Of a stretch of DNA of 64,000 bases, positions 1 through 64,000 are shown piece by piece. A model generated the notes under the pieces. The model did no database searches. It saw only the letters and a list, made by a program, of their open reading frames with translations, and was not told where the DNA came from. This stretch comes from a virus. Every line of letters begins with the position of its first letter. Within the stretch, counting starts at the first letter, position 1. The DNA lies in IMG/VR virus record IMGVR_UViG_3300020558_000217, positions 41,600 through 105,599 of that record. One strand, 5' to 3'. The position numbers and the translations under genes were made by a program.

Positions 1-1
1 C

Positions 2-187
2 ATTACAAACTTTGACGAAGTTAATTCTATTACGAGATCTTTGGGGCGTAAAGACCCGAACGAAGTGGTCAAGCGCATACTTGAGGGTGGAAAACTTGTT
101 CTCCGAAAAGTCCTTGACGATTTCAAGACGGAAAAGCCTCTTGCGTATCGCATCAACGAAAACACTATCCTGTTGAGGATTATATAA
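2..187 (+). CDS. C-terminal fragment of a hypothetical phage protein (5'-truncated by window)
   Basis: Open frame ITNFDEVNSITRSLGRKDPNEVVKRILEGG...RINENTILLRII* ends in TAA overlapping the next ATG (TAATG). Confidence 0.7.
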   Translation: MTNFDEVNSITRSLGRKDPNEVVKRILEGGKLVLRKVLDDFKTEKPLAYRINENTILLRII

Positions 188-375
188 TGAGCGATCTTAA
201 CGAAGACAAAGTCTATGACTTGATTGTTGTAGCAAGATTCCTGCTATGGTATCAGAAGGAAAATCCTGATGCTGTGTGGGGAGGAGAAAAGATTGAAGAA
301 GTAATTGATTCTTTCTCCAGTTTAACTGGATTCGATATTGCTTTGTTACAGAATATCGCATCCTTTCAAAAGTAA
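187..375 (+). CDS. hypothetical protein
   Basis: 62-aa ORF, translationally coupled (TAATG), GAGG upstream. Confidence 0.65.
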   Translation: MSDLNEDKVYDLIVVARFLLWYQKENPDAVWGGEKIEEVIDSFSSLTGFDIALLQNIASFQK

Positions 376-386
376 AGGAAAATAAG

Positions 387-581
387 ATGAACAAGATTAT
401 CTTATCAACCGTTGCTGCCATGCTTATGGGTGGTAGTGCATTTGCTGGCGACGTTATTGCGCCTCCAGTTTCAAAGTATGTAGAAGAAACTCCTCTGCCT
501 CCAAAGCGTCCTACCAATTTTGGTAAGACTGACAATCAGAAGGTTGCACAGAAGGTTCAGGAAGTAACCACAAGGAAGTAA
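387..581 (+). CDS. small secreted protein (signal peptide)
   Basis: AAGGA RBS; N-terminus MNKIILSTVAAMLMGGSAFA has a Sec signal with an AFA cleavage site. Confidence 0.7.
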   Translation: MNKIILSTVAAMLMGGSAFAGDVIAPPVSKYVEETPLPPKRPTNFGKTDNQKVAQKVQEVTTRK

Positions 582-583
582 TT

Positions 584-934
584 ATGAAGAATATCATGTA
601 TAGCGTGATGGTTGCTTCAATGTTATCTGGCTCTGCTGCTAGAGCAGAGCCAGAATTGAAGTGCTATGAAAATAAAGATTTCATGAAGATGATCGACGAT
701 AAGAATCTTTCTACCATTTATAATGGTTTCAAGGATGATAACCGAGTTTCTGAGATCATGATGTCGAAGGAAAGATATATCTACGTTGTAGAATATGACA
801 AGGCGACTGATGGTAATGCTTTTGCTGCCAAGCAATATTGCGTTACAACAATACTAAAAAACGTAACATTCAATGAATCTGCTATTGAATATCTTTACCA
901 GCTTCTGGAAAAAGTGAGAGGACAAAAGACATGA
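584..934 (+). CDS. secreted/periplasmic hypothetical protein
   Basis: Signal peptide MKNIMYSVMVASMLSGSAARA; two Cys in the mature part. Confidence 0.7.
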   Translation: MKNIMYSVMVASMLSGSAARAEPELKCYENKDFMKMIDDKNLSTIYNGFKDDNRVSEIMMSKERYIYVVEYDKATDGNAFAAKQYCVTTILKNVTFNESAIEYLYQLLEKVRGQKT

Positions 935-1215
935 GTATTCTTGGACCAGATGGTGGTTTAACTTTTAGTGTTACAGGTAAACAGAATAAAGATCCAATCA
1001 CTGACATTCGAATGGTAATGTTTCCTAAGATGATGGTTCATCCAGAAACTAAACAGATGGTAATGGTTCCTATGCAGGATCTTCAATATCAACGTCAGGG
1101 TTCTACAGAATGGTTTTCAGTGGCCATTCACGAAACTGATAAACACGATTTTAACCCGGAGTATAAAAATGAAGAAGTATCTACTAGTAATTCTAGCGGG
1201 GTTATCCTTTCTTAG
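931..1215 (+). CDS. hypothetical protein
   Basis: ATGA overlap with the upstream gene, GAGG RBS; 94 aa. Confidence 0.65.
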   Translation: MSILGPDGGLTFSVTGKQNKDPITDIRMVMFPKMMVHPETKQMVMVPMQDLQYQRQGSTEWFSVAIHETDKHDFNPEYKNEEVSTSNSSGVILS

Positions 1216-1291
1216 TTTGGTTGGCTGTTCAGTACTCGGAACAGTCGTCAAGTGCTCTGTACGGGATAGTAGTAATAGACCGTGCCAGTGA
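1169..1291 (+). CDS. 40-aa predicted lipoprotein (not in ORF track)
   Basis: GGAG RBS at 1158-1161; MKKYLLVILAGLSFLSLVGCSVLGTVVKCSVRDSSNRPCQ*; basic N-region, hydrophobic core, lipobox LVGC. Confidence 0.7.
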   Translation: MKKYLLVILAGLSFLSLVGCSVLGTVVKCSVRDSSNRPCQ

Positions 1292-1308
1292 AGGGCCAGA
1301 GGGAATAC

Positions 1309-1623
1309 ATGGACCGGAAATCGAAGATTTTGAAAATTCTGTTGACAAGTAGCGTTTTTACGCTATACTATATGAATATGGCAATGGCAGCGGATGATAT
1401 ATCATGTGATAAGAAGACTAGCGATAGCCATATCATCCACTGTAAAACAAAAAAGGTGATGGATGTTTCGTTGGTTTCTATTAACGGCGGTGAGTGTAAC
1501 TCTCCTGCATTCCACTGGCATGGTAGCGGTGAGTTTTCCATTCCAGGAACTAAAGAATGTGGCTACGTTGGAGCAGTCACATTATCAATCGACGGTCACA
1601 ATAAAACCTTCGCCCCATTATAA
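1309..1623 (+). CDS. secreted Cys-containing hypothetical protein
   Basis: Start revised from 1282 to ATG 1309 (AGAGGG RBS); signal-like MDRKSKILKILLTSSVFTLYYMNMAMA; four Cys in the mature region. Confidence 0.6.
   Translation: MDRKSKILKILLTSSVFTLYYMNMAMAADDISCDKKTSDSHIIHCKTKKVMDVSLVSINGGECNSPAFHWHGSGEFSIPGTKECGYVGAVTLSIDGHNKTFAPL
1342..1371 (+). promoter_or_regulatory. possible sigma70-type promoter
   Basis: TTGACA at 1342-1347, then TATACT (16-nt spacer) or TACTAT (18-nt spacer); lies inside a CDS. Confidence 0.35.
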
Positions 1624-1626
1624 ATA
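1619..1626 (+). promoter_or_regulatory. T4-type late promoter upstream of tmRNA
   Basis: Exact TATAAATA a few nt before the tmRNA acceptor piece. Confidence 0.7.
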
Positions 1627-1631
1627 GAATT

Positions 1632-1961
1632 GCCGAGGTCGTTGAGAGACGAAACATAGGTTTCTTGGACGTGGGTGCGATTCCCACCGCCTCCACCATA
1701 GATACATTAGGAAAGACAATGTTTTAGAAAAGTTCTAGCACCAAGTGAGTTCTAAAACATAAGAAGATCATTGCTTCAGCTTGCCGACTAGACTAGTGTA
1801 TCTATGATGGGGGCGAACAGGTTCGACGGGATACAGTAAGGTCGTAAGGAGACCAAAGGCAAGTATAGGTGCTAACGATAACTTTGCACCATTTGACTTC
1901 GCTCTAGCAGCGTAAGTTCATTGGGTTCTGCAAGTCTTACCTCGAAACAGAAAAGACTTGC
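1632..1961 (+). ncRNA. ssrA: circularly permuted (two-piece) tmRNA, alphaproteobacterial type
   Basis: T-arm/3' acceptor GGACGTGGGTGCGATTCCCACCGCCTCCACCA ends at 1698 and PRECEDES the 5' end GGGGGCGAACAGGTTCGAC at 1809; acceptor stem GGGGGCG/CGCCTCC has the G3.U70 Ala determinant; tag frame 1871-1915 encodes ANDNFAPFDFALAA*. Outer boundaries approximate. Confidence 0.93.
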
Positions 1962-1986
1962 CTTTCTGATTATACCATAGTATAAT
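1958..1986 (+). promoter_or_regulatory. sigma70-type promoter for tRNA
   Basis: TTGCCT-17nt-TATAAT, 10 nt upstream of the tRNA. Confidence 0.6.
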
Positions 1987-1995
1987 ACTAATAAT

Positions 1996-2072
1996 GGCTC
2001 CGTAGCTCAGCAGGATAGAGCAACAGACTTCTAATCTGTGGGTCGAACGTTCGAATCGTTCCGGAGTCGCCA
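1996..2072 (+). tRNA. tRNA-Arg (anticodon UCU)
   Basis: Acceptor GGCTCCG/CGGAGTC-G-CCA, D-arm AGCTCAGCAGGATAGAGC, anticodon arm ACAGA-CTTCTAA-TCTGT, T-loop GTTCGAATC; CCA encoded. Confidence 0.95.
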
Positions 2073-2090
2073 TTTCTTAGGAGAACTAAA

Positions 2091-2201
2091 ATGTCAAGAC
2101 ACAATCATTGGTTTTGGAATAGTTCTTTCGTCAATGTTGTCCATCAAAAATTACTACACTTAACTTCATACATCTGGAAGAAGCAGAATCACAACCACTA
2201 A
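2091..2201 (+). CDS. 36-aa hypothetical protein (not in ORF track)
   Basis: Strong AGGAG RBS at 2079-2083; MSRHNHWFWNSSFVNVVHQKLLHLTSYIWKKQNHNH*. Confidence 0.55.
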   Translation: MSRHNHWFWNSSFVNVVHQKLLHLTSYIWKKQNHNH

Positions 2202-2217
2202 AATCGGAGATTATATT

Positions 2218-2412
2218 ATGGCTTATAGAGACGAACCTGGAATTGTCTATTATGTGACATGTCTGTTGATCTTTGGTTTTGCACTATATGGTTGGATTTC
2301 GAATATCCTTATCCTTTGGAATTCGTTTGATTCTCCTCTGACAGCTAAGATGATTGTTCGTATTGCTGGTATTTTTGTAACTCCTCTAGGAATTATTCTA
2401 GGATATATCTAA
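2218..2412 (+). CDS. small membrane protein (2 TM)
   Basis: GGAG RBS; two hydrophobic segments in 64 aa. Confidence 0.7.
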   Translation: MAYRDEPGIVYYVTCLLIFGFALYGWISNILILWNSFDSPLTAKMIVRIAGIFVTPLGIILGYI

Positions 2413-2424
2413 AAGGAATGTGGC

Positions 2425-2622
2425 TTGAAAAACTCTCGTCCTTCTTCGCTTTCGCAGATTTATAATCTGAAACATGCATTTGAATATGAACTGAATAATG
2501 TGTTAGCCTTTGAAGATAGACAGGAGTTTTTTAGAGTCATAAATTACTTTGAACAGAGAATTTCAGAATTGAAAGAAGAAGAAAAGCAATGCTTAAGAAT
2601 TCAGTCTTCGTTGAAGAAGTAG
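2425..2622 (+). CDS. hypothetical protein
   Basis: 65-aa ORF, TTG start after AAGGA. Confidence 0.5.
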   Translation: MKNSRPSSLSQIYNLKHAFEYELNNVLAFEDRQEFFRVINYFEQRISELKEEEKQCLRIQSSLKK

Positions 2623-2807
2623 AAAAACTGTGTCGAGATAAGAATATCGAATATATTGATGCTGTTGTCTTTTGGTGCGAAAAAAATAATCTAGAAATAG
2701 AGACTGCTGCTTATTGGATAAAAAAAGATCCAGTTATGAGATCTAAAATTCAACTAGAAGCCGAAAACCTTAATGTGCTTAAACGAGGAGCAAGATTGCC
2801 CATATAA
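2589..2807 (+). CDS. 33: late-promoter transcription coactivator gp33
   Basis: EKL...IEYIDAVVFWCEKNNLEIE...KIQLEAENLNVL pattern; gp33-gp59-gp32 synteny. Confidence 0.85.
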   Translation: MLKNSVFVEEVEKLCRDKNIEYIDAVVFWCEKNNLEIETAAYWIKKDPVMRSKIQLEAENLNVLKRGARLPI

Positions 2808-2810
2808 ATA
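2803..2810 (+). promoter_or_regulatory. T4-type late promoter
   Basis: Exact TATAAATA upstream of the HExxH gene. Confidence 0.6.
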
Positions 2811-2838
2811 TTAGGTTCAGCCATTGTTGGAGGCGTCT

Positions 2839-3342
2839 ATGCGTATAAAAACAATCGGTCGACCATCGCATGTATCCTTGGGGATAGTTAAAAAGGCAGC
2901 TTATTTTTATGGTAAATATCTAATCGGGGGTGGAAAGCTATTTAATAATATCCGTTTGACTGTTCAGTTTGAACACTTCAATAAAAATGACGGAGATTAT
3001 GCATACTGCGATTGGACAGACGACAATAACAGTTGCAGAGAGTTTTTAATAGGTATTGACCATGCTTTGAGCAAAAAAGAAACTTTGCTTGCTCTTGCTC
3101 ATGAAATGGTTCATCTTAAGCAATATGCGAGAGGTGAAATGAAAGATATCTGGCGTCCGGTTAGAATGGTAAAGTGGCAGGGCGAAAGATACTTGCATGA
3201 AGAAATGGATTACTGGGAGTGCCCCTGGGAAATTGAAGCGTATGGTCGTGAAAAGGGTCTATACTTCAAATTTCTAACATATTTACAGTATGGAGAGCCT
3301 GAAGAATTATGTCAGCGTTCGAAGCATATAAAGAGTACATAG
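2839..3342 (+). CDS. putative zinc metallopeptidase (HExxH)
   Basis: LAHEMVHLKQY motif plus downstream PWEIEAY; start revised to ATG 2839 after GGAGG. Confidence 0.7.
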   Translation: MRIKTIGRPSHVSLGIVKKAAYFYGKYLIGGGKLFNNIRLTVQFEHFNKNDGDYAYCDWTDDNNSCREFLIGIDHALSKKETLLALAHEMVHLKQYARGEMKDIWRPVRMVKWQGERYLHEEMDYWECPWEIEAYGREKGLYFKFLTYLQYGEPEELCQRSKHIKST

Positions 3343-3884
3343 CCCTTAAAAATCATTTCACCAAAGCTGATTATGACTACATTAAATACAACGGAAAGAC
3401 AGGAATAAAACATGCTTCCTTTGAGAAGCGAAAAGACAAGATTTTCTTTGAGAAACTTTCAAAGATTGAGAATTATCACGAGTTTCTTATTGCTAATCTT
3501 AGTAATAATCCTAAACTCTGGATTCGTGATCTAGCGTATTCAGAATCCGCTCAATTAACATATCAAAATTGGAAAAAGAGAAATCAGTCTCTTACATACA
3601 ATTTTAAAAACGATTTCAAAAAAATATTAGAAGAACCAGGAGGGCAGCAACATCCAGCCGCCCTTCGATTATATCTTGGTAACCAGATCAGTTTGGAGTC
3701 TCTTTGTATCTTTATTAAAATGACAAAGGCGATCGATCAATGGGACTCTAAACTTGAATATGACCCGATATGGGAAGATATCCGATTGAGGGTTGTAAAA
3801 TATACTTCATTCATCAAATTTGATTATGAGAAAGTTAAGCAGACAATGCTTGACATTATGAATGATATGGAGTATACTAAATAA
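3309..3884 (+). CDS. 59: helicase loader gp59
   Basis: AYKEYIALKNHFT..YDYIKYNGK...SFEKRKDKIFFEKLS; directly upstream of gp32. Confidence 0.9.
   Translation: MSAFEAYKEYIALKNHFTKADYDYIKYNGKTGIKHASFEKRKDKIFFEKLSKIENYHEFLIANLSNNPKLWIRDLAYSESAQLTYQNWKKRNQSLTYNFKNDFKKILEEPGGQQHPAALRLYLGNQISLESLCIFIKMTKAIDQWDSKLEYDPIWEDIRLRVVKYTSFIKFDYEKVKQTMLDIMNDMEYTK
3850..3878 (+). promoter_or_regulatory. sigma70-type (early) promoter for gene 32
   Basis: TTGACA-17nt-TATACT. Confidence 0.7.
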
Positions 3885-3945
3885 TGGCGGGCGATACAAA
3901 TGCCCAACATACAATTGTTATACACTGTAATACGGAGAAATATAC

Positions 3946-4851
3946 ATGGTAGATTTTAAGTCCCTCAAAGCAGCTTCAGGTAAGAAGTCTCTAGAATCCC
4001 TAACATCAGAGCTTAATAAGCTATCAGGCGGCGAAGGCAAGGGTGCCGATGATCGTTTCTGGGCGCCAACAGTCGATAAGGCTGGTAATGGTTATGCTGT
4101 TATTAGGTTTCTTCCTCCACCAGCTAACGAAGACGTTCCTTTCGTTCGTATCTTTGATCATGGTTTCCAGGGTCCAGGTGGATGGTATATTGAGAATTCT
4201 CTGACCACTCTTGGTAAGAATGACCCAGTTTCAGAATATAATTCTAAGTTGTGGAACTCCGGTATTGAGGCCAACAAGGAAATTGCTCGTAAGCAGAAGC
4301 GTCGCCTTCACTTCATCAGCAATATCTACGTTGTCAGCGATTCTGGCAATCCTGCTAATGAGGGTAAAGTTTTTCTTTACAAGTACGGTAAGAAGATCTT
4401 TGACAAGCTCAAGGAAGCGATGGAGCCACAGTTTGCGGATGAAGAGGCTGTAAATCCTTTTGATCTTTGGGCTGGTGCTAACTTCAAGTTGAAGATTCGT
4501 AATCTCGAGGGTTATCGCAATTACGATAAGTCTGAGTTTGATAAACCAAGTCCACTTCTTAAGGATGACGAAGAGCTAGAAAAGGTTTGGAAGAGCGAAC
4601 ATTCACTTCAGGAATTTCTTGCTCCATCTAACTTCAAATCTTATGAAGAACTTCAGACTCGTTTGTCTAAGGTTCTTGCTGAAGACTCTGCTCCTGCAAA
4701 GCGTAAGGCAGCGGAGAACACTGAAGTTCCATGGCAGGAAGAAGAGTCTGCTCCTACCTTTAAGGCGACTCATGCGCCAAAGTATTCATCTGATGATGAA
4801 GATGATGATGATGAGTCATTGGAGTTTTTTAAGAAACTTGCTAACGACTAA
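3946..4851 (+). CDS. 32: single-stranded DNA-binding protein gp32
   Basis: DDRFW..DKAGNGYAVIRFLP, GPGGWYIENSLTTLG, acidic C-terminal tail. Confidence 0.97.
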   Translation: MVDFKSLKAASGKKSLESLTSELNKLSGGEGKGADDRFWAPTVDKAGNGYAVIRFLPPPANEDVPFVRIFDHGFQGPGGWYIENSLTTLGKNDPVSEYNSKLWNSGIEANKEIARKQKRRLHFISNIYVVSDSGNPANEGKVFLYKYGKKIFDKLKEAMEPQFADEEAVNPFDLWAGANFKLKIRNLEGYRNYDKSEFDKPSPLLKDDEELEKVWKSEHSLQEFLAPSNFKSYEELQTRLSKVLAEDSAPAKRKAAENTEVPWQEEESAPTFKATHAPKYSSDDEDDDDESLEFFKKLAND

Positions 4852-4858
4852 AATGAAG

Positions 4859-4884
4859 AGGGAGCCAAATTGGCTCCCTTTTTT
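4859..4884. terminator. rho-independent terminator between convergent genes
   Basis: AGGGAGCCA-AAT-TGGCTCCCT followed by a T-run. Confidence 0.8.
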
Positions 4885-4885
4885 A

Positions 4886-6892
4886 TTAACCCCAAGACAT
4901 ATTCTTTTTATAATTTTTCATCTCTTCATAATGATTACCGCCAAGCATACTAGCCCAATCTGGCCATTCAATATCTCCTGGCATATTATAAGCAAACCCT
5001 GATTGATTTGTAGCAGTCATTCTATTTGGTTCTACATTAACTTGAGGATTAAAGAAAGAACCTTGAGCTTCTTGTATTGTTTGTTCTGTTGCTTGAGATG
5101 TTACTGCTGCTTGATTGAGCATTTGAGCGTTTAATGCAGGCATCGATGGCGTTGAAACTAATTCAGATTGAATAGCAGATGTAATCATTGGTAGAAGCAT
5201 ACCAACTATACCACCAATTCCTCCTCCCATCATTCCTGGCATCATACCCATCATTTGACCCATCATATTTGCGCCAGCTGGAGGAGCTGAGATACCCGAA
5301 GATATGGGTGCTTGTGCTACTGGTTCTGCAGCCGCCATAGGTGATGCTGCAGGAGGTGCCATAGATGTCGTAGTTCCTACTGCTGGTGTTGCACCTTGTA
5401 ATGCTCTTTGTTCTGGGGTTCCTGCTACTTGATACGTATCTGGAACCGATGGCGCACCACCTTTTGGTATTTCAGCATGTAAATGGTTATTATGACCAGC
5501 TGCTGCGTATGGTCCGCTTTCTCTCCAATAAACTTTATATCCAAGTCTAGTCAATTGTTCGGCTAATTGATCGAACTTGGCTCCCATAACAGGATCTCTC
5601 GCTTCAACATTACCTTCTCCGAAATTGATGTCAATTGCTCTACCTTCATAATGAGCTTTGCCTTTATGAACTGGTTTTACACCACCAAATTGTGGATGTT
5701 CAGAAATGCGCATTCCCATTTTTTCTAGAGCATGTCCAAGAGCTACTACGTCTCCTGCAGGCAAAGAAGCGCCAACTTGTTCGCCATGGCCATGACCTTC
5801 ATGAGCTACGCCGCTAATTGGCCCATGGCCGCCTTCTTTACCTATACGTTCTGTACGAGGATCGTTGGCAGAAGGAATGACTTCAGGCGTTGATACTGGG
5901 GTGGCTGTTGGAGTGGATGTTGGGGTGGTGCCACCAGAAGGCGTAGAAGTTGTTTTATTGTCTTGCGGCGAACTTTTAGCTAACGCTGCAGCATTAGCCA
6001 TCCTTTGGCCTAAATGTTGATGCGTTGATCTTTCGTAACCATAATCGATTGCTCTTGCTGCTTCTATTGCTGTAGAAGCAGATTTAAGCATTTGACCAGC
6101 ACGTTTTTCAGTATTCATTAATTCCCATTGAACGAACTCTAACTGTTGTTTAAAGTTAGATTGTCTAATAGGAATTCCCATTACTTGTTGGAACTTAGCT
6201 TGTCTATCTGGATGCCATTGAGCAATTCCGTATGCTTGACCGTTATCACCCACAGCATTAGTTCTTAAACTTTTTCCTGATTCTACTTGGAGATTGCCGA
6301 CAATGCCAGCTGCCTGTTCTTTTGACCAACCTTTTGATTGGAAGAAAGACATTGCTTCTGAAGAGCTTCCAGATTCACCAACCCCTGGACCTATTGCACC
6401 GCCACCACCAGCGGTTGAAAGCGCTGCCATTCCTCCACCAGCAACTGCAGCGCCAATACCTAATGTGGCTAATTGTTTTGCGAAATCCGAACTTAGATTA
6501 GTAATACTTCCTAGCAAACCACTGCTGCTAGTATTCATGATATTGCGATTTAGACTTTCAATATCACCACTAAGAGTACGAGTGTTTCTGGTTACATTAC
6601 TAATTTCAGTGCGCATAGAATTTTGAATTTCTAAAGACTCTCTGAATAGAGAATTTAGGCTATCAATTTTATTGCCTGTTTGCTGAGACTCTGAAACCAT
6701 CTCTTCAAGCACATTATGAAGATCCGCAATATCTTCTCTTTGTGATTTGAAGGTTGTAGAAATATCTTTGACAATTCTACTTAAATTGGCATTACTAGCA
6801 TTGGCTGCTTGACGAAACTCGCCTGCAGTCTCCATGCCGGCATTTCTAATGCCTCTAGTTATCGCCGATAATTCTTCTGCTTCTATGGCCAT
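4886..6892 (-). CDS. baseplate-hub/tail-associated protein with tail-lysozyme domain and M15/LAS-like peptidase domain
   Basis: N-terminal coiled coil; KGWSKEQAAGIVGNLQVESG..GDNGQAYGIAQW (phage tail lysozyme 2 type); H..AHYEGRAIDI...HNNHLHAE (Zn peptidase type); follows gp26/gp51. Confidence 0.75.
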   Translation of the reverse strand: MAIEAEELSAITRGIRNAGMETAGEFRQAANASNANLSRIVKDISTTFKSQREDIADLHNVLEEMVSESQQTGNKIDSLNSLFRESLEIQNSMRTEISNVTRNTRTLSGDIESLNRNIMNTSSSGLLGSITNLSSDFAKQLATLGIGAAVAGGGMAALSTAGGGGAIGPGVGESGSSSEAMSFFQSKGWSKEQAAGIVGNLQVESGKSLRTNAVGDNGQAYGIAQWHPDRQAKFQQVMGIPIRQSNFKQQLEFVQWELMNTEKRAGQMLKSASTAIEAARAIDYGYERSTHQHLGQRMANAAALAKSSPQDNKTTSTPSGGTTPTSTPTATPVSTPEVIPSANDPRTERIGKEGGHGPISGVAHEGHGHGEQVGASLPAGDVVALGHALEKMGMRISEHPQFGGVKPVHKGKAHYEGRAIDINFGEGNVEARDPVMGAKFDQLAEQLTRLGYKVYWRESGPYAAAGHNNHLHAEIPKGGAPSVPDTYQVAGTPEQRALQGATPAVGTTTSMAPPAASPMAAAEPVAQAPISSGISAPPAGANMMGQMMGMMPGMMGGGIGGIVGMLLPMITSAIQSELVSTPSMPALNAQMLNQAAVTSQATEQTIQEAQGSFFNPQVNVEPNRMTATNQSGFAYNMPGDIEWPDWASMLGGNHYEEMKNYKKNMSWG

Positions 6893-6895
6893 TTG

Positions 6896-7078
6896 TTATC
6901 CGTTAGTTTTCTTTTTAGCTTCTTCTACTTCTTTCAAGTAGTTGACTAGCATTTGAACATATATGTCTCTCTCAAAGGGCATCATAGATTCTATTTCACT
7001 AATTGAGTATTTATGGTGCTGAGCCAAAGAAAATACAGTCGCATAATAGTTAGATAGCGTATTATGACTCAGCGCCAC
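6896..7078 (-). CDS. 51: baseplate hub assembly protein gp51-like
   Basis: LSNYY..FSLAQHHKYSISEIESMMPFERDIYV motif; follows gp26. Confidence 0.85.
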   Translation of the reverse strand: MALSHNTLSNYYATVFSLAQHHKYSISEIESMMPFERDIYVQMLVNYLKEVEEAKKKTNG

Positions 7079-7779
7079 GTAAAAAAATCATTTAACGAAG
7101 ACAACACGATTTCCCGATCGTTCCCAAGTTCGTTTTGGTATAAAATCTTATATTCCATTCTGGGAACATTTAATAGAAAGTTTTGAACTTGTTCAAATGT
7201 CTTGATATTTAAATTTTCAAGAAACTCGTTCAATTCTTCTCTTTTATAATCTTTACATTCATAAATCTGATCTTCAAAATAGATAGATTCGATACATCTG
7301 ATAATTAGCTCAAACATATAATCTTTTTCTAGATTTAGAAAATCTTTGTCATCGTATAACGCAGCTGAAGGATATTTCATGATTATCCCTGACTGCGGAG
7401 TTATCTTAATCTTGTTTTCCATTTTTTTGGGATAGTTGACTTTAACTTCTTCTAAATTGATTTCGAAGTCATATACTTTTTTATCCTCTGAATCTCTATA
7501 TGATACCTTTACTATGTTATCAACTGATACTGATCTTAATTTTAAGAAAATGTATTCAAGATCAAATAATGCTAGTTTGCTAACATCTAATTTTGGGTCA
7601 ACGGAACAATTATTGACTACCTGTTTAATAGCAGAAAGGATGTCAGCTGAATTATCGCTTTCCTTTGCCATCAACAATAATTTTTCTTCTTTGACTAAAA
7701 AAGGTCTAAACTGAAAGTCTTTTTTCAGAGATGGTACATTTATTTTATATACAGGATAATCAATTTTCGGTAATGACAT
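7069..7779 (-). CDS. 26: baseplate hub subunit gp26
   Basis: MSLPKI..P.Y...VPS...FRPFLVKEEKLLLMA, DLEYIFLKLRSVSV, C-terminal LNDFF. Confidence 0.9.
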   Translation of the reverse strand: MSLPKIDYPVYKINVPSLKKDFQFRPFLVKEEKLLLMAKESDNSADILSAIKQVVNNCSVDPKLDVSKLALFDLEYIFLKLRSVSVDNIVKVSYRDSEDKKVYDFEINLEEVKVNYPKKMENKIKITPQSGIIMKYPSAALYDDKDFLNLEKDYMFELIIRCIESIYFEDQIYECKDYKREELNEFLENLNIKTFEQVQNFLLNVPRMEYKILYQNELGNDREIVLSSLNDFFTWR

Positions 7780-7794
7780 TAATATACTCCATTA

Positions 7795-8460
7795 TTAAAT
7801 TGTCACAGAGCTCCTTGCAGTCCCTGATGATAGATTAGTTCTTTGTTGTGAATTAGTTGGCTGTATTGAAGAGTTTTCTATTGTATATTCTGTGTAAGCA
7901 ATAGAGACATTGATTTTTAGAAGATTTGAATCGCCCCAAGAGAGAGGAAATTCTCTGATAGCTGTAGGAAAGGCGTCAAAAAGATTTATTTTTTGAACTA
8001 TGTTACCATAATGGTCGTAAATGAAAATAACCATAGTGGTGGCATAGTTTTCTTTATAATCTGCAGTATAATTTGGCGTAGAATTATTTGCAGTTGAACC
8101 GTTATATTGAAAAATAGCTCTAGTCCATTGATACCAATATTGCCAAAATTCGCAATAATGATCGCCAAGCATAGAAATAGATACTTCTTGAAATTGAGCG
8201 CTTATTGGCATTTTTTGAGTTGGACCTATACCAAATCGATTAATATCCGCTGTCATTATAGAAATACCAGGAGCTCTTACTTGATCTATTCTGAACTCCA
8301 TGTTTTTAGCAATTTTATAAATGGCTGTAGGAGTGCCCTGATTACTAAGAACAGCGTTTGACAAAACTCGAGGAGTTTGTATCAAAACTGAGAATGCATT
8401 ATTGTCTAGATAGCCAAAATCTCTTAAATTTGTTTGATAGGCGTTTATGTTAAATGGCAT
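7795..8460 (-). CDS. baseplate tail-tube initiator gp54-like (tube-fold)
   Basis: Tube-family motifs (LFDAFPTAI..LSW, VSIAY); N-terminus MPFNINAY resembles gp19 in this window. Confidence 0.7.
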   Translation of the reverse strand: MPFNINAYQTNLRDFGYLDNNAFSVLIQTPRVLSNAVLSNQGTPTAIYKIAKNMEFRIDQVRAPGISIMTADINRFGIGPTQKMPISAQFQEVSISMLGDHYCEFWQYWYQWTRAIFQYNGSTANNSTPNYTADYKENYATTMVIFIYDHYGNIVQKINLFDAFPTAIREFPLSWGDSNLLKINVSIAYTEYTIENSSIQPTNSQQRTNLSSGTARSSVTI

Positions 8461-8468
8461 TTTTCTTC

Positions 8469-9044
8469 CTAGTAAGGTGGTGAACCAGCATATCTTCTAT
8501 TACTATTAATTTTCCATCTTTGAAGCGGTAACACAGCAGCCTTTTCCCAGTCAGAAGGGTCAACTTCATGAAAAGAACTTCTAACGTGCGAAAAAAGATA
8601 TCTTTTTATGCAACCTTCAACGCCTTTTAATTGATTAGAGTAACCTTTTAAAAACTCATAAGATATACTTAATCTCTTATTCTTATTATATTTATTTTCA
8701 TCGGTCAAATCTATCAGAGAATTTAATATTTTAATTCTGGCCAAAGGAGGTAGGTAATGAAGATTGATTCCTAAAAAACCATCTAGATACATTTCAACTG
8801 GTAGGGTCAGTGGAAACATATCGTAAAACGGTAAAGTGTTTTTGTATTTGGGATCATAAAGATAAAGAAACATTCCGCCTATAAAAGGCATAGATGATTT
8901 TCTAAAAATTTTATTAGGATCAGCTTTTGTTTTATTTGCCTTCAGATCTTCGACAGAGGAAGAAAACCAATCTTGGGCTGTAGTTGATTTGTCTGCTATA
9001 GCCCTGGAACTGGCTTTCAGAAGATCATTAAAAGTATTTGGCAT
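8469..9044 (-). CDS. 2: DNA end protector gp2
   Basis: YDPKYKNTLPFYDMFPL, GINLHYLPP, CIKRYL..HVRS, WEKAAVLP. Confidence 0.9.
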   Translation of the reverse strand: MPNTFNDLLKASSRAIADKSTTAQDWFSSSVEDLKANKTKADPNKIFRKSSMPFIGGMFLYLYDPKYKNTLPFYDMFPLTLPVEMYLDGFLGINLHYLPPLARIKILNSLIDLTDENKYNKNKRLSISYEFLKGYSNQLKGVEGCIKRYLFSHVRSSFHEVDPSDWEKAAVLPLQRWKINSNRRYAGSPPY

Positions 9045-9490
9045 TAAAACATGAGTCCTAGCTCTTTTTCAGTTATGATTTCAAATTCATAACCTCTGTC
9101 TCTACAAAATTCTCTGGCAGCTTTCCATTTTGCTGAATTTACACCCCAAGTCATAACTTCATTAACATATTTCCGAGACTTTCTTTTACCTTCAGTAATA
9201 GTTGGAGGTAAAGTCTGGGCATAAGGTTTTATTTCAATTACTATAGTTTTGGTACCTTCTTTAGTTTTTTTCCTGACTACAAAATCAGGATAATACCTAT
9301 GGACTCTATTGTCCACTGGAGATCTATAAGGAATTATAGTCTCTTCGCTCTGCCACCAAATAACGTCTGGATCTTTATCCAGCCTAGCCATATACACAAA
9401 TTCCCATCTACTTCTGTAGACAATATTTGAAGAATCGCCTTTGTATTTATCAGGGTTTATGGGTTTAAAGTAACCTTTATATGTTGCCAT
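9044..9490 (-). CDS. 4: head completion nuclease gp4
   Basis: YKGYFKPINPDKYKGD..IVYRSRWE, HRYYPDF, IEIKP..QT, NSAKWKAA, ITEKEL. Confidence 0.92.
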   Translation of the reverse strand: MATYKGYFKPINPDKYKGDSSNIVYRSRWEFVYMARLDKDPDVIWWQSEETIIPYRSPVDNRVHRYYPDFVVRKKTKEGTKTIVIEIKPYAQTLPPTITEGKRKSRKYVNEVMTWGVNSAKWKAAREFCRDRGYEFEIITEKELGLMF

Positions 9491-9552
9491 CTTGATACAG
9501 TTTAAATAAATAAAGTAAAGTAGTAATATTTATTACAAGATTAAGGGATACT
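9491..9552. promoter_or_regulatory. divergent AT-rich intergenic region with late-promoter-like AATAAATA on both strands
   Basis: AATAAATA near 9505-9512 (+) and 9527-9534 (-); each one mismatch from TATAAATA. Confidence 0.4.
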
Positions 9553-10314
9553 ATGGCTCTAACACAGAACTTTCCGCAGCCGCCCGGAAGATTTAACAGA
9601 CAATCAAGAACATTTCCTGAAGACTTAATTCAGTCTAATAGAGGATTTTACACGAATATCAGTCTTGTTAATTATGAATACAGTCTAGTATCAAACGGTT
9701 TAGGAGCTATCTCTTATGGTGGCGGATTCAAACTACCAATCCCTAGAAGATTAAATGATAATGAAGTTATTTTATGGGAAGAATGGAGCGGCATTAATGC
9801 AATTCAACAAGGATTAACTACACTTGGTTCTTATCTACCTGGAGCTAATCAATTAAATACTCTTGCTAATGCTGGTCTTGCTGGCATAGAAATAGGTGGA
9901 ATGTTTGGCACCGGCGTGCCAGGTATTTCTCAAGGAGGAGAAACTGTTAGTCCATTTATGTATATGATGTATAAAAGGCCCGGATTCAAAGAATTCACGT
10001 TAAGCTGGACTTTGGCGCCAAATACCGAAAGCGAATCTGATACATTATTGAGTATAATAAAAGAATGTAAAAAGGCTGCATTACCTAGTATTGGTAGTGC
10101 TTGGGGGTTACAAAAGTATCCTAAAATCGCTCTGGTCTCATTTAAGCCAGAAAAGTATCTGTTTAAACTGAAGCCATGTGCGATCATTTCAGTGCAAGTA
10201 GATTATAATGGTTCTGGTACTCCATCTTTCTTTAAAAGCGGCGCACCAACAATAATAAATCTAACATTACAATTGAAAGAAATCCAACTTTGGACTTCTG
10301 AAGAAATTACATAA
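9553..10314 (+). CDS. 48: baseplate tail-tube cap gp48-like
   Basis: FKEFTLSWTLAP..ESES, KYP, CAIISVQVDY, LTLQLKEIQ; precedes gp53. Confidence 0.8.
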   Translation: MALTQNFPQPPGRFNRQSRTFPEDLIQSNRGFYTNISLVNYEYSLVSNGLGAISYGGGFKLPIPRRLNDNEVILWEEWSGINAIQQGLTTLGSYLPGANQLNTLANAGLAGIEIGGMFGTGVPGISQGGETVSPFMYMMYKRPGFKEFTLSWTLAPNTESESDTLLSIIKECKKAALPSIGSAWGLQKYPKIALVSFKPEKYLFKLKPCAIISVQVDYNGSGTPSFFKSGAPTIINLTLQLKEIQLWTSEEIT

Positions 10315-10325
10315 AAGAGCAAGAA

Positions 10326-11201
10326 ATGCCACAAAGATATTTCGACAAATTTCCTGTAATCACCTATGCCAATAATCAGGCTATAGATATTACTAGACGT
10401 GTCACAGTTTTAGATAAAATTGAAAACATACCATTTGTGTATTATCCTTATGAGATTACTGATAACGAGAGACCAGATCAACTAAGTGCTAGATATTACG
10501 AAGATCAGTATAAAAGCTGGATCATTTACATTGTTAATAAAATAGTAGATCCATATTATGAGTGGTATTTACACGAAAGAGAAATGGTTGATTTTCTAGA
10601 TAAGAAATATGGTTCGTATTATAACGCTCAAACTAAAGTCAAACATTATATGAACAATTGGGCGGACAGCGATCAAATAACAATTGGTGGATACAATGCG
10701 TTGACCGTTGGACAACAAAGGTATTGGGAGCCTGTAATCGGTACCAATGGCAAAACTATGTCATATAAAAGAAAACAAATAGACTGGAAAACTAATACAA
10801 ATAAAATTGTACAATATAATGTTAGTAATACCTCATTTATCAAAGACGAAATTTGTTATATCAATTTTGATACTGAAAACTATGGTAGAGGTCAGGTATT
10901 ATCAGTATCTAATAATTTAGTTTCTATATGTCATGTCAGTGGAGTCTATAAAAATAGCGCAGAAGTTTCTATAACTTCAAACAGCTATATCTATGGTTCT
11001 GAAAGTTCAGTGAATACAGTCTTTACTACTTCAACTGTAGTTTCTTCAAATATACCTGTGGATGAAGAAATATATTGGAAGCCAATTACTTATTTGCAAT
11101 ATGAAGAGGATAAAAATGAATTTAATAAAACTATCAGAATTTTGGATAGTAGATTGAAACAAGTAGCAGTTGACAACTTAACAGATTTATTGAGCGAATA
11201 A
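10326..11201 (+). CDS. 53: baseplate wedge gp53
   Basis: YFDKFPVITY, YEITDNERPDQLSARYY, WII..N.IVDPYYEW, YEEDKNE..KTIRIL. Confidence 0.88.
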   Translation: MPQRYFDKFPVITYANNQAIDITRRVTVLDKIENIPFVYYPYEITDNERPDQLSARYYEDQYKSWIIYIVNKIVDPYYEWYLHEREMVDFLDKKYGSYYNAQTKVKHYMNNWADSDQITIGGYNALTVGQQRYWEPVIGTNGKTMSYKRKQIDWKTNTNKIVQYNVSNTSFIKDEICYINFDTENYGRGQVLSVSNNLVSICHVSGVYKNSAEVSITSNSYIYGSESSVNTVFTTSTVVSSNIPVDEEIYWKPITYLQYEEDKNEFNKTIRILDSRLKQVAVDNLTDLLSE

Positions 11202-11202
11202 C

Positions 11203-12459
11203 ATGGCTGCTGGCGATATTAAGATATCCAATGTTAAAATAGGAAATATGGAACTAACCAAGGACAAAAAGGTCTCATTGGTTGGATTCAACGTATATGA
11301 AGATATATTGAACCCATATGGTCCTGTTGGAGAGGTCAGAGTTATGGACCCATCCGATTCATTGGGCCAAAACAGAATCAACGGTTCTTATGATCAGGAC
11401 GTTGAAATAAGATTTTCAGGAGATGATAGTATTTTTAGTGCCGGTGGCGGTGGCAATTTCAAATTCAAAATGTTCCAAAATAAAAATCTTAACGACCAAT
11501 CACAAAACAATTTCGGTTCAGGTCACCACAAACAATATGATATTAGGTGTGTTTCTCCAGAATTTTTAAATGCTCAGGGTAATCATATTGAAAAAAGTTT
11601 CAAAGGCAAAACAAGCGAAGTTGTTGAACATATCCTTAAAGAAGGATTTAAGACCAAAAGAAAAATAGAAAAAGCTGACACTAAAGGAAATCGTAGAATT
11701 GTTATTCCTAAAATGCATCCTTTAGATGCATTGAAAAAAATGAACACGGAACATGTTTCAGAGAAATATGAATCTTCTACATTTGCTCTTTTTCAACAGG
11801 GAGACAGTAATGGTGAACACAAATATGTATTCAAAACATTTGAAGAATTATTCGAGAAGTCTCCAGTAGTCAAATTAAGACAAACTACAAATCTAAATTT
11901 TTCTAAGGCAAATCAACAAGACAGACAAAATTCTATAATGTGGTTTAAACCATCAAAGAACTTTGATGCTGGCCCAAGAGCATTGGATAAAACCGAAGAG
12001 TATGCTGTAGATTTAACAACTCATAAGGTTGTTGCAACAAACACACAAAAACGAAATAAATTTAAGTTTGCTGACAATCAAGGAGTTTATGACAGTTCTC
12101 CTTCTTATGCTAAATCTGCTCCTGTAAGATATATACATGATAAAGCGAATAACAAAGATAAACATACAACTTCTGAGGCCAAAACAAAAAGAGCAGCATT
12201 TTTGGCTCATTTAGCGCAGAACTCAGCAGAATTAGAAGTTTACTATAACCCTAAAATTACTTTAGGATCTATGGTTGAACTGGACATACCTAAGAAATCT
12301 AATAGCAATTGGGAAGAAGGTGAATCTCAGTTTAATGGAAAATGTCTAGTGGTTGCTATAAGAACAAAGTATAGGGTTGCGGCAGAACCACCAAACTGCA
12401 CAATGATATTAAGAGTTGTTAAGGCGTCGTTCAAACGTGGCGGTGGAGGTCAGGGATAA
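11203..12459 (+). CDS. baseplate hub protein (gp27-like)
   Basis: FNVYEDI..P...GEVRVMD; C-terminal GSMVELDIP..FNGKCLVVAIR; lies between gp53 and gp5. Confidence 0.65.
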   Translation: MAAGDIKISNVKIGNMELTKDKKVSLVGFNVYEDILNPYGPVGEVRVMDPSDSLGQNRINGSYDQDVEIRFSGDDSIFSAGGGGNFKFKMFQNKNLNDQSQNNFGSGHHKQYDIRCVSPEFLNAQGNHIEKSFKGKTSEVVEHILKEGFKTKRKIEKADTKGNRRIVIPKMHPLDALKKMNTEHVSEKYESSTFALFQQGDSNGEHKYVFKTFEELFEKSPVVKLRQTTNLNFSKANQQDRQNSIMWFKPSKNFDAGPRALDKTEEYAVDLTTHKVVATNTQKRNKFKFADNQGVYDSSPSYAKSAPVRYIHDKANNKDKHTTSEAKTKRAAFLAHLAQNSAELEVYYNPKITLGSMVELDIPKKSNSNWEEGESQFNGKCLVVAIRTKYRVAAEPPNCTMILRVVKASFKRGGGGQG

Positions 12460-12866
12460 TGTTTTATATTGCAGAAGTTAGAAATTTTGAAGATGATCCT
12501 ACTAAATCAGGTCGTGTTAAAGTCAGAATTTATAACGAACATAATGATGAACAAGCAATCAAAGACGAAGAACTTCCATGGGCTATGGTAGTACAACCTA
12601 TAACATCAGCTGCAACGTCAAGAATTGGAGTTTCGCCTTCAGGATTAAAAGTGGGCTCTAGAGTATTAGTTACATATTTACCTCATGATACTGCTATGCA
12701 ATATCCTATTGTTCTTGGTTCTTTGGCTCGTGGTGATATGCCAGAGGGTCACGAAGATAGTAATGGCGGCGTAGGTCAACAATCACAAGAAGCTCAAAGA
12801 AATTCTGGAGGTAAAATTAAGAAACCTGGTATTGATAATCCTGCTTGGACAAGGAAAAGTAATTAA
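12459..12866 (+). CDS. 5: gp5 N-terminal OB-fold module (split tail spike)
   Basis: DDPTKSGRVKVRI..H....LPWAMVVQPITSAA..GVSP.GL..GSRV...QYPIVLGSL; ORF ends after this domain. Confidence 0.85.
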   Translation: MFYIAEVRNFEDDPTKSGRVKVRIYNEHNDEQAIKDEELPWAMVVQPITSAATSRIGVSPSGLKVGSRVLVTYLPHDTAMQYPIVLGSLARGDMPEGHEDSNGGVGQQSQEAQRNSGGKIKKPGIDNPAWTRKSN

Positions 12867-14341
12867 TGGCAGAAAAGGCTTTTGAGAACAATAACAAAAC
12901 AGTTAGTCCGAATCATCAGACATTAGGTGGTAAAAAACCTAAGATTAATGCTGAAGTAAAATATGCTGACGCTCCTGCAGTAAAGCCAGATGATTCTAAA
13001 ACATTATCTGACGCTCGAGATAAATTTGCTCCAAATGCGGATAAGCCAACTTCTGCTTCGGCTGATAAAGGTCAAACTGATCTACCTCAATTGATGAAAA
13101 AGGTTGATCCGCAAGGAAAAGCGCAAGTTTTGCCTCAAATGTATCAGCAATTAATGCAGATGTCAAATATTTTAGGCATGGGCAGCGGCATGATGGGCGG
13201 CATGGGCGCTGGTGGTTCAGGACAAAATACACCACAAGGTATTCTACAAAATAGTGACCCAATACCTGCAGGTATAGTTACTGTAATTAACGATTCGTTT
13301 ACTGGCGCTCTTGCAATTTTGTCTCTCAGATATGGGTTTGAGAGAGTCATTTTGGTATTTACTACTTTATTAGATAAAGGCGGTATAGATAGAATTGATG
13401 ATAGGTTTCAGGATATCGTTAAGAATGGTATAGCAAATTTAATTAAAGTTGCTTTGTATTATGGGCCATTGAATATTCCTGTTTCAGTTTATGATGAAAC
13501 AATTTATGGCGACATTGTACCAGAACCTTTAGTTTCTTTAAGTAATGTGCCAGATGGATACAATAAACAATATTATGAAATTGCTGACGATCCATATCCC
13601 GGATACATAGAATGGTTATCACCAGACAAAACTGAAAAAGTTTATACCAGGAGACCGCCTGGTTCGTTTGTTTACACAACGCCAAATGAAGAGACATATT
13701 CAGTTTCTGAATTAGAAATCGCTGCCGATCTTAAGCCATACATTCAGATACAAATACCACAGCCATTATTGACGACTGATATATTAAATGAGATATTGGC
13801 CAAACAAGTTGTCAATGTAGAGGAAAATATTACCAACAATAATATTGGTAACAACTCAAGTCAAAATAATAATAGCAGTGGTGGTGGGAATATGGGAGGT
13901 CAATTGCAATCTCTTATGCAAATGTTGCTCTCACAACAGCTACCAAAATCTGTATTGAATCAAGGCGATGTACAAAAAACAATGAATCAATTTACTAAAG
14001 ATATGTCATTCAATAATCAGTTGTTTGAATTAGGTAACCAAGCTATGGGCGGAGGAATGGGCGGCGGTCTCGGTTCTCTAGGTAACATGGGTGGTATTTC
14101 AAATATCATGAGCGGTTTCAATTCCGGTGGCGGTGGTATTTCAGGAGTGCTCGGTAATCTTGGTGGTGGTAATTTATTAGGAAGTTTTGGTGGTTTTGGT
14201 GGTGGATCAGGCGGAGGTGGCGGAGGTGCTGGTAGTGGATTCCCTGGCGCTTCTGGTGGCGGATTTTATACTGGTGGAGATGTTACTGATACTGGTAAGA
14301 AAAATATTGCTCAGATGTTAACATTATTAGGTATAAGTTAA
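12866..14341 (+). CDS. Gly/Met/Gln-rich hypothetical protein between the gp5 halves
   Basis: 491 aa, TAATG-coupled on both sides; Gly-rich C-terminus; no recognisable domain. Confidence 0.75.
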   Translation: MAEKAFENNNKTVSPNHQTLGGKKPKINAEVKYADAPAVKPDDSKTLSDARDKFAPNADKPTSASADKGQTDLPQLMKKVDPQGKAQVLPQMYQQLMQMSNILGMGSGMMGGMGAGGSGQNTPQGILQNSDPIPAGIVTVINDSFTGALAILSLRYGFERVILVFTTLLDKGGIDRIDDRFQDIVKNGIANLIKVALYYGPLNIPVSVYDETIYGDIVPEPLVSLSNVPDGYNKQYYEIADDPYPGYIEWLSPDKTEKVYTRRPPGSFVYTTPNEETYSVSELEIAADLKPYIQIQIPQPLLTTDILNEILAKQVVNVEENITNNNIGNNSSQNNNSSGGGNMGGQLQSLMQMLLSQQLPKSVLNQGDVQKTMNQFTKDMSFNNQLFELGNQAMGGGMGGGLGSLGNMGGISNIMSGFNSGGGGISGVLGNLGGGNLLGSFGGFGGGSGGGGGGAGSGFPGASGGGFYTGGDVTDTGKKNIAQMLTLLGIS

Positions 14342-15159
14342 TGGTAGATCATAATAAAAAAGTTCCAAAATCAGCACTAGACGAAAACGAGATTGAACCA
14401 AAATATGGTTATGTTCATGGAGAATGGGACGCACTTGGCGGACACCATTTAGTATATCGTAATCCAGAAGAACACGAAAAATCATATTCAGAGTCATTAA
14501 CTCCCAGTGGAAGTTACCAGATAACTCATCATGATCAAAAGAAAAAAGAGATACACACAGCAGTAAATCCTGGAGAACATAGAGCTTATGTTGGTGGTGG
14601 TAAATCAATTCAAGTAGACGGTCATTTCGATCACAATGGTGAAAAAACTGGTAGAATGGAACACGGTGATGATTTTGGTCAAACTACTGGTAAAAATTAC
14701 TATAGAGGAACTGGCAAAAAAGAATTCAAAATGTCTGGAGATTCCAGATATAATGGTGTTCAAAAAGGTTCGGCTCCTGTTCATTGTAATGTTGATGCAG
14801 GAACAAATAGAAATAGAGTGAAAGGCGATAGGTTTCACGCCACAGAAGGCGATTATGTTTCTATGGGCGAGAAGAAAAAAATTGAAGTCTTTCAAAAAGA
14901 CGTTTCAATGTATGCAGGTGCCAATCATGATGTATTCGTTAAAGAAAAAGGTAAAATAGAAACAGGTAGCACGATGTTAGTGCAGACCGGATCTACAGCT
15001 ACTGTAAATTCTGCCTCTGACGCTCTTGTTAAAGCAGCAACAGAAATTACAGTGGATGCTGGTTCTAAGATAACTTTAAAAGTCGGTGGTTCTAGTATTG
15101 TCATTGAAAGCGGTTCTATTACTATCAAGTCCGCAAGTATTAAGTTTGAACAAGGTTAA
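14341..15159 (+). CDS. 5: gp5 C-terminal beta-helix spike module
   Basis: PKYGYVH...GGHHLV, short beta-repeats, terminal KITLKVGGSSIVIESGSITIKSASI; followed by a PAAR gene. Confidence 0.75.
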   Translation: MVDHNKKVPKSALDENEIEPKYGYVHGEWDALGGHHLVYRNPEEHEKSYSESLTPSGSYQITHHDQKKKEIHTAVNPGEHRAYVGGGKSIQVDGHFDHNGEKTGRMEHGDDFGQTTGKNYYRGTGKKEFKMSGDSRYNGVQKGSAPVHCNVDAGTNRNRVKGDRFHATEGDYVSMGEKKKIEVFQKDVSMYAGANHDVFVKEKGKIETGSTMLVQTGSTATVNSASDALVKAATEITVDAGSKITLKVGGSSIVIESGSITIKSASIKFEQG

Positions 15160-15167
15160 ATAGTTAG

Positions 15168-15455
15168 ATGGCTCAAGCACATAGACAAGACGATCAGAGA
15201 TCTTGTGGGGCTACTACAATAGTTAGTGGTCAAAGTTTTGTTACTATTGACGGTAAATTATGGGCTGTAGAGAATGATCAAAATACTCATGGCGCTGGCG
15301 GTTTGATTGCTAGTAAATCGTATATTACGATTGGTGGTAAAAAGATTATAGTTGTGAATGATAGTGCTAATCAAGATAATTTATGTCCAACGGCTGGAGG
15401 AGAACATTGTAATCCAAAGGCTTCATCCGGAAGTAGCTTAGTAGACGTAGGATAA
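15168..15455 (+). CDS. PAAR-like spike tip protein (gp5.4-like)
   Basis: AHRQDDQRSCGATT..GQSFVTIDGK, H/C metal ligands, ASSGSSLVDVG. Confidence 0.85.
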   Translation: MAQAHRQDDQRSCGATTIVSGQSFVTIDGKLWAVENDQNTHGAGGLIASKSYITIGGKKIIVVNDSANQDNLCPTAGGEHCNPKASSGSSLVDVG

Positions 15456-15457
15456 AA

Positions 15458-15886
15458 ATGGCATTAACAAGAGCAGATACCTTCACAGGTTCTAAAAAAC
15501 AAATTGAATATTTTTCAGACTTTTTGACTAGTTTTGCAAAAACACCAATTGGAAATCAATTGGCTAGAGTAACAAACGAACAAGCTGTCGTGCAGTCTTT
15601 GAAAAATCTTATAAGAACAAATTTGGGCGAAAGATTGTTTCAGCCTACAGTTGGTTCTGACGTTATGGCAACTTTATTTGAGTTGAACACAGACGAGGCT
15701 AGGGATTCATTAGAATTATTCATCAATAACACTGTTGAGAACAATGAACCTAGAGTCAATCTAGTACAAACCATAGTGAATACCGATAATATTAATGAAA
15801 ATCAAATTGAGATAACTTTGATTTATAACTTAATAAATAATCCAACAGAGTTAACTCTTAATTTAGTACTAAAAAGAGTCCGATAA
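15458..15886 (+). CDS. 25: baseplate wedge gp25
   Basis: NEQAVVQSLKNLIRTNLGERLFQPTVGS, NEPRV. Confidence 0.92.
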   Translation: MALTRADTFTGSKKQIEYFSDFLTSFAKTPIGNQLARVTNEQAVVQSLKNLIRTNLGERLFQPTVGSDVMATLFELNTDEARDSLELFINNTVENNEPRVNLVQTIVNTDNINENQIEITLIYNLINNPTELTLNLVLKRVR

Positions 15887-17701
15887 ATGGCAAATAGTTC
15901 ACTCAATCTTTCGTCTCTAGATTTTGACACCCTTAAAGATAATTTTAAGGAATTTCTAAAAACACAATCAGCATTCAAAGATTATAATTTTGATGGTTCG
16001 AATATTAACGTTCTCCTAGACGTTATGTCTTATAATTCATATTTAAATTCGTTTTATTTAAATATGATTGCATCAGAGATGTTCTTAGATTCAGCTCAAA
16101 AAATAGACTCTGTTATTTCTCATGCAAAAGAATTAAATTACACGCCCAGAAGTTCTCATTCTGCTGTTGCTAATATCACTTTTACTGTGGAAACTAGCGG
16201 ATTTACATCAAATAAATTAACGATTCCCAAAGGGACCAGATTCACTGGTTTTAATTCTAACGGAACATATACCTTCGTTACAGATCTTTCACAGACTTTT
16301 GTTTCTTCTAATAATACTTATTTGGTAGAAAACATCCAAATAAATGAAGGCACATATTTTACTGATTCTTTTGTTTTAGATTACGAAATTGAAAATCAAA
16401 GATTTATACTTTCTAACGAAAACATTGATATTGAAAGTATTACAGTAAATGTCTCGGAAAATGGAGTTAATACTGATTACACTTTTGCAACCACTTTGTT
16501 TGGTTTAAGTGACGCCTCTACCGTTTATTTTATTCAGGCAGTCGAAGGCGGTAGATATGAAATTAGATTTGGTGATGGATTATTTGGAAAAAAACCAATA
16601 AACGGAGCTACGGTTGTTGTTGAATATATTGTAACAAATGGTTCAGATGGTAATGGTGTTGAAAATTTTGCATTAACAGATAATCTTGGTCCTGGTAATG
16701 GCGGCGAAGCTACTGCTTCGGAAATCACAGTTATTACTAGTTCTATACAAGGCGCAAATCAAGAAACTATAGAAGACATAAAATTTAATGCTCCTAGATA
16801 TTTTGCCGCTCAACAAAGAGCAGTTTCTATAGATGATTATTACTCACTAGTGCGTGCCAAATTTGGTGGAGCTGTTGACGATGTTATTATCTATGGTGGG
16901 CAAGATTTAGAACCAAAACTATACGGAAGAGTTATTGTTTCAGTAAAACCAACCGCATCTGTTACTGCATCTTCATTATTAAAAAATGATATCGTAAATT
17001 ATTTACAAGATTTTATCGCTCTACCAAATAGAGTCATAGTAACTGATCCTGATTATTTTTATATTGATGTATCTTCTACAGTTCAATTTAATTCTAAACT
17101 GACAACAAAATATTCTACTGAAATTAAAAGTATGATATTGGATGGTATTATTAATTTTAGTAGAGATCATTTAGAAAAATTTGGCAACGATTTTAGATAT
17201 AGCAGATTCGTTACTCGTATCGATTCATTAGATCAGAGTATAACAAGTAATGATACACGAGTAAAAATAATCAAAAGATTGACCCCTAAATTATTATTTG
17301 CTACTTCTTTTGATGTCCGTTTCAATAATGGAGCTGAACAAGAAGGTTTATATGATGGTGTAGCATATCCAGATCAAAGAGTTTTAACTAGCACAGGATT
17401 TTCATACGTTGACGAAGAAGATAATATCTATCCTAACTGTTATTTAGAAGACGACGCTCTTGGTAATGTATTAGTATATACGTTTTTGAAAGGTATCAAA
17501 ACTATCTTAAAAACAAATATTGGAATCATAAATTATGAAACTGGTGCAGTATCGATAACCAATCTTAAAACTTCTTATTATAATAGTTACATAGAGTTAT
17601 CTTTAACTACTAAAAATAAAGATATCATTGCATCTAAAAACATGGTTCTTTTAATTGACCCTGTTGACGTTAACATAGACATCATAGAAACAATAAGATA
17701 A
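15887..17701 (+). CDS. 6: baseplate wedge gp6
   Basis: LDFDTLK..FKEFL..Q..FKDYNFDGS, EMFLDSAQ, FGDG..GK, QQRAVS..DY. Confidence 0.93.
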   Translation: MANSSLNLSSLDFDTLKDNFKEFLKTQSAFKDYNFDGSNINVLLDVMSYNSYLNSFYLNMIASEMFLDSAQKIDSVISHAKELNYTPRSSHSAVANITFTVETSGFTSNKLTIPKGTRFTGFNSNGTYTFVTDLSQTFVSSNNTYLVENIQINEGTYFTDSFVLDYEIENQRFILSNENIDIESITVNVSENGVNTDYTFATTLFGLSDASTVYFIQAVEGGRYEIRFGDGLFGKKPINGATVVVEYIVTNGSDGNGVENFALTDNLGPGNGGEATASEITVITSSIQGANQETIEDIKFNAPRYFAAQQRAVSIDDYYSLVRAKFGGAVDDVIIYGGQDLEPKLYGRVIVSVKPTASVTASSLLKNDIVNYLQDFIALPNRVIVTDPDYFYIDVSSTVQFNSKLTTKYSTEIKSMILDGIINFSRDHLEKFGNDFRYSRFVTRIDSLDQSITSNDTRVKIIKRLTPKLLFATSFDVRFNNGAEQEGLYDGVAYPDQRVLTSTGFSYVDEEDNIYPNCYLEDDALGNVLVYTFLKGIKTILKTNIGIINYETGAVSITNLKTSYYNSYIELSLTTKNKDIIASKNMVLLIDPVDVNIDIIETIR

Positions 17702-17702
17702 A

Positions 17703-20700
17703 ATGGATCCAAAAATAGAAAAAACGATATCTAATTTCGTTCAGAATCAGTTTCCGCAATTCTATCAAGAGGAAGGCGAAAATTTTATTCTGTTTGTCAA
17801 AACATATTTTGAATGGATGGAAACTGAAGGTCAGCCTATCAGAGAGGCTAGACAATTATTTGAATATAGAGATATTGATACAACTATTGAAAGATTTTTA
17901 GAATATTTTCAGAAAAAATATTTATACGGAATACCATTCAACATTATTGCCAATAAAAGATTTTTGTTAAAACATATACTTAATGTATATCGTTCTAAAG
18001 GTACAATACAAGGTTATAAACTATTATTCAGATTGATATATAATGAAGACGTAGACGTTTATCTGCCCGGTAAAGATGTTCTTAGGGTATCTGATGGTAA
18101 ATGGGTGGAACCAAAATATTTGGAATTATCTTGGAGTCCAATTTTAGATTCGTTAATTGGTAAAACAATATATGGAGTATCTTCTGGAACTTCGGCTGTA
18201 GTTGAACGAATTGTAAAAGAACGTTTTAACAAAGACGAAATATATGTAATGTATATTAATGATGTTGGTCCCAAAGGCGGAGATTTCATCGTTTCTGAAA
18301 AAATTGTTGATAACCAATTCAAATCTAATTCTGAATTGGTTAGTTTATCGCCTACAGTTTTGGGTTCTTTGGACAGACTTGATGTTTTCAATAGTGGTAA
18401 CTCGTTTAATGTTGGCGACGTTCTTAAAATTGCATACAAAGATTTAGATACAAATGAAATAGATTCATTTGGCGATCAAGGTTTGATTGTAGTTACTTCA
18501 CTATTTCGTGGATTCGGATCGCTCAACTTTAACATCAGAAATGGTGGTTTCGGGTTTACTGCTAATGCTGCTATTTTCTTATATAAAAACATACTAGATC
18601 AAACTGGTCAGGGCGCAAGTTTTAATATTAAAATAGCCGACGTTAGAAGATTAACATATAATACAGATCTATTTTTAGATTTTATGGATCTTCAATTAGA
18701 CGAAATATACGGTTTCAGTAAATATCAAAACGCAAATTCGGCTTCTACACTGGACGAATGTTTTTCCTACGATACAAATGATTTTGGTAGAATAGCGGCG
18801 CTAACAAACGTTTTAACTGGTAATGGTTATATTGCTCCTGCTAATGTTTTTATTCGTTCTACTTATAGATCTAAAAATATTCCGGGAAGATTGACTTGGT
18901 ACAACAGTAACGATTTTATTAACGCTTACTCCACGGACGTCTATGTTAATACCTCATTTATCAGTAATAACGTTATTCTTATAGCAAACGCTGTTAAACA
19001 TTATGATACAAACGCATACGTAGATTATATTGTACCAGCAGGAAATACTGCTATTAATGGTTTGACTGCTAATACAAGATATTATGTGAAAACTACTAAT
19101 ACGTTAGGTATTACATTAAGCGCCACTCAAGGCGGAACGACTTTAAATATTAATACAGCTGTCACTAGTAATACCACTGAAAGACATTCTTTCATAACAA
19201 AGGCTCTTACAAAAAGTTTTTTTGCTAACACTACCTCTGTAAATAATGCAAGCTATTCTATCCTAGTAACAGATGCTAATACTTATTTTTACCCAGACGA
19301 TTATGTATATTATCTTGTCCCTGCAGGCAATACTGGGTTACTTGGTATTACACCAAATAGTTTTTATTATGTAGAAAGCTCGAACTCTACAGCTATAACA
19401 TTGAGCGATACATTCACAGGCAATTCAGATCCAATTGAAATTGCAACAGATGTTATATTGGCTGGAGAAACGCATTATCTATTAAATGACACTACTAGAA
19501 ATATTTACCCATACGTAAACGGTTATTCTACACAAGTTTATGCTAATACATTTTCAATTAATAATACTAGTTATGCAATCAAAATAGCAAACGCTGATAT
19601 ATATTTTTCTGTTAATGATAGAGTTTATTATGACGTTCCTGTTGGTAATACCGCCATAGCTAATTTAAGAGCAAATTCTGTTGTTTACATCAAAACTTCT
19701 AATTCGTCAGCAATTACTCTGAGTAACACTGCTGGCGGTCCAGTAATGCAAATTTACACCAGTTCTTCTGGAGCAGCAGAAACACATACTATTAAAACTG
19801 CTAAATTTAGTAAATATTTCGCAAATGATGACGTTATATATCTACAATCAGACAGCACAAATGCTAATACTTTGGAATTGGCAGTTATTAGAAATATAAT
19901 AAGCGATGTATCGATACAGCTGTACGGGTTCACTAACAGCAGCTCTACGAGTAATTCTCTTTATGGAAGAGCTGTTGTTATTATGCCTTCTCAGTTTGAT
20001 GTTTCAGAGTTTACAGGCAGAAATAAAATTACAGGTAATTCTGATATTTTCAGTATTCTTTCTTATACATATAGTACCTTAGATTATACCAATTTAGCTA
20101 ATATTATGAAAAGGCTAGATGGTACCATAAATGGTATAAATGATAATATCGAAGCTCTAAATTCTAGTGGTAATAATATTGTAGAAAATGTTTCAGCGAT
20201 CAATTCTGGTAAGGCTTATGTTGAAGGCGAATCAGTACGAGCTTATCGTTATGGTATTTTGCAAGTACCCACTGTTGCAAAAGGTGGAACAGGTTATGTC
20301 AATGGTGACACAATCATATTCAGCGGCGGTGTTACTGAAACACCTGCCAGAGGCTCAATTCTGACAAATTCTCAAGGCAATGTAGTTTCTGTTAATACAG
20401 CAGAAGGAGCTTGGTATGGCGGTGTAGGTTATAATTCACTACCAGAAATAAGTATTAGATCAGCGAATAATTTAGCAAATGGCGCCGTTTTAACCACAAA
20501 TTATATCCCATTTGATACAGCCAATGAAATCAGAGGATTAGTGAGAAAAAGCGGAATAGGTAGAGGATTGGGTTATTGGGCGACTACTGATGGACTTTTG
20601 AATTCGGATAAGGTCATTCAAGATAGTTATTATTATCAGGATTATTCTTATGAATTGAGAACTGCACTTAGTCTAGAAACATACAAAGACGTATTTTACT

Positions 20701-21023
20701 CTACTTTTCACACAGCAGGTTCGGCTCTGTTTGGTAAATATGAATTACAACCTTTTGTGATGGCAAGTAACATAGAGTTAAATATCGATACTCTCGCTAA
20801 TACGGCTTGGCCGCTTTGGCTAACTTGTGATATCGCAGACCCAAGAATTAGAGCGGACGTGTATCTTGAAGAACTCGCCAACGGGTATCCGCTCCCTGGC
20901 GTTATACTTACTGTAGACCAATTCACATTTTCTAATAATTATTTTGGATGTGATATAAATACAGTATACGCTGACAGCACAGAAATAACTTCTGACAGAT
21001 TCTCAGAAGATTTACCAACATAA
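17703..21023 (+). CDS. 7: baseplate wedge gp7-like with three inserted repeat domains
   Basis: QFPQFYQEE..FV..YFEW, YRSKGT, IQDSYYYQDYSYEL, FHTAG; between gp6 and gp8. Confidence 0.8.
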   Translation: MDPKIEKTISNFVQNQFPQFYQEEGENFILFVKTYFEWMETEGQPIREARQLFEYRDIDTTIERFLEYFQKKYLYGIPFNIIANKRFLLKHILNVYRSKGTIQGYKLLFRLIYNEDVDVYLPGKDVLRVSDGKWVEPKYLELSWSPILDSLIGKTIYGVSSGTSAVVERIVKERFNKDEIYVMYINDVGPKGGDFIVSEKIVDNQFKSNSELVSLSPTVLGSLDRLDVFNSGNSFNVGDVLKIAYKDLDTNEIDSFGDQGLIVVTSLFRGFGSLNFNIRNGGFGFTANAAIFLYKNILDQTGQGASFNIKIADVRRLTYNTDLFLDFMDLQLDEIYGFSKYQNANSASTLDECFSYDTNDFGRIAALTNVLTGNGYIAPANVFIRSTYRSKNIPGRLTWYNSNDFINAYSTDVYVNTSFISNNVILIANAVKHYDTNAYVDYIVPAGNTAINGLTANTRYYVKTTNTLGITLSATQGGTTLNINTAVTSNTTERHSFITKALTKSFFANTTSVNNASYSILVTDANTYFYPDDYVYYLVPAGNTGLLGITPNSFYYVESSNSTAITLSDTFTGNSDPIEIATDVILAGETHYLLNDTTRNIYPYVNGYSTQVYANTFSINNTSYAIKIANADIYFSVNDRVYYDVPVGNTAIANLRANSVVYIKTSNSSAITLSNTAGGPVMQIYTSSSGAAETHTIKTAKFSKYFANDDVIYLQSDSTNANTLELAVIRNIISDVSIQLYGFTNSSSTSNSLYGRAVVIMPSQFDVSEFTGRNKITGNSDIFSILSYTYSTLDYTNLANIMKRLDGTINGINDNIEALNSSGNNIVENVSAINSGKAYVEGESVRAYRYGILQVPTVAKGGTGYVNGDTIIFSGGVTETPARGSILTNSQGNVVSVNTAEGAWYGGVGYNSLPEISIRSANNLANGAVLTTNYIPFDTANEIRGLVRKSGIGRGLGYWATTDGLLNSDKVIQDSYYYQDYSYELRTALSLETYKDVFYSTFHTAGSALFGKYELQPFVMASNIELNIDTLANTAWPLWLTCDIADPRIRADVYLEELANGYPLPGVILTVDQFTFSNNYFGCDINTVYADSTEITSDRFSEDLPT
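20954..20961 (+). promoter_or_regulatory. T4-type late promoter
   Basis: Exact TATAAATA about 85 nt upstream of 21045. Confidence 0.55.
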
Positions 21024-21044
21024 TTTAGTCATAGGGGATTTAAA

Positions 21045-21629
21045 TTGGCAAGACAAGTAGTAAACGTCGGAAACGACCCAAATGATGGAACTGGAACTCC
21101 TCTTAGAGATGCCATGGTTATCATTAATGATAATTTTTTGGAGCTTTATACTAATCCGGTTGTGAATACTTCAATAACAGTCGGCAATTCTTCAGTAAAC
21201 ACTGTTGTGAACTCTACATCTATAGTTTTCGGTAATAACTCTTCTGTCATTAGGATTGGAAACACTTCAATCAATGCTATCGCCAACAGTTCAGGATTCT
21301 TTACAGGGAATGGAACTGTCACAGCAAATTCTATCAGTGTTTCCTCTAATACTATAAATGTTGGATCGTTCACAGCTGCAGCTAATGGGTACACATTTTT
21401 ACCAAACGGTTTCAAATTAAATTATGGTTATGTATTTTGTAATTCTAGCGTAGGCAATGCTACTTTTTCGTCAGCGTTTGCGACAGCGTGTTATGTAGTT
21501 ACGGCCACTTCTAATACAGCAGCAGTTACATATGAACCTGCTGTAGTCGGAACTAATACTACCGTGGCTATTATCAGAACATCAAATACAACAGCCGTAA
21601 ACGTTTATTATATGGCTATAGGAAGATAA
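21045..21629 (+). CDS. gp9/gp10-like N-terminal anchor fused to a short fibre domain
   Basis: QVVNVG..PNDGTGTPLRDAM..INDNF.ELY anchor motif; C-terminal GYTFLPNGFKLNYG fibre-type domain; TTG start. Confidence 0.7.
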   Translation: MARQVVNVGNDPNDGTGTPLRDAMVIINDNFLELYTNPVVNTSITVGNSSVNTVVNSTSIVFGNNSSVIRIGNTSINAIANSSGFFTGNGTVTANSISVSSNTINVGSFTAAANGYTFLPNGFKLNYGYVFCNSSVGNATFSSAFATACYVVTATSNTAAVTYEPAVVGTNTTVAIIRTSNTTAVNVYYMAIGR

Positions 21630-21638
21630 GGCGAATAA

Positions 21639-23174
21639 ATGACAGGAGTATTACAACCTTCTTATAGAAAGGCTCTAATTGATGAAATGTTTGATAACAT
21701 AAGATCAAACACTTCATATTATTATGCAGTCGCCTCTAATCCTATATTAAGAGTTGGGCCCCTTCCTAATACTACCCCAGACGACTATAATACTAAATTT
21801 GAAACTGATTGGTTAATGTTATTTGGTAAAAAATTATCAATAACCAATTTTGCTCCATTAGTTGATAATAATCTATGGGCGAATGGTTTTGTCTACAAAA
21901 TGTATGATAATAACGATGTAGATTTATATTCAAACAATAAATTTTATGTTATAAGTCCTCCAGAATTTGATGGTGGAACTTATAACATCTTTAAATGTAT
22001 GGACAATGCCAATAATTCTCCTTCTACAGTAAAACCAGCAATAGTACAAGTAACTTCTTTTCAAACTGATGATGGTTATGTTTGGAGATATGTAACTTCT
22101 ATTCCATATAGACTTTATAAAATGTTTGCTACAGACACATATGCACCAGTTTATGCAAACAGTGTTACTACTTTATATGCTAATCAATACTGCGGCGTCG
22201 AAAAGGTAGTCATTACTAATACTGGCTCTGGATACGTAGGATACCATGATGGAACTATCTTATCAGCTAACAGCACAGTTATTCAGGTAGGCAATACAGC
22301 AAGTAATGCTTCGGGTATCTATAACAACAGCGCAATTTATATCTATAATGTCACTTTAACAACTTCTCAAATATTTCAAATATCAGATTATGTATCTAAC
22401 AGCGTTGGAAAGTGGGTGCTTTTGAATGGAGAGGCTAATACTACAAATATTATCCCAGAAGCTACTCAATATAAAATTTCACCAAGAGTTGTTTTTACTA
22501 CAGATGGCGGTACACAGCCAGTAGCATATAGCGTTGTTAATACTACTACTAATTCTATTAGTAATATAGTTATGCTTGATATCGGCGCTGATATATCATG
22601 GGCAAACGTTTCTATAGTATCCGCTGTTGGTTCTGGTGCGAATGTATATGCTATAGTTCCGCCACCAGGCGGTCACGGTTCTGACCCAGTCTCAGAATTG
22701 AATGTAAAGGCATTGGGCGTTAATTTTCATTTTGCCAACAGCGAAGGTAATACAGTATCTGACGATTTATTATATAACAAAATTGGTATAATTAAAAACC
22801 CTTACGGTCTACATGCTAATGGCGCTAAAAGTAATACCGCTTACATATCTACAACGTTTAGTCAAACATTAGACGCTAATTTATTGAATCCAGTATTATT
22901 TACTGTTGGTGATAGAATCTATGGAAATACTAGCAATGCTTATGGTATAGTGGCCTTTGCTAATACATCTAGGATAAAAGTAGTAGGCGATAAAACTTTT
23001 GTTAATGGAGAATTTGTATTTTCTAGCGATTCAGTTTTGAGTTCAGAAATTGATATTATTGATAACGGTAGTATTTACGTTAAAGACGTAAAACCATTAT
23101 ATGTCCAAGATATAAATAACGTAAATAGGTCTAATTCTCAAACAGAATCTTTTAAGCTGATCATTGAGATTTAA
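21639..23174 (+). CDS. 8: baseplate wedge gp8
   Basis: W..G.VY.MYD, YNIFKCMDN..NSPSTVKP, TDDGYVWRY, PPGGHGSDPV.EL, RSNSQTESFKLIIE. Confidence 0.85.
   Translation: MTGVLQPSYRKALIDEMFDNIRSNTSYYYAVASNPILRVGPLPNTTPDDYNTKFETDWLMLFGKKLSITNFAPLVDNNLWANGFVYKMYDNNDVDLYSNNKFYVISPPEFDGGTYNIFKCMDNANNSPSTVKPAIVQVTSFQTDDGYVWRYVTSIPYRLYKMFATDTYAPVYANSVTTLYANQYCGVEKVVITNTGSGYVGYHDGTILSANSTVIQVGNTASNASGIYNNSAIYIYNVTLTTSQIFQISDYVSNSVGKWVLLNGEANTTNIIPEATQYKISPRVVFTTDGGTQPVAYSVVNTTTNSISNIVMLDIGADISWANVSIVSAVGSGANVYAIVPPPGGHGSDPVSELNVKALGVNFHFANSEGNTVSDDLLYNKIGIIKNPYGLHANGAKSNTAYISTTFSQTLDANLLNPVLFTVGDRIYGNTSNAYGIVAFANTSRIKVVGDKTFVNGEFVFSSDSVLSSEIDIIDNGSIYVKDVKPLYVQDINNVNRSNSQTESFKLIIEI
23111..23118 (+). promoter_or_regulatory. 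T4-type late promoter
   Basis: Exact TATAAATA upstream of 23190. Confidence 0.55.
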
Positions 23175-23189
23175 TAACGGGAACTCATA

Positions 23190-26100
23190 ATGTCATTAGA
23201 TATAGATTTAAACGTTGCTCCTTACTACGATGACTATAACGAAAATAAAAATTATCATAGAATTCTTTTTAGACCATCAGTAGCGGTGCAAGCAAGAGAA
23301 TTAACTCAGCTTCAAACAATTCTTCAAAAACAGATAGAGCGTTTTGGAAATTGGGCATTTAGGAGCGGAGATATAGTATCTGGTTGTAATATCTCTGATA
23401 TTCCATCTCTTTCATATGTAAGACTTATGGATTTCGCTTCTAATGGATCAGCTAATACTGCAACATTAGATGTCACAGAATATATTAATGCAGTCGCTAC
23501 TAGCGTAACTAGTAATCTAAGAGCAAAAGTTTTATATGCTAATGCAGGTTTTAGTACCAATTATCCTGATACAAATATTTTATATTTAAGATATCTTAAT
23601 ACTGGAACTGGAGGGGAAAAAGTATTCTCTAATGGTGAACTCCTTACCTTTGTTCAAGTTTCAGAAGCAGGAAATACAGATTTAGCTAATGTATATTCTT
23701 GGGCTAATACTCTAGCTAATACTGTAACAACTGGAAATGCTCATGGTGTTACTGTTTCTGAAGGTATCATTTTTATCAATGGCAATTTCGTAAGAGTAGA
23801 GAACGAAACTTTCGGATTAGTTAATAATTTTGGAACTTATGCCGGCAATAACGTCATAGGGTTCGAATTAGTTGAACAAATTATTACTGAAACACAAGAC
23901 AACACTTTGTTGGATAATGCTCTAGGTTATTCTAACGAAAATGCGCCAGGAGCTCATCGTCTAAAAGTTTCGCCAATCATACTTTCTTTGACCGAAGAAC
24001 AAGCGGCGCTAACCGAGAAATTCAATCCGATTGCTTCATACAATTATGGCACTCTGGTAATCAAATACTCAGAATCTTCTAATTTGTATTCTATAGTAGG
24101 CGATGTTATTGCTAAAAGAACTTATGAAGAATCTGGGAATTATGTAGTAAATCCTTTTGCTGTTGATACAGTAACAAATGTTTTGGACAACAACGTTGAT
24201 ATAGCGCCTTCTTCTGCTAATAATGTTCTTGCTAGAGTAAGCGCAGGAATTGGTTATTCTCAGGGTAAAAGAGTTGAGCTTCTTAAAACAGCATATATCG
24301 ATATGCGTCGTGGCGTAGATACACAGACATTAAGTTCTCAACAGATCAGTTTCAATTATGGCAGTTATTTTATTTTAAATGAAGTATCAGGAACTTTTGA
24401 ATTTAATAAATCACAAACTGTTACTTTGTATGACAAACCACAACAGTCAGTAACTAATAGAACTTATGCTGGCACATCGCCTACGGGTAATAATATCGGA
24501 ACAGCAACAGTAAAATGTTATAGTTTTAATTCTGGTGTACCAGGAAGCGCATCTGCAACTTATTTGCTTCATATATTCAACATATCTCTAAATGCAGGGT
24601 ATAACAGTACTCAAATAAAATCTGTTTATTATAATGGTTCTAAAAAAGGAGTTGCTGATGTTTATTCTGTAGGATTGTTAGAAGATCAGTTCAAAAGACA
24701 ACTTTATTCTTTTGGTTTTTCTGGAATAAAAAACATTAGAGATCAAAGTAATAACGTCCAGACTAATTATATTTACAGAAATAAAGCCTCTGGAACTATG
24801 ACTACCACAGGTAATGCGACTATAACATTAACTTATTCTGCGCCTGGAGGCACAGATATACTTCCTTATGGTATAGGTATACTATCAGATGCTACTGCTT
24901 CTGAGTTTACTGTGGTTGCTACTGCTAATGTTGATTCTGCGGTATTAACAGGCACAGTCAGCGTAAATACAACATCAGTTAACGTTGTAGGAACTTCAAC
25001 AACGTTCACCAATAGATTTTATGTTGGAGACAACATAAAGGTAGGCACTGATATAAGAACAGTTATTTCAGTGTCAAATGCTACGTTTTTGACTGTCGAT
25101 GCTCCATTTGGTGCGACTAACGCTTCTGCGAATTATTACAAATCTTACATTAGTGGTAAAAACATTCCAATTTCTAGAACCTTCAGTTCTGGTCCTTCAA
25201 GTTTTATACAGGTAACAAACAGTACATCATTTACTATAAGTTCAGGTCAAATTCCTAGTTCATCTTTGAGTGTTGACATATTTTATAATACCCAAAGAAA
25301 TGTTGCATTACCCGCTAAAAAGGTAATCAAGAGAGATGTGTTTGTTAAAATTAACACAGCTTCTAATCCAAAAGGACCATGGTGTTTAGGATTTAGCGAT
25401 ATTTTTAAAGTAAATAAAATTTACGGATCTTCAAATGGAACTTATACAACAAACGGTGTAGATTTAACTACTAGCTTTACTTATGATACAGGTCAAAGAG
25501 ACACTCATTACGATTTGGGTTATTTGTATTCTAAGGGCTCATATAGTTCATCATCCTTCCCTAATATTTTAGTTCAACTTGACTATTTTGCTGTAAATAC
25601 TGCACCAGGAGTAGGCTTCTTTTCAGTAGAATCTTATCCCGTCGATGATGCAAATACTGCAAACACTAATGCGATACAGACCAAAGATATTCCACTTTAT
25701 GTTGACGAAAATGGCGCTAAGTTACCTCTTAGAGATTTCATAGATTTCAGAACTCCTTGTGCAATCACAGCTAACGACACAGGTACAGTTGATACATCTA
25801 ATTCTACTCAAGTTACTACAGCTATAAGTTATGCATCAGTCAATCCTGCTTCGACTTTGACTTTAAGCACCGGCGATGCTACATCAGGTTTGAACGTCCC
25901 TGCTTATGGTAAAAATCTAGAAGCGGATTATACTAGATACCTACCTAGAAAAGATTTAATCCTAATAACTCCAGATAATGTTCTTAAAGTTAAAGAAGGC
26001 GTTTCTAGCCAGAGTCCACAAACTCCTCTATGGCCAGATAATGCTATGGTTCTTTCTGTATTGAATATACCACCATATCCTTCTCTTTCTTCAGATCAAC

Positions 26101-27029
26101 TTGATTCGTTTTATCCTATAAATCAAAACTCTAAAAATTTGATTAGAGATACATCAACAGCAATATCTGGAAGTATAGTTAGTAACCGTAGATATACTAT
26201 GAAAGATATTGGTACTCTAGACCAAAGAATTACTAATTTAGAATATTATACGCAATTAACTCTGTTAGAAAAAGCTGCTAAGGATTTGTCAGTAACAGAC
26301 GCAAATGGTCTTGATAGATTCAAAAACGGAATTTTCGTAGATCCTTTTTCTGATTTTTCTCTTGGGGATGTTTCCAGCACAGAGTATTCTATAGCTATTG
26401 ATTCAGCCAAAGGAGTGGCAAGGCCAAGAATCATAAGAGAAGTTTTTAATATTAATTTTAATAGTTCTAGTTCTATAAACACAAGAAAAACAGGCAGATT
26501 AATTACCATCGATTATGTCGAAGTACCATTTATTCAACAATATTATGCTACTAAGTATCGTAGTTCTGCTCTTGTTGCATACGCTTGGAATGGAACTCTA
26601 TTATTAATTCCACCATTCGATAATAATAGCGATATTCATAATACTGGTTCTATAAATATTACTATAGATAACACCAAACCTTGGAAAGATTTCGCAGCTA
26701 GTCCTTTTGGCTCTTCTTATGGAGAATGGAGAACAACTACTACTACAACCTCTGATACAGTTATAACTGGAACGCAGAATATAATTAATAGAGATATAGG
26801 ATCATTGGGCGTTGCAGGAGCTGGTAGAGAAATTGCTGGCCCTAGAAGATTTAATGTCGGTTCAGGATCTTGGAATGGCACCGTTGATCTGTTGACAGAA
26901 TCTGGTAGAGAATTAGCTTTGTCATTGGCGGCACAAGAATTGGGTGTTAACGTAGACGTCATCAGAGGTCATCTAACTGTGGTGTACGATGAGGGTATAC
27001 CAGGCTATGAAAGAACATTCAATTTTTAA
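23190..27029 (+). CDS. VrlC/DUF4815-like large virion structural protein, N-terminal part
   Basis: DLNVAPYYDDY..KNYHRILFRP..AVQARELTQLQTILQ, APGAHRLK, RRYTMKDIG.L..RI.NLEYYT, DRFKNGIFVDPF. Confidence 0.85.
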   Translation: MSLDIDLNVAPYYDDYNENKNYHRILFRPSVAVQARELTQLQTILQKQIERFGNWAFRSGDIVSGCNISDIPSLSYVRLMDFASNGSANTATLDVTEYINAVATSVTSNLRAKVLYANAGFSTNYPDTNILYLRYLNTGTGGEKVFSNGELLTFVQVSEAGNTDLANVYSWANTLANTVTTGNAHGVTVSEGIIFINGNFVRVENETFGLVNNFGTYAGNNVIGFELVEQIITETQDNTLLDNALGYSNENAPGAHRLKVSPIILSLTEEQAALTEKFNPIASYNYGTLVIKYSESSNLYSIVGDVIAKRTYEESGNYVVNPFAVDTVTNVLDNNVDIAPSSANNVLARVSAGIGYSQGKRVELLKTAYIDMRRGVDTQTLSSQQISFNYGSYFILNEVSGTFEFNKSQTVTLYDKPQQSVTNRTYAGTSPTGNNIGTATVKCYSFNSGVPGSASATYLLHIFNISLNAGYNSTQIKSVYYNGSKKGVADVYSVGLLEDQFKRQLYSFGFSGIKNIRDQSNNVQTNYIYRNKASGTMTTTGNATITLTYSAPGGTDILPYGIGILSDATASEFTVVATANVDSAVLTGTVSVNTTSVNVVGTSTTFTNRFYVGDNIKVGTDIRTVISVSNATFLTVDAPFGATNASANYYKSYISGKNIPISRTFSSGPSSFIQVTNSTSFTISSGQIPSSSLSVDIFYNTQRNVALPAKKVIKRDVFVKINTASNPKGPWCLGFSDIFKVNKIYGSSNGTYTTNGVDLTTSFTYDTGQRDTHYDLGYLYSKGSYSSSSFPNILVQLDYFAVNTAPGVGFFSVESYPVDDANTANTNAIQTKDIPLYVDENGAKLPLRDFIDFRTPCAITANDTGTVDTSNSTQVTTAISYASVNPASTLTLSTGDATSGLNVPAYGKNLEADYTRYLPRKDLILITPDNVLKVKEGVSSQSPQTPLWPDNAMVLSVLNIPPYPSLSSDQLDSFYPINQNSKNLIRDTSTAISGSIVSNRRYTMKDIGTLDQRITNLEYYTQLTLLEKAAKDLSVTDANGLDRFKNGIFVDPFSDFSLGDVSSTEYSIAIDSAKGVARPRIIREVFNINFNSSSSINTRKTGRLITIDYVEVPFIQQYYATKYRSSALVAYAWNGTLLLIPPFDNNSDIHNTGSINITIDNTKPWKDFAASPFGSSYGEWRTTTTTTSDTVITGTQNIINRDIGSLGVAGAGREIAGPRRFNVGSGSWNGTVDLLTESGRELALSLAAQELGVNVDVIRGHLTVVYDEGIPGYERTFNF

Positions 27030-27051
27030 TGAATTGATCTAGGAGATAAAA

Positions 27052-29757
27052 TTGGCAGCAACTAGTACAACCACTACCACTTCAATAAATAATTCTGTAA
27101 GATCAGGCACGCAACTAGTAGTAGATTCTATTTCTAGTACTCAAACGGTTGGTTCTTTTGCCACTGATATTTCATTACAACCATATATAAACAGCCGAAT
27201 TATTTCTTTCTTAGCGTTTAATATGAGACCTAATGAAAGAATGCATATATTTTTCGATAGTATTAACGTTGATGAATATTGCGCTCCAGCAGTGATTGAC
27301 GCCAATAACAAATACGTATTACCTGCATCACTAGATAGTTCAGATTCAACTCAAATTGCTAAAAATGGTGATTGGGGTACACCAATATTTTCTGATTCTT
27401 TAGGTGTAGTAGCAGGGCAATTTTATATTCCTGCTGGTAAATTTAAAACTGGAGACAGGCTTGTTCAAATTACAGATGTAGACAGTTTAGTACTAGGAGG
27501 CTCTGCCTTTACTACTATGTCTTCTGCATATTTTACAGCGTCAAATCTTAATGTTACTAAACAAGCAATAACTTTGACTACTGTAAACCCTGAATTGAGA
27601 TCTATTCCTATTGAAGAATCAGTAGTAACCACGTCTACAAATGTTGTTATCAGAGAATTACCAGACATAATTAATGTAAGAGCTAATGCTTGGGAACCTA
27701 TAGCACAAGCGTTGACCATAAACACACCTCAAAACGAATCTGGCATTTTTGCAACTTCTTTAGAACTTTATTTTAAACAGAAAGCGCAAACCTCTGAACA
27801 CGGCGTGACAGTTTACCTGTGCGAGATAGATAACGGTTATCCTAATGGTAACGCTGTTCTTCCTTTTTCTAGAGTGCATTTACCATATAGTAATATCAAC
27901 ATAAGCAACACTTCTACAGTTTCTACCAAGTTCACTTTTGAAGCTCCTGTGTTTTTGGCTAATAAAACAACTTATGCATTTGTTGTAAAGCCAGACGCAA
28001 ATGATCCAGATTATTTTGTCTGGAGCGCAAATCTAGGCGACATCGACGTATCAACTGGATTTCAAGTTTCCAGCCAGCCAGCCATAGGAACAGCTTTTTA
28101 TGGAGCTACTGAAACACAATGGACAGCTCTTCAGACAGAATATATTAAGTTCAAACTTAACAGAGCAAGTTTTCAGTATAATTCTGCTAATGCGGTTTTT
28201 AATAATTCTAATACTGAATATTTGACTGTTTTCAATTTAGGTTATAGTAATACTTCTGTAGGTATAGTACCAGGAGATATAGTTTTTAACTCGACCAATT
28301 CTTTGTCTAACTCTTCTGGAGGAACAGTTAATACTTCCATTAGAGCAACAGTTAATTATTATGATAGCGTTAGAGGAATTTTGTATTGCGAATCATCTAC
28401 TGGTAATTTCGTTTCCAACACTTTTGTGCAAGTTCACAGATTCGCTAACAATTCATTATCTTCTTCGCCGAACAATGTCACTTTAATAGCGTATGCTAAT
28501 ACTTCTTCTCTTTATAATCCTGGCGTTAATGCTCTTGTTCCTCAATTTGCTACTATTTCGCCTCCAGGAACAACTTTGAATTTCACATATACAGGAACTA
28601 ATAACACATATTCTATAGATTCCGAAGAGTATAAAGTTAATCCTGGTTATGAAACTGAATTTTACGATTATGAAAGAATTGTTGTTTCTAAATCAAATGA
28701 AATGGCCTCTATGAGCGGTAACAAATCTGTTACCATAAAAGGGAATATGACTACAGATACTGAATATTTGTCTCCTGTGATCGATACGGCCAGGCAACAA
28801 GAACTAGTAATTAAAAATGATATTGATCCTGTAGAAATCAAATATAATGAATTTTTCAATTCAGGTAACACGAAGTCAAAATATGTATCTCAAATAGTCA
28901 CATTGGCTGACGGTCAAGATGCAGAAGATTTACAAGTTCTATTAACTGCATTCAAGCCTGTGGGTTCATCTATTCAAGTATGGGCTAAATTTCTAAACAA
29001 AGAAGATCCTCGACCTATGAGTCAGCAAACATGGACTCCTTTGTTAAACGATTCAATTGATGTTTATTCTGACCCTAGTAATCCAAACGATTTCAGAGAA
29101 TTGAAGTATTCACTAGGAAGTTATTACAGTAAAATTATAAGAACAGGAACTATTACATGTTCTAATACTAGCAACACTATTGCCGGTAATGGTACTTTGT
29201 TTACAACAGAACTAGAACCTGGATGGTATATTAATACTAAAACTTCTAAGGATATTCTTTTACAAGAAAGAACTAGAAAAATAGTATCTATTACTAATAG
29301 TACTAGTGTTGTATTAGATAGCCCATTTTTTGGTAATTATACCAATGAACCTTATTATCTAGTTGCGCCTCCAACTACTGCTTGGTTGTCTACAGAGGCC
29401 TCTGTTCAATTAACAGGAAACGTTAGCACATATACTACAAACAACAGCATAGTTGGTAACGGAACTTTGTTCGCAACTGAGTTACTGCCAGGTAATATAA
29501 TTAATGTTGCTGGTGATTCTCAAACAATACTTTCTATCACTAATTCAACATTTTTGACAGTAGGCACGCCATGGTCGTCAAACAATTCAGGAGCTAATGC
29601 TTATGTTATAAGTGCTCCAGGCGTAACTTATCTTAATGAAAATTTGAATCTATATTCTTCGTTCAATAGATTTCAATTAAAAATTATACTTCAATCTAAT
29701 GACACTTCTAAGGTTCCGATTATGGATGATCTTAGAGTTCTAGCTTTGCAGATGTGA
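27052..29757 (+). CDS. VrlC/DUF4815-like large virion protein, C-terminal part
   Basis: PYINSRII.F.AFNMRPN, EPIAQAL, T.FTFEAPVFL, SPVID, KYVS..VTL, VPIMDDLRVLAL; AGGAG RBS, TTG start. Confidence 0.8.
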   Translation: MAATSTTTTTSINNSVRSGTQLVVDSISSTQTVGSFATDISLQPYINSRIISFLAFNMRPNERMHIFFDSINVDEYCAPAVIDANNKYVLPASLDSSDSTQIAKNGDWGTPIFSDSLGVVAGQFYIPAGKFKTGDRLVQITDVDSLVLGGSAFTTMSSAYFTASNLNVTKQAITLTTVNPELRSIPIEESVVTTSTNVVIRELPDIINVRANAWEPIAQALTINTPQNESGIFATSLELYFKQKAQTSEHGVTVYLCEIDNGYPNGNAVLPFSRVHLPYSNINISNTSTVSTKFTFEAPVFLANKTTYAFVVKPDANDPDYFVWSANLGDIDVSTGFQVSSQPAIGTAFYGATETQWTALQTEYIKFKLNRASFQYNSANAVFNNSNTEYLTVFNLGYSNTSVGIVPGDIVFNSTNSLSNSSGGTVNTSIRATVNYYDSVRGILYCESSTGNFVSNTFVQVHRFANNSLSSSPNNVTLIAYANTSSLYNPGVNALVPQFATISPPGTTLNFTYTGTNNTYSIDSEEYKVNPGYETEFYDYERIVVSKSNEMASMSGNKSVTIKGNMTTDTEYLSPVIDTARQQELVIKNDIDPVEIKYNEFFNSGNTKSKYVSQIVTLADGQDAEDLQVLLTAFKPVGSSIQVWAKFLNKEDPRPMSQQTWTPLLNDSIDVYSDPSNPNDFRELKYSLGSYYSKIIRTGTITCSNTSNTIAGNGTLFTTELEPGWYINTKTSKDILLQERTRKIVSITNSTSVVLDSPFFGNYTNEPYYLVAPPTTAWLSTEASVQLTGNVSTYTTNNSIVGNGTLFATELLPGNIINVAGDSQTILSITNSTFLTVGTPWSSNNSGANAYVISAPGVTYLNENLNLYSSFNRFQLKIILQSNDTSKVPIMDDLRVLALQM

Positions 29758-29761
29758 TAAA

Positions 29762-29977
29762 ATGAATAATAAATATTACAGAACAGATTTTGAAGGTTTA
29801 GTAAAAGATCCGCATAGCGGAGCAGTTTTGAACGTGGATAATAATAAATTGGAAGCATATAAAAAACAGAAAGCTGCTTTCATGTTAAATGTTGAAAATA
29901 ATGAAAGAATCAATAAAGTCGAAAAAGATCTTAACGAAATTAAAGAAATGTTAAATCAACTCTTAAAAAGAAGTTAA
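29762..29977 (+). CDS. small coiled-coil virion-associated protein
   Basis: GLVKDPHSGAVLNVD...DLNEIKEMLNQLL; typical small gene after VrlC-like genes. Confidence 0.7.
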   Translation: MNNKYYRTDFEGLVKDPHSGAVLNVDNNKLEAYKKQKAAFMLNVENNERINKVEKDLNEIKEMLNQLLKRS

Positions 29978-29980
29978 TAA

Positions 29981-32900
29981 ATGACAGTAAATGTTTCCAA
30001 CGTAGGCACAAATAATACTTTTGATTTTTGGCGCAATAGAACCAATGAAATGGCTTACACTTTTTCAGTGTTGGCTGTCACTGCCAATGGTTCTAATGCA
30101 GCTGTAGGTAATGCTGCGATTACTGGTAAATTTACTGCCGATTCTTTAGTTATTAATACAACTGCTCAAGTTAATAACGCTCTATTGGTTGGTAATAATA
30201 CTGTAGATGCTTTTAATTTCACGTTAGTTAATACGTCAGCAATATCTGTAGGTAACTCTACAGTAAATTCTTTCTTGGATTTCAACTCTCTCAATACATA
30301 TGCTGTTTATGTTGGTTCTAACGTTGTTGTTAATACCAATCAGTTGTTTATTACCAGTTCCACAGGTGGAAATACTACGAACGTAATAGCCAACAGCTCA
30401 ACTCTACTTTTCAGATCTAACACAACAGTAAATACAATAGCCAATTCTACATTAGTTCAGATTACTAATGGCGCTGCATTAGCTGTATTGAATTTCAATT
30501 CTTTATCTATTGGAAATTCTTTAGTAAATAGTACATCTATTTCTATGGTTGGTTCCAACAGCCTTTTTGCTAACACTGAAGCAGTGACTGTTGGATCTAA
30601 TGTGTTCATGAACACATCAACAATTGTAATCGGTAATACTTTTACAAATGTATTATCTAACTCTAGTTCAATTCTTGTTGGTAACACAACAATAAACACT
30701 TTCGCTAATTCTTCATTAGTAAAAGTTGCTAACTCTACAATTTCGGCTAATATTGAACCGCATAGATTAATTGTAGGAACTTCAATAGTCAATAGCACAA
30801 TTATTACAACTGGCGCTGGTGGTTTAGTTGCAAATACCACAGCCATTACAGTCGGTTCTAATGTTGTAGCTAACACCTCACAATTTATTATTAGTGTATC
30901 TACTTCTAACGTTTTGGTCAATGCCATAGCTGTGGATATTGGTAATACTACTGTAAATTCTCTGGCTAATGCTACTTTAATTAGAATAGCTAATTCTACA
31001 GGTTCTGCTAATCTTAATCCTATAAGTCTAACTATTGGAACTTCGCTAGTTAATAGCACCATTATTACAACTGGATCCAACAGTCTTATAGCTAATACTA
31101 GTACTGTAAGAGTTGCTGCTAATATTCAGATTAATACTTCTTCTTATTTCGTAGGCAATAGCACTTTATATTCAGATCAAAGTATTAATAGATTCATTAT
31201 TGCTAATAATTCAGGATCGGCAAATCTAGATCCAATAAGTCTGACCGTTGGAACTTCTTTAGTAAACAGCACAGTTATCACAACTGGAGCTAGTGGGTTT
31301 ACTGCCAATACTACTGCTATGCAGGTTACAACTGCAACAATTGGCAACTCTTCAGGTTTTTGGACAACGGGAACAGTTAATGCAGCGATTCATTCAGTAG
31401 GAACATCAACTATCGCTAATAGTTCTGGTGTTTATACTACAGTAGTTAATGCAGCGATTCATTCAGTTGGAACTTCTACGATTGCTAATGCTACTGGTGT
31501 TTATACTGGTATTGTTAATGCGGCAGTTCATTCTGTTGGAACTTCCACAATCGCTAATGCTACTGGCGTTTACGCTACAATTGTAAACGCCGCAACATTA
31601 AGTGTTGGAACTTCTACGATTGCTAATGCTACTGGCGTATATACTGGCATTGTTAATGGTTCTAGTATTACAGTAGGAACATCAACAATTGCTAATGCTA
31701 CTGGTGTATATACTGGCATTGTTAATGGTTCTAGTATCACTGTTGGAACCTCTACAATTGCAAATTCTACTGGTGTTTATACTCCTATCATTAACGCAGC
31801 AGTTCATTCTGTTGGAACTTCCACAATCGCCAATAGTTCTGGCGTTTACGCTCCTGTTGTTAACGCATCTACAATTAGCGTCGGAACTTCTTTTGTATCT
31901 AACTCTTCAGTGCTGAATCATACCGGAACGGCGAACATTTCAGGTAATGTTCAATTTAGTGGAACATATGCCAACGTGTCTGGTAATATGTTCGTCAGAG
32001 GCGATCTAGCAGTTTCTGGTAATATTAGTTATACTGGTATTTCTACAGCTGACCTTGTACCAGCAGTTGGTGACATTTATAGTCTAGGTAATACAACATT
32101 CAAATGGTCAACTCTTTGGTCTCAGTTTGCAAACGTAGCTCAAAGCATTACAGTAGGTAATACTTCTTTTATTAACGCTTCTGGCGCTTATGTTACTACA
32201 ATTAATGCAGCAGTACATTCTGTAGGAACATCAACTATCGCTAATTCTACTGGCGTTTATACTCCTATTATTAATGCAGCCTCTCATACAGTTGGAACTT
32301 CTACTATAGCCAACTCCACTGGCGTTTACACTGGCGTTGTTAATGGTTCTAGTATTACTGTCGGAACATCAACTATAGCCAACTCCACTGGTGTTTACAC
32401 TGGCGTTGTCAATGGATCCAGCGTTACAGTTGGTACTTCTACAATCGCTAATTCTACTGGAGTTTACACTGGCGTTGTTAATGCTTCTACTCTCAGCGTT
32501 GGATCTATTTTTACTGCAAATGCTCTTGGTATTAATACTACAGCAGTTGATGCTTCGGTTGAAGTTGTAGTTGGTAATTCAACAGTTAATGTTATCGTAA
32601 GTAACACTTCTGTTAGAATATCGAATTCTACTACAAATGTTTCTATAACTAATCCTAATACTACTGCTATTTCATCAGGCCAATATTTCTTGAATGCTAA
32701 TGGACAATGGAGTCTAGTAGTTACTGGACCTGTAACCAATGGCACTATTATTACTACCGGAACAAGCGCTCAAGAAATTGATGCCTATTCTATGGTTTCA
32801 TTCCCAGCTGCTGAATATATAATCAGCGTTGTTGATAATGTAGCCAACAATCGTTATATGTCAAAAATATTAACAACCCACGACAGAGCAACTGGATATA

Positions 32901-33043
32901 TGACAGAATTTGCTACTATAACAACAAACACAAACGTAGGAACATTTAGTTTCATAGCACCAAATGTATCACACGTTTCACTAAGATTTACTCCAGTATC
33001 TACTAACACTACAGTCAAATATGTCAGGACAATAGTAACGTAA
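29981..33043 (+). CDS. long repeat-rich tail fibre / virion appendage protein
   Basis: N-terminal TFDFWRNRTN anchor; N/S/T/V/G/A-rich beta-repeats; 23-aa tandem repeats. Confidence 0.8.
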   Translation: MTVNVSNVGTNNTFDFWRNRTNEMAYTFSVLAVTANGSNAAVGNAAITGKFTADSLVINTTAQVNNALLVGNNTVDAFNFTLVNTSAISVGNSTVNSFLDFNSLNTYAVYVGSNVVVNTNQLFITSSTGGNTTNVIANSSTLLFRSNTTVNTIANSTLVQITNGAALAVLNFNSLSIGNSLVNSTSISMVGSNSLFANTEAVTVGSNVFMNTSTIVIGNTFTNVLSNSSSILVGNTTINTFANSSLVKVANSTISANIEPHRLIVGTSIVNSTIITTGAGGLVANTTAITVGSNVVANTSQFIISVSTSNVLVNAIAVDIGNTTVNSLANATLIRIANSTGSANLNPISLTIGTSLVNSTIITTGSNSLIANTSTVRVAANIQINTSSYFVGNSTLYSDQSINRFIIANNSGSANLDPISLTVGTSLVNSTVITTGASGFTANTTAMQVTTATIGNSSGFWTTGTVNAAIHSVGTSTIANSSGVYTTVVNAAIHSVGTSTIANATGVYTGIVNAAVHSVGTSTIANATGVYATIVNAATLSVGTSTIANATGVYTGIVNGSSITVGTSTIANATGVYTGIVNGSSITVGTSTIANSTGVYTPIINAAVHSVGTSTIANSSGVYAPVVNASTISVGTSFVSNSSVLNHTGTANISGNVQFSGTYANVSGNMFVRGDLAVSGNISYTGISTADLVPAVGDIYSLGNTTFKWSTLWSQFANVAQSITVGNTSFINASGAYVTTINAAVHSVGTSTIANSTGVYTPIINAASHTVGTSTIANSTGVYTGVVNGSSITVGTSTIANSTGVYTGVVNGSSVTVGTSTIANSTGVYTGVVNASTLSVGSIFTANALGINTTAVDASVEVVVGNSTVNVIVSNTSVRISNSTTNVSITNPNTTAISSGQYFLNANGQWSLVVTGPVTNGTIITTGTSAQEIDAYSMVSFPAAEYIISVVDNVANNRYMSKILTTHDRATGYMTEFATITTNTNVGTFSFIAPNVSHVSLRFTPVSTNTTVKYVRTIVT
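31379..31910 (+). repeat. 69-bp (23-aa) coding tandem repeat, about 7.5 copies
   Basis: Unit NAA(I/V)HSVGTSTIAN(S/A)(S/T)GVYT.(I/V)(V/I); AATGCAGCGATTCATTCAG at 31379 and 31448. Confidence 0.9.
32204..32507 (+). repeat. second block of the 69-bp coding repeat, about 4.5 copies
   Basis: Same VGTSTIANSTGVYT unit. Confidence 0.85.
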
Positions 33044-33372
33044 TGGCCACTAAAGCTAACTTAGTAATAGATCAAGGAACAACCTTTTCGACCGATTTAA
33101 CATTGACGGACGAAAACGGAGACGCTTTGAATCTGAATGGCTATTCAGCAAACTCTCAAGTTAGAAAATGGTACTCATCTTCTAATGCTGCTGCAGTTTT
33201 CTCAACTTCTATAAATGTAGTTTCTAGCATTGTTACAATATCATTAACAGCCAACCAAACTAGTAATCTAGTTGCTGGTAGATATGTCTACGATGTAGAA
33301 CTTAATGATGGTTCTACAACTTCTAGAATTGTTGAGGGTATTATTACAGTCACACCTCAAGTCACGAGATAA
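33043..33372 (+). CDS. conserved small virion protein (Ig-like adaptor)
   Basis: ANLVIDQGTTF, LTANQTS.L.AGRYVYDVE, RIVEGIITVTPQVT. Confidence 0.75.
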   Translation: MATKANLVIDQGTTFSTDLTLTDENGDALNLNGYSANSQVRKWYSSSNAAAVFSTSINVVSSIVTISLTANQTSNLVAGRYVYDVELNDGSTTSRIVEGIITVTPQVTR

Positions 33373-33374
33373 AA

Positions 33375-33650
33375 ATGGTAAACGTCGTAGTAGGTAGAAG
33401 AAGGGATATTCGCGTTTCCGCTAATGCAACAAGCGGAATCATAGACACAACAGTGCCTGTTACTATTAAAAATACGCCTACTTTATCAAGCATGGAATCT
33501 ACACAAAGATTAGATAGTTTGCTGGATGTCATTTCTAGCGGAGAAACTAATGGGGCGGTTCCTGTTTATGATTCTTCTATTGACAAATATGTAGTTCAAA
33601 AATTGAATTTAACTGATGTAGATGGCGGGTTAGATGGCGGGACGTTTTAA
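33375..33650 (+). CDS. small virion-associated protein ending in LDGGTF
   Basis: L..L.DV...NGAVPVYDSS..KYV..., C-terminal LDGGTF. Confidence 0.7.
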   Translation: MVNVVVGRRRDIRVSANATSGIIDTTVPVTIKNTPTLSSMESTQRLDSLLDVISSGETNGAVPVYDSSIDKYVVQKLNLTDVDGGLDGGTF

Positions 33651-33653
33651 AAA

Positions 33654-33661
33654 TATAAATA
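33654..33661 (+). promoter_or_regulatory. T4-type late promoter
   Basis: Exact intergenic TATAAATA before the AGGAG RBS of 33686. Confidence 0.75.
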
Positions 33662-33685
33662 TATAAAACAGGAGCAGTATTTTAA

Positions 33686-35659
33686 ATGTCCAATAAGATC
33701 CAAATTAAGAGATCTGTTTCTAATTCTACCGTTACAGGGTTATCCAACGGCGAACTAGCCTTTACTCAGGCCTCTAATACACTACACATAGGTCTTCCAG
33801 ACGGTTCTGGCGTTCTTCGTATTGGGGGCGCTCAATATCCAGGAACTCTTACTAATAGTCATGCTCTAGTAGCAAATTCTACTGGCGGTATTGATAAAGC
33901 AATAGTAGCAAATTTAGTCCCTACTGGCATTTGGGCTAATGGTGCGGCTGGTTCCGCAGGGGATGTTCTTACCTCCAATGGTAGCGTAGTTTATTGGAAA
34001 GCTCCTTCCGCTGGAGTTGCAGGTTCAGACACTCAAGTGCAATTCAACGACGGCGGAAATCTTGCTGGCGATTCAGGTCTTACCTTTAATAAGACATCAG
34101 ACACTTTAACAGTTTCAAATAATATTATTATTTCTGGCGTAACGGTAAGTTCTAATACTACTACAGGGGCTTTGACTGTTGCCGGAGGCCTTGGTGTTGC
34201 GGGAAGAATTAATACTGGCGATTTAGCAGCTGGTAATGATTCGGTTTATTCTTCTCTTACAGGAACAACATTAGCCACAATTAACGTTTTTGCAACTTCA
34301 ACTGTTAACGCTGCAGTTCTCAGTGTTGGCGGTTGGGTTATTGCTAACAATGGCGGTGTTTATACTAGTGGTATAGTCAATGCTGATATTCTAGCTGTCG
34401 GAACTAATTTTAGAGCAAATACTACTCGTGTTACTGTTGGTTCTGGCGTAGGGTTTTCTGCTAACGGTTCTTTGGGTTCGGCAAATCAGGTTCTTCGATC
34501 AAACGGTACTAGCATTTATTGGGATGATGATGTTGGCGATATTTCGGCCATTACAGCTGGCAACGGTTTATCTGGCGGCGGAACCACAGGTGATATTACT
34601 GTTAGTTTACTAGCTAACAATGGTCTGATAGCCAATTCTTCAGGTTCGTTCGTAGATCCAGCAAATGGTGTTTATGTAGACGCTTCTGGTGTTGGCGTTC
34701 TTGCTAATAATGGTATTGTTTCTAACTCCTCTGGAACATTTGCTAAATCTGCAAATGGTACTAATGTCGATTCAGCAGGCATTAACGTTGTTGGTGGTAC
34801 AGGCGTTACTGTTAACGCCAGTGGTGTGCATATCGGTCAGGCAGTAGGCACAACTTCTAGTGTAACATTTGCAAACGTAGTTACAACAGATCTTACTACT
34901 AGTGGAAATACAGTTCTAGGCGATTCTACTGCTGATACTCTTACAGTCGCAGCGCAAGTCAGTAGTAACGTTACTCCTTCAACTAATAACACATATCATT
35001 TAGGTAATAACACCCTTCGTTGGGCGCAAGTTCATGTCGCCAACGTTCATGGTGTTACTGGTACATTTGATGGCGACGTTCAAATTGCAGGCAGTCTCAC
35101 CGTTTCAGGTAATGTTACCACCGTCAACGTAAGCTCTTTTGTTGTATCAGATCCTATGATCTATCTCGCTGGAAACAATTATGCCAGTGACGTCTTAGAT
35201 ATTGGTTTTGCAGCCAATTATCATGATATTTCAACAAATACAAATCTACACACTGGTCTATTCCGTGATGCTTCTGATGGGGGCATCTATAAACTGTTTA
35301 CCGGTTCTGAGCAAGAACTATCTGGAAACAATACTGTAAATACTGCAGCTAATGGGTTTACATTAGCAATTCTACAGACTTATCTCCAATCTGGAGGATT
35401 GTATACCAATTCAACTTCAGCAAATTTAATTGCTAATTCATCATATACGGTTGGTATTGTTGCTAACACTCTGTCTCTATCTACTGCACTAGCTGGCACA
35501 TCAGGTGGTACAGGGTTGAATAACTATACAGCTGAAGATATCCTGGTTGCTAACTCGTCTAATGGATTCCGTAAACTAGCATTAGGAACTAGTGGTTATG
35601 TTCTTCAGTCCAACGGTAGTGCTATCGTATACGACGTGTTAGACGGAGGCAGTTTTTAA
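33686..35659 (+). CDS. tail/head fibre protein
   Basis: N-terminal KIQIKRS...L..GELA domain; AGSDTQVQFNDGG, GLFRDASD fibre motifs; ends LDGGSF. Confidence 0.8.
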   Translation: MSNKIQIKRSVSNSTVTGLSNGELAFTQASNTLHIGLPDGSGVLRIGGAQYPGTLTNSHALVANSTGGIDKAIVANLVPTGIWANGAAGSAGDVLTSNGSVVYWKAPSAGVAGSDTQVQFNDGGNLAGDSGLTFNKTSDTLTVSNNIIISGVTVSSNTTTGALTVAGGLGVAGRINTGDLAAGNDSVYSSLTGTTLATINVFATSTVNAAVLSVGGWVIANNGGVYTSGIVNADILAVGTNFRANTTRVTVGSGVGFSANGSLGSANQVLRSNGTSIYWDDDVGDISAITAGNGLSGGGTTGDITVSLLANNGLIANSSGSFVDPANGVYVDASGVGVLANNGIVSNSSGTFAKSANGTNVDSAGINVVGGTGVTVNASGVHIGQAVGTTSSVTFANVVTTDLTTSGNTVLGDSTADTLTVAAQVSSNVTPSTNNTYHLGNNTLRWAQVHVANVHGVTGTFDGDVQIAGSLTVSGNVTTVNVSSFVVSDPMIYLAGNNYASDVLDIGFAANYHDISTNTNLHTGLFRDASDGGIYKLFTGSEQELSGNNTVNTAANGFTLAILQTYLQSGGLYTNSTSANLIANSSYTVGIVANTLSLSTALAGTSGGTGLNNYTAEDILVANSSNGFRKLALGTSGYVLQSNGSAIVYDVLDGGSF

Positions 35660-35684
35660 TTTTCTTTGACAAAGGAATTATACT

Positions 35685-36185
35685 ATGGAAACTAATGAAG
35701 GTCAAGAAATTTATTTCAAACAATACATCCAGAGGCAGGAAAATCTGCTTCTGGATTTTATTCGTAAAAATACCGATTTAGAAATTAGAGTTTCTGCTCT
35801 ATCTTTCTCGTTAAAAGATATAACTTCCAAATACGAAGAATCTCAAAAACAAGTTTCAATACAAAACGATTTGATGCAACAAGCAGCAAACAGTGTAGAA
35901 AAACTTACTATTGAGAAAATGAATCTAGAGAAAAAAGAAACAGATAATAATAAAATAATAGAAGATTTGAAAAAGAATCTTCATGATTGTAAAGAAGAAA
36001 GAAAAAAGATTTTAAAAGATTTTGATGAATTTAAAAAATCTAATAAAAATTACGAAGATCTGAGTAAAGAATATGCTCGTCAAAACGAAGAAATGAATAA
36101 AGTATATTCTGAAAATAAACAATTAAAAGATAAAACTATAAATAAAACTAAACCTCAGGCAATATTGCCTCCGGATGAATTTTAA
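35685..36185 (+). CDS. coiled-coil hypothetical protein
   Basis: K/E/Q-rich heptads, AAGGA RBS. Confidence 0.7.
   Translation: METNEGQEIYFKQYIQRQENLLLDFIRKNTDLEIRVSALSFSLKDITSKYEESQKQVSIQNDLMQQAANSVEKLTIEKMNLEKKETDNNKIIEDLKKNLHDCKEERKKILKDFDEFKKSNKNYEDLSKEYARQNEEMNKVYSENKQLKDKTINKTKPQAILPPDEF
36137..36144 (+). promoter_or_regulatory. T4-type late promoter
   Basis: Exact TATAAATA about 80 nt upstream of 36223. Confidence 0.55.
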
Positions 36186-36222
36186 ATTTCTCAGTATATA
36201 CTGAGTTTCAGAGGAGCCTAGA

Positions 36223-37362
36223 ATGGCCAACACAGTTTTCAAACTGCGACGTTCATCAGTCGCAGGTAAAGTTCCTACCACAACAGATATTGCTATTGGC
36301 GAATTGGCAATAAATCTTACTGATAGAAAACTGTATTCTTCTGATGGTTCTAATACTTGGGAAATTGGAGCTAATCTTACATCTATAAGCGTTTCCGCTA
36401 ATTCTACAGTAAACAATATTATCATTTCTGGTGGAATATTTGCCAATGGTGGATTTGGTAATTCTGGGCAAGTTTTAACTTCTAATGGTTCAGCAACTTA
36501 TTGGACTAGTTCTAGCGGCGCAGGAACAGTAACACAAGTTAATACTGGAATTGGACTTACTGGAGGTCCAATCACATCTTCAGGAACTATAGAAGTTGTA
36601 GCCAATAGTGGCATAGTTGCTAACTCTTCAGGGGTGTTTGTTAAAGCTGGTAATAATGTTACTGTAAATTCAACTGGCGTTCATGTTATTGGCTCTGGTT
36701 ATGTCAGACAATCGTTTACCGGTAATGGTTCTAATACGATATTCACAATATCTGGAGGTTATACATCTAATAATCTTGATGTATATGTTAATGGTATTAG
36801 ATATAATAGTTCAGAAGTAGATGTGTCGTCGGGCACAACAATTACTTTTACAACAGCTCCTTTATCTGGCGCTTTGATTGAAGTTGTTGGTATAACTGCT
36901 GGCGTTCTGAATTATACAACCGTTAATACTGATTTAGCCTATACTTGGACAAATACGCACACTTTTAGTAATACAGTAACATTAAACGCTGTTTCAGCAA
37001 ACGGTTCTCTAGGCACCGCCAATCAGGTATTAACGACAAACGGTTCAGTTGTGTATTGGGCAAATGCTTCTGGTGGTAGCGGTGGCGGTTCTTGGATTCA
37101 AAAAACTTCTGGGTATACCGCCGTCAAAGGCGAATGGATCATGTGTGATACGAGCTCCGGAGCATTTACAGTTACATTACCAGCCTCTCCTAATACTAAT
37201 GATTATGTAAAAATAAACGTTGGGCCAGTGGCTTCAACAAATAATATAACAATTGGAAGAAATGGCTCTACAATTATGTCATTGAGCGAAAATATGACTA
37301 TAAATGACAATAATATTACAGTAGAGTTTGTTTATAATGGTTCAACTTGGAGAATAGCATAA
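36223..37362 (+). CDS. fibre/adaptor protein
   Basis: N-terminal FKLRRSSVAGKVP...GELAINLTD.KLY; C-terminal DTSSGAFTVTLPASP..ITIGRNG..I..LSENMTI domain. Confidence 0.8.
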   Translation: MANTVFKLRRSSVAGKVPTTTDIAIGELAINLTDRKLYSSDGSNTWEIGANLTSISVSANSTVNNIIISGGIFANGGFGNSGQVLTSNGSATYWTSSSGAGTVTQVNTGIGLTGGPITSSGTIEVVANSGIVANSSGVFVKAGNNVTVNSTGVHVIGSGYVRQSFTGNGSNTIFTISGGYTSNNLDVYVNGIRYNSSEVDVSSGTTITFTTAPLSGALIEVVGITAGVLNYTTVNTDLAYTWTNTHTFSNTVTLNAVSANGSLGTANQVLTTNGSVVYWANASGGSGGGSWIQKTSGYTAVKGEWIMCDTSSGAFTVTLPASPNTNDYVKINVGPVASTNNITIGRNGSTIMSLSENMTINDNNITVEFVYNGSTWRIA

Positions 37363-38589
37363 ATGAGTAATTTTTCACAATTTATAGGTAAAGCATTCCC
37401 AATAGGCGGAATACTTAATATGCCATATAGTTCAGATTTATATACTGCTGCTGATGGTACCCAATGGTACGCTTTAGTATCTACTGCTCCTTTTGATTAT
37501 ACTTCAGATTATTCTTATTTACCAGATCACTTGACTTCGCCGCATCCTATATTTTATGGCCCGGAAAGCGGAGGACTTTGGTATGGACCTGTAGTTTCAC
37601 AATCTATTTCTATAGCATATAATCCTTCCGGACCTCTTTATGTTACTGCAACTTTTAATGGTAATGCTACTAATGGATTCAAATATTATACATCAACAAA
37701 TGGTTCAACATGGACAGAAAGAACATTTCCTAATTCTAAAACGTATCCTATTATACAGTATACAGCAGGAAAATTTATAGCAGTTTCGCCAAGTTCAACA
37801 ACAGATGGTATTATAACTTCTACTGATGGTATTAATTGGACTTCAGTTACAGGTGTGAGCATAGCAAATATCACAGATATTATATCTGATGGTACAGATG
37901 TAATTGTATTTCCATATAATAGTACAACGGCAGCATATTCTTCAGACGGTGGTTCTACTTGGGCTTCATCGACAATGGCTGCTAGTTCTGGCACTAGTAA
38001 TGCAATCAATACTAATGGTATAGGAAGTATTACATGGAACGCTGGCGCTGGATTATTTATAGCAATAACTTCTACAACAGGGCAATATCAAACATCAGCA
38101 ACAGGGGCTAATGGATCATGGACAGCCAGAACGCCAGCAACCTATAATGGTTACGCACAATTTACAAATTCAACAAGGTTTGCTTCAAACTCAACAACAA
38201 CAGTTGCAGTAGGTATAACTGGTTTTTTTGCAACTACAACTGATGGTTTAACTTGGAGTAATCATGGATTGATTTCGACCTCATTGGCTACTACTTCCGC
38301 TCCTCTTGCAGTGTATCATGATGGAACTAGATTTGTTGTTAGATTTTCTCAAAGAGTTTTTTATTCGACAGATGGTGTAACATGGACAGAAGGTAAACCA
38401 ATTGGAGGAGTATCAATTAATAGCCCAGTTTCAAGCGGTGTGATGTTTAGCTTTCTTACAAACAATTTTACATTGATTAATAAAATGTTAAAAATATCCG
38501 ATGTCACATTAACTACTCCACAAACAATTATTCCTGCTGCTGGACATTCTTTTTTTGCTGCCACCGTAAATTACGTAAGAATCAGATAA
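37363..38589 (+). CDS. Asp-box/BNR beta-propeller protein (putative receptor-binding)
   Basis: Repeated S/T-x-D/N-G-x-T/N-W boxes: STNGSTW, STDGINW, SSDGGSTW, TTDGLTW, STDGVTW. Confidence 0.75.
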   Translation: MSNFSQFIGKAFPIGGILNMPYSSDLYTAADGTQWYALVSTAPFDYTSDYSYLPDHLTSPHPIFYGPESGGLWYGPVVSQSISIAYNPSGPLYVTATFNGNATNGFKYYTSTNGSTWTERTFPNSKTYPIIQYTAGKFIAVSPSSTTDGIITSTDGINWTSVTGVSIANITDIISDGTDVIVFPYNSTTAAYSSDGGSTWASSTMAASSGTSNAINTNGIGSITWNAGAGLFIAITSTTGQYQTSATGANGSWTARTPATYNGYAQFTNSTRFASNSTTTVAVGITGFFATTTDGLTWSNHGLISTSLATTSAPLAVYHDGTRFVVRFSQRVFYSTDGVTWTEGKPIGGVSINSPVSSGVMFSFLTNNFTLINKMLKISDVTLTTPQTIIPAAGHSFFAATVNYVRIR

Positions 38590-38613
38590 ATATATAAAAA
38601 GAGAGAGATTTAA

Positions 38614-40041
38614 ATGGCTCAAAGTCAAGAATTAGCAGAATTAGGGCAATATTTATCTGTAAATAGTACTTCTAATACCATTATTTTTAATGGTATTATT
38701 TCTGTTGCTAATGTATCTATGACTTCTGCCGGATTTACAGTTAATGGTTCAACAGTTGTTGTAAACTCTTCTGGTGTTACAACAACAGGATTTGTTAATG
38801 CTACTTCAAGTGTTAACTCTGCTTCGTATACGACTGGCGGAACAGGAACGAGTACTGGCGGATTTGTTGCTAATACCACTCGAATTTTTATTGGCAATAA
38901 TACTGTTAATGCAGCTGTTAATACTACTGTTTTATATATTAGTGGTAATGTTATTGCTAATTCTACTGGCGCTAACAATGCATTCAATTTAGGCGGAACT
39001 GCTGCTTCTTCCTATCAGCTTAATTCTACTTTAAACGCTAATATTGCCAGTTACCTTCCAACATATACTGGTGTTGTTAATGGTTCTAGTCATACTGTAG
39101 GTTCTTCATTTATTGCTAATGCTACTGGTGTTTATCATACTGGCACAATGAACGCTGCCAGTCTTACAGTGGGAACTTCTACAATCGCTAATTCCACTGG
39201 CGTTTACACTGGTATTGTTAATGGTTCTAGTATTACAGTTGGAACTTCTTTCACTGCTAACTCTACTGTGGTTAACGCTGTCAGTTTAAGAGTAGCTAGT
39301 AGTTTCTTAGCCAATACTACAGGCGCTTATCATACTGGAACTATGAACGCTGCTAGTTTTACAGTAGGCACCTCAACAATTGCTAATGCTACTGGTGTTT
39401 ACACTGGAATAGTTAATGCTACAACGATCTCAACTGGTTCAGTAAACGTAATAAATGCTTCTGGTTTGACAACCTCGGCCAACGTTAATATATCAGCAAC
39501 AGGCGAACTTATTATCACTGCTGGCGCTGGTATATCTGCTAATGGCGGATTTGGTACCGCTGGTCAAGTTTTAACTTCTAATGCATCTTCAATATATTGG
39601 TCAACAGTTGGCGGTGGTGCTACGCTAACTGCAAATAATACTGACACAGTTACATATTACTTACCTATGGCCAATACTACATCAGGCACTTGGTCTAATG
39701 CTGTAGTTTCAACCACCAAACTATACTTTGTTCCTTCAACTGGAACTTTGTCCGCTACGATATTCAATTCACTATCAGACGCTAATCAAAAGACAAATGT
39801 TCAGATTATTACCAGTGCTGTTAATACAGTCAGTAAAATGGAAGGTGTTTCGTTCAACTGGAAAGATTCTGGAGCAAAATCATATGGTGTTATTGCTCAA
39901 GAAATTGAAAAGATACTTCCGGATATTGTCAATGAAAACAATGGAACTAAGTCTGTCAATTATGATGCTATCATAGCGTTCCTTATTCAATCAGTCAAAG
40001 AACTTTCTGAAAGGGTTGAGAGATTAGAGAATGACAAGTAA
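38614..40041 (+). CDS. tail fibre with C-terminal S74 intramolecular chaperone
   Basis: SDANQKTNV...GVSFNWK...YGVIAQEIEKILPDIV...SVNY..IIAFLIQSVKEL. Confidence 0.88.
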   Translation: MAQSQELAELGQYLSVNSTSNTIIFNGIISVANVSMTSAGFTVNGSTVVVNSSGVTTTGFVNATSSVNSASYTTGGTGTSTGGFVANTTRIFIGNNTVNAAVNTTVLYISGNVIANSTGANNAFNLGGTAASSYQLNSTLNANIASYLPTYTGVVNGSSHTVGSSFIANATGVYHTGTMNAASLTVGTSTIANSTGVYTGIVNGSSITVGTSFTANSTVVNAVSLRVASSFLANTTGAYHTGTMNAASFTVGTSTIANATGVYTGIVNATTISTGSVNVINASGLTTSANVNISATGELIITAGAGISANGGFGTAGQVLTSNASSIYWSTVGGGATLTANNTDTVTYYLPMANTTSGTWSNAVVSTTKLYFVPSTGTLSATIFNSLSDANQKTNVQIITSAVNTVSKMEGVSFNWKDSGAKSYGVIAQEIEKILPDIVNENNGTKSVNYDAIIAFLIQSVKELSERVERLENDK

Positions 40042-41194
40042 TTATCTTGCCGATGATCCAATTTTAGGTAGCGTAGATTTAGACGATCTATTTGTCACTG
40101 ACGCTTGGTTAGTTGATCAGTTTGTTGGTAATCAGATGTGGGCGTTTGGGCAAAACAATTTTGGTCAATTAGGAGACAGAACAATAGTTCATCGTTCTTC
40201 ACCAGTTCAAGTAGGATCGCTAGTAAATTGGAGTCGTGTTGCTGCTGGTAGTGATCATATAGTATCAATAAAAACAGATGGCACTTTATGGGCATGGGGT
40301 TACGGCGCTCAAGGTCAATTGGGTCTTGGTAATACTACTAGTCGTTCATCTCCAGTTCAAGTAGGTTCATTAACTAATTGGAAACAAGTGTCAGGCGGTT
40401 ATTATGAAACATTAGCAATTAAAACAGACGGCACTTTATGGGGATGGGGTTATAATTTTTATGGTCAATTAGGAGATGGAACGAGAGTTGATAAGTCTTC
40501 GCCTATTCAAGTTGGAACTTTGACTAATTGGAAACAAGTTGAAACCTCATTTGGATTTACAATAGCAATTAAAACAGATGGTACGTTATGGGCATGGGGA
40601 TTAAACGATTATGGTCAATTAGGTTTAGGAGATATAGTTCATCGATCATCGCCTATTCAAGTTGGATCATTAACCAACTGGAAACAAGTTTCAGTGGGTT
40701 ATTATAGCACATTTGCGATTAAGACTGACGGAACATTATGGGCATGGGGCAGAAATAATTTTGGGTTTCTAGGAATAGGTAATACCGCCCATCGTTCTTC
40801 TCCTACTCAAGTTGGATCATTGACTAATTGGAAACAGGTTTCTTCTGGACAATTTCATGTAGCAGCTATTAAAACTGATGGAACTTTGTGGAGTTGGGGA
40901 AATAATGATTATGGTCAATTAGGCTCAGGGAATTCTACTGGTCGTTCTTCTCCTATACAAATAGGAACATTGACTAATTGGAAACAAGTTTCCTTAGCTA
41001 AATTCAATTATCACACAACAGCAATCAAAACTGATGGTACATTATGGTCTTGGGGGCTTAATATTGAGGGTTACTTGGGTCATAATGATCTAGTTTGGAA
41101 GTCTTCTCCTGTGCAACTTGGTTCATTAACTAATTGGAAGGAAGTTGCTACTGCATTTAGATCAACTGTAGCAATAACTTACACTGAAATATAA
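40031..41194 (+). CDS. RCC1/BLIP-II repeat beta-propeller protein 1
   Basis: About 7 repeats of ~50 aa: AIKTDGTLWAWG.N..GQLG.G....RSSPVQVGSLTNWKQVS.G. Confidence 0.9.
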   Translation: MTSNYLADDPILGSVDLDDLFVTDAWLVDQFVGNQMWAFGQNNFGQLGDRTIVHRSSPVQVGSLVNWSRVAAGSDHIVSIKTDGTLWAWGYGAQGQLGLGNTTSRSSPVQVGSLTNWKQVSGGYYETLAIKTDGTLWGWGYNFYGQLGDGTRVDKSSPIQVGTLTNWKQVETSFGFTIAIKTDGTLWAWGLNDYGQLGLGDIVHRSSPIQVGSLTNWKQVSVGYYSTFAIKTDGTLWAWGRNNFGFLGIGNTAHRSSPTQVGSLTNWKQVSSGQFHVAAIKTDGTLWSWGNNDYGQLGSGNSTGRSSPIQIGTLTNWKQVSLAKFNYHTTAIKTDGTLWSWGLNIEGYLGHNDLVWKSSPVQLGSLTNWKEVATAFRSTVAITYTEI

Positions 41195-41206
41195 TAGAGG
41201 AATAAA

Positions 41207-41860
41207 ATGACTGATTACGTTCTTGTAGAAAACAAACAAATAATTCATCTTGGTCCTATGGGTTGGAAGCCAAGAATGTTTCAATCTGAATTGAACGATC
41301 TTGAAGTAGATTTTACTGTTCCTACAGCAGAACCCGGATACATTCAGATCAATGAAAACTTTGAGATTATGCCTGTGAGTTTAGATACTCCAACGCATAA
41401 TCCATTGTTTGAAGAACTGGCAGGTCCATTTTGGACGTATGAAAATAATACTGCTATTGGTCATTACACTGTGCATGACGGTAATATAGATTCTATCAAA
41501 GGCAATTTAAAAAACATCGTCGCTGCTCTAAGATATAATAAAGAACAAACTCCGTTCAAATACACCATTCAAGGAACAGAAATTACTGTTGATGCGTCAA
41601 GAGAAAACAGAAATATCTTTGTTCAGAAATATCAATTTATGACTGACGCTGAAACTGTTGATTGGAAGTTTCCAGAAACATGGCTCACACTAACTAAGGC
41701 AGAACTCGGCGAATTAGTTGTGGCTGGTGCTACTCACATTCAGACACAATTTGATTGGGAAAAAGGATATGTTGATAGTATTGAAAGTTCTACAACTATT
41801 GACAATCTAAGAAACATTTATAATGAATTGATACCTCCGCCTAATTACTCAGGGGTGTAG
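41207..41860 (+). CDS. DUF4376-like tail fibre assembly/accessory protein
   Basis: LK..VAALRY.KE....I.G.EI.VD..RE, VDWKF..TWLTLT..EL, HIQ.QFDWE. Confidence 0.6.
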   Translation: MTDYVLVENKQIIHLGPMGWKPRMFQSELNDLEVDFTVPTAEPGYIQINENFEIMPVSLDTPTHNPLFEELAGPFWTYENNTAIGHYTVHDGNIDSIKGNLKNIVAALRYNKEQTPFKYTIQGTEITVDASRENRNIFVQKYQFMTDAETVDWKFPETWLTLTKAELGELVVAGATHIQTQFDWEKGYVDSIESSTTIDNLRNIYNELIPPPNYSGV

Positions 41861-41862
41861 TA

Positions 41863-43098
41863 ATGGCTGTTACTGGTCCTAACACAGGATTTACACTCAC
41901 TGAATCAGGAGTAACGAGTGATCTTGGTAATAGGTATGTTTCTAAAGACTATCTACTTGATGTTTATCCCAATTTAGTTTCTCCAACAGGAAACAGAACT
42001 TCTCCTGGATTGTATGTTTGGGGATTTCAAACCAGTCCTAGTGGCGAGTATTTTTTGGGTCTAGGAGACAGTAATCATCGTTCTTCGCCAGTTCAACTTG
42101 GATCGTTGAGTAATTGGAACATGGCTAGTTATGGCGATACTCATGTCATAGCTTTAAAAACAGATGGCACTTTATGGGGGTGGGGCGGTGATAGTGGATC
42201 AAGAGGAGCATTTGGTGTAGTTACTAATTTAGGTGGTACTTATTCAACGCCAATACAGTTAGGCGCTGATACAAACTGGAAATTTGTAAAAGCAGGAAGA
42301 TTATTGTCAGTAGGATTGAAAAATGATGGATCGATGTGGGCGACAGGTTATAACTTAGATGGTCAGTTAGGTTTCGGAACAGGAGGTGTAAATGTTTCTA
42401 GTTGGACTCAAATAGGCTCTGATACTAACTGGAAACAATTAGTGTATGGCGAGTATAGTGGTTACGCTTTAAAAAATAATGGTACATTATGGAGTTGGGG
42501 ATTTAATGGTAGTGGTCAATTAGGCCATGGTAATATAGTCCATCGTTCTTCTCCTACTCAAGTTGGTTCATTAACTAACTGGAAACAAGTTTCTGCTGGT
42601 CTTAGATATGGAATGGCAGTCAAAACAGATGGCACATTATGGGCATGGGGTCACAATAATGTAGGCCAATTAGGTTTAGGTGATCTTGTTCATCGTTCGT
42701 CTCCTGTTCAGGTTGGTTCATTGACCAATTGGAAAGAAGTTTCTTGCGGAGGATGGGCATGTTTTGCGATTAAAACAGATGGAACATTATGGGCTTGGGG
42801 TCATAATCCAGCGGGCGACTTAGGTTTAAACGATACTAATAGTCGTTCTTCCCCTGTTCAGGTTGGTTCATTGACCAATTGGAAACGTGTTTTTGGTGCC
42901 TGTGGTAAAGCAATTAAGACTGACGGAACATTGTGGGGATGGGGACGAAATTCCGAAGGAAATGTAGGAGTTGGTACTGCAACAGATAGATCATCACCTA
43001 TTCAAATAGGCACAGAAACAACTTGGAAATCTTGTAATTACGATGGTTATAACACTACTAGAATGACAACATTCGCAATCAAAGACGGATATTTTTAA
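41863..43098 (+). CDS. RCC1/BLIP-II repeat beta-propeller protein 2
   Basis: Same KTDGTLW.WG / RSSP.Q.G..TNWK repeats. Confidence 0.9.
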   Translation: MAVTGPNTGFTLTESGVTSDLGNRYVSKDYLLDVYPNLVSPTGNRTSPGLYVWGFQTSPSGEYFLGLGDSNHRSSPVQLGSLSNWNMASYGDTHVIALKTDGTLWGWGGDSGSRGAFGVVTNLGGTYSTPIQLGADTNWKFVKAGRLLSVGLKNDGSMWATGYNLDGQLGFGTGGVNVSSWTQIGSDTNWKQLVYGEYSGYALKNNGTLWSWGFNGSGQLGHGNIVHRSSPTQVGSLTNWKQVSAGLRYGMAVKTDGTLWAWGHNNVGQLGLGDLVHRSSPVQVGSLTNWKEVSCGGWACFAIKTDGTLWAWGHNPAGDLGLNDTNSRSSPVQVGSLTNWKRVFGACGKAIKTDGTLWGWGRNSEGNVGVGTATDRSSPIQIGTETTWKSCNYDGYNTTRMTTFAIKDGYF

Positions 43099-44289
43099 AT
43101 GCCAGCAATAGGATATAAATTTCCAATCTATAATTCTGATGGTAATGTATCAACTACAAGCGTTGATATGGGCGATATGTTTGTTTTTAAAGATCAGTTT
43201 TTGAATGCCGGATTATATGGGTGGGGAGACGATACTTATGGTCAAATAGGTGCAAATGTGGCAAATGATAGGCGTTCTTCGCCCGTTCAAATAGGCTCAT
43301 TGACCAATTGGAAAGATATTACCAATGGGATTCAACATAATCATGCTATTAAAACTGATGGAACTTTGTGGAGTTGGGGTGCAAACTTTGCAGCACAATT
43401 AGGTGATGGAACAACTACTAATCGTTCATCTCCTGTTCAAATAGGAACAGGTACAAATTGGAAACAAATTTCTGCCGGTGGAAATTTTGTATTAGTTATC
43501 AAAACCGATGGCACTTTATGGGGATGGGGGGCCGCATCTTTTGGAAGATTAGGAGACGGAACAACCGTTACTAAGTCTTCGCCCGTTCAGATAGGAACAG
43601 ACACAAATTGGAAACAAGTTTCTGCTGGTTTTTTACATGGCGGAGCAATTAAAACCGACGGTACATTATGGACGTGGGGTTATAATGTTTTTGGCGCAGT
43701 AGGCGACGGAACAACTACTGATCGTTCATCTCCTGTTCAAATAGGAACAGGTACAAATTGGAAACAAGTTTCTGCCGGTTACACACACACTGGCGCTATT
43801 AAAACTGATGGTACTTTATGGGTGTGGGGAAACGGAGTTAATGGTAGATTAGGCAACGGAACAACTACTGATCGTTCATCTCCTGTTCAAGTAGGAACAT
43901 TATCAAATTGGAAACAAATTTCTAGTGGAGCAGCTCATACTGGCGCTATAAAAACTGATGGTACTTTATGGATGTGGGGTCTGAATAATGATGGACAATT
44001 AGGTGATGGCACTGTTGTTTCAAAATCCTCGCCAATACAAATAGGAACAGGCACAAATTGGAAACAAATTTGCTTATCTAAAACTGGATATTATACATTA
44101 GCAATCAAAACAGATGGCACATTGTGGGCGTGGGGAATAAACGCCAATATTTCTCCACATGGTAATCTAGGTTTAGGAGATATAGTTCATCGATCATCGC
44201 CTGTTCAGATAGGATCACTAACTAACTGGAAACAAGTTTCAGCAGGAGAAGTTAGCGCACACGCTATATCTGCACCAGAACTACCCTAA
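43099..44289 (+). CDS. RCC1/BLIP-II repeat beta-propeller protein 3
   Basis: Same repeats; 150-nt period visible in DNA (e.g. 43708 and 43858). Confidence 0.9.
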   Translation: MPAIGYKFPIYNSDGNVSTTSVDMGDMFVFKDQFLNAGLYGWGDDTYGQIGANVANDRRSSPVQIGSLTNWKDITNGIQHNHAIKTDGTLWSWGANFAAQLGDGTTTNRSSPVQIGTGTNWKQISAGGNFVLVIKTDGTLWGWGAASFGRLGDGTTVTKSSPVQIGTDTNWKQVSAGFLHGGAIKTDGTLWTWGYNVFGAVGDGTTTDRSSPVQIGTGTNWKQVSAGYTHTGAIKTDGTLWVWGNGVNGRLGNGTTTDRSSPVQVGTLSNWKQISSGAAHTGAIKTDGTLWMWGLNNDGQLGDGTVVSKSSPIQIGTGTNWKQICLSKTGYYTLAIKTDGTLWAWGINANISPHGNLGLGDIVHRSSPVQIGSLTNWKQVSAGEVSAHAISAPELP

Positions 44290-44317
44290 ATAGTCTATAT
44301 TAGATTATGAGGTCGTT

Positions 44318-45745
44318 ATGAAATCAGATGAAATTTGGCAGTCAATCACTGCTGGTCTTCCAAAAACACCATCACCATCAGAAACTATTCCGTTACCTGA
44401 AATTTTAAGGGTTATGGAATATTGCTTAGACAATCGTGTAGAAAAATTTAACGCTGCTATTGACCTATTAGATTGTATTGCACCGCTAAGAAATGATATT
44501 GAGTTTCTTAACTTTAAAGCAATGGTCGAGTTCGTTGCAAAAAAGTATAATCGTTGCTTACAAACTTCTGAACAAATTTTAAATCACTATAAAGACACCA
44601 ACACATACTTTAACGCCGGGCGTGCAGCGTATAAAGCCAATCAACTAGAGAAATCATTAGAATATCTCACCAAATCATTAGAACTTGATCCAGAAAATGT
44701 TTCTGTTCTTCTTGATTACGCTGTCACCATTTGTACCATGGGAGACTTTGATGGTTCATTGGATATTATCAACAACATAGATAAATCAAAATATTCCGAA
44801 AGAGACCAGAAAGTAACTGACTTCAATAAAGGTTGGCATACTATTCGGAAAGGCGACTTCAAGAAAGGTATGGCTCTACTTAATATTGGTCGTGATCTTA
44901 AACTATTAGGAACACATTCTGATAAGTATGATCAACCAGAATGGGATGGCACTACATATGAAGGTAAAACTATTCTTATTGTCGGCGAAGGTGGTATTGG
45001 TGACGAAGTAATCAATGCTCGTTTCTCTAAGATCATCAAAGAACGTGGTATGAAATGTATCATGTCTACGGTACATAACAATCAGTCTATGTTATCTTCC
45101 GTTAGAATGATTGACAAGGTGATTGACAATAAAGACATTCGTAAAGAAAAGTGGGACTACTGGGTTCCTTGTATGTCTCTGCCATATAAGTTAGGCATAG
45201 ACTCTAACGAAATACCAAATGAACCATATCTATTTGCTAAACCAGGATATGTTGTTAAGTGGAAGAACAGAATCAAATCTGATAAGAAACTTAACATTGG
45301 TATTCGTTGGATGGGTAATCCATTATACGAACTAGAATTAGCCAGAACAATTCCTGTAGAATACTTTGACGAACTATCTAAGTATGACGTTCAACTTTGG
45401 TCGTTACAAAAAGATGACGGTGTTCCGTTTAGATTGCCAACTAATACTATAGACTTGGCATCAGGTTTTGAGAATTGGGATGATACGATGGGAGCCATTA
45501 TGAATATGGATCTTGTCATTACATCCTGCACCTCTGTTGCTCATGTTGCCGCTGCTCTTGGAAAACCTACATGGGTTGTAATGCCCTTACTTCCATATTA
45601 TACTTGGGCAGACATGAAAAAAGAATCCTACTGGTATAAGAATGTATCTTGTTACCGTCAAAGAGTATGGCAAGATTGGTCTGCTCCATTTGATGAATTG
45701 AAGAAAGATTTAGAACATGAAATTAAACTTAGCAATTCCAATTAG
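44318..45745 (+). CDS. TPR-domain GT-B glycosyltransferase (GT9/heptosyltransferase-like)
   Basis: TPR helices (YFNAGRAAYKANQLEKSLEYLTKSLELDPEN); GKTILIVGEGGIGDEV; MDLVITSCTSVAHVAAALGKPTWV. Confidence 0.85.
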   Translation: MKSDEIWQSITAGLPKTPSPSETIPLPEILRVMEYCLDNRVEKFNAAIDLLDCIAPLRNDIEFLNFKAMVEFVAKKYNRCLQTSEQILNHYKDTNTYFNAGRAAYKANQLEKSLEYLTKSLELDPENVSVLLDYAVTICTMGDFDGSLDIINNIDKSKYSERDQKVTDFNKGWHTIRKGDFKKGMALLNIGRDLKLLGTHSDKYDQPEWDGTTYEGKTILIVGEGGIGDEVINARFSKIIKERGMKCIMSTVHNNQSMLSSVRMIDKVIDNKDIRKEKWDYWVPCMSLPYKLGIDSNEIPNEPYLFAKPGYVVKWKNRIKSDKKLNIGIRWMGNPLYELELARTIPVEYFDELSKYDVQLWSLQKDDGVPFRLPTNTIDLASGFENWDDTMGAIMNMDLVITSCTSVAHVAAALGKPTWVVMPLLPYYTWADMKKESYWYKNVSCYRQRVWQDWSAPFDELKKDLEHEIKLSNSN

Positions 45746-46475
45746 AACTTCTGGTGTATATAACTTTTGGAACTCTGAAAGATATATCAGTAAAGATAAG
45801 GGTCTAATCACTAGAACCTGTATTAAAAGTCTTGCCGCTTCTATCGCTGCATCTCAAGTAAGGCCAATCATATCCATTCACGATGATAACTCTGACGATT
45901 ATACTCTTAACTCTATACACGAATCATTTCATGAATATGGATTAAAGTATGAGTTATATCACACAGAACCACAACAGAACTTTATATCGCAGTATGAATG
46001 GACTATAGAACAAGATTTTGATTTTGTTTATAACATAGAAGATGATTACCTACATTATCCTGCTGCCATACATGATATGGTTGATATGATTGATTGTATG
46101 AATCGGCTAAAACCTTATGACTATGCCATGTATCCATTCAACAATCCACACAGATACCAAAGTTTCGCTGCTTTGTATCCCTCATATATTGTAAAAGGAA
46201 CCTACCAGTATTGGCGTTCGCTATTGCATTCAACTCATACCTTTATGTGTTCTAAGAAGTGTTTTGTGGATAATATAGATATAATGAAAGACCAAGCATA
46301 CACTTGGCATGTTGATGCTGCCGTTGAGGATGAAAGCATCAATAAAGTTTGGAGAAACCAGGAAACAATATTATTCTGTCCAATGAACTCTCTGGCGTTT
46401 CATATGACAGACGTTACACAAAAGCCTGACTTTGATGATTGGCAGACATTATGGAGTTACTATGAAACACGGTAA
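45717..46475 (+). CDS. GT-A (GT2-like) glycosyltransferase
   Basis: IHDDNSDD and VYNIEDDYLH motifs. Confidence 0.7.
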   Translation: MKLNLAIPIRTSGVYNFWNSERYISKDKGLITRTCIKSLAASIAASQVRPIISIHDDNSDDYTLNSIHESFHEYGLKYELYHTEPQQNFISQYEWTIEQDFDFVYNIEDDYLHYPAAIHDMVDMIDCMNRLKPYDYAMYPFNNPHRYQSFAALYPSYIVKGTYQYWRSLLHSTHTFMCSKKCFVDNIDIMKDQAYTWHVDAAVEDESINKVWRNQETILFCPMNSLAFHMTDVTQKPDFDDWQTLWSYYETR

Positions 46476-47301
46476 GACAGCGGTATATACTATTCTCAAG
46501 AATGAAAAGCAGTATATCGAAAAGTGGTTATATTACGCCGATCCTTTTGATTACAAGGTTTTACTTGACACCGGATCAGCTGATGGTTCATGGGAAATGT
46601 TGCAAGAGGCAGCAACAAAAGATCCAAAACTAATCATTGAACAAAAAACATTTACGCCTTGGCATTTCTCTAATGCTCGCAATCATAACATGACAATGAT
46701 TCCGAATGATGTTATTTGGTGTCTTTCGCCAGACTTAGACGAATACTATTCTATCAATACACATGATCAAATCGAAAAGGTTATTGATCAGAATCCTAAT
46801 GCGACTTCTATTACTTCTGATAGGTTGGATATCTACTCACATCATGTAAAGGTCGGACCACCATTTCTACTACCTACTAACAAAATTCATCTCAAGGATT
46901 ATTACAACTGGAAACAGCCGGTGTATGAATACATCAACTATATTGGGCCAGAAGGTTATGATGTTGAAGTTTATGATCCCTTGATTTGCCTTATTCACGA
47001 TCAGGATTTTCGTAAGAAAGAACGATCAGAATTATACATCAAACTTATGGAAGACGAATACGCTGTCAATCCCACAAACACTTGGGTTCTATGGTTTCTA
47101 ACATATCACTACTATAAGTCAAGGCAAATAGACAAATACATTCCCGCTGCTTGCGATTATATTACTTATCATGACAACATGTATGATAATAACTATAAGG
47201 GACTTTTGAAGGATCTAACCAACTTATATTTCTTTGATAAAGATGTTACACCAGAGCAGAAAGAACAGATCAAATCAGTAATCAAGGGCAAGTCAATATG
47301 A
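46462..47301 (+). CDS. GT2 glycosyltransferase (SunS-like) with helical C-terminus
   Basis: VYTILKNEKQYI, LLDTGSADGS, FSNARN, DLDE motif; start revised to ATG 46462 after GGAG. Confidence 0.82.
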   Translation: MKHGKTAVYTILKNEKQYIEKWLYYADPFDYKVLLDTGSADGSWEMLQEAATKDPKLIIEQKTFTPWHFSNARNHNMTMIPNDVIWCLSPDLDEYYSINTHDQIEKVIDQNPNATSITSDRLDIYSHHVKVGPPFLLPTNKIHLKDYYNWKQPVYEYINYIGPEGYDVEVYDPLICLIHDQDFRKKERSELYIKLMEDEYAVNPTNTWVLWFLTYHYYKSRQIDKYIPAACDYITYHDNMYDNNYKGLLKDLTNLYFFDKDVTPEQKEQIKSVIKGKSI

Positions 47302-47966
47302 ATAATTTTAGATGGATAATTGAAAACCCTAACGATACTATTCAAAGTTCTTTAAAAGCAGGTCATTTTCACGAACAACGTGAAATGGAGATTATGAAAG
47401 AGTATTGTCCAAAGGGAGCGCATATACTGGACATTGGCGCTAATGTTGGTAATCATTCAGTGTATTTTAGTAAGTTCTTTGATGCTGAAATAATCTATGC
47501 TATCGAACCATTGCCAGTGGCATACAAGATGTTGTTAGCCAATCTGTGTTTAAACTACTGTCATAATGTTAATGTTGATTATGTCGGCGTAGCATTAGGT
47601 CATATGGAAACTCAAGGATTTCCGATGGAGATTTATCCTGACAATCTAGGATCAACCAGATTGTTTCATGAAGATAAAACCGATTTACCATTTCAGAAGT
47701 TTGATCCAGTCAATATCATTCCAGGTGATGTTCTATTTGCTGATAAAAGAGTTGATTTTATCAAGATGGATATTGAAGGAATGGAGATGGTTGCTCTTAT
47801 GGGATTAAAAGAAACCATCGCCAGAAATAGACCTAATATGTTTGTTGAAGTCAGTATTGAAAACGTAGAAGATTTTCACCAGTGGATGGACGAAAATAAC
47901 TATAAAGTTGTTTGGAATGAGATAGAACCTAGAATTTTTGCTTCATATATTATCATTCCTCAGTAA
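47298..47966 (+). CDS. FkbM-family SAM methyltransferase
   Basis: ILDIGANVGNHSVYF, AIEP, VDFIKMDIEGME...RPNMFVE. Confidence 0.9.
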   Translation: MNNFRWIIENPNDTIQSSLKAGHFHEQREMEIMKEYCPKGAHILDIGANVGNHSVYFSKFFDAEIIYAIEPLPVAYKMLLANLCLNYCHNVNVDYVGVALGHMETQGFPMEIYPDNLGSTRLFHEDKTDLPFQKFDPVNIIPGDVLFADKRVDFIKMDIEGMEMVALMGLKETIARNRPNMFVEVSIENVEDFHQWMDENNYKVVWNEIEPRIFASYIIIPQ

Positions 47967-48743
47967 ATATTCTTCTATGGAAAGAAACTTATGATCTATA
48001 AAATGATTCAATGAGCATGTGAAGTATTGATACTTATTCTCCAGATGTTTTGGAAAGGGAATGCACTCAATTGTAGCGCATTCTTTTTCAGCAACTAATT
48101 GAGCCACCCTTTCAAACGACCTAGCAACTCCTGTGCCGAGATCGTAAATACCAGAAGGTTTATCATAAAACATACAATCAATAACATCTTCTACCCAAAT
48201 AAAGTCTCGCATACATGCGTTAGATTTTTCGAATAGTTTAATTGTTCCTGTTTCTCTTGCTTGTTTGGTGAATTTATAAACTGGACTTGCTTGGTCGCCT
48301 TTGTGGCTTTCGTGTTTGCCAAAAACATTAAAGAATCTATAACCTTGAATTTTAGAAAACTTATCTATATTATCTTCTACAAACCTATCAATAGTTGCTT
48401 TTGATAGAGCGTAATAATTCAAAGGGTTTATTTCTCTTCTATAATTTGTATTACCATACACTGCAGCAGACGAAGCGTATTTTACAGGAATTTGATAGTC
48501 TATTGCATTATTAAGTAGTTTGATAGTATAGTCTATGTTATACTTGTGTATTTTATTAATATCAGTTTCAGTAGTGTCTGTAATAGCTCCAAGATGCCAA
48601 ATTTGCTTTATTTCTTCCCAATTTATACCCTCGTATAAATCGTCAAAACAATATTGTTTTTCTGAATAATAGATTCCTCCTTGTGGAAATCTTTGAAGTA
48701 AATGTTGACCAATAAATCCGTCAGTCCCTGTTATTAAGATCAT
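47943..48743 (-). CDS. hldD: ADP-L-glycero-D-manno-heptose-6-epimerase
   Basis: ILITGTDGFIG, HLGAITDTTE, YASSAAVYG, PLNYYALSK, RFFNVFG..E.HKG.QAS, RDFIWVED, IPFP.HL..KYQ.FT. Confidence 0.9.
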   Translation of the reverse strand: MILITGTDGFIGQHLLQRFPQGGIYYSEKQYCFDDLYEGINWEEIKQIWHLGAITDTTETDINKIHKYNIDYTIKLLNNAIDYQIPVKYASSAAVYGNTNYRREINPLNYYALSKATIDRFVEDNIDKFSKIQGYRFFNVFGKHESHKGDQASPVYKFTKQARETGTIKLFEKSNACMRDFIWVEDVIDCMFYDKPSGIYDLGTGVARSFERVAQLVAEKECATIECIPFPKHLENKYQYFTCSLNHFIDHKFLSIEEYLLRNDNI

Positions 48744-49032
48744 TGAAAAAATCCTCTGAATTTATCGCCTTGTCGTCAATCCAAACATCATATGATGGTT
48801 TATTGAAATTAAGGGAAGTATATTTAACGCCCCATTTTTTAAACTGTTCAATAGTCAAATCGCGCCAATCTTTGCCCGAACTCATTCCTCTTGCAGTCCA
48901 GTAATGTATTTCATAACCAACATCATACAAACTGTTAAGAGTCTCAATTCTTTTTTTGATAGGCAATGAATTAGCGTAATCGCTATTTTTTGAAATACAA
49001 ATAGTATTATCAATATCTACCAAATATTTCAT
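48721..49032 (-). CDS. small HAD-family phosphatase
   Basis: DIDNTIC (DxD), YWTARG, KP.YDVWIDDKA. Confidence 0.82.
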   Translation of the reverse strand: MKYLVDIDNTICISKNSDYANSLPIKKRIETLNSLYDVGYEIHYWTARGMSSGKDWRDLTIEQFKKWGVKYTSLNFNKPSYDVWIDDKAINSEDFFNDLNNRD

Positions 49033-49382
49033 TTTTGACTGTCTCCTGGCATTATTCTGAAATCATCGTTATCATAATGTGTAGTTGAGATTTCGAATAC
49101 AACAGAATCATCTTCAAGAGCTTCTAATTGATGTGGTTCTCCAGGTTCGTTTGTCCAAGTATCGCCTTCTTTTAAAATATTGTGTTGAATCGAAGCATCT
49201 TTAGTTTCTATCCAATGTATTTTAAATTTTCCTTTTTGAACATAAAACGTTTCATGTTTTTTTAAATGAAAATGCATAGATCCTTTAGAGCCAGCTTTAT
49301 CATATACTAATAACTTACCACAATATTTGTCGTTGTTTTCAATTATGAGTTCTCTACCCCATCCTTTATTGACAATCTGCAT
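49029..49382 (-). CDS. cupin-fold sugar isomerase-like protein
   Basis: KGWGRE, YCGKLL, SMHFH..KHETFYV, PH.LEALED, FEIST. Confidence 0.8.
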   Translation of the reverse strand: MQIVNKGWGRELIIENNDKYCGKLLVYDKAGSKGSMHFHLKKHETFYVQKGKFKIHWIETKDASIQHNILKEGDTWTNEPGEPHQLEALEDDSVVFEISTTHYDNDDFRIMPGDSQK

Positions 49383-50520
49383 TTAAATGCTCCAAAGTTT
49401 TTGTAGTAGAGTAGCCCTTAACAAATGGTATTATTACGACCTTTGTTAAATCGTTACCTACAACTTCTTCAGGTTTATAGTCTCCGCCCTTTGTAATTAT
49501 ATCTGGCTTCAATTTTTTTATTAATTCATAAGGAGTATCTTCGTTAAAAATAATAACTTCATCGACACAATCTAGAGCTTCTAGAACTGCTTTTCTGTCT
49601 TTCTGATTGTTTATAGGTCGTTGTTCGCCTTTTAATCTTTTGATTGATTCGTCTGAATTCAAACCCACTATCAATTTATATCCAAGTTTTCTAGACTCTT
49701 TTAGATATTCTATGTGGCCTCTATGTAGAATATCAAAACAACCATTAGTGAATACTACAGAGTTTTTAGCAATATTTTCTTTTGATAAAACATATGTTCC
49801 GAATTTAGTAACTGAAATACTGGCCAATCTCACAGCCTTTGAACAAGCATCATAAAGGTTGTTTCCGATACTAAGATAGTGAGTCATAGCTGCGATGAAT
49901 ACATCTCCTGCGCCAGTAACATCAGAAACTGGATGTTTGTCTGTTGATATTTCTCCTTCGAAATCGTCAGAGGAAATATATACTCCATTCTCTCCCTTTG
50001 TGACTACAATAGATCCTATGTTGAATAATTTTCGAAGCTGAAAAGGCGTATTACCGAATCCATATTCTTCAAGTTCTTTTTGGTTCAATTTTATTATACT
50101 TGAATTTTTATAATTGTCAATAGGTTTTTTGGGATCTACTATAACTTTAGAACCTTTTTTAATAAAATTATCAACTATCAATTGGCTGTGATGTAAGAAT
50201 CCTTTGTTATAATCAGAAAGAATCACATAATCCGGATTAACTGGAAAATCTATATCTTGATTTGGGATATATTCTTCTTCGTCAGAACGAAACATTATAT
50301 GATTATCGCATACGAATCTGGTCTTTTTGGAATTAAAAGAAGCAAAAATCTCAGTATCCGAACCAAGAGCTTGGAGATTCTCGTAGACATTTCCTGCACC
50401 GCCTGAACGAAATTCAGTAGTTTTAGATTTGAAAACAGGTATGGGAGACTCAGGCGATATACGGTCTACGGTGCCATATATATAAATATCTTCTATGTAA
50501 TCACCAATCACTGCGATCAT
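49366..50520 (-). CDS. hldE: bifunctional heptose-7-phosphate kinase / heptose-1-phosphate nucleotidyltransferase
   Basis: RISPESPIPV, GGAGNV, LSDYNKG, DVTGAGD (PfkB); FTNGCFDILHRGH, GLNSDES, KGGDY, STT; start revised to 50520. Confidence 0.92.
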   Translation of the reverse strand: MIAVIGDYIEDIYIYGTVDRISPESPIPVFKSKTTEFRSGGAGNVYENLQALGSDTEIFASFNSKKTRFVCDNHIMFRSDEEEYIPNQDIDFPVNPDYVILSDYNKGFLHHSQLIVDNFIKKGSKVIVDPKKPIDNYKNSSIIKLNQKELEEYGFGNTPFQLRKLFNIGSIVVTKGENGVYISSDDFEGEISTDKHPVSDVTGAGDVFIAAMTHYLSIGNNLYDACSKAVRLASISVTKFGTYVLSKENIAKNSVVFTNGCFDILHRGHIEYLKESRKLGYKLIVGLNSDESIKRLKGEQRPINNQKDRKAVLEALDCVDEVIIFNEDTPYELIKKLKPDIITKGGDYKPEEVVGNDLTKVVIIPFVKGYSTTKTLEHLNADCQ

Positions 50521-50582
50521 ATTAACTCTCTTTGTTATGCCTAAATATATTAAAAACAAAGCCAACAAGGGGATAGGGAACC

Positions 50583-53500
50583 ATGGCAGATAAAGATTTC
50601 GTCGTAAAAAATGGTCTAGTTACCGGAACTAATAACGTCACAATAGGTAACTCAGTATATATAGTTGCCAATGGCAACGTCGGCGTTGGCACTGATACCC
50701 CTAATGCTCTGGTGACTATTGTAGGTCCAACCACTAACGCAACTAATTTAAATATTAATGGTTTGACAGTAACTTATAATAGTAACACGTTTAATAATTC
50801 TTCCAATGTAGGCGGAGCTGCTATTGGTGGATATAATGCTAACGGTTTTGGCGTTTTAGGTAGATCTGGTCCTGGTATAGGCGTTATTGGTGTTGCTAAT
50901 GTTGGTGGTGGATATGGCGTTGGAGGTTACGCCCATTCAACGGCAGATTCTTTTTCGGTCGCAGGCTATTTTCTCAACCAAAGTAATGGTATTGGCGTTA
51001 GAGCAGCATCAGTTTCTGGTAGACCGTTCGTTGTTGCTAATGCCACAGTAGATATTATGACTGTGATTTCTAATGGTAATATTGGTATAGGAGATTCTTC
51101 TCCTGCAGTTAGATTAGTTGTTAATGGATCAATCAATGCTACTAGTATAAACGCTGCTTCTTATACAGTTGGAACATCATTCACTGCTAATTCTACTCTA
51201 GTAAACGTTGTTTCTTTATCAGTTTCTACTAACACATCTACCTTCGGTACAGCAGCCCGAATAGTTGCTAACGGCAACATCGGTATAGGAACTGCTACCC
51301 CTAATTCTCTAGTAACTATTGTAGGTCCGGCTGCTAATGCAACCAATTTAGATATTAATGGTTTGACAGTAACTTATAATAGTAACACATTCACTAATTC
51401 GGTAAATACTGGTGCTGCAGCTATTGGTGGATATAATGCTAACGGTTTTGGTGTTCTTGGTAAATCAGGGGCTGGTATAGGCGTTATTGGTGTTGCTAAT
51501 GTTGGTGGCGGTCAAGGAGTTGCAGGTTACGCCCATTCAACGGCAGATTCTTCTTCAATTGCAGGATATTTCTTTAATCAAAGTAATGGTACTGGAGTCT
51601 ATGCTAGATCTTTTGGCGGTAGACCATTCGTTGCTGCTAGTAATACTGCAGAATATATGAGCATTTCAGCTAACGGTAATATTGGTATAGGAGATTCAAC
51701 CCCTGCAGTTAGATTAGTTGTTAATGGATCAATCAATGCTACTAGTATAAACGCAGTTTCTCATACAGTTGGAACATCATTCACTGCCAATTCTACTCTA
51801 GTAAACGCTGTTTCGCTAGTAGTGTCAACTAACACTTCTACTTTTGGCACAGCAGCCCGAATAGTTGCCAATGGTAACATTGGCGTTGGTACTGCTACTC
51901 CTGGTGAAAAAATTACTGTCATTAGTACCGATAGTACAGGGGCTGCGGGATTTCAAACTTTATCTGGAACTGCGACAGCTCTGGGAGCTGCAGCTAATGC
52001 TGGCGTTGGAGCTTATATCCAATCTAGAACTGGTAGGCCATTAGTTGTTGCTAATAATACTACAGAATTTTTCCAAGTTGTTGCTAATGGCAACGTCGGC
52101 GTTGGCACTGCTACCCCTAATTCTCTAGTAACTATTGTAGGCCCAACCGCTAATGCTACTAACCTAGATATTAATGGTCTAACAGTTACCTATAATAGTA
52201 ACACATTCACCAGTTCTTCTAATGTAGGCGGAGCTGCTATTGGTGGGTATAACGCCAATGGTTTTGCTGTTCTTGGTAGATCTAGCGCTGGTATAGGTAT
52301 TGTTGGAGTTGCTAACTCTGGTAGCGGTATTGCTATTGCAGGTTATGCTCATGCAACAACTAATTCTTCTGCGCATGCAGGTTTTTTCTTGAATTCAAGT
52401 AATGGAATTGGCGTTAGAGCGGCGGTCTCAACAGGTGGTAGACCTTTCGTTGCTTCTAATGCTACTGTAGAATTTATGTCTGTTGAAGCTAATGGCAACA
52501 TTGGTTTCGGCAATTCATCGCCTAGATCTAAATTACATATAACCAGAAGTTCGGGCGCCAGCGCCGCTGGCGAAATATATTTGGATGAAGGTTTATATTG
52601 GTCCATGTTGAACAGTCGGTCGACCGTTGGCGCTTGGAATCCATTAGTACAAACTAATGATCATACTTTAATATATTCTGATGGTTCGGCTGATACTGGC
52701 GCTTTGGTCATTGGACCATGGTCTTCTGATAACAAAGGTATGCGTATCGCTAGTAATGGTAGCATTGGTATTGGTACTGCTACTCCTGGCGAAAGAATTA
52801 CTGTAATTAGCGCCGATGGTAGAGGAGCTGGATTTTTTCTATCCAATACAGGTAATGGTTTGAGTAGCAAAACTGAAAATGGTTTTGCTGGAATTATTGG
52901 TGTATCTAACTCTAGTTCATCATCTGTCGCTATTGCTGGTTACGCTAATACTGGATATGGTGGTTATTTTCAAACTTTCTTTGGGACGCAGACAGCTCTA
53001 GCAGCTGTAGCTAATGCTGGAGTTGCAGTTTACGCTCAATCCGGAACTGGTAGACCATTAGTTGTTGCTAATAATACTGTAGAATTTATGTCTGTTCAAG
53101 CTAATGGCGCTGTTTTATTTGCTGGCACTCATCATAATATATCCAGTCTCGGTGGAGTTTTTAGGACTGGCGCTGGCGATTATGGTGTTAGAATTTATCC
53201 AGGTGGCGGTAGTGATTCGAATACTGCTATATTACAATTCACAAACGCTGCTCAAAATACACAAACAGCCCAAATCGCAGTAAATTCTGCAGGTCTTTTT
53301 GTGGGTACTTCTGTTAGCACCTCTGTTTATTTTGTAGCCGGTGGTTCAGTAAAGGCCACATTAGATCCAAGTGGTAATTTCGTCGCCAATGGTAATATTA
53401 CTGCATTTGGCGCGACTTCCGACGAAAGATTGAAAGAAAATATTACACCATTTTCAAACACACTAGATAAAGTAAAAAGACTTCAAGGCGTTACTTATAA

Positions 53501-53720
53501 TTGGAAAAAAGGAACCGCTGAACGTGATTTTGCTGGTATCAATAATGATATTGGTTTGATTGCACAGAACGTCCAAGAAGTATTTCCAGATCTAGTTCGT
53601 GAAAGCGAAGACGGTTATCTTTCTTTGCGCGATAGAGGTTTGTTTGCAATTCTAATCGAAGCAATCAAAGAACAACAAAATCAAATTGATGAACTTAAAA
53701 AAATGTTGGAGAATAAATAA
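50583..53720 (+). CDS. long tail fibre with S74 chaperone
   Basis: MADKDFVVKNGL anchor; repeated NGN(V/I)G(I/V)GT..P; C-terminal SDERLKENI...GLIAQ.VQEVFP.LV...LIEAIKE. Confidence 0.9.
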   Translation: MADKDFVVKNGLVTGTNNVTIGNSVYIVANGNVGVGTDTPNALVTIVGPTTNATNLNINGLTVTYNSNTFNNSSNVGGAAIGGYNANGFGVLGRSGPGIGVIGVANVGGGYGVGGYAHSTADSFSVAGYFLNQSNGIGVRAASVSGRPFVVANATVDIMTVISNGNIGIGDSSPAVRLVVNGSINATSINAASYTVGTSFTANSTLVNVVSLSVSTNTSTFGTAARIVANGNIGIGTATPNSLVTIVGPAANATNLDINGLTVTYNSNTFTNSVNTGAAAIGGYNANGFGVLGKSGAGIGVIGVANVGGGQGVAGYAHSTADSSSIAGYFFNQSNGTGVYARSFGGRPFVAASNTAEYMSISANGNIGIGDSTPAVRLVVNGSINATSINAVSHTVGTSFTANSTLVNAVSLVVSTNTSTFGTAARIVANGNIGVGTATPGEKITVISTDSTGAAGFQTLSGTATALGAAANAGVGAYIQSRTGRPLVVANNTTEFFQVVANGNVGVGTATPNSLVTIVGPTANATNLDINGLTVTYNSNTFTSSSNVGGAAIGGYNANGFAVLGRSSAGIGIVGVANSGSGIAIAGYAHATTNSSAHAGFFLNSSNGIGVRAAVSTGGRPFVASNATVEFMSVEANGNIGFGNSSPRSKLHITRSSGASAAGEIYLDEGLYWSMLNSRSTVGAWNPLVQTNDHTLIYSDGSADTGALVIGPWSSDNKGMRIASNGSIGIGTATPGERITVISADGRGAGFFLSNTGNGLSSKTENGFAGIIGVSNSSSSSVAIAGYANTGYGGYFQTFFGTQTALAAVANAGVAVYAQSGTGRPLVVANNTVEFMSVQANGAVLFAGTHHNISSLGGVFRTGAGDYGVRIYPGGGSDSNTAILQFTNAAQNTQTAQIAVNSAGLFVGTSVSTSVYFVAGGSVKATLDPSGNFVANGNITAFGATSDERLKENITPFSNTLDKVKRLQGVTYNWKKGTAERDFAGINNDIGLIAQNVQEVFPDLVRESEDGYLSLRDRGLFAILIEAIKEQQNQIDELKKMLENK
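50668..52500 (+). repeat. internal 600-bp duplication plus a third partial copy within the fibre gene
   Basis: GCAGTTAGATTAGTTGTTAATGGATCAATCAATGCTACTAGTATAAACGC near 51105 and 51705; third copy of the NGLTVTYNSNTF module starts near 52083. Confidence 0.85.
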
Positions 53721-54436
53721 TGCCAACACCGAGTACTGGCGCTATATCATTTTCTGACATTGCAAGTATTGTTTATAACAATGCAACAGCTCAAATAAGT
53801 TTAAATGATACTAATGTTAGAATTTTATTAGATGTTCCTACTAGTGCAGCGCAGATAAGTATGACAAATGCACGAGGCAAACCTGTAGCAGGAAGTAATA
53901 GTTACAGCACTCCTGGAACGTATACATTTCTAACTCTTCCATATCAAACATTAAATGTTGATGTCAGAGGTGCTGGTGGCGGCGGTGGAGGTGGCGGAAC
54001 ATTTTTTTACCCATGCGGGTTTTTAGGCGATTGCCCTGGTTTGCCTGGCACAAATGGCGGAGAATCAAGATTTGTTTCTTCAACTCCAGTAATTGGAGGA
54101 GGCGGGTTTGGTGGAAATAGTGCACCGGGGTGCGGCGGAAGTGGTCCTGGGGGAGGAAACGGAACTGGTTCTGGTGGCACTAATCAAGGCGCAGGCGGCG
54201 GCGCTGGTGGCGCTGGAGGAGATCCAAATGGTGGATGCGGCGGCCTATCGGGTGGTACAGGAAATAGACAGACTAAATCTTGGACTTTCAATTCTACAGC
54301 GGGTCATCCTACTTGGTCAACAAGTTATCAGGTAGTAGTAGGTCAAGGCGGCGCTGGTGGTGGCGGAAATCCTACATGGGGCGGCGGCACCGGTGGAACA
54401 GGTGCCAATGGTTCTGTTTTGATATCTTGGAGTTAA
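53720..54436 (+). CDS. glycine-rich fibre-tip adhesin (gp38-like)
   Basis: N-terminal PSTGAISFSDI...ISM...RGK attachment motif, then multiple GGGGG runs; directly follows an S74 fibre. Confidence 0.75.
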   Translation: MPTPSTGAISFSDIASIVYNNATAQISLNDTNVRILLDVPTSAAQISMTNARGKPVAGSNSYSTPGTYTFLTLPYQTLNVDVRGAGGGGGGGGTFFYPCGFLGDCPGLPGTNGGESRFVSSTPVIGGGGFGGNSAPGCGGSGPGGGNGTGSGGTNQGAGGGAGGAGGDPNGGCGGLSGGTGNRQTKSWTFNSTAGHPTWSTSYQVVVGQGGAGGGGNPTWGGGTGGTGANGSVLISWS

Positions 54437-54438
54437 AC

Positions 54439-54996
54439 ATGACAGAAAAATTTTTTATTCAAATTAAAAACAATAAACCATATGAGCACCCGATTGCAGA
54501 ATGGAACATGAGATTACTTTTTTCAGATTTTGATCCTGACAATCCACCAGAAGGTTATGCTAGATTTATAAGAAAGCCATTACCAGACGTCGCAATTCAT
54601 CAAAAACTTTCTTCTGTTCATTATATTAGTGACGAGGAGTTATCTAAAGAATACAATACTGAAATATGGACAGATCATTACGAAATAACATCGCTTTCTG
54701 AAGAAGAAATAATACAATTAGCTATTCAATCTGTAAAAGATTATAATGAGAACATGAGAAAAATTATGAATGCGCCGTATTCTGCGCCTGACGATGGCAA
54801 TTATTATATTTGGTCTGTTTCTTCTAACAATTGGATTAAAAAACCTGAGAATTTTGATGAATTGTTATCAAAATATTATAAAAAAATAAAAGAATACGGA
54901 TTATTAGAAACTAGACCCGAAGACTTAGATAAAATAGACAAAACACAATTATTAGAATTGCAGAATTTATTTAACGAACTTGTGATTGATAAATAG
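54439..54996 (+). CDS. hypothetical protein, possibly tail fibre assembly
   Basis: Start revised to ATG 54439 after GGAG; P..DDGNYYIW....NNW motif. Confidence 0.6.
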   Translation: MTEKFFIQIKNNKPYEHPIAEWNMRLLFSDFDPDNPPEGYARFIRKPLPDVAIHQKLSSVHYISDEELSKEYNTEIWTDHYEITSLSEEEIIQLAIQSVKDYNENMRKIMNAPYSAPDDGNYYIWSVSSNNWIKKPENFDELLSKYYKKIKEYGLLETRPEDLDKIDKTQLLELQNLFNELVIDK

Positions 54997-54998
54997 TC

Positions 54999-55202
54999 AT
55001 GAAAGACGTTAAAGAAGTTTGGAAAGAAAGAAGTAAAAAATCTAAAGAAAGATTAGAAGTTTGCAATCAATGCGAAAAATTCGATAAGACATTTTTTACA
55101 TGTAAAGAATGTGGATGTTTTATGAAATTTAAAACTCTATTCCCCGAATCTAGATGTCCGCTCGCTAAGTGGAATAGTTACTCAGAAAATCAGGAACAAT
55201 AA
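54999..55202 (+). CDS. small Cys-rich (CxxC..CxxCxC..CP) protein, DUF6171-like
   Basis: RLEVCNQC...TCKECGCFM..KT......CPLAKW. Confidence 0.75.
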   Translation: MKDVKEVWKERSKKSKERLEVCNQCEKFDKTFFTCKECGCFMKFKTLFPESRCPLAKWNSYSENQEQ

Positions 55203-55943
55203 ATGGCAATCCCAACAACAAGAGCAGAATTTGTTGAAAATTGTTTACGAAGATTGGGTAAACCAGTCATCGAAATAAACGTTGACGATGACCAAGTTTC
55301 CGATCGTATTGACGAAGCTCTACGATATTTTTGGGATTATCACTTTGATGGTTCTGAAAAAACATATTACAAAAGACAAATTGATCAAACTGATATAGAT
55401 AACAAGTATATTACGCTTCCAGAAAATATTATTGGCGCTGTAAACATTTTTCCTCTTGGTTCAGCTCTTGGTTTGAACAACTTATTCAATATTCGTTATC
55501 AAATTGCGCTTAATGATCTTTATACTCTAACATCTGTTTCAATGGTTCCATATTATATGGCCATGAATCATGTTCAGTTTCTTGAACAGATGCTAGTCGG
55601 TCAACAACCATTGAGATACAATCGTCATATTAATAAACTATATATTGATATGTCTTGGGATCAAATTGCTGTTGGTAATTATTTAATCGTTGAAGCATAT
55701 CAAGTCGTAGATCCTGATGTTTATACTGATGCATGGGCTGATAGATGGTTAGGTAGATATGCAGCTTGTTTAATCAAACAGCAATGGGGTCAAAACCTTA
55801 AGAAGTTTGAAGGTATGAAAATGCCAGGTGGACTGACTTTTAATGGTCAAAAAATATACGATGAAGCCACTCAGGAAAGAGCAGATCTAGAGCGTGAAAT
55901 GATTTACAGCTATAGTTTACCAGCAACCGATATGATCGGATAA
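55203..55943 (+). CDS. 13: neck protein gp13
   Basis: CLRRLGKPVIEINVDDDQ..DRIDEAL.Y...YHFDG, KQQWGQNLKKF.G..MPGG.T.NG. Confidence 0.93.
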   Translation: MAIPTTRAEFVENCLRRLGKPVIEINVDDDQVSDRIDEALRYFWDYHFDGSEKTYYKRQIDQTDIDNKYITLPENIIGAVNIFPLGSALGLNNLFNIRYQIALNDLYTLTSVSMVPYYMAMNHVQFLEQMLVGQQPLRYNRHINKLYIDMSWDQIAVGNYLIVEAYQVVDPDVYTDAWADRWLGRYAACLIKQQWGQNLKKFEGMKMPGGLTFNGQKIYDEATQERADLEREMIYSYSLPATDMIG

Positions 55944-55945
55944 TC

Positions 55946-56674
55946 ATGGCCACCAATTTTTTCTTCAATAATTTTCAAGCATCTCAGGAGCAGCTGCTTC
56001 TTGAGAATTTGATTGTTGAATCAATAAAAATATACGGCCACGATATATACTACGTTCCACGTAAATTAAATAATTACGATGACGTTTATGGAGCAGACGA
56101 TCAATCTTCATATGAAGTAGCATATCCAATAGAAATGTATATTAAATCTATTGATGGATTCAGCGGCGATCAAGAATTCCTTTCTAAGTTTGGCGTTGAA
56201 ATCCGTAATCAAGTTGTGTTCTCGGTCGCTCGTAGAATTTTTAACGATGAAGTCGGAGAGTTTACTACTCAGGTAAGACCAAACGAAGGAGACTTAATTT
56301 GGTTTCCATTAAATCAAAGAGCCTTTCAAATAAAATATGTAAACAAGTATGAAATGTTCTATCAGCTTGGAGCTTTGCAGACATGGGAAATGACCTGTGA
56401 AGTATTCGAGTATTCAGGCGAACTTATTAATACTGGTATTCCTGAAATAGATGCTATTCAGAAAAAGTATGATACTAATATTCTTGATTGGGTCATTAAA
56501 CAAGAAAGTTCAATCAAAACTCCTATCTTAACTGAAGACGGAGATTACATAGTTCTGGAAAATTCTTCAATGAACGATCTTATACCTGCTTCTGATAATG
56601 ATGAAATACAACAAGAGTCAGATTTATTTGTAGACTTTAGTTCAATAGATCCATTTAGCGAAGGTAAAATTTAA
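55946..56674 (+). CDS. 14: neck protein gp14
   Basis: EQ.L.E.LIVESIKIYG.D.YY.PR, SKFG, RPNEGDLIWFP, FYQLG, CE.FEYS.E. Confidence 0.93.
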   Translation: MATNFFFNNFQASQEQLLLENLIVESIKIYGHDIYYVPRKLNNYDDVYGADDQSSYEVAYPIEMYIKSIDGFSGDQEFLSKFGVEIRNQVVFSVARRIFNDEVGEFTTQVRPNEGDLIWFPLNQRAFQIKYVNKYEMFYQLGALQTWEMTCEVFEYSGELINTGIPEIDAIQKKYDTNILDWVIKQESSIKTPILTEDGDYIVLENSSMNDLIPASDNDEIQQESDLFVDFSSIDPFSEGKI

Positions 56675-57531
56675 TGTTTGGTTCACCGTTTTATTTTGGT
56701 CTTATAAGAAAATATGTAATTCTCATGGGAACTTTGCTAAATCAGATTCGTATTACTAGAACAAACACAGCCGGGGATGTTACTGCTCTTTTAAGAGTGC
56801 CAATTACATATGCTCCTAAAGATAAAATGCTGGCTCGTATTACACAAGATCCAGGTTTAGACGCCCAAACAGCAGTAGCGCCATTGCCTATGATCTCTTT
56901 CGAGATGGGCAAAATGGTTTACGATGGCTCTAGAAAATTAAACACTATTGGTAAGGTTTCTGTCAAAGACGCTACTGACGCTGATAAGTTCAAATATCAA
57001 TATAATCCTGTTCCTTACAATATAGATTTTAAGGTTTTTATCTACGCTAAAAACGCTGAAGATGGAACTAAAATTATTGAACAGATACTTCCATATTTTA
57101 CTCCAGATTGGACTACCACTTGTAATTTAATTCCTGAAGTTAATGTTACAATGGACATACCAATCATTCTAAATAACATTAGTTATTCTGATAATTACGA
57201 TGGAGCTTATACTGAAAGAAGAGCTATAATTTGGCAGTTGGACTTTGTTTTGAAGGGGTATCTTTACGGACCTGTTAAATCTTCTGGTATCATTAAGTTC
57301 GTCAGAACACAGTTTTATATACCCTCTACAAATACTGCCGCTCAGGGTAGAGGTATAACTCAAATGGCAGAGAAGGTAACAGTTCAGCCAGGTTTAGACG
57401 CTAATGGCAATCCTATAAATTACTATGGTGGCCCAAACGCCAACACAGGAACTGTGCCTTATATTGAAATAAATTCTGATGATGATTATGGTTTCATAAC
57501 TCAAATCTATAACACTGATGAGATTGAATGA
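56674..57531 (+). CDS. 15: tail sheath stabiliser/completion gp15
   Basis: IRKYV..MGTL.N, VPITYAPK.K, LPMISFE, PVPYN, IIEQILPYFTP. Confidence 0.92.
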   Translation: MFGSPFYFGLIRKYVILMGTLLNQIRITRTNTAGDVTALLRVPITYAPKDKMLARITQDPGLDAQTAVAPLPMISFEMGKMVYDGSRKLNTIGKVSVKDATDADKFKYQYNPVPYNIDFKVFIYAKNAEDGTKIIEQILPYFTPDWTTTCNLIPEVNVTMDIPIILNNISYSDNYDGAYTERRAIIWQLDFVLKGYLYGPVKSSGIIKFVRTQFYIPSTNTAAQGRGITQMAEKVTVQPGLDANGNPINYYGGPNANTGTVPYIEINSDDDYGFITQIYNTDEIE

Positions 57532-57935
57532 CAGAAAAAAATGATGAAACGGATAAGAATCTTACTCCGTTACAATATGAAAAACAAATTGACAATTTGA
57601 TAGCAAAAGCTCATGATGATTCTGCTAGAAGTGATTTCGAAGCAGCTCGAGCTAATCTTTACGAAGTTATTCAAACAGGTCAAGAAGCAATTGATAAGCT
57701 ATCTGAAATAGCTGGTCAATCGCAGCATCCACGTGCGTTCGAAGTTCTTGCTAAGTTGATGGATACAGTTGTCAACACCAATAAAGAACTGTTAGAATTA
57801 CAAACAAAAATAAGAGACATTGACGCTAAGGATTCTCCTATAAGCGAAAAAGCTCAGACTATCAATAACAATCTATTTGTAGGATCGACAGCAGAGTTAC
57901 AAAAAGTTCTTAAGGATATGAAGAACAATGAATGA
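57528..57935 (+). CDS. 16: terminase small subunit gp16
   Basis: DFE.AR.NL, HPRAFEV, NNNLFVGSTAELQK. Confidence 0.93.
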   Translation: MTEKNDETDKNLTPLQYEKQIDNLIAKAHDDSARSDFEAARANLYEVIQTGQEAIDKLSEIAGQSQHPRAFEVLAKLMDTVVNTNKELLELQTKIRDIDAKDSPISEKAQTINNNLFVGSTAELQKVLKDMKNNE

Positions 57936-59568
57936 ATTGACTGGCGGTTATAAGGGTAATGTTCTATTAAAGAAAACTAATCAGAACATTGAATGGACTC
58001 CGGAATTAGTCCAGGAGTATGTTAAGTGTCAACAAGATCCTATCTATTTTACTGAAAATTATATGAAGATCATCTCAATTAACGAGGGTCTTACAAGTTT
58101 TAAAATGTATGATTATCAGAAGGATATGGTTAGATCTTTCAAAGATAATCGTTATTCTATAGTCACAACTGCTCGTCAGGCTGGTAAATCAACAACAACT
58201 TGCGCATTCATCCTTTGGTATATCATTTTCCATCCTGATAAAACTGTCGCTCTTTTGGCGAATAAAGGCGATACGGCTCGAGAAATTCTAGGTCGAGTTC
58301 AGCTCGCCTATCAACATCTACCTAAATGGCTACAGCAGGGTGTGGTTGAATGGAACAAAGGTTCGTTTGTTCTAGAAAACAATTCTCGTGTTTTGGCAGC
58401 GGCAACTTCAGCCAGCGCCATCCGTGGTTATACTATCAACCTTCTATTCATCGACGAAGCAGCGTTCATTGAAAATTGGGACGAATTTTTCACATCGGTT
58501 TATCCTACTATCTCATCAGGTTCAGAATCAAAGATTATTCTAGTTTCTACCCCTAATGGTCTAAATCATTTCCACGCTACTTGGGCTAATGCTCAAAAAG
58601 GTCAAAATGGTTATCATCCTATTCTTGTTCACTGGACTAGTGTTCCAGGTAGAGATGAAAAATGGAAATCTGAAACCATAGCAGGTATGAACTTCGACCT
58701 AGAGAAGTTTGATCAGGAATACAATTGTGAGTTCTTGGGGTCATCAGGAACACTTATTGCTGGTTGGAAACTCAAAGAACTGGTTTCTAGTAACCCTATC
58801 TTACAAAAAGATGGTTTGACTCAATTCAAGCCAGTAGAACCGAATCATGTATATATGATGGTATGCGACGTTTCTAGAGGCAAAGGATTAGACTATTCAG
58901 CGTTTCAGCTTATAGATGTTACAAATATGCCTTACCAACAGGTCGGAGTTTATAGAAATAATGCTATCACTCCTTTAGATTATGCTGATATTATTCATAG
59001 AACTGCTAAGGCATATAATAACGCCTCTGTGTTGGTTGAAGTAAATGATATTGGCGAACAAGTTTCAACTTCATTAAACTATGATTTTGGTTATGAGAAT
59101 GTTCTTTTTACTGAGAATGCAGGAAGATCTGGTAAAAGGATCACAACTGGATTTGGTGGAGGGAGCGTTGATAAAGGTATCCGTACCACTAAAATCGTCA
59201 AATCTATAGGTTGTTCTATATTAAAGCTACTTATAGAACAGAATCAATTAATCGTTAACGATATAAACACGATTAGCGAGTTAGGAACCTTTTCTAAAAA
59301 AGGAACTTCGTATGAAGCCGAGCCAGGGAAACACGACGATTTGGTAATGTGTTTGGTTCTATTTGCTTGGCTTTCAGACCAACAATATTTTAAAGATTAT
59401 ACTAATATTAATACTCTTATGTCACTGAGAGACAAAACTGAAGATGATATGGAGCAAGATTTGGCCCCATTCGGCTTTGTAGATTCTGGGAGAGATGATT
59501 TCGTTGAGGAAGAATATGAAAGATTTGTAGGCGACTCTTGGATGTGGAATCATCCGCAAGACTTCTAA
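57928..59568 (+). CDS. 17: terminase large subunit gp17
   Basis: Walker A RQAGKST, Walker B LFIDEAAF, STPNG, DVSRGKGLDYS, HDDLVM. Confidence 0.97.
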   Translation: MNELTGGYKGNVLLKKTNQNIEWTPELVQEYVKCQQDPIYFTENYMKIISINEGLTSFKMYDYQKDMVRSFKDNRYSIVTTARQAGKSTTTCAFILWYIIFHPDKTVALLANKGDTAREILGRVQLAYQHLPKWLQQGVVEWNKGSFVLENNSRVLAAATSASAIRGYTINLLFIDEAAFIENWDEFFTSVYPTISSGSESKIILVSTPNGLNHFHATWANAQKGQNGYHPILVHWTSVPGRDEKWKSETIAGMNFDLEKFDQEYNCEFLGSSGTLIAGWKLKELVSSNPILQKDGLTQFKPVEPNHVYMMVCDVSRGKGLDYSAFQLIDVTNMPYQQVGVYRNNAITPLDYADIIHRTAKAYNNASVLVEVNDIGEQVSTSLNYDFGYENVLFTENAGRSGKRITTGFGGGSVDKGIRTTKIVKSIGCSILKLLIEQNQLIVNDINTISELGTFSKKGTSYEAEPGKHDDLVMCLVLFAWLSDQQYFKDYTNINTLMSLRDKTEDDMEQDLAPFGFVDSGRDDFVEEEYERFVGDSWMWNHPQDF

Positions 59569-59580
59569 AAAAGCCCTTTT

Positions 59581-59588
59581 TATAAATA
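59581..59588 (+). promoter_or_regulatory. T4-type late promoter for the sheath gene
   Basis: Exact intergenic TATAAATA. Confidence 0.8.
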
Positions 59589-59634
59589 CAAAAAACAAAT
59601 ATACGAATGTTCTCGTAATAGGGAGAAAATAAAA

Positions 59635-62241
59635 ATGGCTTTTCAACTATCACCTGGTGTTAATGTATCTGAGATCGACCTTACAACAGTGGTTCCTTCA
59701 GTTGCCACAACTGATGGCGCCTTTGCTGGCGTTTTTCGTTGGGGTCCAATCGGAGAAAGAGTTTTAATCGACTCTGAAAATGCGCTAGTTACTCGATTTG
59801 GTAAACCAACCAATTTTAACGGCGAAACATTTTTCACAGCGGCGAACTTTCTATCATATACTAATCGCCTTTGGGTTTCACGTGCTGCTGATGTAACCGG
59901 AGCCACTCCTGTAGTTTCTGGTAACACTGATGGCGCTAATAATGTTGTTTTGATTGCCGATACATCTAACATTTTAGTAGGAATGTATCTTACTCAATGT
60001 TCAAATGCTAGCATTACTTTTGGTAATAGCTCAGTAAACACTGCAGTGCTTTCAACAATTTCAGTACTTTCTAAGAACTCATCTTCAGTAACCCTTTCAA
60101 GCAATGTAACTGCTACACAGAATGGCGTAAGTTTCTACTTTGCTCATCCAGCTTCAGCTTATACTGCTGTAGCTCTAGAGCCAGGTTCTTCAGCAATGGG
60201 CGCTAATGGGTTTGTTGCTAACCTAGTAAATCAGGTAGTCAAAAACGACAATGATTATGCTGATAAAGATGGCAACTTTGATCCAGACGTTATTTACGTT
60301 GCAAGATTCCCAGGCGACATGGGTAATTCTCTAAGAGTTGGAATTTGCGACACAGCAGAGAGCTTCAATTCAACAATCGCTCTAACTGGCGCTAATGTTG
60401 CTGGTAGTGGCGTAACTGCTAATGCTCGTATTGAATTCCGCCTTGGTTCAAACGTAGCAACTATTAAGTTTGCTGGCACTACAAATGCTGCAGCAAACAG
60501 TGTTGCAACTAAGTTGGCAAACGGCGATCAAGTTCTTGCTGGTAATAGTTCAATCAATCAGCAATATTTGATGGTTCAGTCAGTATCAGTAGGAAGTAAT
60601 GCAAGTTTCATTAATACTTCAACTATTGGTTTCAGTGGCTTGGATGTATCAAATACTTCTAACTTCATTACTATTGAAAGTAATCCATACTCAAACGGCG
60701 ATATTGTTAACTATTCTAACACAGCTGGAAACAGTCAAATTACCGGTCTAACACAGGGTATTAACTACCATGTAATTCAGGCTAATTCTTCTGGATTAAA
60801 ACTATCGCTAACACCATTTGGCGATGAAATTGATCTAACTACTACTTCTGGTGCAAATTCAACTCTAGTGGCAAACACCACTGTAGTCAGAATTAATCTT
60901 GAAGATTCTTACAGACTAAGAACTGATTTTGTCAGCAATACTATTGATCGTTATTGGGAATTCTTCAATGTCGTAGACGTTGCACCAGGTCAGTCTGATT
61001 TCGTACTAGCCAATGGTAACACTTCTGCACAAGACGAACTTCACGTCGTAGTTGTTGATGATGGTGGAAAATTCTCAGGAACACCAGGAACAATTCTTGA
61101 GGTTTATAGAGGTCTATCACGTGCTACTGATGGCAAGAATAATGATGGAACTGGTAATTACTACAAAGACGTAATTAATCAGAATTCTAATTATATTCGT
61201 TGGGCTAATGACCGTAGTATTGCTCCTTCTGCATCAGCACTAAATGTAGTTTCTTCATCAGCTACTGCTCCTGCTAATATAACCCTTGCTCATGGAGCTG
61301 ACGGTCTTAATGAATCATCAGCAACAATTGCTATCCTAGGTTCAGCTTATGATCTATTCCAGTCAGCCGAGGATATCGATATTTCTCTAGTTATCCAAGG
61401 AAAGCCTATTGGCGGAACTACTGCAGTAGGTGGAAGAACAGTCAATAATTTCCAGTTGGCTAATTATCTAATCGATAACATAGTCAATTCTAGAAGAGAT
61501 TGTGTGGTTCTAGTATCTCCTGATCGTTCAACAGTCCTTAATAACGTCGGCGACGAAGCTGTGGATCTTAAAGCATGGAGAGGATCTCTTAATAGTTCTT
61601 CATACGCTATCATGGATTCAGGTTATAAGTATCAATATGATCGTTATAATGACGTTTATCGTTGGGTTCCACTAAACGGTGACATTGCTGGTATCTGCGC
61701 AAGAACAGATACTACTAATGACGCTTGGTGGTCGCCAGCTGGTTTCAACCGTGGTCAAATTAAGAATCTAGTAAAACTAGCATTCAATCCACGCAAAGCA
61801 GAGCGCGACATTCTTTATAGTAACGGTATCAATCCTGTTGTAACATTCCCAGGTCAGGGAACTGTTCTATATGGAGATAAAACCCTACAGGACAAGCCAT
61901 CTGCCTTTGATCGTATCAATGTTCGCAGATTGTTTATTGTTCTTGAAAAGGCAATTGCTACTGCAGCTAAGTATCAGTTGTTCGAATTCAACGATGCTTT
62001 CACAAGAGCACAGTTTAGAAACCTTGTAACACCATATCTACGCACTATTAAAGGTCGTCGTGGTATTACTGATTTCTATGTTGTATGTGATGATACAAAC
62101 AACACTCCACAAATTATTGACAGCAATCAGTTTGTTGGAGACATCTATATTAAACCTGCTAGAAGCATTAACTTTATCCAGCTTAACTTCGTTGCTGTTC
62201 CAACTGGTGTTCAGTTCTCTGAAGTTATCGGTAAGTTTTAA
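59635..62241 (+). CDS. 18: tail sheath gp18 with inserted domains
   Basis: LSPGVNVSEIDLT, FRWGP, WWSPAGFNRG, FDRINVRRLF, FEFND.FTR, IKPARSINFI.LNF. Confidence 0.97.
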   Translation: MAFQLSPGVNVSEIDLTTVVPSVATTDGAFAGVFRWGPIGERVLIDSENALVTRFGKPTNFNGETFFTAANFLSYTNRLWVSRAADVTGATPVVSGNTDGANNVVLIADTSNILVGMYLTQCSNASITFGNSSVNTAVLSTISVLSKNSSSVTLSSNVTATQNGVSFYFAHPASAYTAVALEPGSSAMGANGFVANLVNQVVKNDNDYADKDGNFDPDVIYVARFPGDMGNSLRVGICDTAESFNSTIALTGANVAGSGVTANARIEFRLGSNVATIKFAGTTNAAANSVATKLANGDQVLAGNSSINQQYLMVQSVSVGSNASFINTSTIGFSGLDVSNTSNFITIESNPYSNGDIVNYSNTAGNSQITGLTQGINYHVIQANSSGLKLSLTPFGDEIDLTTTSGANSTLVANTTVVRINLEDSYRLRTDFVSNTIDRYWEFFNVVDVAPGQSDFVLANGNTSAQDELHVVVVDDGGKFSGTPGTILEVYRGLSRATDGKNNDGTGNYYKDVINQNSNYIRWANDRSIAPSASALNVVSSSATAPANITLAHGADGLNESSATIAILGSAYDLFQSAEDIDISLVIQGKPIGGTTAVGGRTVNNFQLANYLIDNIVNSRRDCVVLVSPDRSTVLNNVGDEAVDLKAWRGSLNSSSYAIMDSGYKYQYDRYNDVYRWVPLNGDIAGICARTDTTNDAWWSPAGFNRGQIKNLVKLAFNPRKAERDILYSNGINPVVTFPGQGTVLYGDKTLQDKPSAFDRINVRRLFIVLEKAIATAAKYQLFEFNDAFTRAQFRNLVTPYLRTIKGRRGITDFYVVCDDTNNTPQIIDSNQFVGDIYIKPARSINFIQLNFVAVPTGVQFSEVIGKF

Positions 62242-62273
62242 TAAATAGATAAAATATTCTAGGAGTAAAATAG

Positions 62274-62885
62274 ATGGCTTTTAATATTAACTCTTTTAAA
62301 GTAAATGGACTACCATGGGGGGGCGCTCGCCCCTCCCTCTTCCAAGTCCAAATAACACCGCCTCCTACTCTACCATTGAATCCTGAAGCATTTAAAAAGC
62401 TAGTTTTCACTTGTAGAGCAGCAGAGCTACCAGAGTCAACAATTTCTCAGATTGAAGTTCCATATTTCGGTCGTAGAATTAAGTTGGCTGGCGAAAGATC
62501 TTTTGCTGATTGGTCAATTACAGTAATGAACGATGAAGATTTCTCTGTACGTTCAATGTTTGAAGCATGGCAGAATGCTATCAATACGATGCAGACAAAT
62601 ATTCGTCTACCAGAAGCTGCTTTTGAACAATATAAAGCATTCGCTGTTGACGTTACACAGTTTGCTAAGGATGGCGAAGTACTTCGTGTTTATCAGCTAA
62701 TTGGTGCATTCCCAACTCAGCTTAGTGGCATTACACTAGGATGGGATTCGCAGAACGCTGTTGAAGAGTTTACTGTAAACTTTGCTTACGATTACTGGCT
62801 ACCAGTAATTGAAGACACTTCAGTCAAGACAGCTGGTAAAGTCACACCATATCTCGCTCAAACTGATATCGGACCAATAGTCTAA
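62274..62885 (+). CDS. 19: tail tube gp19
   Basis: GARPSLFQV, CRAAELP, GRRIKLAGERSF..W.ITV.NDEDF, EEFTV.F.YDYW. Confidence 0.95.
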   Translation: MAFNINSFKVNGLPWGGARPSLFQVQITPPPTLPLNPEAFKKLVFTCRAAELPESTISQIEVPYFGRRIKLAGERSFADWSITVMNDEDFSVRSMFEAWQNAINTMQTNIRLPEAAFEQYKAFAVDVTQFAKDGEVLRVYQLIGAFPTQLSGITLGWDSQNAVEEFTVNFAYDYWLPVIEDTSVKTAGKVTPYLAQTDIGPIV

Positions 62886-62904
62886 ATAAACTAAACTATG
62901 TGAA

Positions 62905-62932
62905 TGGAGGGAGTTAACTCCCTCCAACTTTT
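62905..62932 (+). terminator. hairpin terminator/attenuator between gp19 and gp20
   Basis: Perfect 22-bp palindrome TGGAGGGAGTTAACTCCCTCCA followed by ACTTTT. Confidence 0.7.
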
Positions 62933-62942
62933 GGAGAAATAA

Positions 62943-64000
62943 ATGGCAGAATTATTCGGTTTCGAATTCAGAAAAAAAAGACCAGACCCAGAGCTACCGT
63001 CGTTCGCTCCACCAAAGGACTCGGACGATGGTGCTGTTGTCGTATCAGCAGGTGGTGCTTTTGGCACTTATGTTGATCTTGATGGTACAGTAAGATCTGA
63101 AGCAGAACTAGTTACAAAATATCGTGAGATGTCATTACAACCAGAATGTGATGCAGCTGTTGATGAAATTGTCAATGAGTCTATTTCAATTGATGAAGAA
63201 CATATTGTTCAAATTAATCTAGAACAATTAAACGTCAAAGACAATATTAAAAAAATCATTAGAGACGAGTTTCAGCATTGTTTGAACCTTTTAGGTTTCA
63301 ACAAATATGCATATGAAATTTATAGACGCTGGTATATTGATGGTCGTTTATATTATCATGTTATTATTGATGACAATAATCCATCAGCTGGTATCAAAGA
63401 AGTTCGTTACGTTGATCCAAGAAAGATCCGTAAAGTCCGCGAAGTTCAAAAGAAAAAAATTCAAGCCAACAATCCAGGCGATGCAATTGTTACCAAAACA
63501 GTTAATGAATATTTTATCTTTAACGACAAAGGTTTCAATTTCGGTAATAAAGCAGTCGGTCCATCAACTACTGGTTTAAAGATTGCTAAAGATTCTATTC
63601 TACATGTTGTGTCAGGTCTAACAGACAATCAAGGCACAATGGTTCTTTCCTATCTGCATAAAGCTATTAAACCGCTAAACCAGTTGCGCACCCTGGAAGA
63701 CGCCTTAGTGATTTATCGCCTTGCTCGTGCGCCCGAAAGACGTATTTGGTATATCGATGTTGGTAATCTGCCTAAGATGAAGGCAGAGCAGTACGTTCGT
63801 GATATTATGGTTAAGCATAAAAACAGATTAATCTATGACGCCCAGACAGGCGACATTAGAGATGACCGCAAATTCATGACGATGCTAGAGGATTACTGGC
63901 TACCTCGTCGTGAAGGTGGTAGAGGTACGGAGGTTACTACCCTACCAGGCGGTCAGACATTGGGACAGATGGACGACGTTTTATACTTTCAAAAGAAGTT
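62943..64000 (+). CDS. 20: portal protein gp20 (3'-truncated by window)
   Basis: MAELFGF, YREM...PECD.AVDEIVNE, RWYIDGR, IYRLARAPERR..YIDVGNLP..KAEQY, EDYWLPRREGGRGTE.TTLPGG. Confidence 0.96.
   Translation, partial: MAELFGFEFRKKRPDPELPSFAPPKDSDDGAVVVSAGGAFGTYVDLDGTVRSEAELVTKYREMSLQPECDAAVDEIVNESISIDEEHIVQINLEQLNVKDNIKKIIRDEFQHCLNLLGFNKYAYEIYRRWYIDGRLYYHVIIDDNNPSAGIKEVRYVDPRKIRKVREVQKKKIQANNPGDAIVTKTVNEYFIFNDKGFNFGNKAVGPSTTGLKIAKDSILHVVSGLTDNQGTMVLSYLHKAIKPLNQLRTLEDALVIYRLARAPERRIWYIDVGNLPKMKAEQYVRDIMVKHKNRLIYDAQTGDIRDDRKFMTMLEDYWLPRREGGRGTEVTTLPGGQTLGQMDDVLYFQKK

Follow-up and report, generated by a model that had tools for sequence, protein, structure and literature searches.

The window analysed here, 64,000 nucleotides from an uncultured T4-like phage, carries an eight-gene sugar island (44318-50520) inside a fibre/baseplate module, and its enzymes probably decorate the phage's own fibre proteins, not the host surface. 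On balance we favor, by analogy with TibC-TibA and FlmG, a late, cytoplasmic, and probably O-linked decoration of RCC1 beta-propellers and/or fibres. In this island we see the local version of a cassette that is widespread and combines RCC1 fibre propellers, a soluble transferase with TPR and GT9-fold domains (TPR-GT9), and variable tailoring enzymes. In abundant aquatic T4-like phages, sugar genes in fibre clusters are routinely annotated as auxiliary, host-remodelling "LPS genes". If such phages decorate their own receptor-binding proteins, the interpretation of host range, adsorption, and virion stability changes, as does the counting of such auxiliary metabolic genes, and there would be a new place to seek protein-glycosylating enzymes with recognisable substrate partners.

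Gene content and enzymes of the island

The eight sugar-related genes listed in an earlier, sequence-only reading of this DNA were recovered with essentially the same annotations (Table 1). The minus-strand HldE-cupin-HAD-HldD cassette is convergent to the plus-strand transferase and FkbM genes. HldE starts at the ATG at 50520, and the N-terminal extension of the longer ORF is spurious. The C-terminus of the third fibre-like protein upstream of the RCC1 genes is S74-chaperone-like. The 1045-aa fibre gene beyond HldE is missing from the corresponding slot in the closest relatives.

Table 1. Features of the sugar island and the surrounding fibre genes.
Feature	Position	Strand	Remarks
Repeat fibre protein P0001, 1020 aa, 23-aa tandem repeat	29981..33043	+	highest sequon density
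Late-promoter-like TATAAATA	36137..36144	+	79 nt upstream of fibre gene 36223; motif match only
Three fibre-like proteins, 379, 408, and 475 aa	36223..40041	+	PHROG tail-fibre families
RCC1 seven-blade propeller protein a	40031..41194	+	phrog_7220, 2.3e-67
217-aa tail-fibre-related protein	41207..41860	+	phrog_10508
RCC1 propeller proteins b and c, 411 and 396 aa	41863..44289	+	PF25390, 6e-55 and 1.6e-68
TPR + GT9-fold GT-B transferase	44318..45745	+	predicted structure; conserved core enzyme
Divergent GT-A (GT2-like) transferase	45717..46475	+	PF00535 in homologues
GT2 with C-terminal helical domain, SunS/ThuS-like	46462..47301	+	predicted structure match
FkbM-family SAM methyltransferase	47298..47966	+	PF05050, 1e-15; TIGR01444, 1.6e-25
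Compact HldD-like ADP-heptose 6-epimerase	47943..48743	-	TIGR02197, 2.4e-61
Small HAD phosphatase, 103 aa	48721..49032	-	TIGR01689, 4.5e-10; phrog_1238, 1.1e-27
Cupin, 117 aa, virus-only family	49029..49382	-	sugar-isomerase affinities
Bifunctional HldE, heptose-7-P kinase and heptose-1-P adenylyltransferase	49366..50520	-	NF008454, 3.6e-88
Tail fibre, 1045 aa, Peptidase_S74 chaperone	50583..53720	+	preceded by TATAAATA at 50481

The lead enzyme is modeled with high confidence (pLDDT 94) as a TPR domain (about residues 1-200) followed by a GT-B domain (about 212-475) whose closest folds are GT9 structures. Its catalytic domain matches 3tov (Z = 18.7), WaaF (1psw, Z = 18.0), WaaC (17.0), and TibC (17.0) in alignments spanning 231-249 residues, whereas other GT-B folds reach only about Z 11. 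In sequence, the GT9 profile PF01075 stays below threshold (E = 0.015, 15.1 bits vs. the 22-bit cut-off, a single 26-residue motif), and a domain-profile search of PDB sequences found no GT9 chain. Because the similarity to GT9 exists at the level of fold only, it does not fix the donor sugar. The top whole-chain Foldseek matches are OGT and SPINDLY (SPY; E about 1e-8), driven by the TPR domain and the generic GT-B fold. These GT41 enzymes share the TPR-then-GT-B order, but the catalytic domain scores only Z = 12.9 against GT41 (18.7 Å rmsd) compared with 18.7 against GT9, and Pfam GT41 had no match in the lead enzyme at the thresholds used.

Two characterized bacterial systems offer close comparisons. 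TibC heptosylates the adjacent adhesin TibA (PMC4358343). The phage enzyme resembles TibC/TibA and Aah/AIDA-I (PDB 4rap, 4rb4) in its GT9-type GT-B fold (Z = 17.0, 248 aligned residues), in being soluble and cytoplasmic, and in being encoded beside a large repetitive adhesin gene, and from this TibC-like adjacency we infer that its RCC1 and fibre neighbours are its substrates. TibC and Aah (BAHT) are distinguished by an iron-finger motif, a beta-hairpin thumb, and dodecamer assembly (PMC4358343). The phage enzyme differs in that its model has TPR in place of the TibC N-terminal beta-barrel, no sequence-level relationship to TibC was detected, the neighbours are RCC1 propellers and phage fibres and not autotransporters, and most TPR-GT9 relatives occur without heptose genes. 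The second comparison is FlmG, the Caulobacter flagellin O-glycosyltransferase, whose TPR domain binds its flagellin substrates (PMC7591256). The likeness here is one of architecture, an N-terminal TPR and a C-terminal GT-B domain (PMC7591256), and of a soluble, cytoplasmic enzyme acting before export or assembly. However, FlmG uses pseudaminic acid as donor and flagellin as acceptor, and no flagellin genes lie near the TPR-GT9 family.

The GT-A enzyme encoded next is co-conserved with TPR-GT9 and present in 20 of 82 viral loci; it has an invariant E-D-D motif, and D56, D57, and D110 are invariant as well. The GT2 enzyme that follows (ORF opening at 46432, likely start Met11, model pLDDT 87.5) aligns over its full length, GT-A core and C-terminal helical domain included, with SunS (7msp, Z = 18.9 over 271 aa) and ThuS (7msk, Z = 18.6 over 272 aa), both of which are glycocin (peptide) S-glycosyltransferases. 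However, rmsd is 6.8-7.4 Å and identity 15-16%, polysaccharide enzymes come within about 1 Z unit of SunS/ThuS with their GT-A cores, and no glycocin peptide gene was seen here. By analogy, both TPR plus GT-B and the SunS/ThuS-like GT2 would be protein-directed architectures.

RCC1 neighbours, expression, and the likely acceptor

Synteny, not sequons, supports a protein acceptor. An RCC1 gene lies directly upstream of the TPR-GT9 homologue in 41 of 58 distinct viral loci, as the gene for RCC1 protein c does here. In all seven close relatives, the stretch from the fibres to the gp13 neck gene holds RCC1 genes, TPR-GT9, and GT-A in that order. The 217-aa protein accompanies the RCC1 genes and is conserved in loci L002, L003, L005, and L006. 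RCC1 protein a, which has a short N-terminal docking-like segment in alignment, is a candidate acceptor. Among cultured phages, the TPR-GT9 homologue follows tail-fibre genes in Synechococcus phages S-SRM01 and BUCT-ZZ01.

The association extends to cells. Across 30 cellular loci RCC1 is the top Pfam family, with 19 of 102 immediate neighbours, and none of these 102 is a flagellin or LPS-core gene. The contigs on which RCC1 is the commonest TPR-GT9 neighbour belong to Bdellovibrionota and Patescibacteria, and in one Bdellovibrionales MAG the sole RCC1 gene abuts the sole strong TPR-GT9 match; RCC1 was detected in only one of 14 control genomes. Against this pairing, the TPR-GT9 genes of one Bdellovibrio genome are 24-37 kb away from RCC1 genes.

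Against the reading we prefer, genes in a hypervariable host-recognition cluster could be adjacent because they move together, not because they work in one pathway. The RCC1 and enzyme genes would then form a mobile block, with an unrelated soluble molecule or a lipid as acceptor. Between the fibres and gp13 there is indeed a hotspot, holding 2OG-oxygenases in Pelagibacter phage HTVC008M and sulfotransferases, APS kinase, and methyltransferases in relatives. However, cellular genomes also pair RCC1 with TPR-GT9, at 28-40% identity and away from any phage structural module, which a phage hotspot alone explains poorly, and we regard co-mobility as quite unlikely.

Predicted expression signals also link the transferases with the virion genes. 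The motif TATAAATA resembles a T4-type late promoter, and six or seven of its nine plus-strand copies lie 100 nt or less upstream of structural gene starts. No strong terminator was found between 36223 and 47966, and from TPR-GT9 through FkbM successive gene starts and stops overlap. Judged from these signals, an operon likely starts at the TATAAATA copy at 36137, takes in the RCC1 genes and the transferases, and extends to 47966, and the transferase genes appear operonic with late structural genes.

The standard reading of such genes is modification of the host envelope, in which ADP-heptose and the transferases alter LPS core, O-chain, or exopolysaccharide, either blocking superinfection or keeping progeny from re-adsorbing to lysed-cell debris. 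A "host recognition cluster" with glycosyltransferase and rfaE genes in pelagimyophages and cyanomyophages was read as encoding host O-chain modifiers (PMC7029224), and it resembles the present locus in that T4-like aquatic phages carry LPS-type sugar genes interspersed with those for tail fibres, although that paper makes no mention of TPR or RCC1. WaaC and WaaF, with which the lead enzyme shares its fold, are heptosyltransferases of the LPS core, HldE and HldD make precursors for that core, and the O-antigen methylase RfbT is among the relatives of FkbM. We nevertheless consider envelope modification unlikely. No island enzyme has a transmembrane segment (no 19-residue window reaches KD 1.6, spurious HldE extension excluded), and the island contains no membrane-bound Gtr, Wzx, or Wzy-type partners, among them the GtrA flippase, GtrC, and membrane-anchored GtrB of phage seroconversion by O-antigen glucosylation. 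The conserved partner is an RCC1 protein and no LPS gene, and the apparent late operonic arrangement also speaks against an envelope role. TPR-GT9 homologues with RCC1 neighbours are found, moreover, on contigs of Patescibacteria, which are not known to have LPS.

Phage glycosyltransferases often glycosylate modified DNA bases. This role, also cited in PMC7029224, would have the transferases protect the genome against restriction. It is most improbable here: the contig (about 62% complete) encodes no thymidylate-synthase-like hydroxymethylase in its 105.6 kb, the transferase genes belong to the late structural module and are not beside replication genes, and DNA hypermodification leaves both the TPR and SunS-like architectures and the RCC1 synteny unexplained.

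Virion glycosylation has a precedent in mycobacteriophages, where the targets are reportedly capsid and tail-tube proteins. There, phage-encoded glycosyltransferases modify the phages' own structural proteins (Freeman et al. 2023, PMC10527164, cited in PMC12582341). That case concerns other phages, hosts, and enzyme families, and no RCC1, TPR-GT9, or sugar-nucleotide pathway is known to take part. No published description of the RCC1 and TPR-GT9 cassette was found in the literature. It is plausible, if somewhat short of probable, that the pair constitutes an undescribed, widespread adhesin-decoration system. It would be common to three groups that attach to other cells, namely tailed phages (about 500 IMG/VR contigs), predatory Bdellovibrionota, and Patescibacteria. 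The receptor-binding propeller would be tuned or masked by sugar, sulfate, or methyl chemistries that can replace one another, and the present phage would add its own ADP-heptose supply, with a cupin replacing the SIS-type phosphoheptose isomerase.

Sequons in the fibre and baseplate proteins

Starting from the sequon-packed fibre genes that flank the island, the sequence-only reading had proposed that fibres, baseplate, and sheath are N-glycosylated at N-X-S/T sequons in the cytoplasm, possibly as a glycan shield. A real but modest excess is present: 274 sequons were observed vs. 193 expected. Fibre-like proteins carry 2.5-6.6 sequons per 100 aa vs. 0-0.9 in enzymes, with observed/expected (O/E) ratios of 1.4-1.8 and, in most fibres, an excess over composition of z = 2-3 (z = 1.5-3.0 for the three proteins at 36223..40041). 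The most extreme is the repeat fibre protein P0001 (67 vs. 37 expected, z = 6), and its orthologues retain 6.6-7.1 sequons per 100 aa. The excess arises largely from tandem repeats, and because this strongest case is a 23-aa repeat, its sequons were copied along with the repeat and do not count as independent events. With x variable, the N-x-S/T site is retained in 12 of the 13 repeat copies, which would fit selection for the sequon, but adjacent columns are equally conserved. The flanking-fibre claim holds in part, as a modest excess in fibre-like proteins that is largely repeat-driven and does not extend to the three RCC1 proteins (O/E 0.67-1.12). Enrichment is likewise missing from the sheath (z = 1.3), the 1106-aa wedge (z = -1.4), and the DUF4815 protein (z = -0.3), so the proposal for baseplate and sheath fails.

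Conservation gives no sign of selection on the sites. Between 60%-identical orthologues, sequon retention is 0.60 vs. 0.52-0.63 for control motifs, sequon Asn is retained at 0.72-0.76 vs. 0.71 for other Asn, and the +2 Ser/Thr is kept no better than other Ser/Thr. In HTVC008M, where the structural region lacks any annotated glycosyltransferase, the fibres have an equal excess (O/E 1.5-1.7). Fibre-like proteins encoded beside TPR-GT9 at 162 other loci have none (O/E 1.0). The case for a virion substrate does not come from sequons. No GT41/NGT-type (HMW1C-type) enzyme was detected at the thresholds used. The fold of the lead enzyme is that of GT9, and the only protein transferases known to have it, TibC and Aah, are O-linking (PMC4358343). 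With all of this against the density in the fibres and its upkeep in orthologues, modification of Asn sequons is very unlikely. The virion rather than host LPS as target survives on synteny, enzyme architectures, solubility, and the operon, separated from the sequon/Asn mechanism first attached to it.

Proposed pathway and heptose supply

The pathway we infer would begin with the minus-strand cassette turning sedoheptulose-7-P into ADP-heptose, in the order cupin (possible isomerase), HldE kinase, HAD phosphatase, HldE adenylyltransferase, and HldD epimerase. Late in infection, the plus-strand operon would co-express fibres, RCC1 propellers, and transferases. The acceptor recruited by the TPR domain would be a virion protein in its folded state; the RCC1 propellers are the most likely candidates, and the Ser/Thr-rich fibres are possible ones. 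Still in the cytoplasm, the GT9-fold domain would attach an initial sugar, with a probable O-linkage to Ser/Thr. That sugar is probably heptose in this phage. The GT-A and SunS-like GT2 enzymes would then extend the glycan or add further sugars and FkbM would methylate, before the decorated protein is built into the virion, where the decoration may serve stability, masking, or receptor binding.

With both HldE and HldD encoded in the island, ADP-heptose is a plausible donor here. The HldD-like enzyme scores 207.6 bits, under the 274.6-bit TIGR02197 equivalog cut-off. The HAD phosphatase does not qualify as a GmhB equivalog; it is a likely substitute for GmhB. No SIS-domain GmhA was found in the 105.6 kb of this partial contig. 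The cupin, which clusters with Lyx_isomer and PMI affinities and with a nucleotidyltransferase-cupin fusion cluster, may stand in for GmhA. Of ten large phage contigs with TPR-GT9, nine lack HldE, one of these being a complete 372-kb contig, so heptose is not the general donor of the family unless it is host-supplied. In three other groups of loci (L115-117, L135, and L155) a heptose cassette directly follows the TPR-GT9 cassette.

Island enzymes and their setting

The window takes up the final 64 kb of an IMG/VR viral contig (105.6 kb, ~62% complete), and PHROG and Pfam scans revealed a T4-like myovirus structural module within it. The terminase TerL shares 50-57% identity with its counterparts in Sinorhizobium phages phiM12 and phiN3, Pelagibacter phage HTVC008M, Methylophilales phage Melnitz and cyanophage S-PM2. 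The sugar-enzyme island had no megablast match among phage records, and the repeat fibre (29981-33043) had none by tblastn, in the latter case probably due to low-complexity masking. The slot from the last fibre gene to gp13 is an accessory hotspot common to T4-like aquatic phages. In HTVC008M (L166, 56402-59681) it holds four 2OG-Fe(II) oxygenases and a ferrochelatase-like gene on the opposite strand, and in relatives of the window phage it holds sulfotransferase, APS kinase, 2OG oxygenase and GT1 genes.

Features of the structural module and of the sugar-enzyme island
Feature	Position	Strand	Evidence or remark
gp6-like and other wedge proteins	15887-23174		PHROG/Pfam
Split DUF4815/VrlC-like protein	23190-29757		PHROG/Pfam
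Fibre protein series	29981-40041		PHROG/Pfam
Three RCC1 propeller proteins and a small fibre-related protein	40031-44289		PHROG/Pfam
Sugar-enzyme island	44318-50520
TPR-GT9, 475 aa	44318-45745	+	Pfam matches: TPR only
Divergent GT-A	45717-46475	+	Homologues with PF00535; acidic motifs invariant
GT2, SunS/ThuS-like	46462-47301	+	Model pLDDT 87.5
FkbM methyltransferase	47298-47966	+
HldD-like epimerase, HAD phosphatase, cupin and bifunctional HldE (cassette)		-	24-bp overlap with FkbM gene
HAD phosphatase, 103 aa	48721-49032	-	Capless
Cupin, 117 aa	49029-49382	-
Further S74-chaperone fibre	50583-53720		Downstream: neck proteins, TerL, sheath, tube, portal

All eight of the sugar-related genes recognized in a sequence-only reading are present, and no transmembrane segment was found in any island enzyme. 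The AlphaFold model of TPR-GT9 (pLDDT 94) has an N-terminal TPR superhelix and a C-terminal GT-B domain whose top structural matches are all GT9 enzymes (3tov, Z = 18.7; WaaF, 18.0; WaaC and TibC, 17.0 each), compared with Z ~11 for unrelated GT-B folds. Over the whole chain, Foldseek matched OGT and SPINDLY, enzymes that likewise join TPR and GT-B domains. TPR-GT9 has an EGGIGDE motif with an invariant Asp (D229). At the sequence level the GT9 link is sub-threshold (PF01075, 15.1 bits with a cut-off of 22); PDB profile searches returned TPR matches only for the whole protein and no GT9 chain for the catalytic domain alone. TPR-GT9 thus forms a family of its own, GT9-like in fold, and membership of this family does not reveal the sugar donor. 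Some TPR-GT9 relatives (P0096, P0120 and P0121; loci L013 and L015) are fused to a sulfotransferase domain, giving proteins of ~640-650 aa, and one such fusion is encoded on a 981-kb Patescibacteria contig. The GT2 model can be superposed along its entire length, helical tail included, on SunS and ThuS (Z = 18.9 and 18.6, ~271 residues), both peptide S-glycosyltransferases, whereas other GT-A enzymes match a 170-residue core and nothing beyond.

The genes from 36223 to 47966 run in one direction, either closely spaced or with start and stop codons that overlap, and no strong terminator lies between them. The motif TATAAATA occurs 79 nt 5' of 36223, and six or seven of its nine plus-strand copies lie within 100 nt 5' of structural gene starts. 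It is not over-represented across the window (11 copies vs 10.4 expected); its placement, and nothing else about it, is suggestive of a promoter role. From the sequence, we infer that the island transferases belong to a late operon with fibre genes. A strong terminator-like hairpin (35727-35756, +; 13 pairs and a T-run) suggests that a transcription unit probably ends after the fibre gene at 33686-35659. The hairpin falls 42 nt within the listed ORF 35685-36185, so the true start of this ORF may be further downstream. A perfect sigma-70 consensus (TTGACA-16-TATAAT, 12/12) at 50120-50093 (-) lies inside hldE on the same strand. An internal promoter serving the cupin, HAD and hldD genes downstream is conceivable, but we treat the match as chance.

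Pairing of TPR-GT9 with RCC1 proteins

Seven close relatives of TPR-GT9 (60-63% identity) have an identical gene order: RCC1 genes, a 217-aa protein, TPR-GT9, a small methyltransferase-like ORF, a GT-A, variable tailoring genes and gp13. The tailoring genes include FkbM, GT2 (at times fused to a methyltransferase), sulfotransferase, APS kinase, 2OG oxygenase and GT1. By profile search, TPR-GT9 relatives occur on 497 viral and 111 cellular contigs. The gene directly 5' of TPR-GT9 encodes an RCC1 protein in 41 of 58 distinct viral loci, and other common neighbours are sulfotransferases (23/140), methyltransferases, tail assembly chaperones, APS kinases and collagen-like proteins. Two freshwater Synechococcus phages in culture, S-SRM01 (MW015081) and BUCT-ZZ01 (ON615601), also have a TPR-GT9 homologue downstream of tail-fibre genes.

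RCC1 is also the top family in 30 cellular loci, mainly from Bdellovibrionota and Patescibacteria, with 19 members among 102 immediate neighbours; some of these contigs may be mis-binned phage DNA, which is unlikely for the complete Bdellovibrio chromosome CP168971.1 and the 981-kb Patescibacteria contig. No flagellin or LPS-core genes occur among the 102 neighbours, and the cellular neighbours of TPR-GT9 are large proteins with 21-27% Ser+Thr. The only RCC1 gene of one Bdellovibrionales MAG adjoins its only strong TPR-GT9 match, and B. bacteriovorus Bd16 has one TPR-GT9, which adjoins two of ~9 RCC1 genes. The two are 24-37 kb apart in the third genome of the comparison, and RCC1 was matched in just one of 14 control genomes. 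The pairing holds at 28-40% identity, both within and outside phage structural modules. The possibility that RCC1 and enzyme genes are merely co-mobile in a hypervariable slot is weakened by this occurrence in cellular contexts. A predicted complex of TPR-GT9 with one of the propellers, RCC1c (43099-44289), scored 0.01 and carries no weight for or against the pairing.

The case for a protein acceptor of the island transferases, which we consider probable, rests on fold, synteny and composition. The pairing resembles TibC-TibA and Aah-AIDA-I (PMC4358343), and FlmG, which binds flagellin substrates through a TPR domain (PMC7591256), is a direct precedent for the TPR domain of TPR-GT9. In the published reading such genes modify host LPS (PMC7029224), which fits the GT9 fold but does not account for the RCC1 partnership, the late-operon placement, the lack of membrane partners or the presence of homologues on Patescibacteria contigs. 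The earlier preference for the virion over host LPS as substrate survives in its protein acceptor, to which RCC1 synteny points, and loses the sequons as its pointer. DNA glycosylation by the transferases has no support: the 105.6-kb contig (~62% complete) yielded no hydroxymethylase, and this reading is weighted low for that reason.

Every blade of the phage RCC1 propellers (40031-44289; RCC1 alignment A4) has a near-invariant [RK]-S-S-P-V-Q motif, and in several blades neither serine varies. The residue just before this motif is often Asn (N-R-S), which explains the observed/expected (O/E) ratio of 1.5-1.6 for N-X-S/T sequons in pooled RCC1 proteins adjoining TPR-GT9. Bdellovibrio genomes (L037, B. 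bacteriovorus Bd16, 2819-2828 kb; L056; L031) encode ~9 large Ser/Thr-rich RCC1-containing proteins; some adjoin TPR-GT9 and one adjoins an S74-chaperone fibre-like gene, suggesting that predator adhesins have this cassette in common with phages. In the literature, a paper on Bdellovibrio MAT fibres mentions neither RCC1 nor fibre glycosylation, the phAPEC6 paper proposes a DNA role for RCC1 proteins as speculation only, and "RCC1" in an Ostreococcus virus paper refers to culture-collection strain numbers.

Possible supply of heptose

No SIS-domain GmhA was found across the whole 105.6-kb contig (~62% complete). The cupin falls in clusters that are confined to viruses and have lyxose/mannose-6-P-isomerase affinities, one of which is a nucleotidyltransferase-cupin fusion, and is a reasonable candidate for the absent phosphoheptose isomerase. 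The cupin and HAD proteins are thus candidates to replace GmhA and GmhB, respectively, as non-orthologous enzymes. This cupin also accompanies the heptose cassette in P-TIM68, L135 and L155.

The heptose cassette is missing from this slot in the nearest relatives, and HldE is absent from nine of ten large TPR-GT9 contigs, one of the nine being complete. Thus, heptose is not a general requirement of the TPR-GT9 family, unless hosts supply ADP-heptose. The cassette immediately follows the TPR-GT9 cassette in three other groups of loci, co-directional in L115-117 and convergent, as in the window, in L135 and L155, which makes heptose a plausible, though not established, donor in this phage. Similar kinase/nucleotidyltransferase/epimerase/cupin cassettes are present in marine cyanomyophages that lack TPR-GT9.

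Sequons in fibre proteins

The sequence-only reading described fibre proteins packed with N-X-S/T sequons and proposed that these Asn residues are glycosylated. Fibre-like proteins indeed contain 2.5-6.6 sequons per 100 aa, against almost zero in enzymes, and exceed residue shuffles (z = 2-3 for most fibres and 6 for 29981-33043), while the reverse motif is not enriched. No enrichment is seen in the sheath, the 1106-aa wedge protein, the DUF4815 protein or the RCC1 proteins. The most extreme case is a 23-aa tandem repeat in 29981-33043, where N-x-S/T is retained in 12 of 13 copies; the eight adjacent columns are equally kept, and the other Asn of the repeat lies within a sequon in only six of 13 copies.

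Pooled sequon O/E is 1.42 in the window phage, 1.28 in HTVC008M, 1.07 in S-PM2 and 0.85 in phiM12. Four controls argue against a functional sequon. First, the four distal fibres of HTVC008M reach 1.47-1.70 in a phage with no TPR-GT9 homologue and no glycosyltransferase annotated in its structural region. Second, Ser/Thr-rich fibre-like neighbours of TPR-GT9 have an O/E of 1.02 in 82 viral loci and 0.99 in 80 cellular loci. Third, no GT41/NGT-type enzyme was detected. Fourth, orthologous fibres from related contigs (60-80% identity) preserve sequon density; position by position, however, sequon Asn is retained at 0.72-0.76 and other Asn at 0.71, the +2 Ser/Thr at 0.72-0.75 vs 0.70-0.72, and whole sequons at 0.60 vs 0.52-0.63 for N[ST], N..[ST] and reverse motifs. 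The excess most likely reflects the nature of beta-repeat fibres rich in Asn and Thr.
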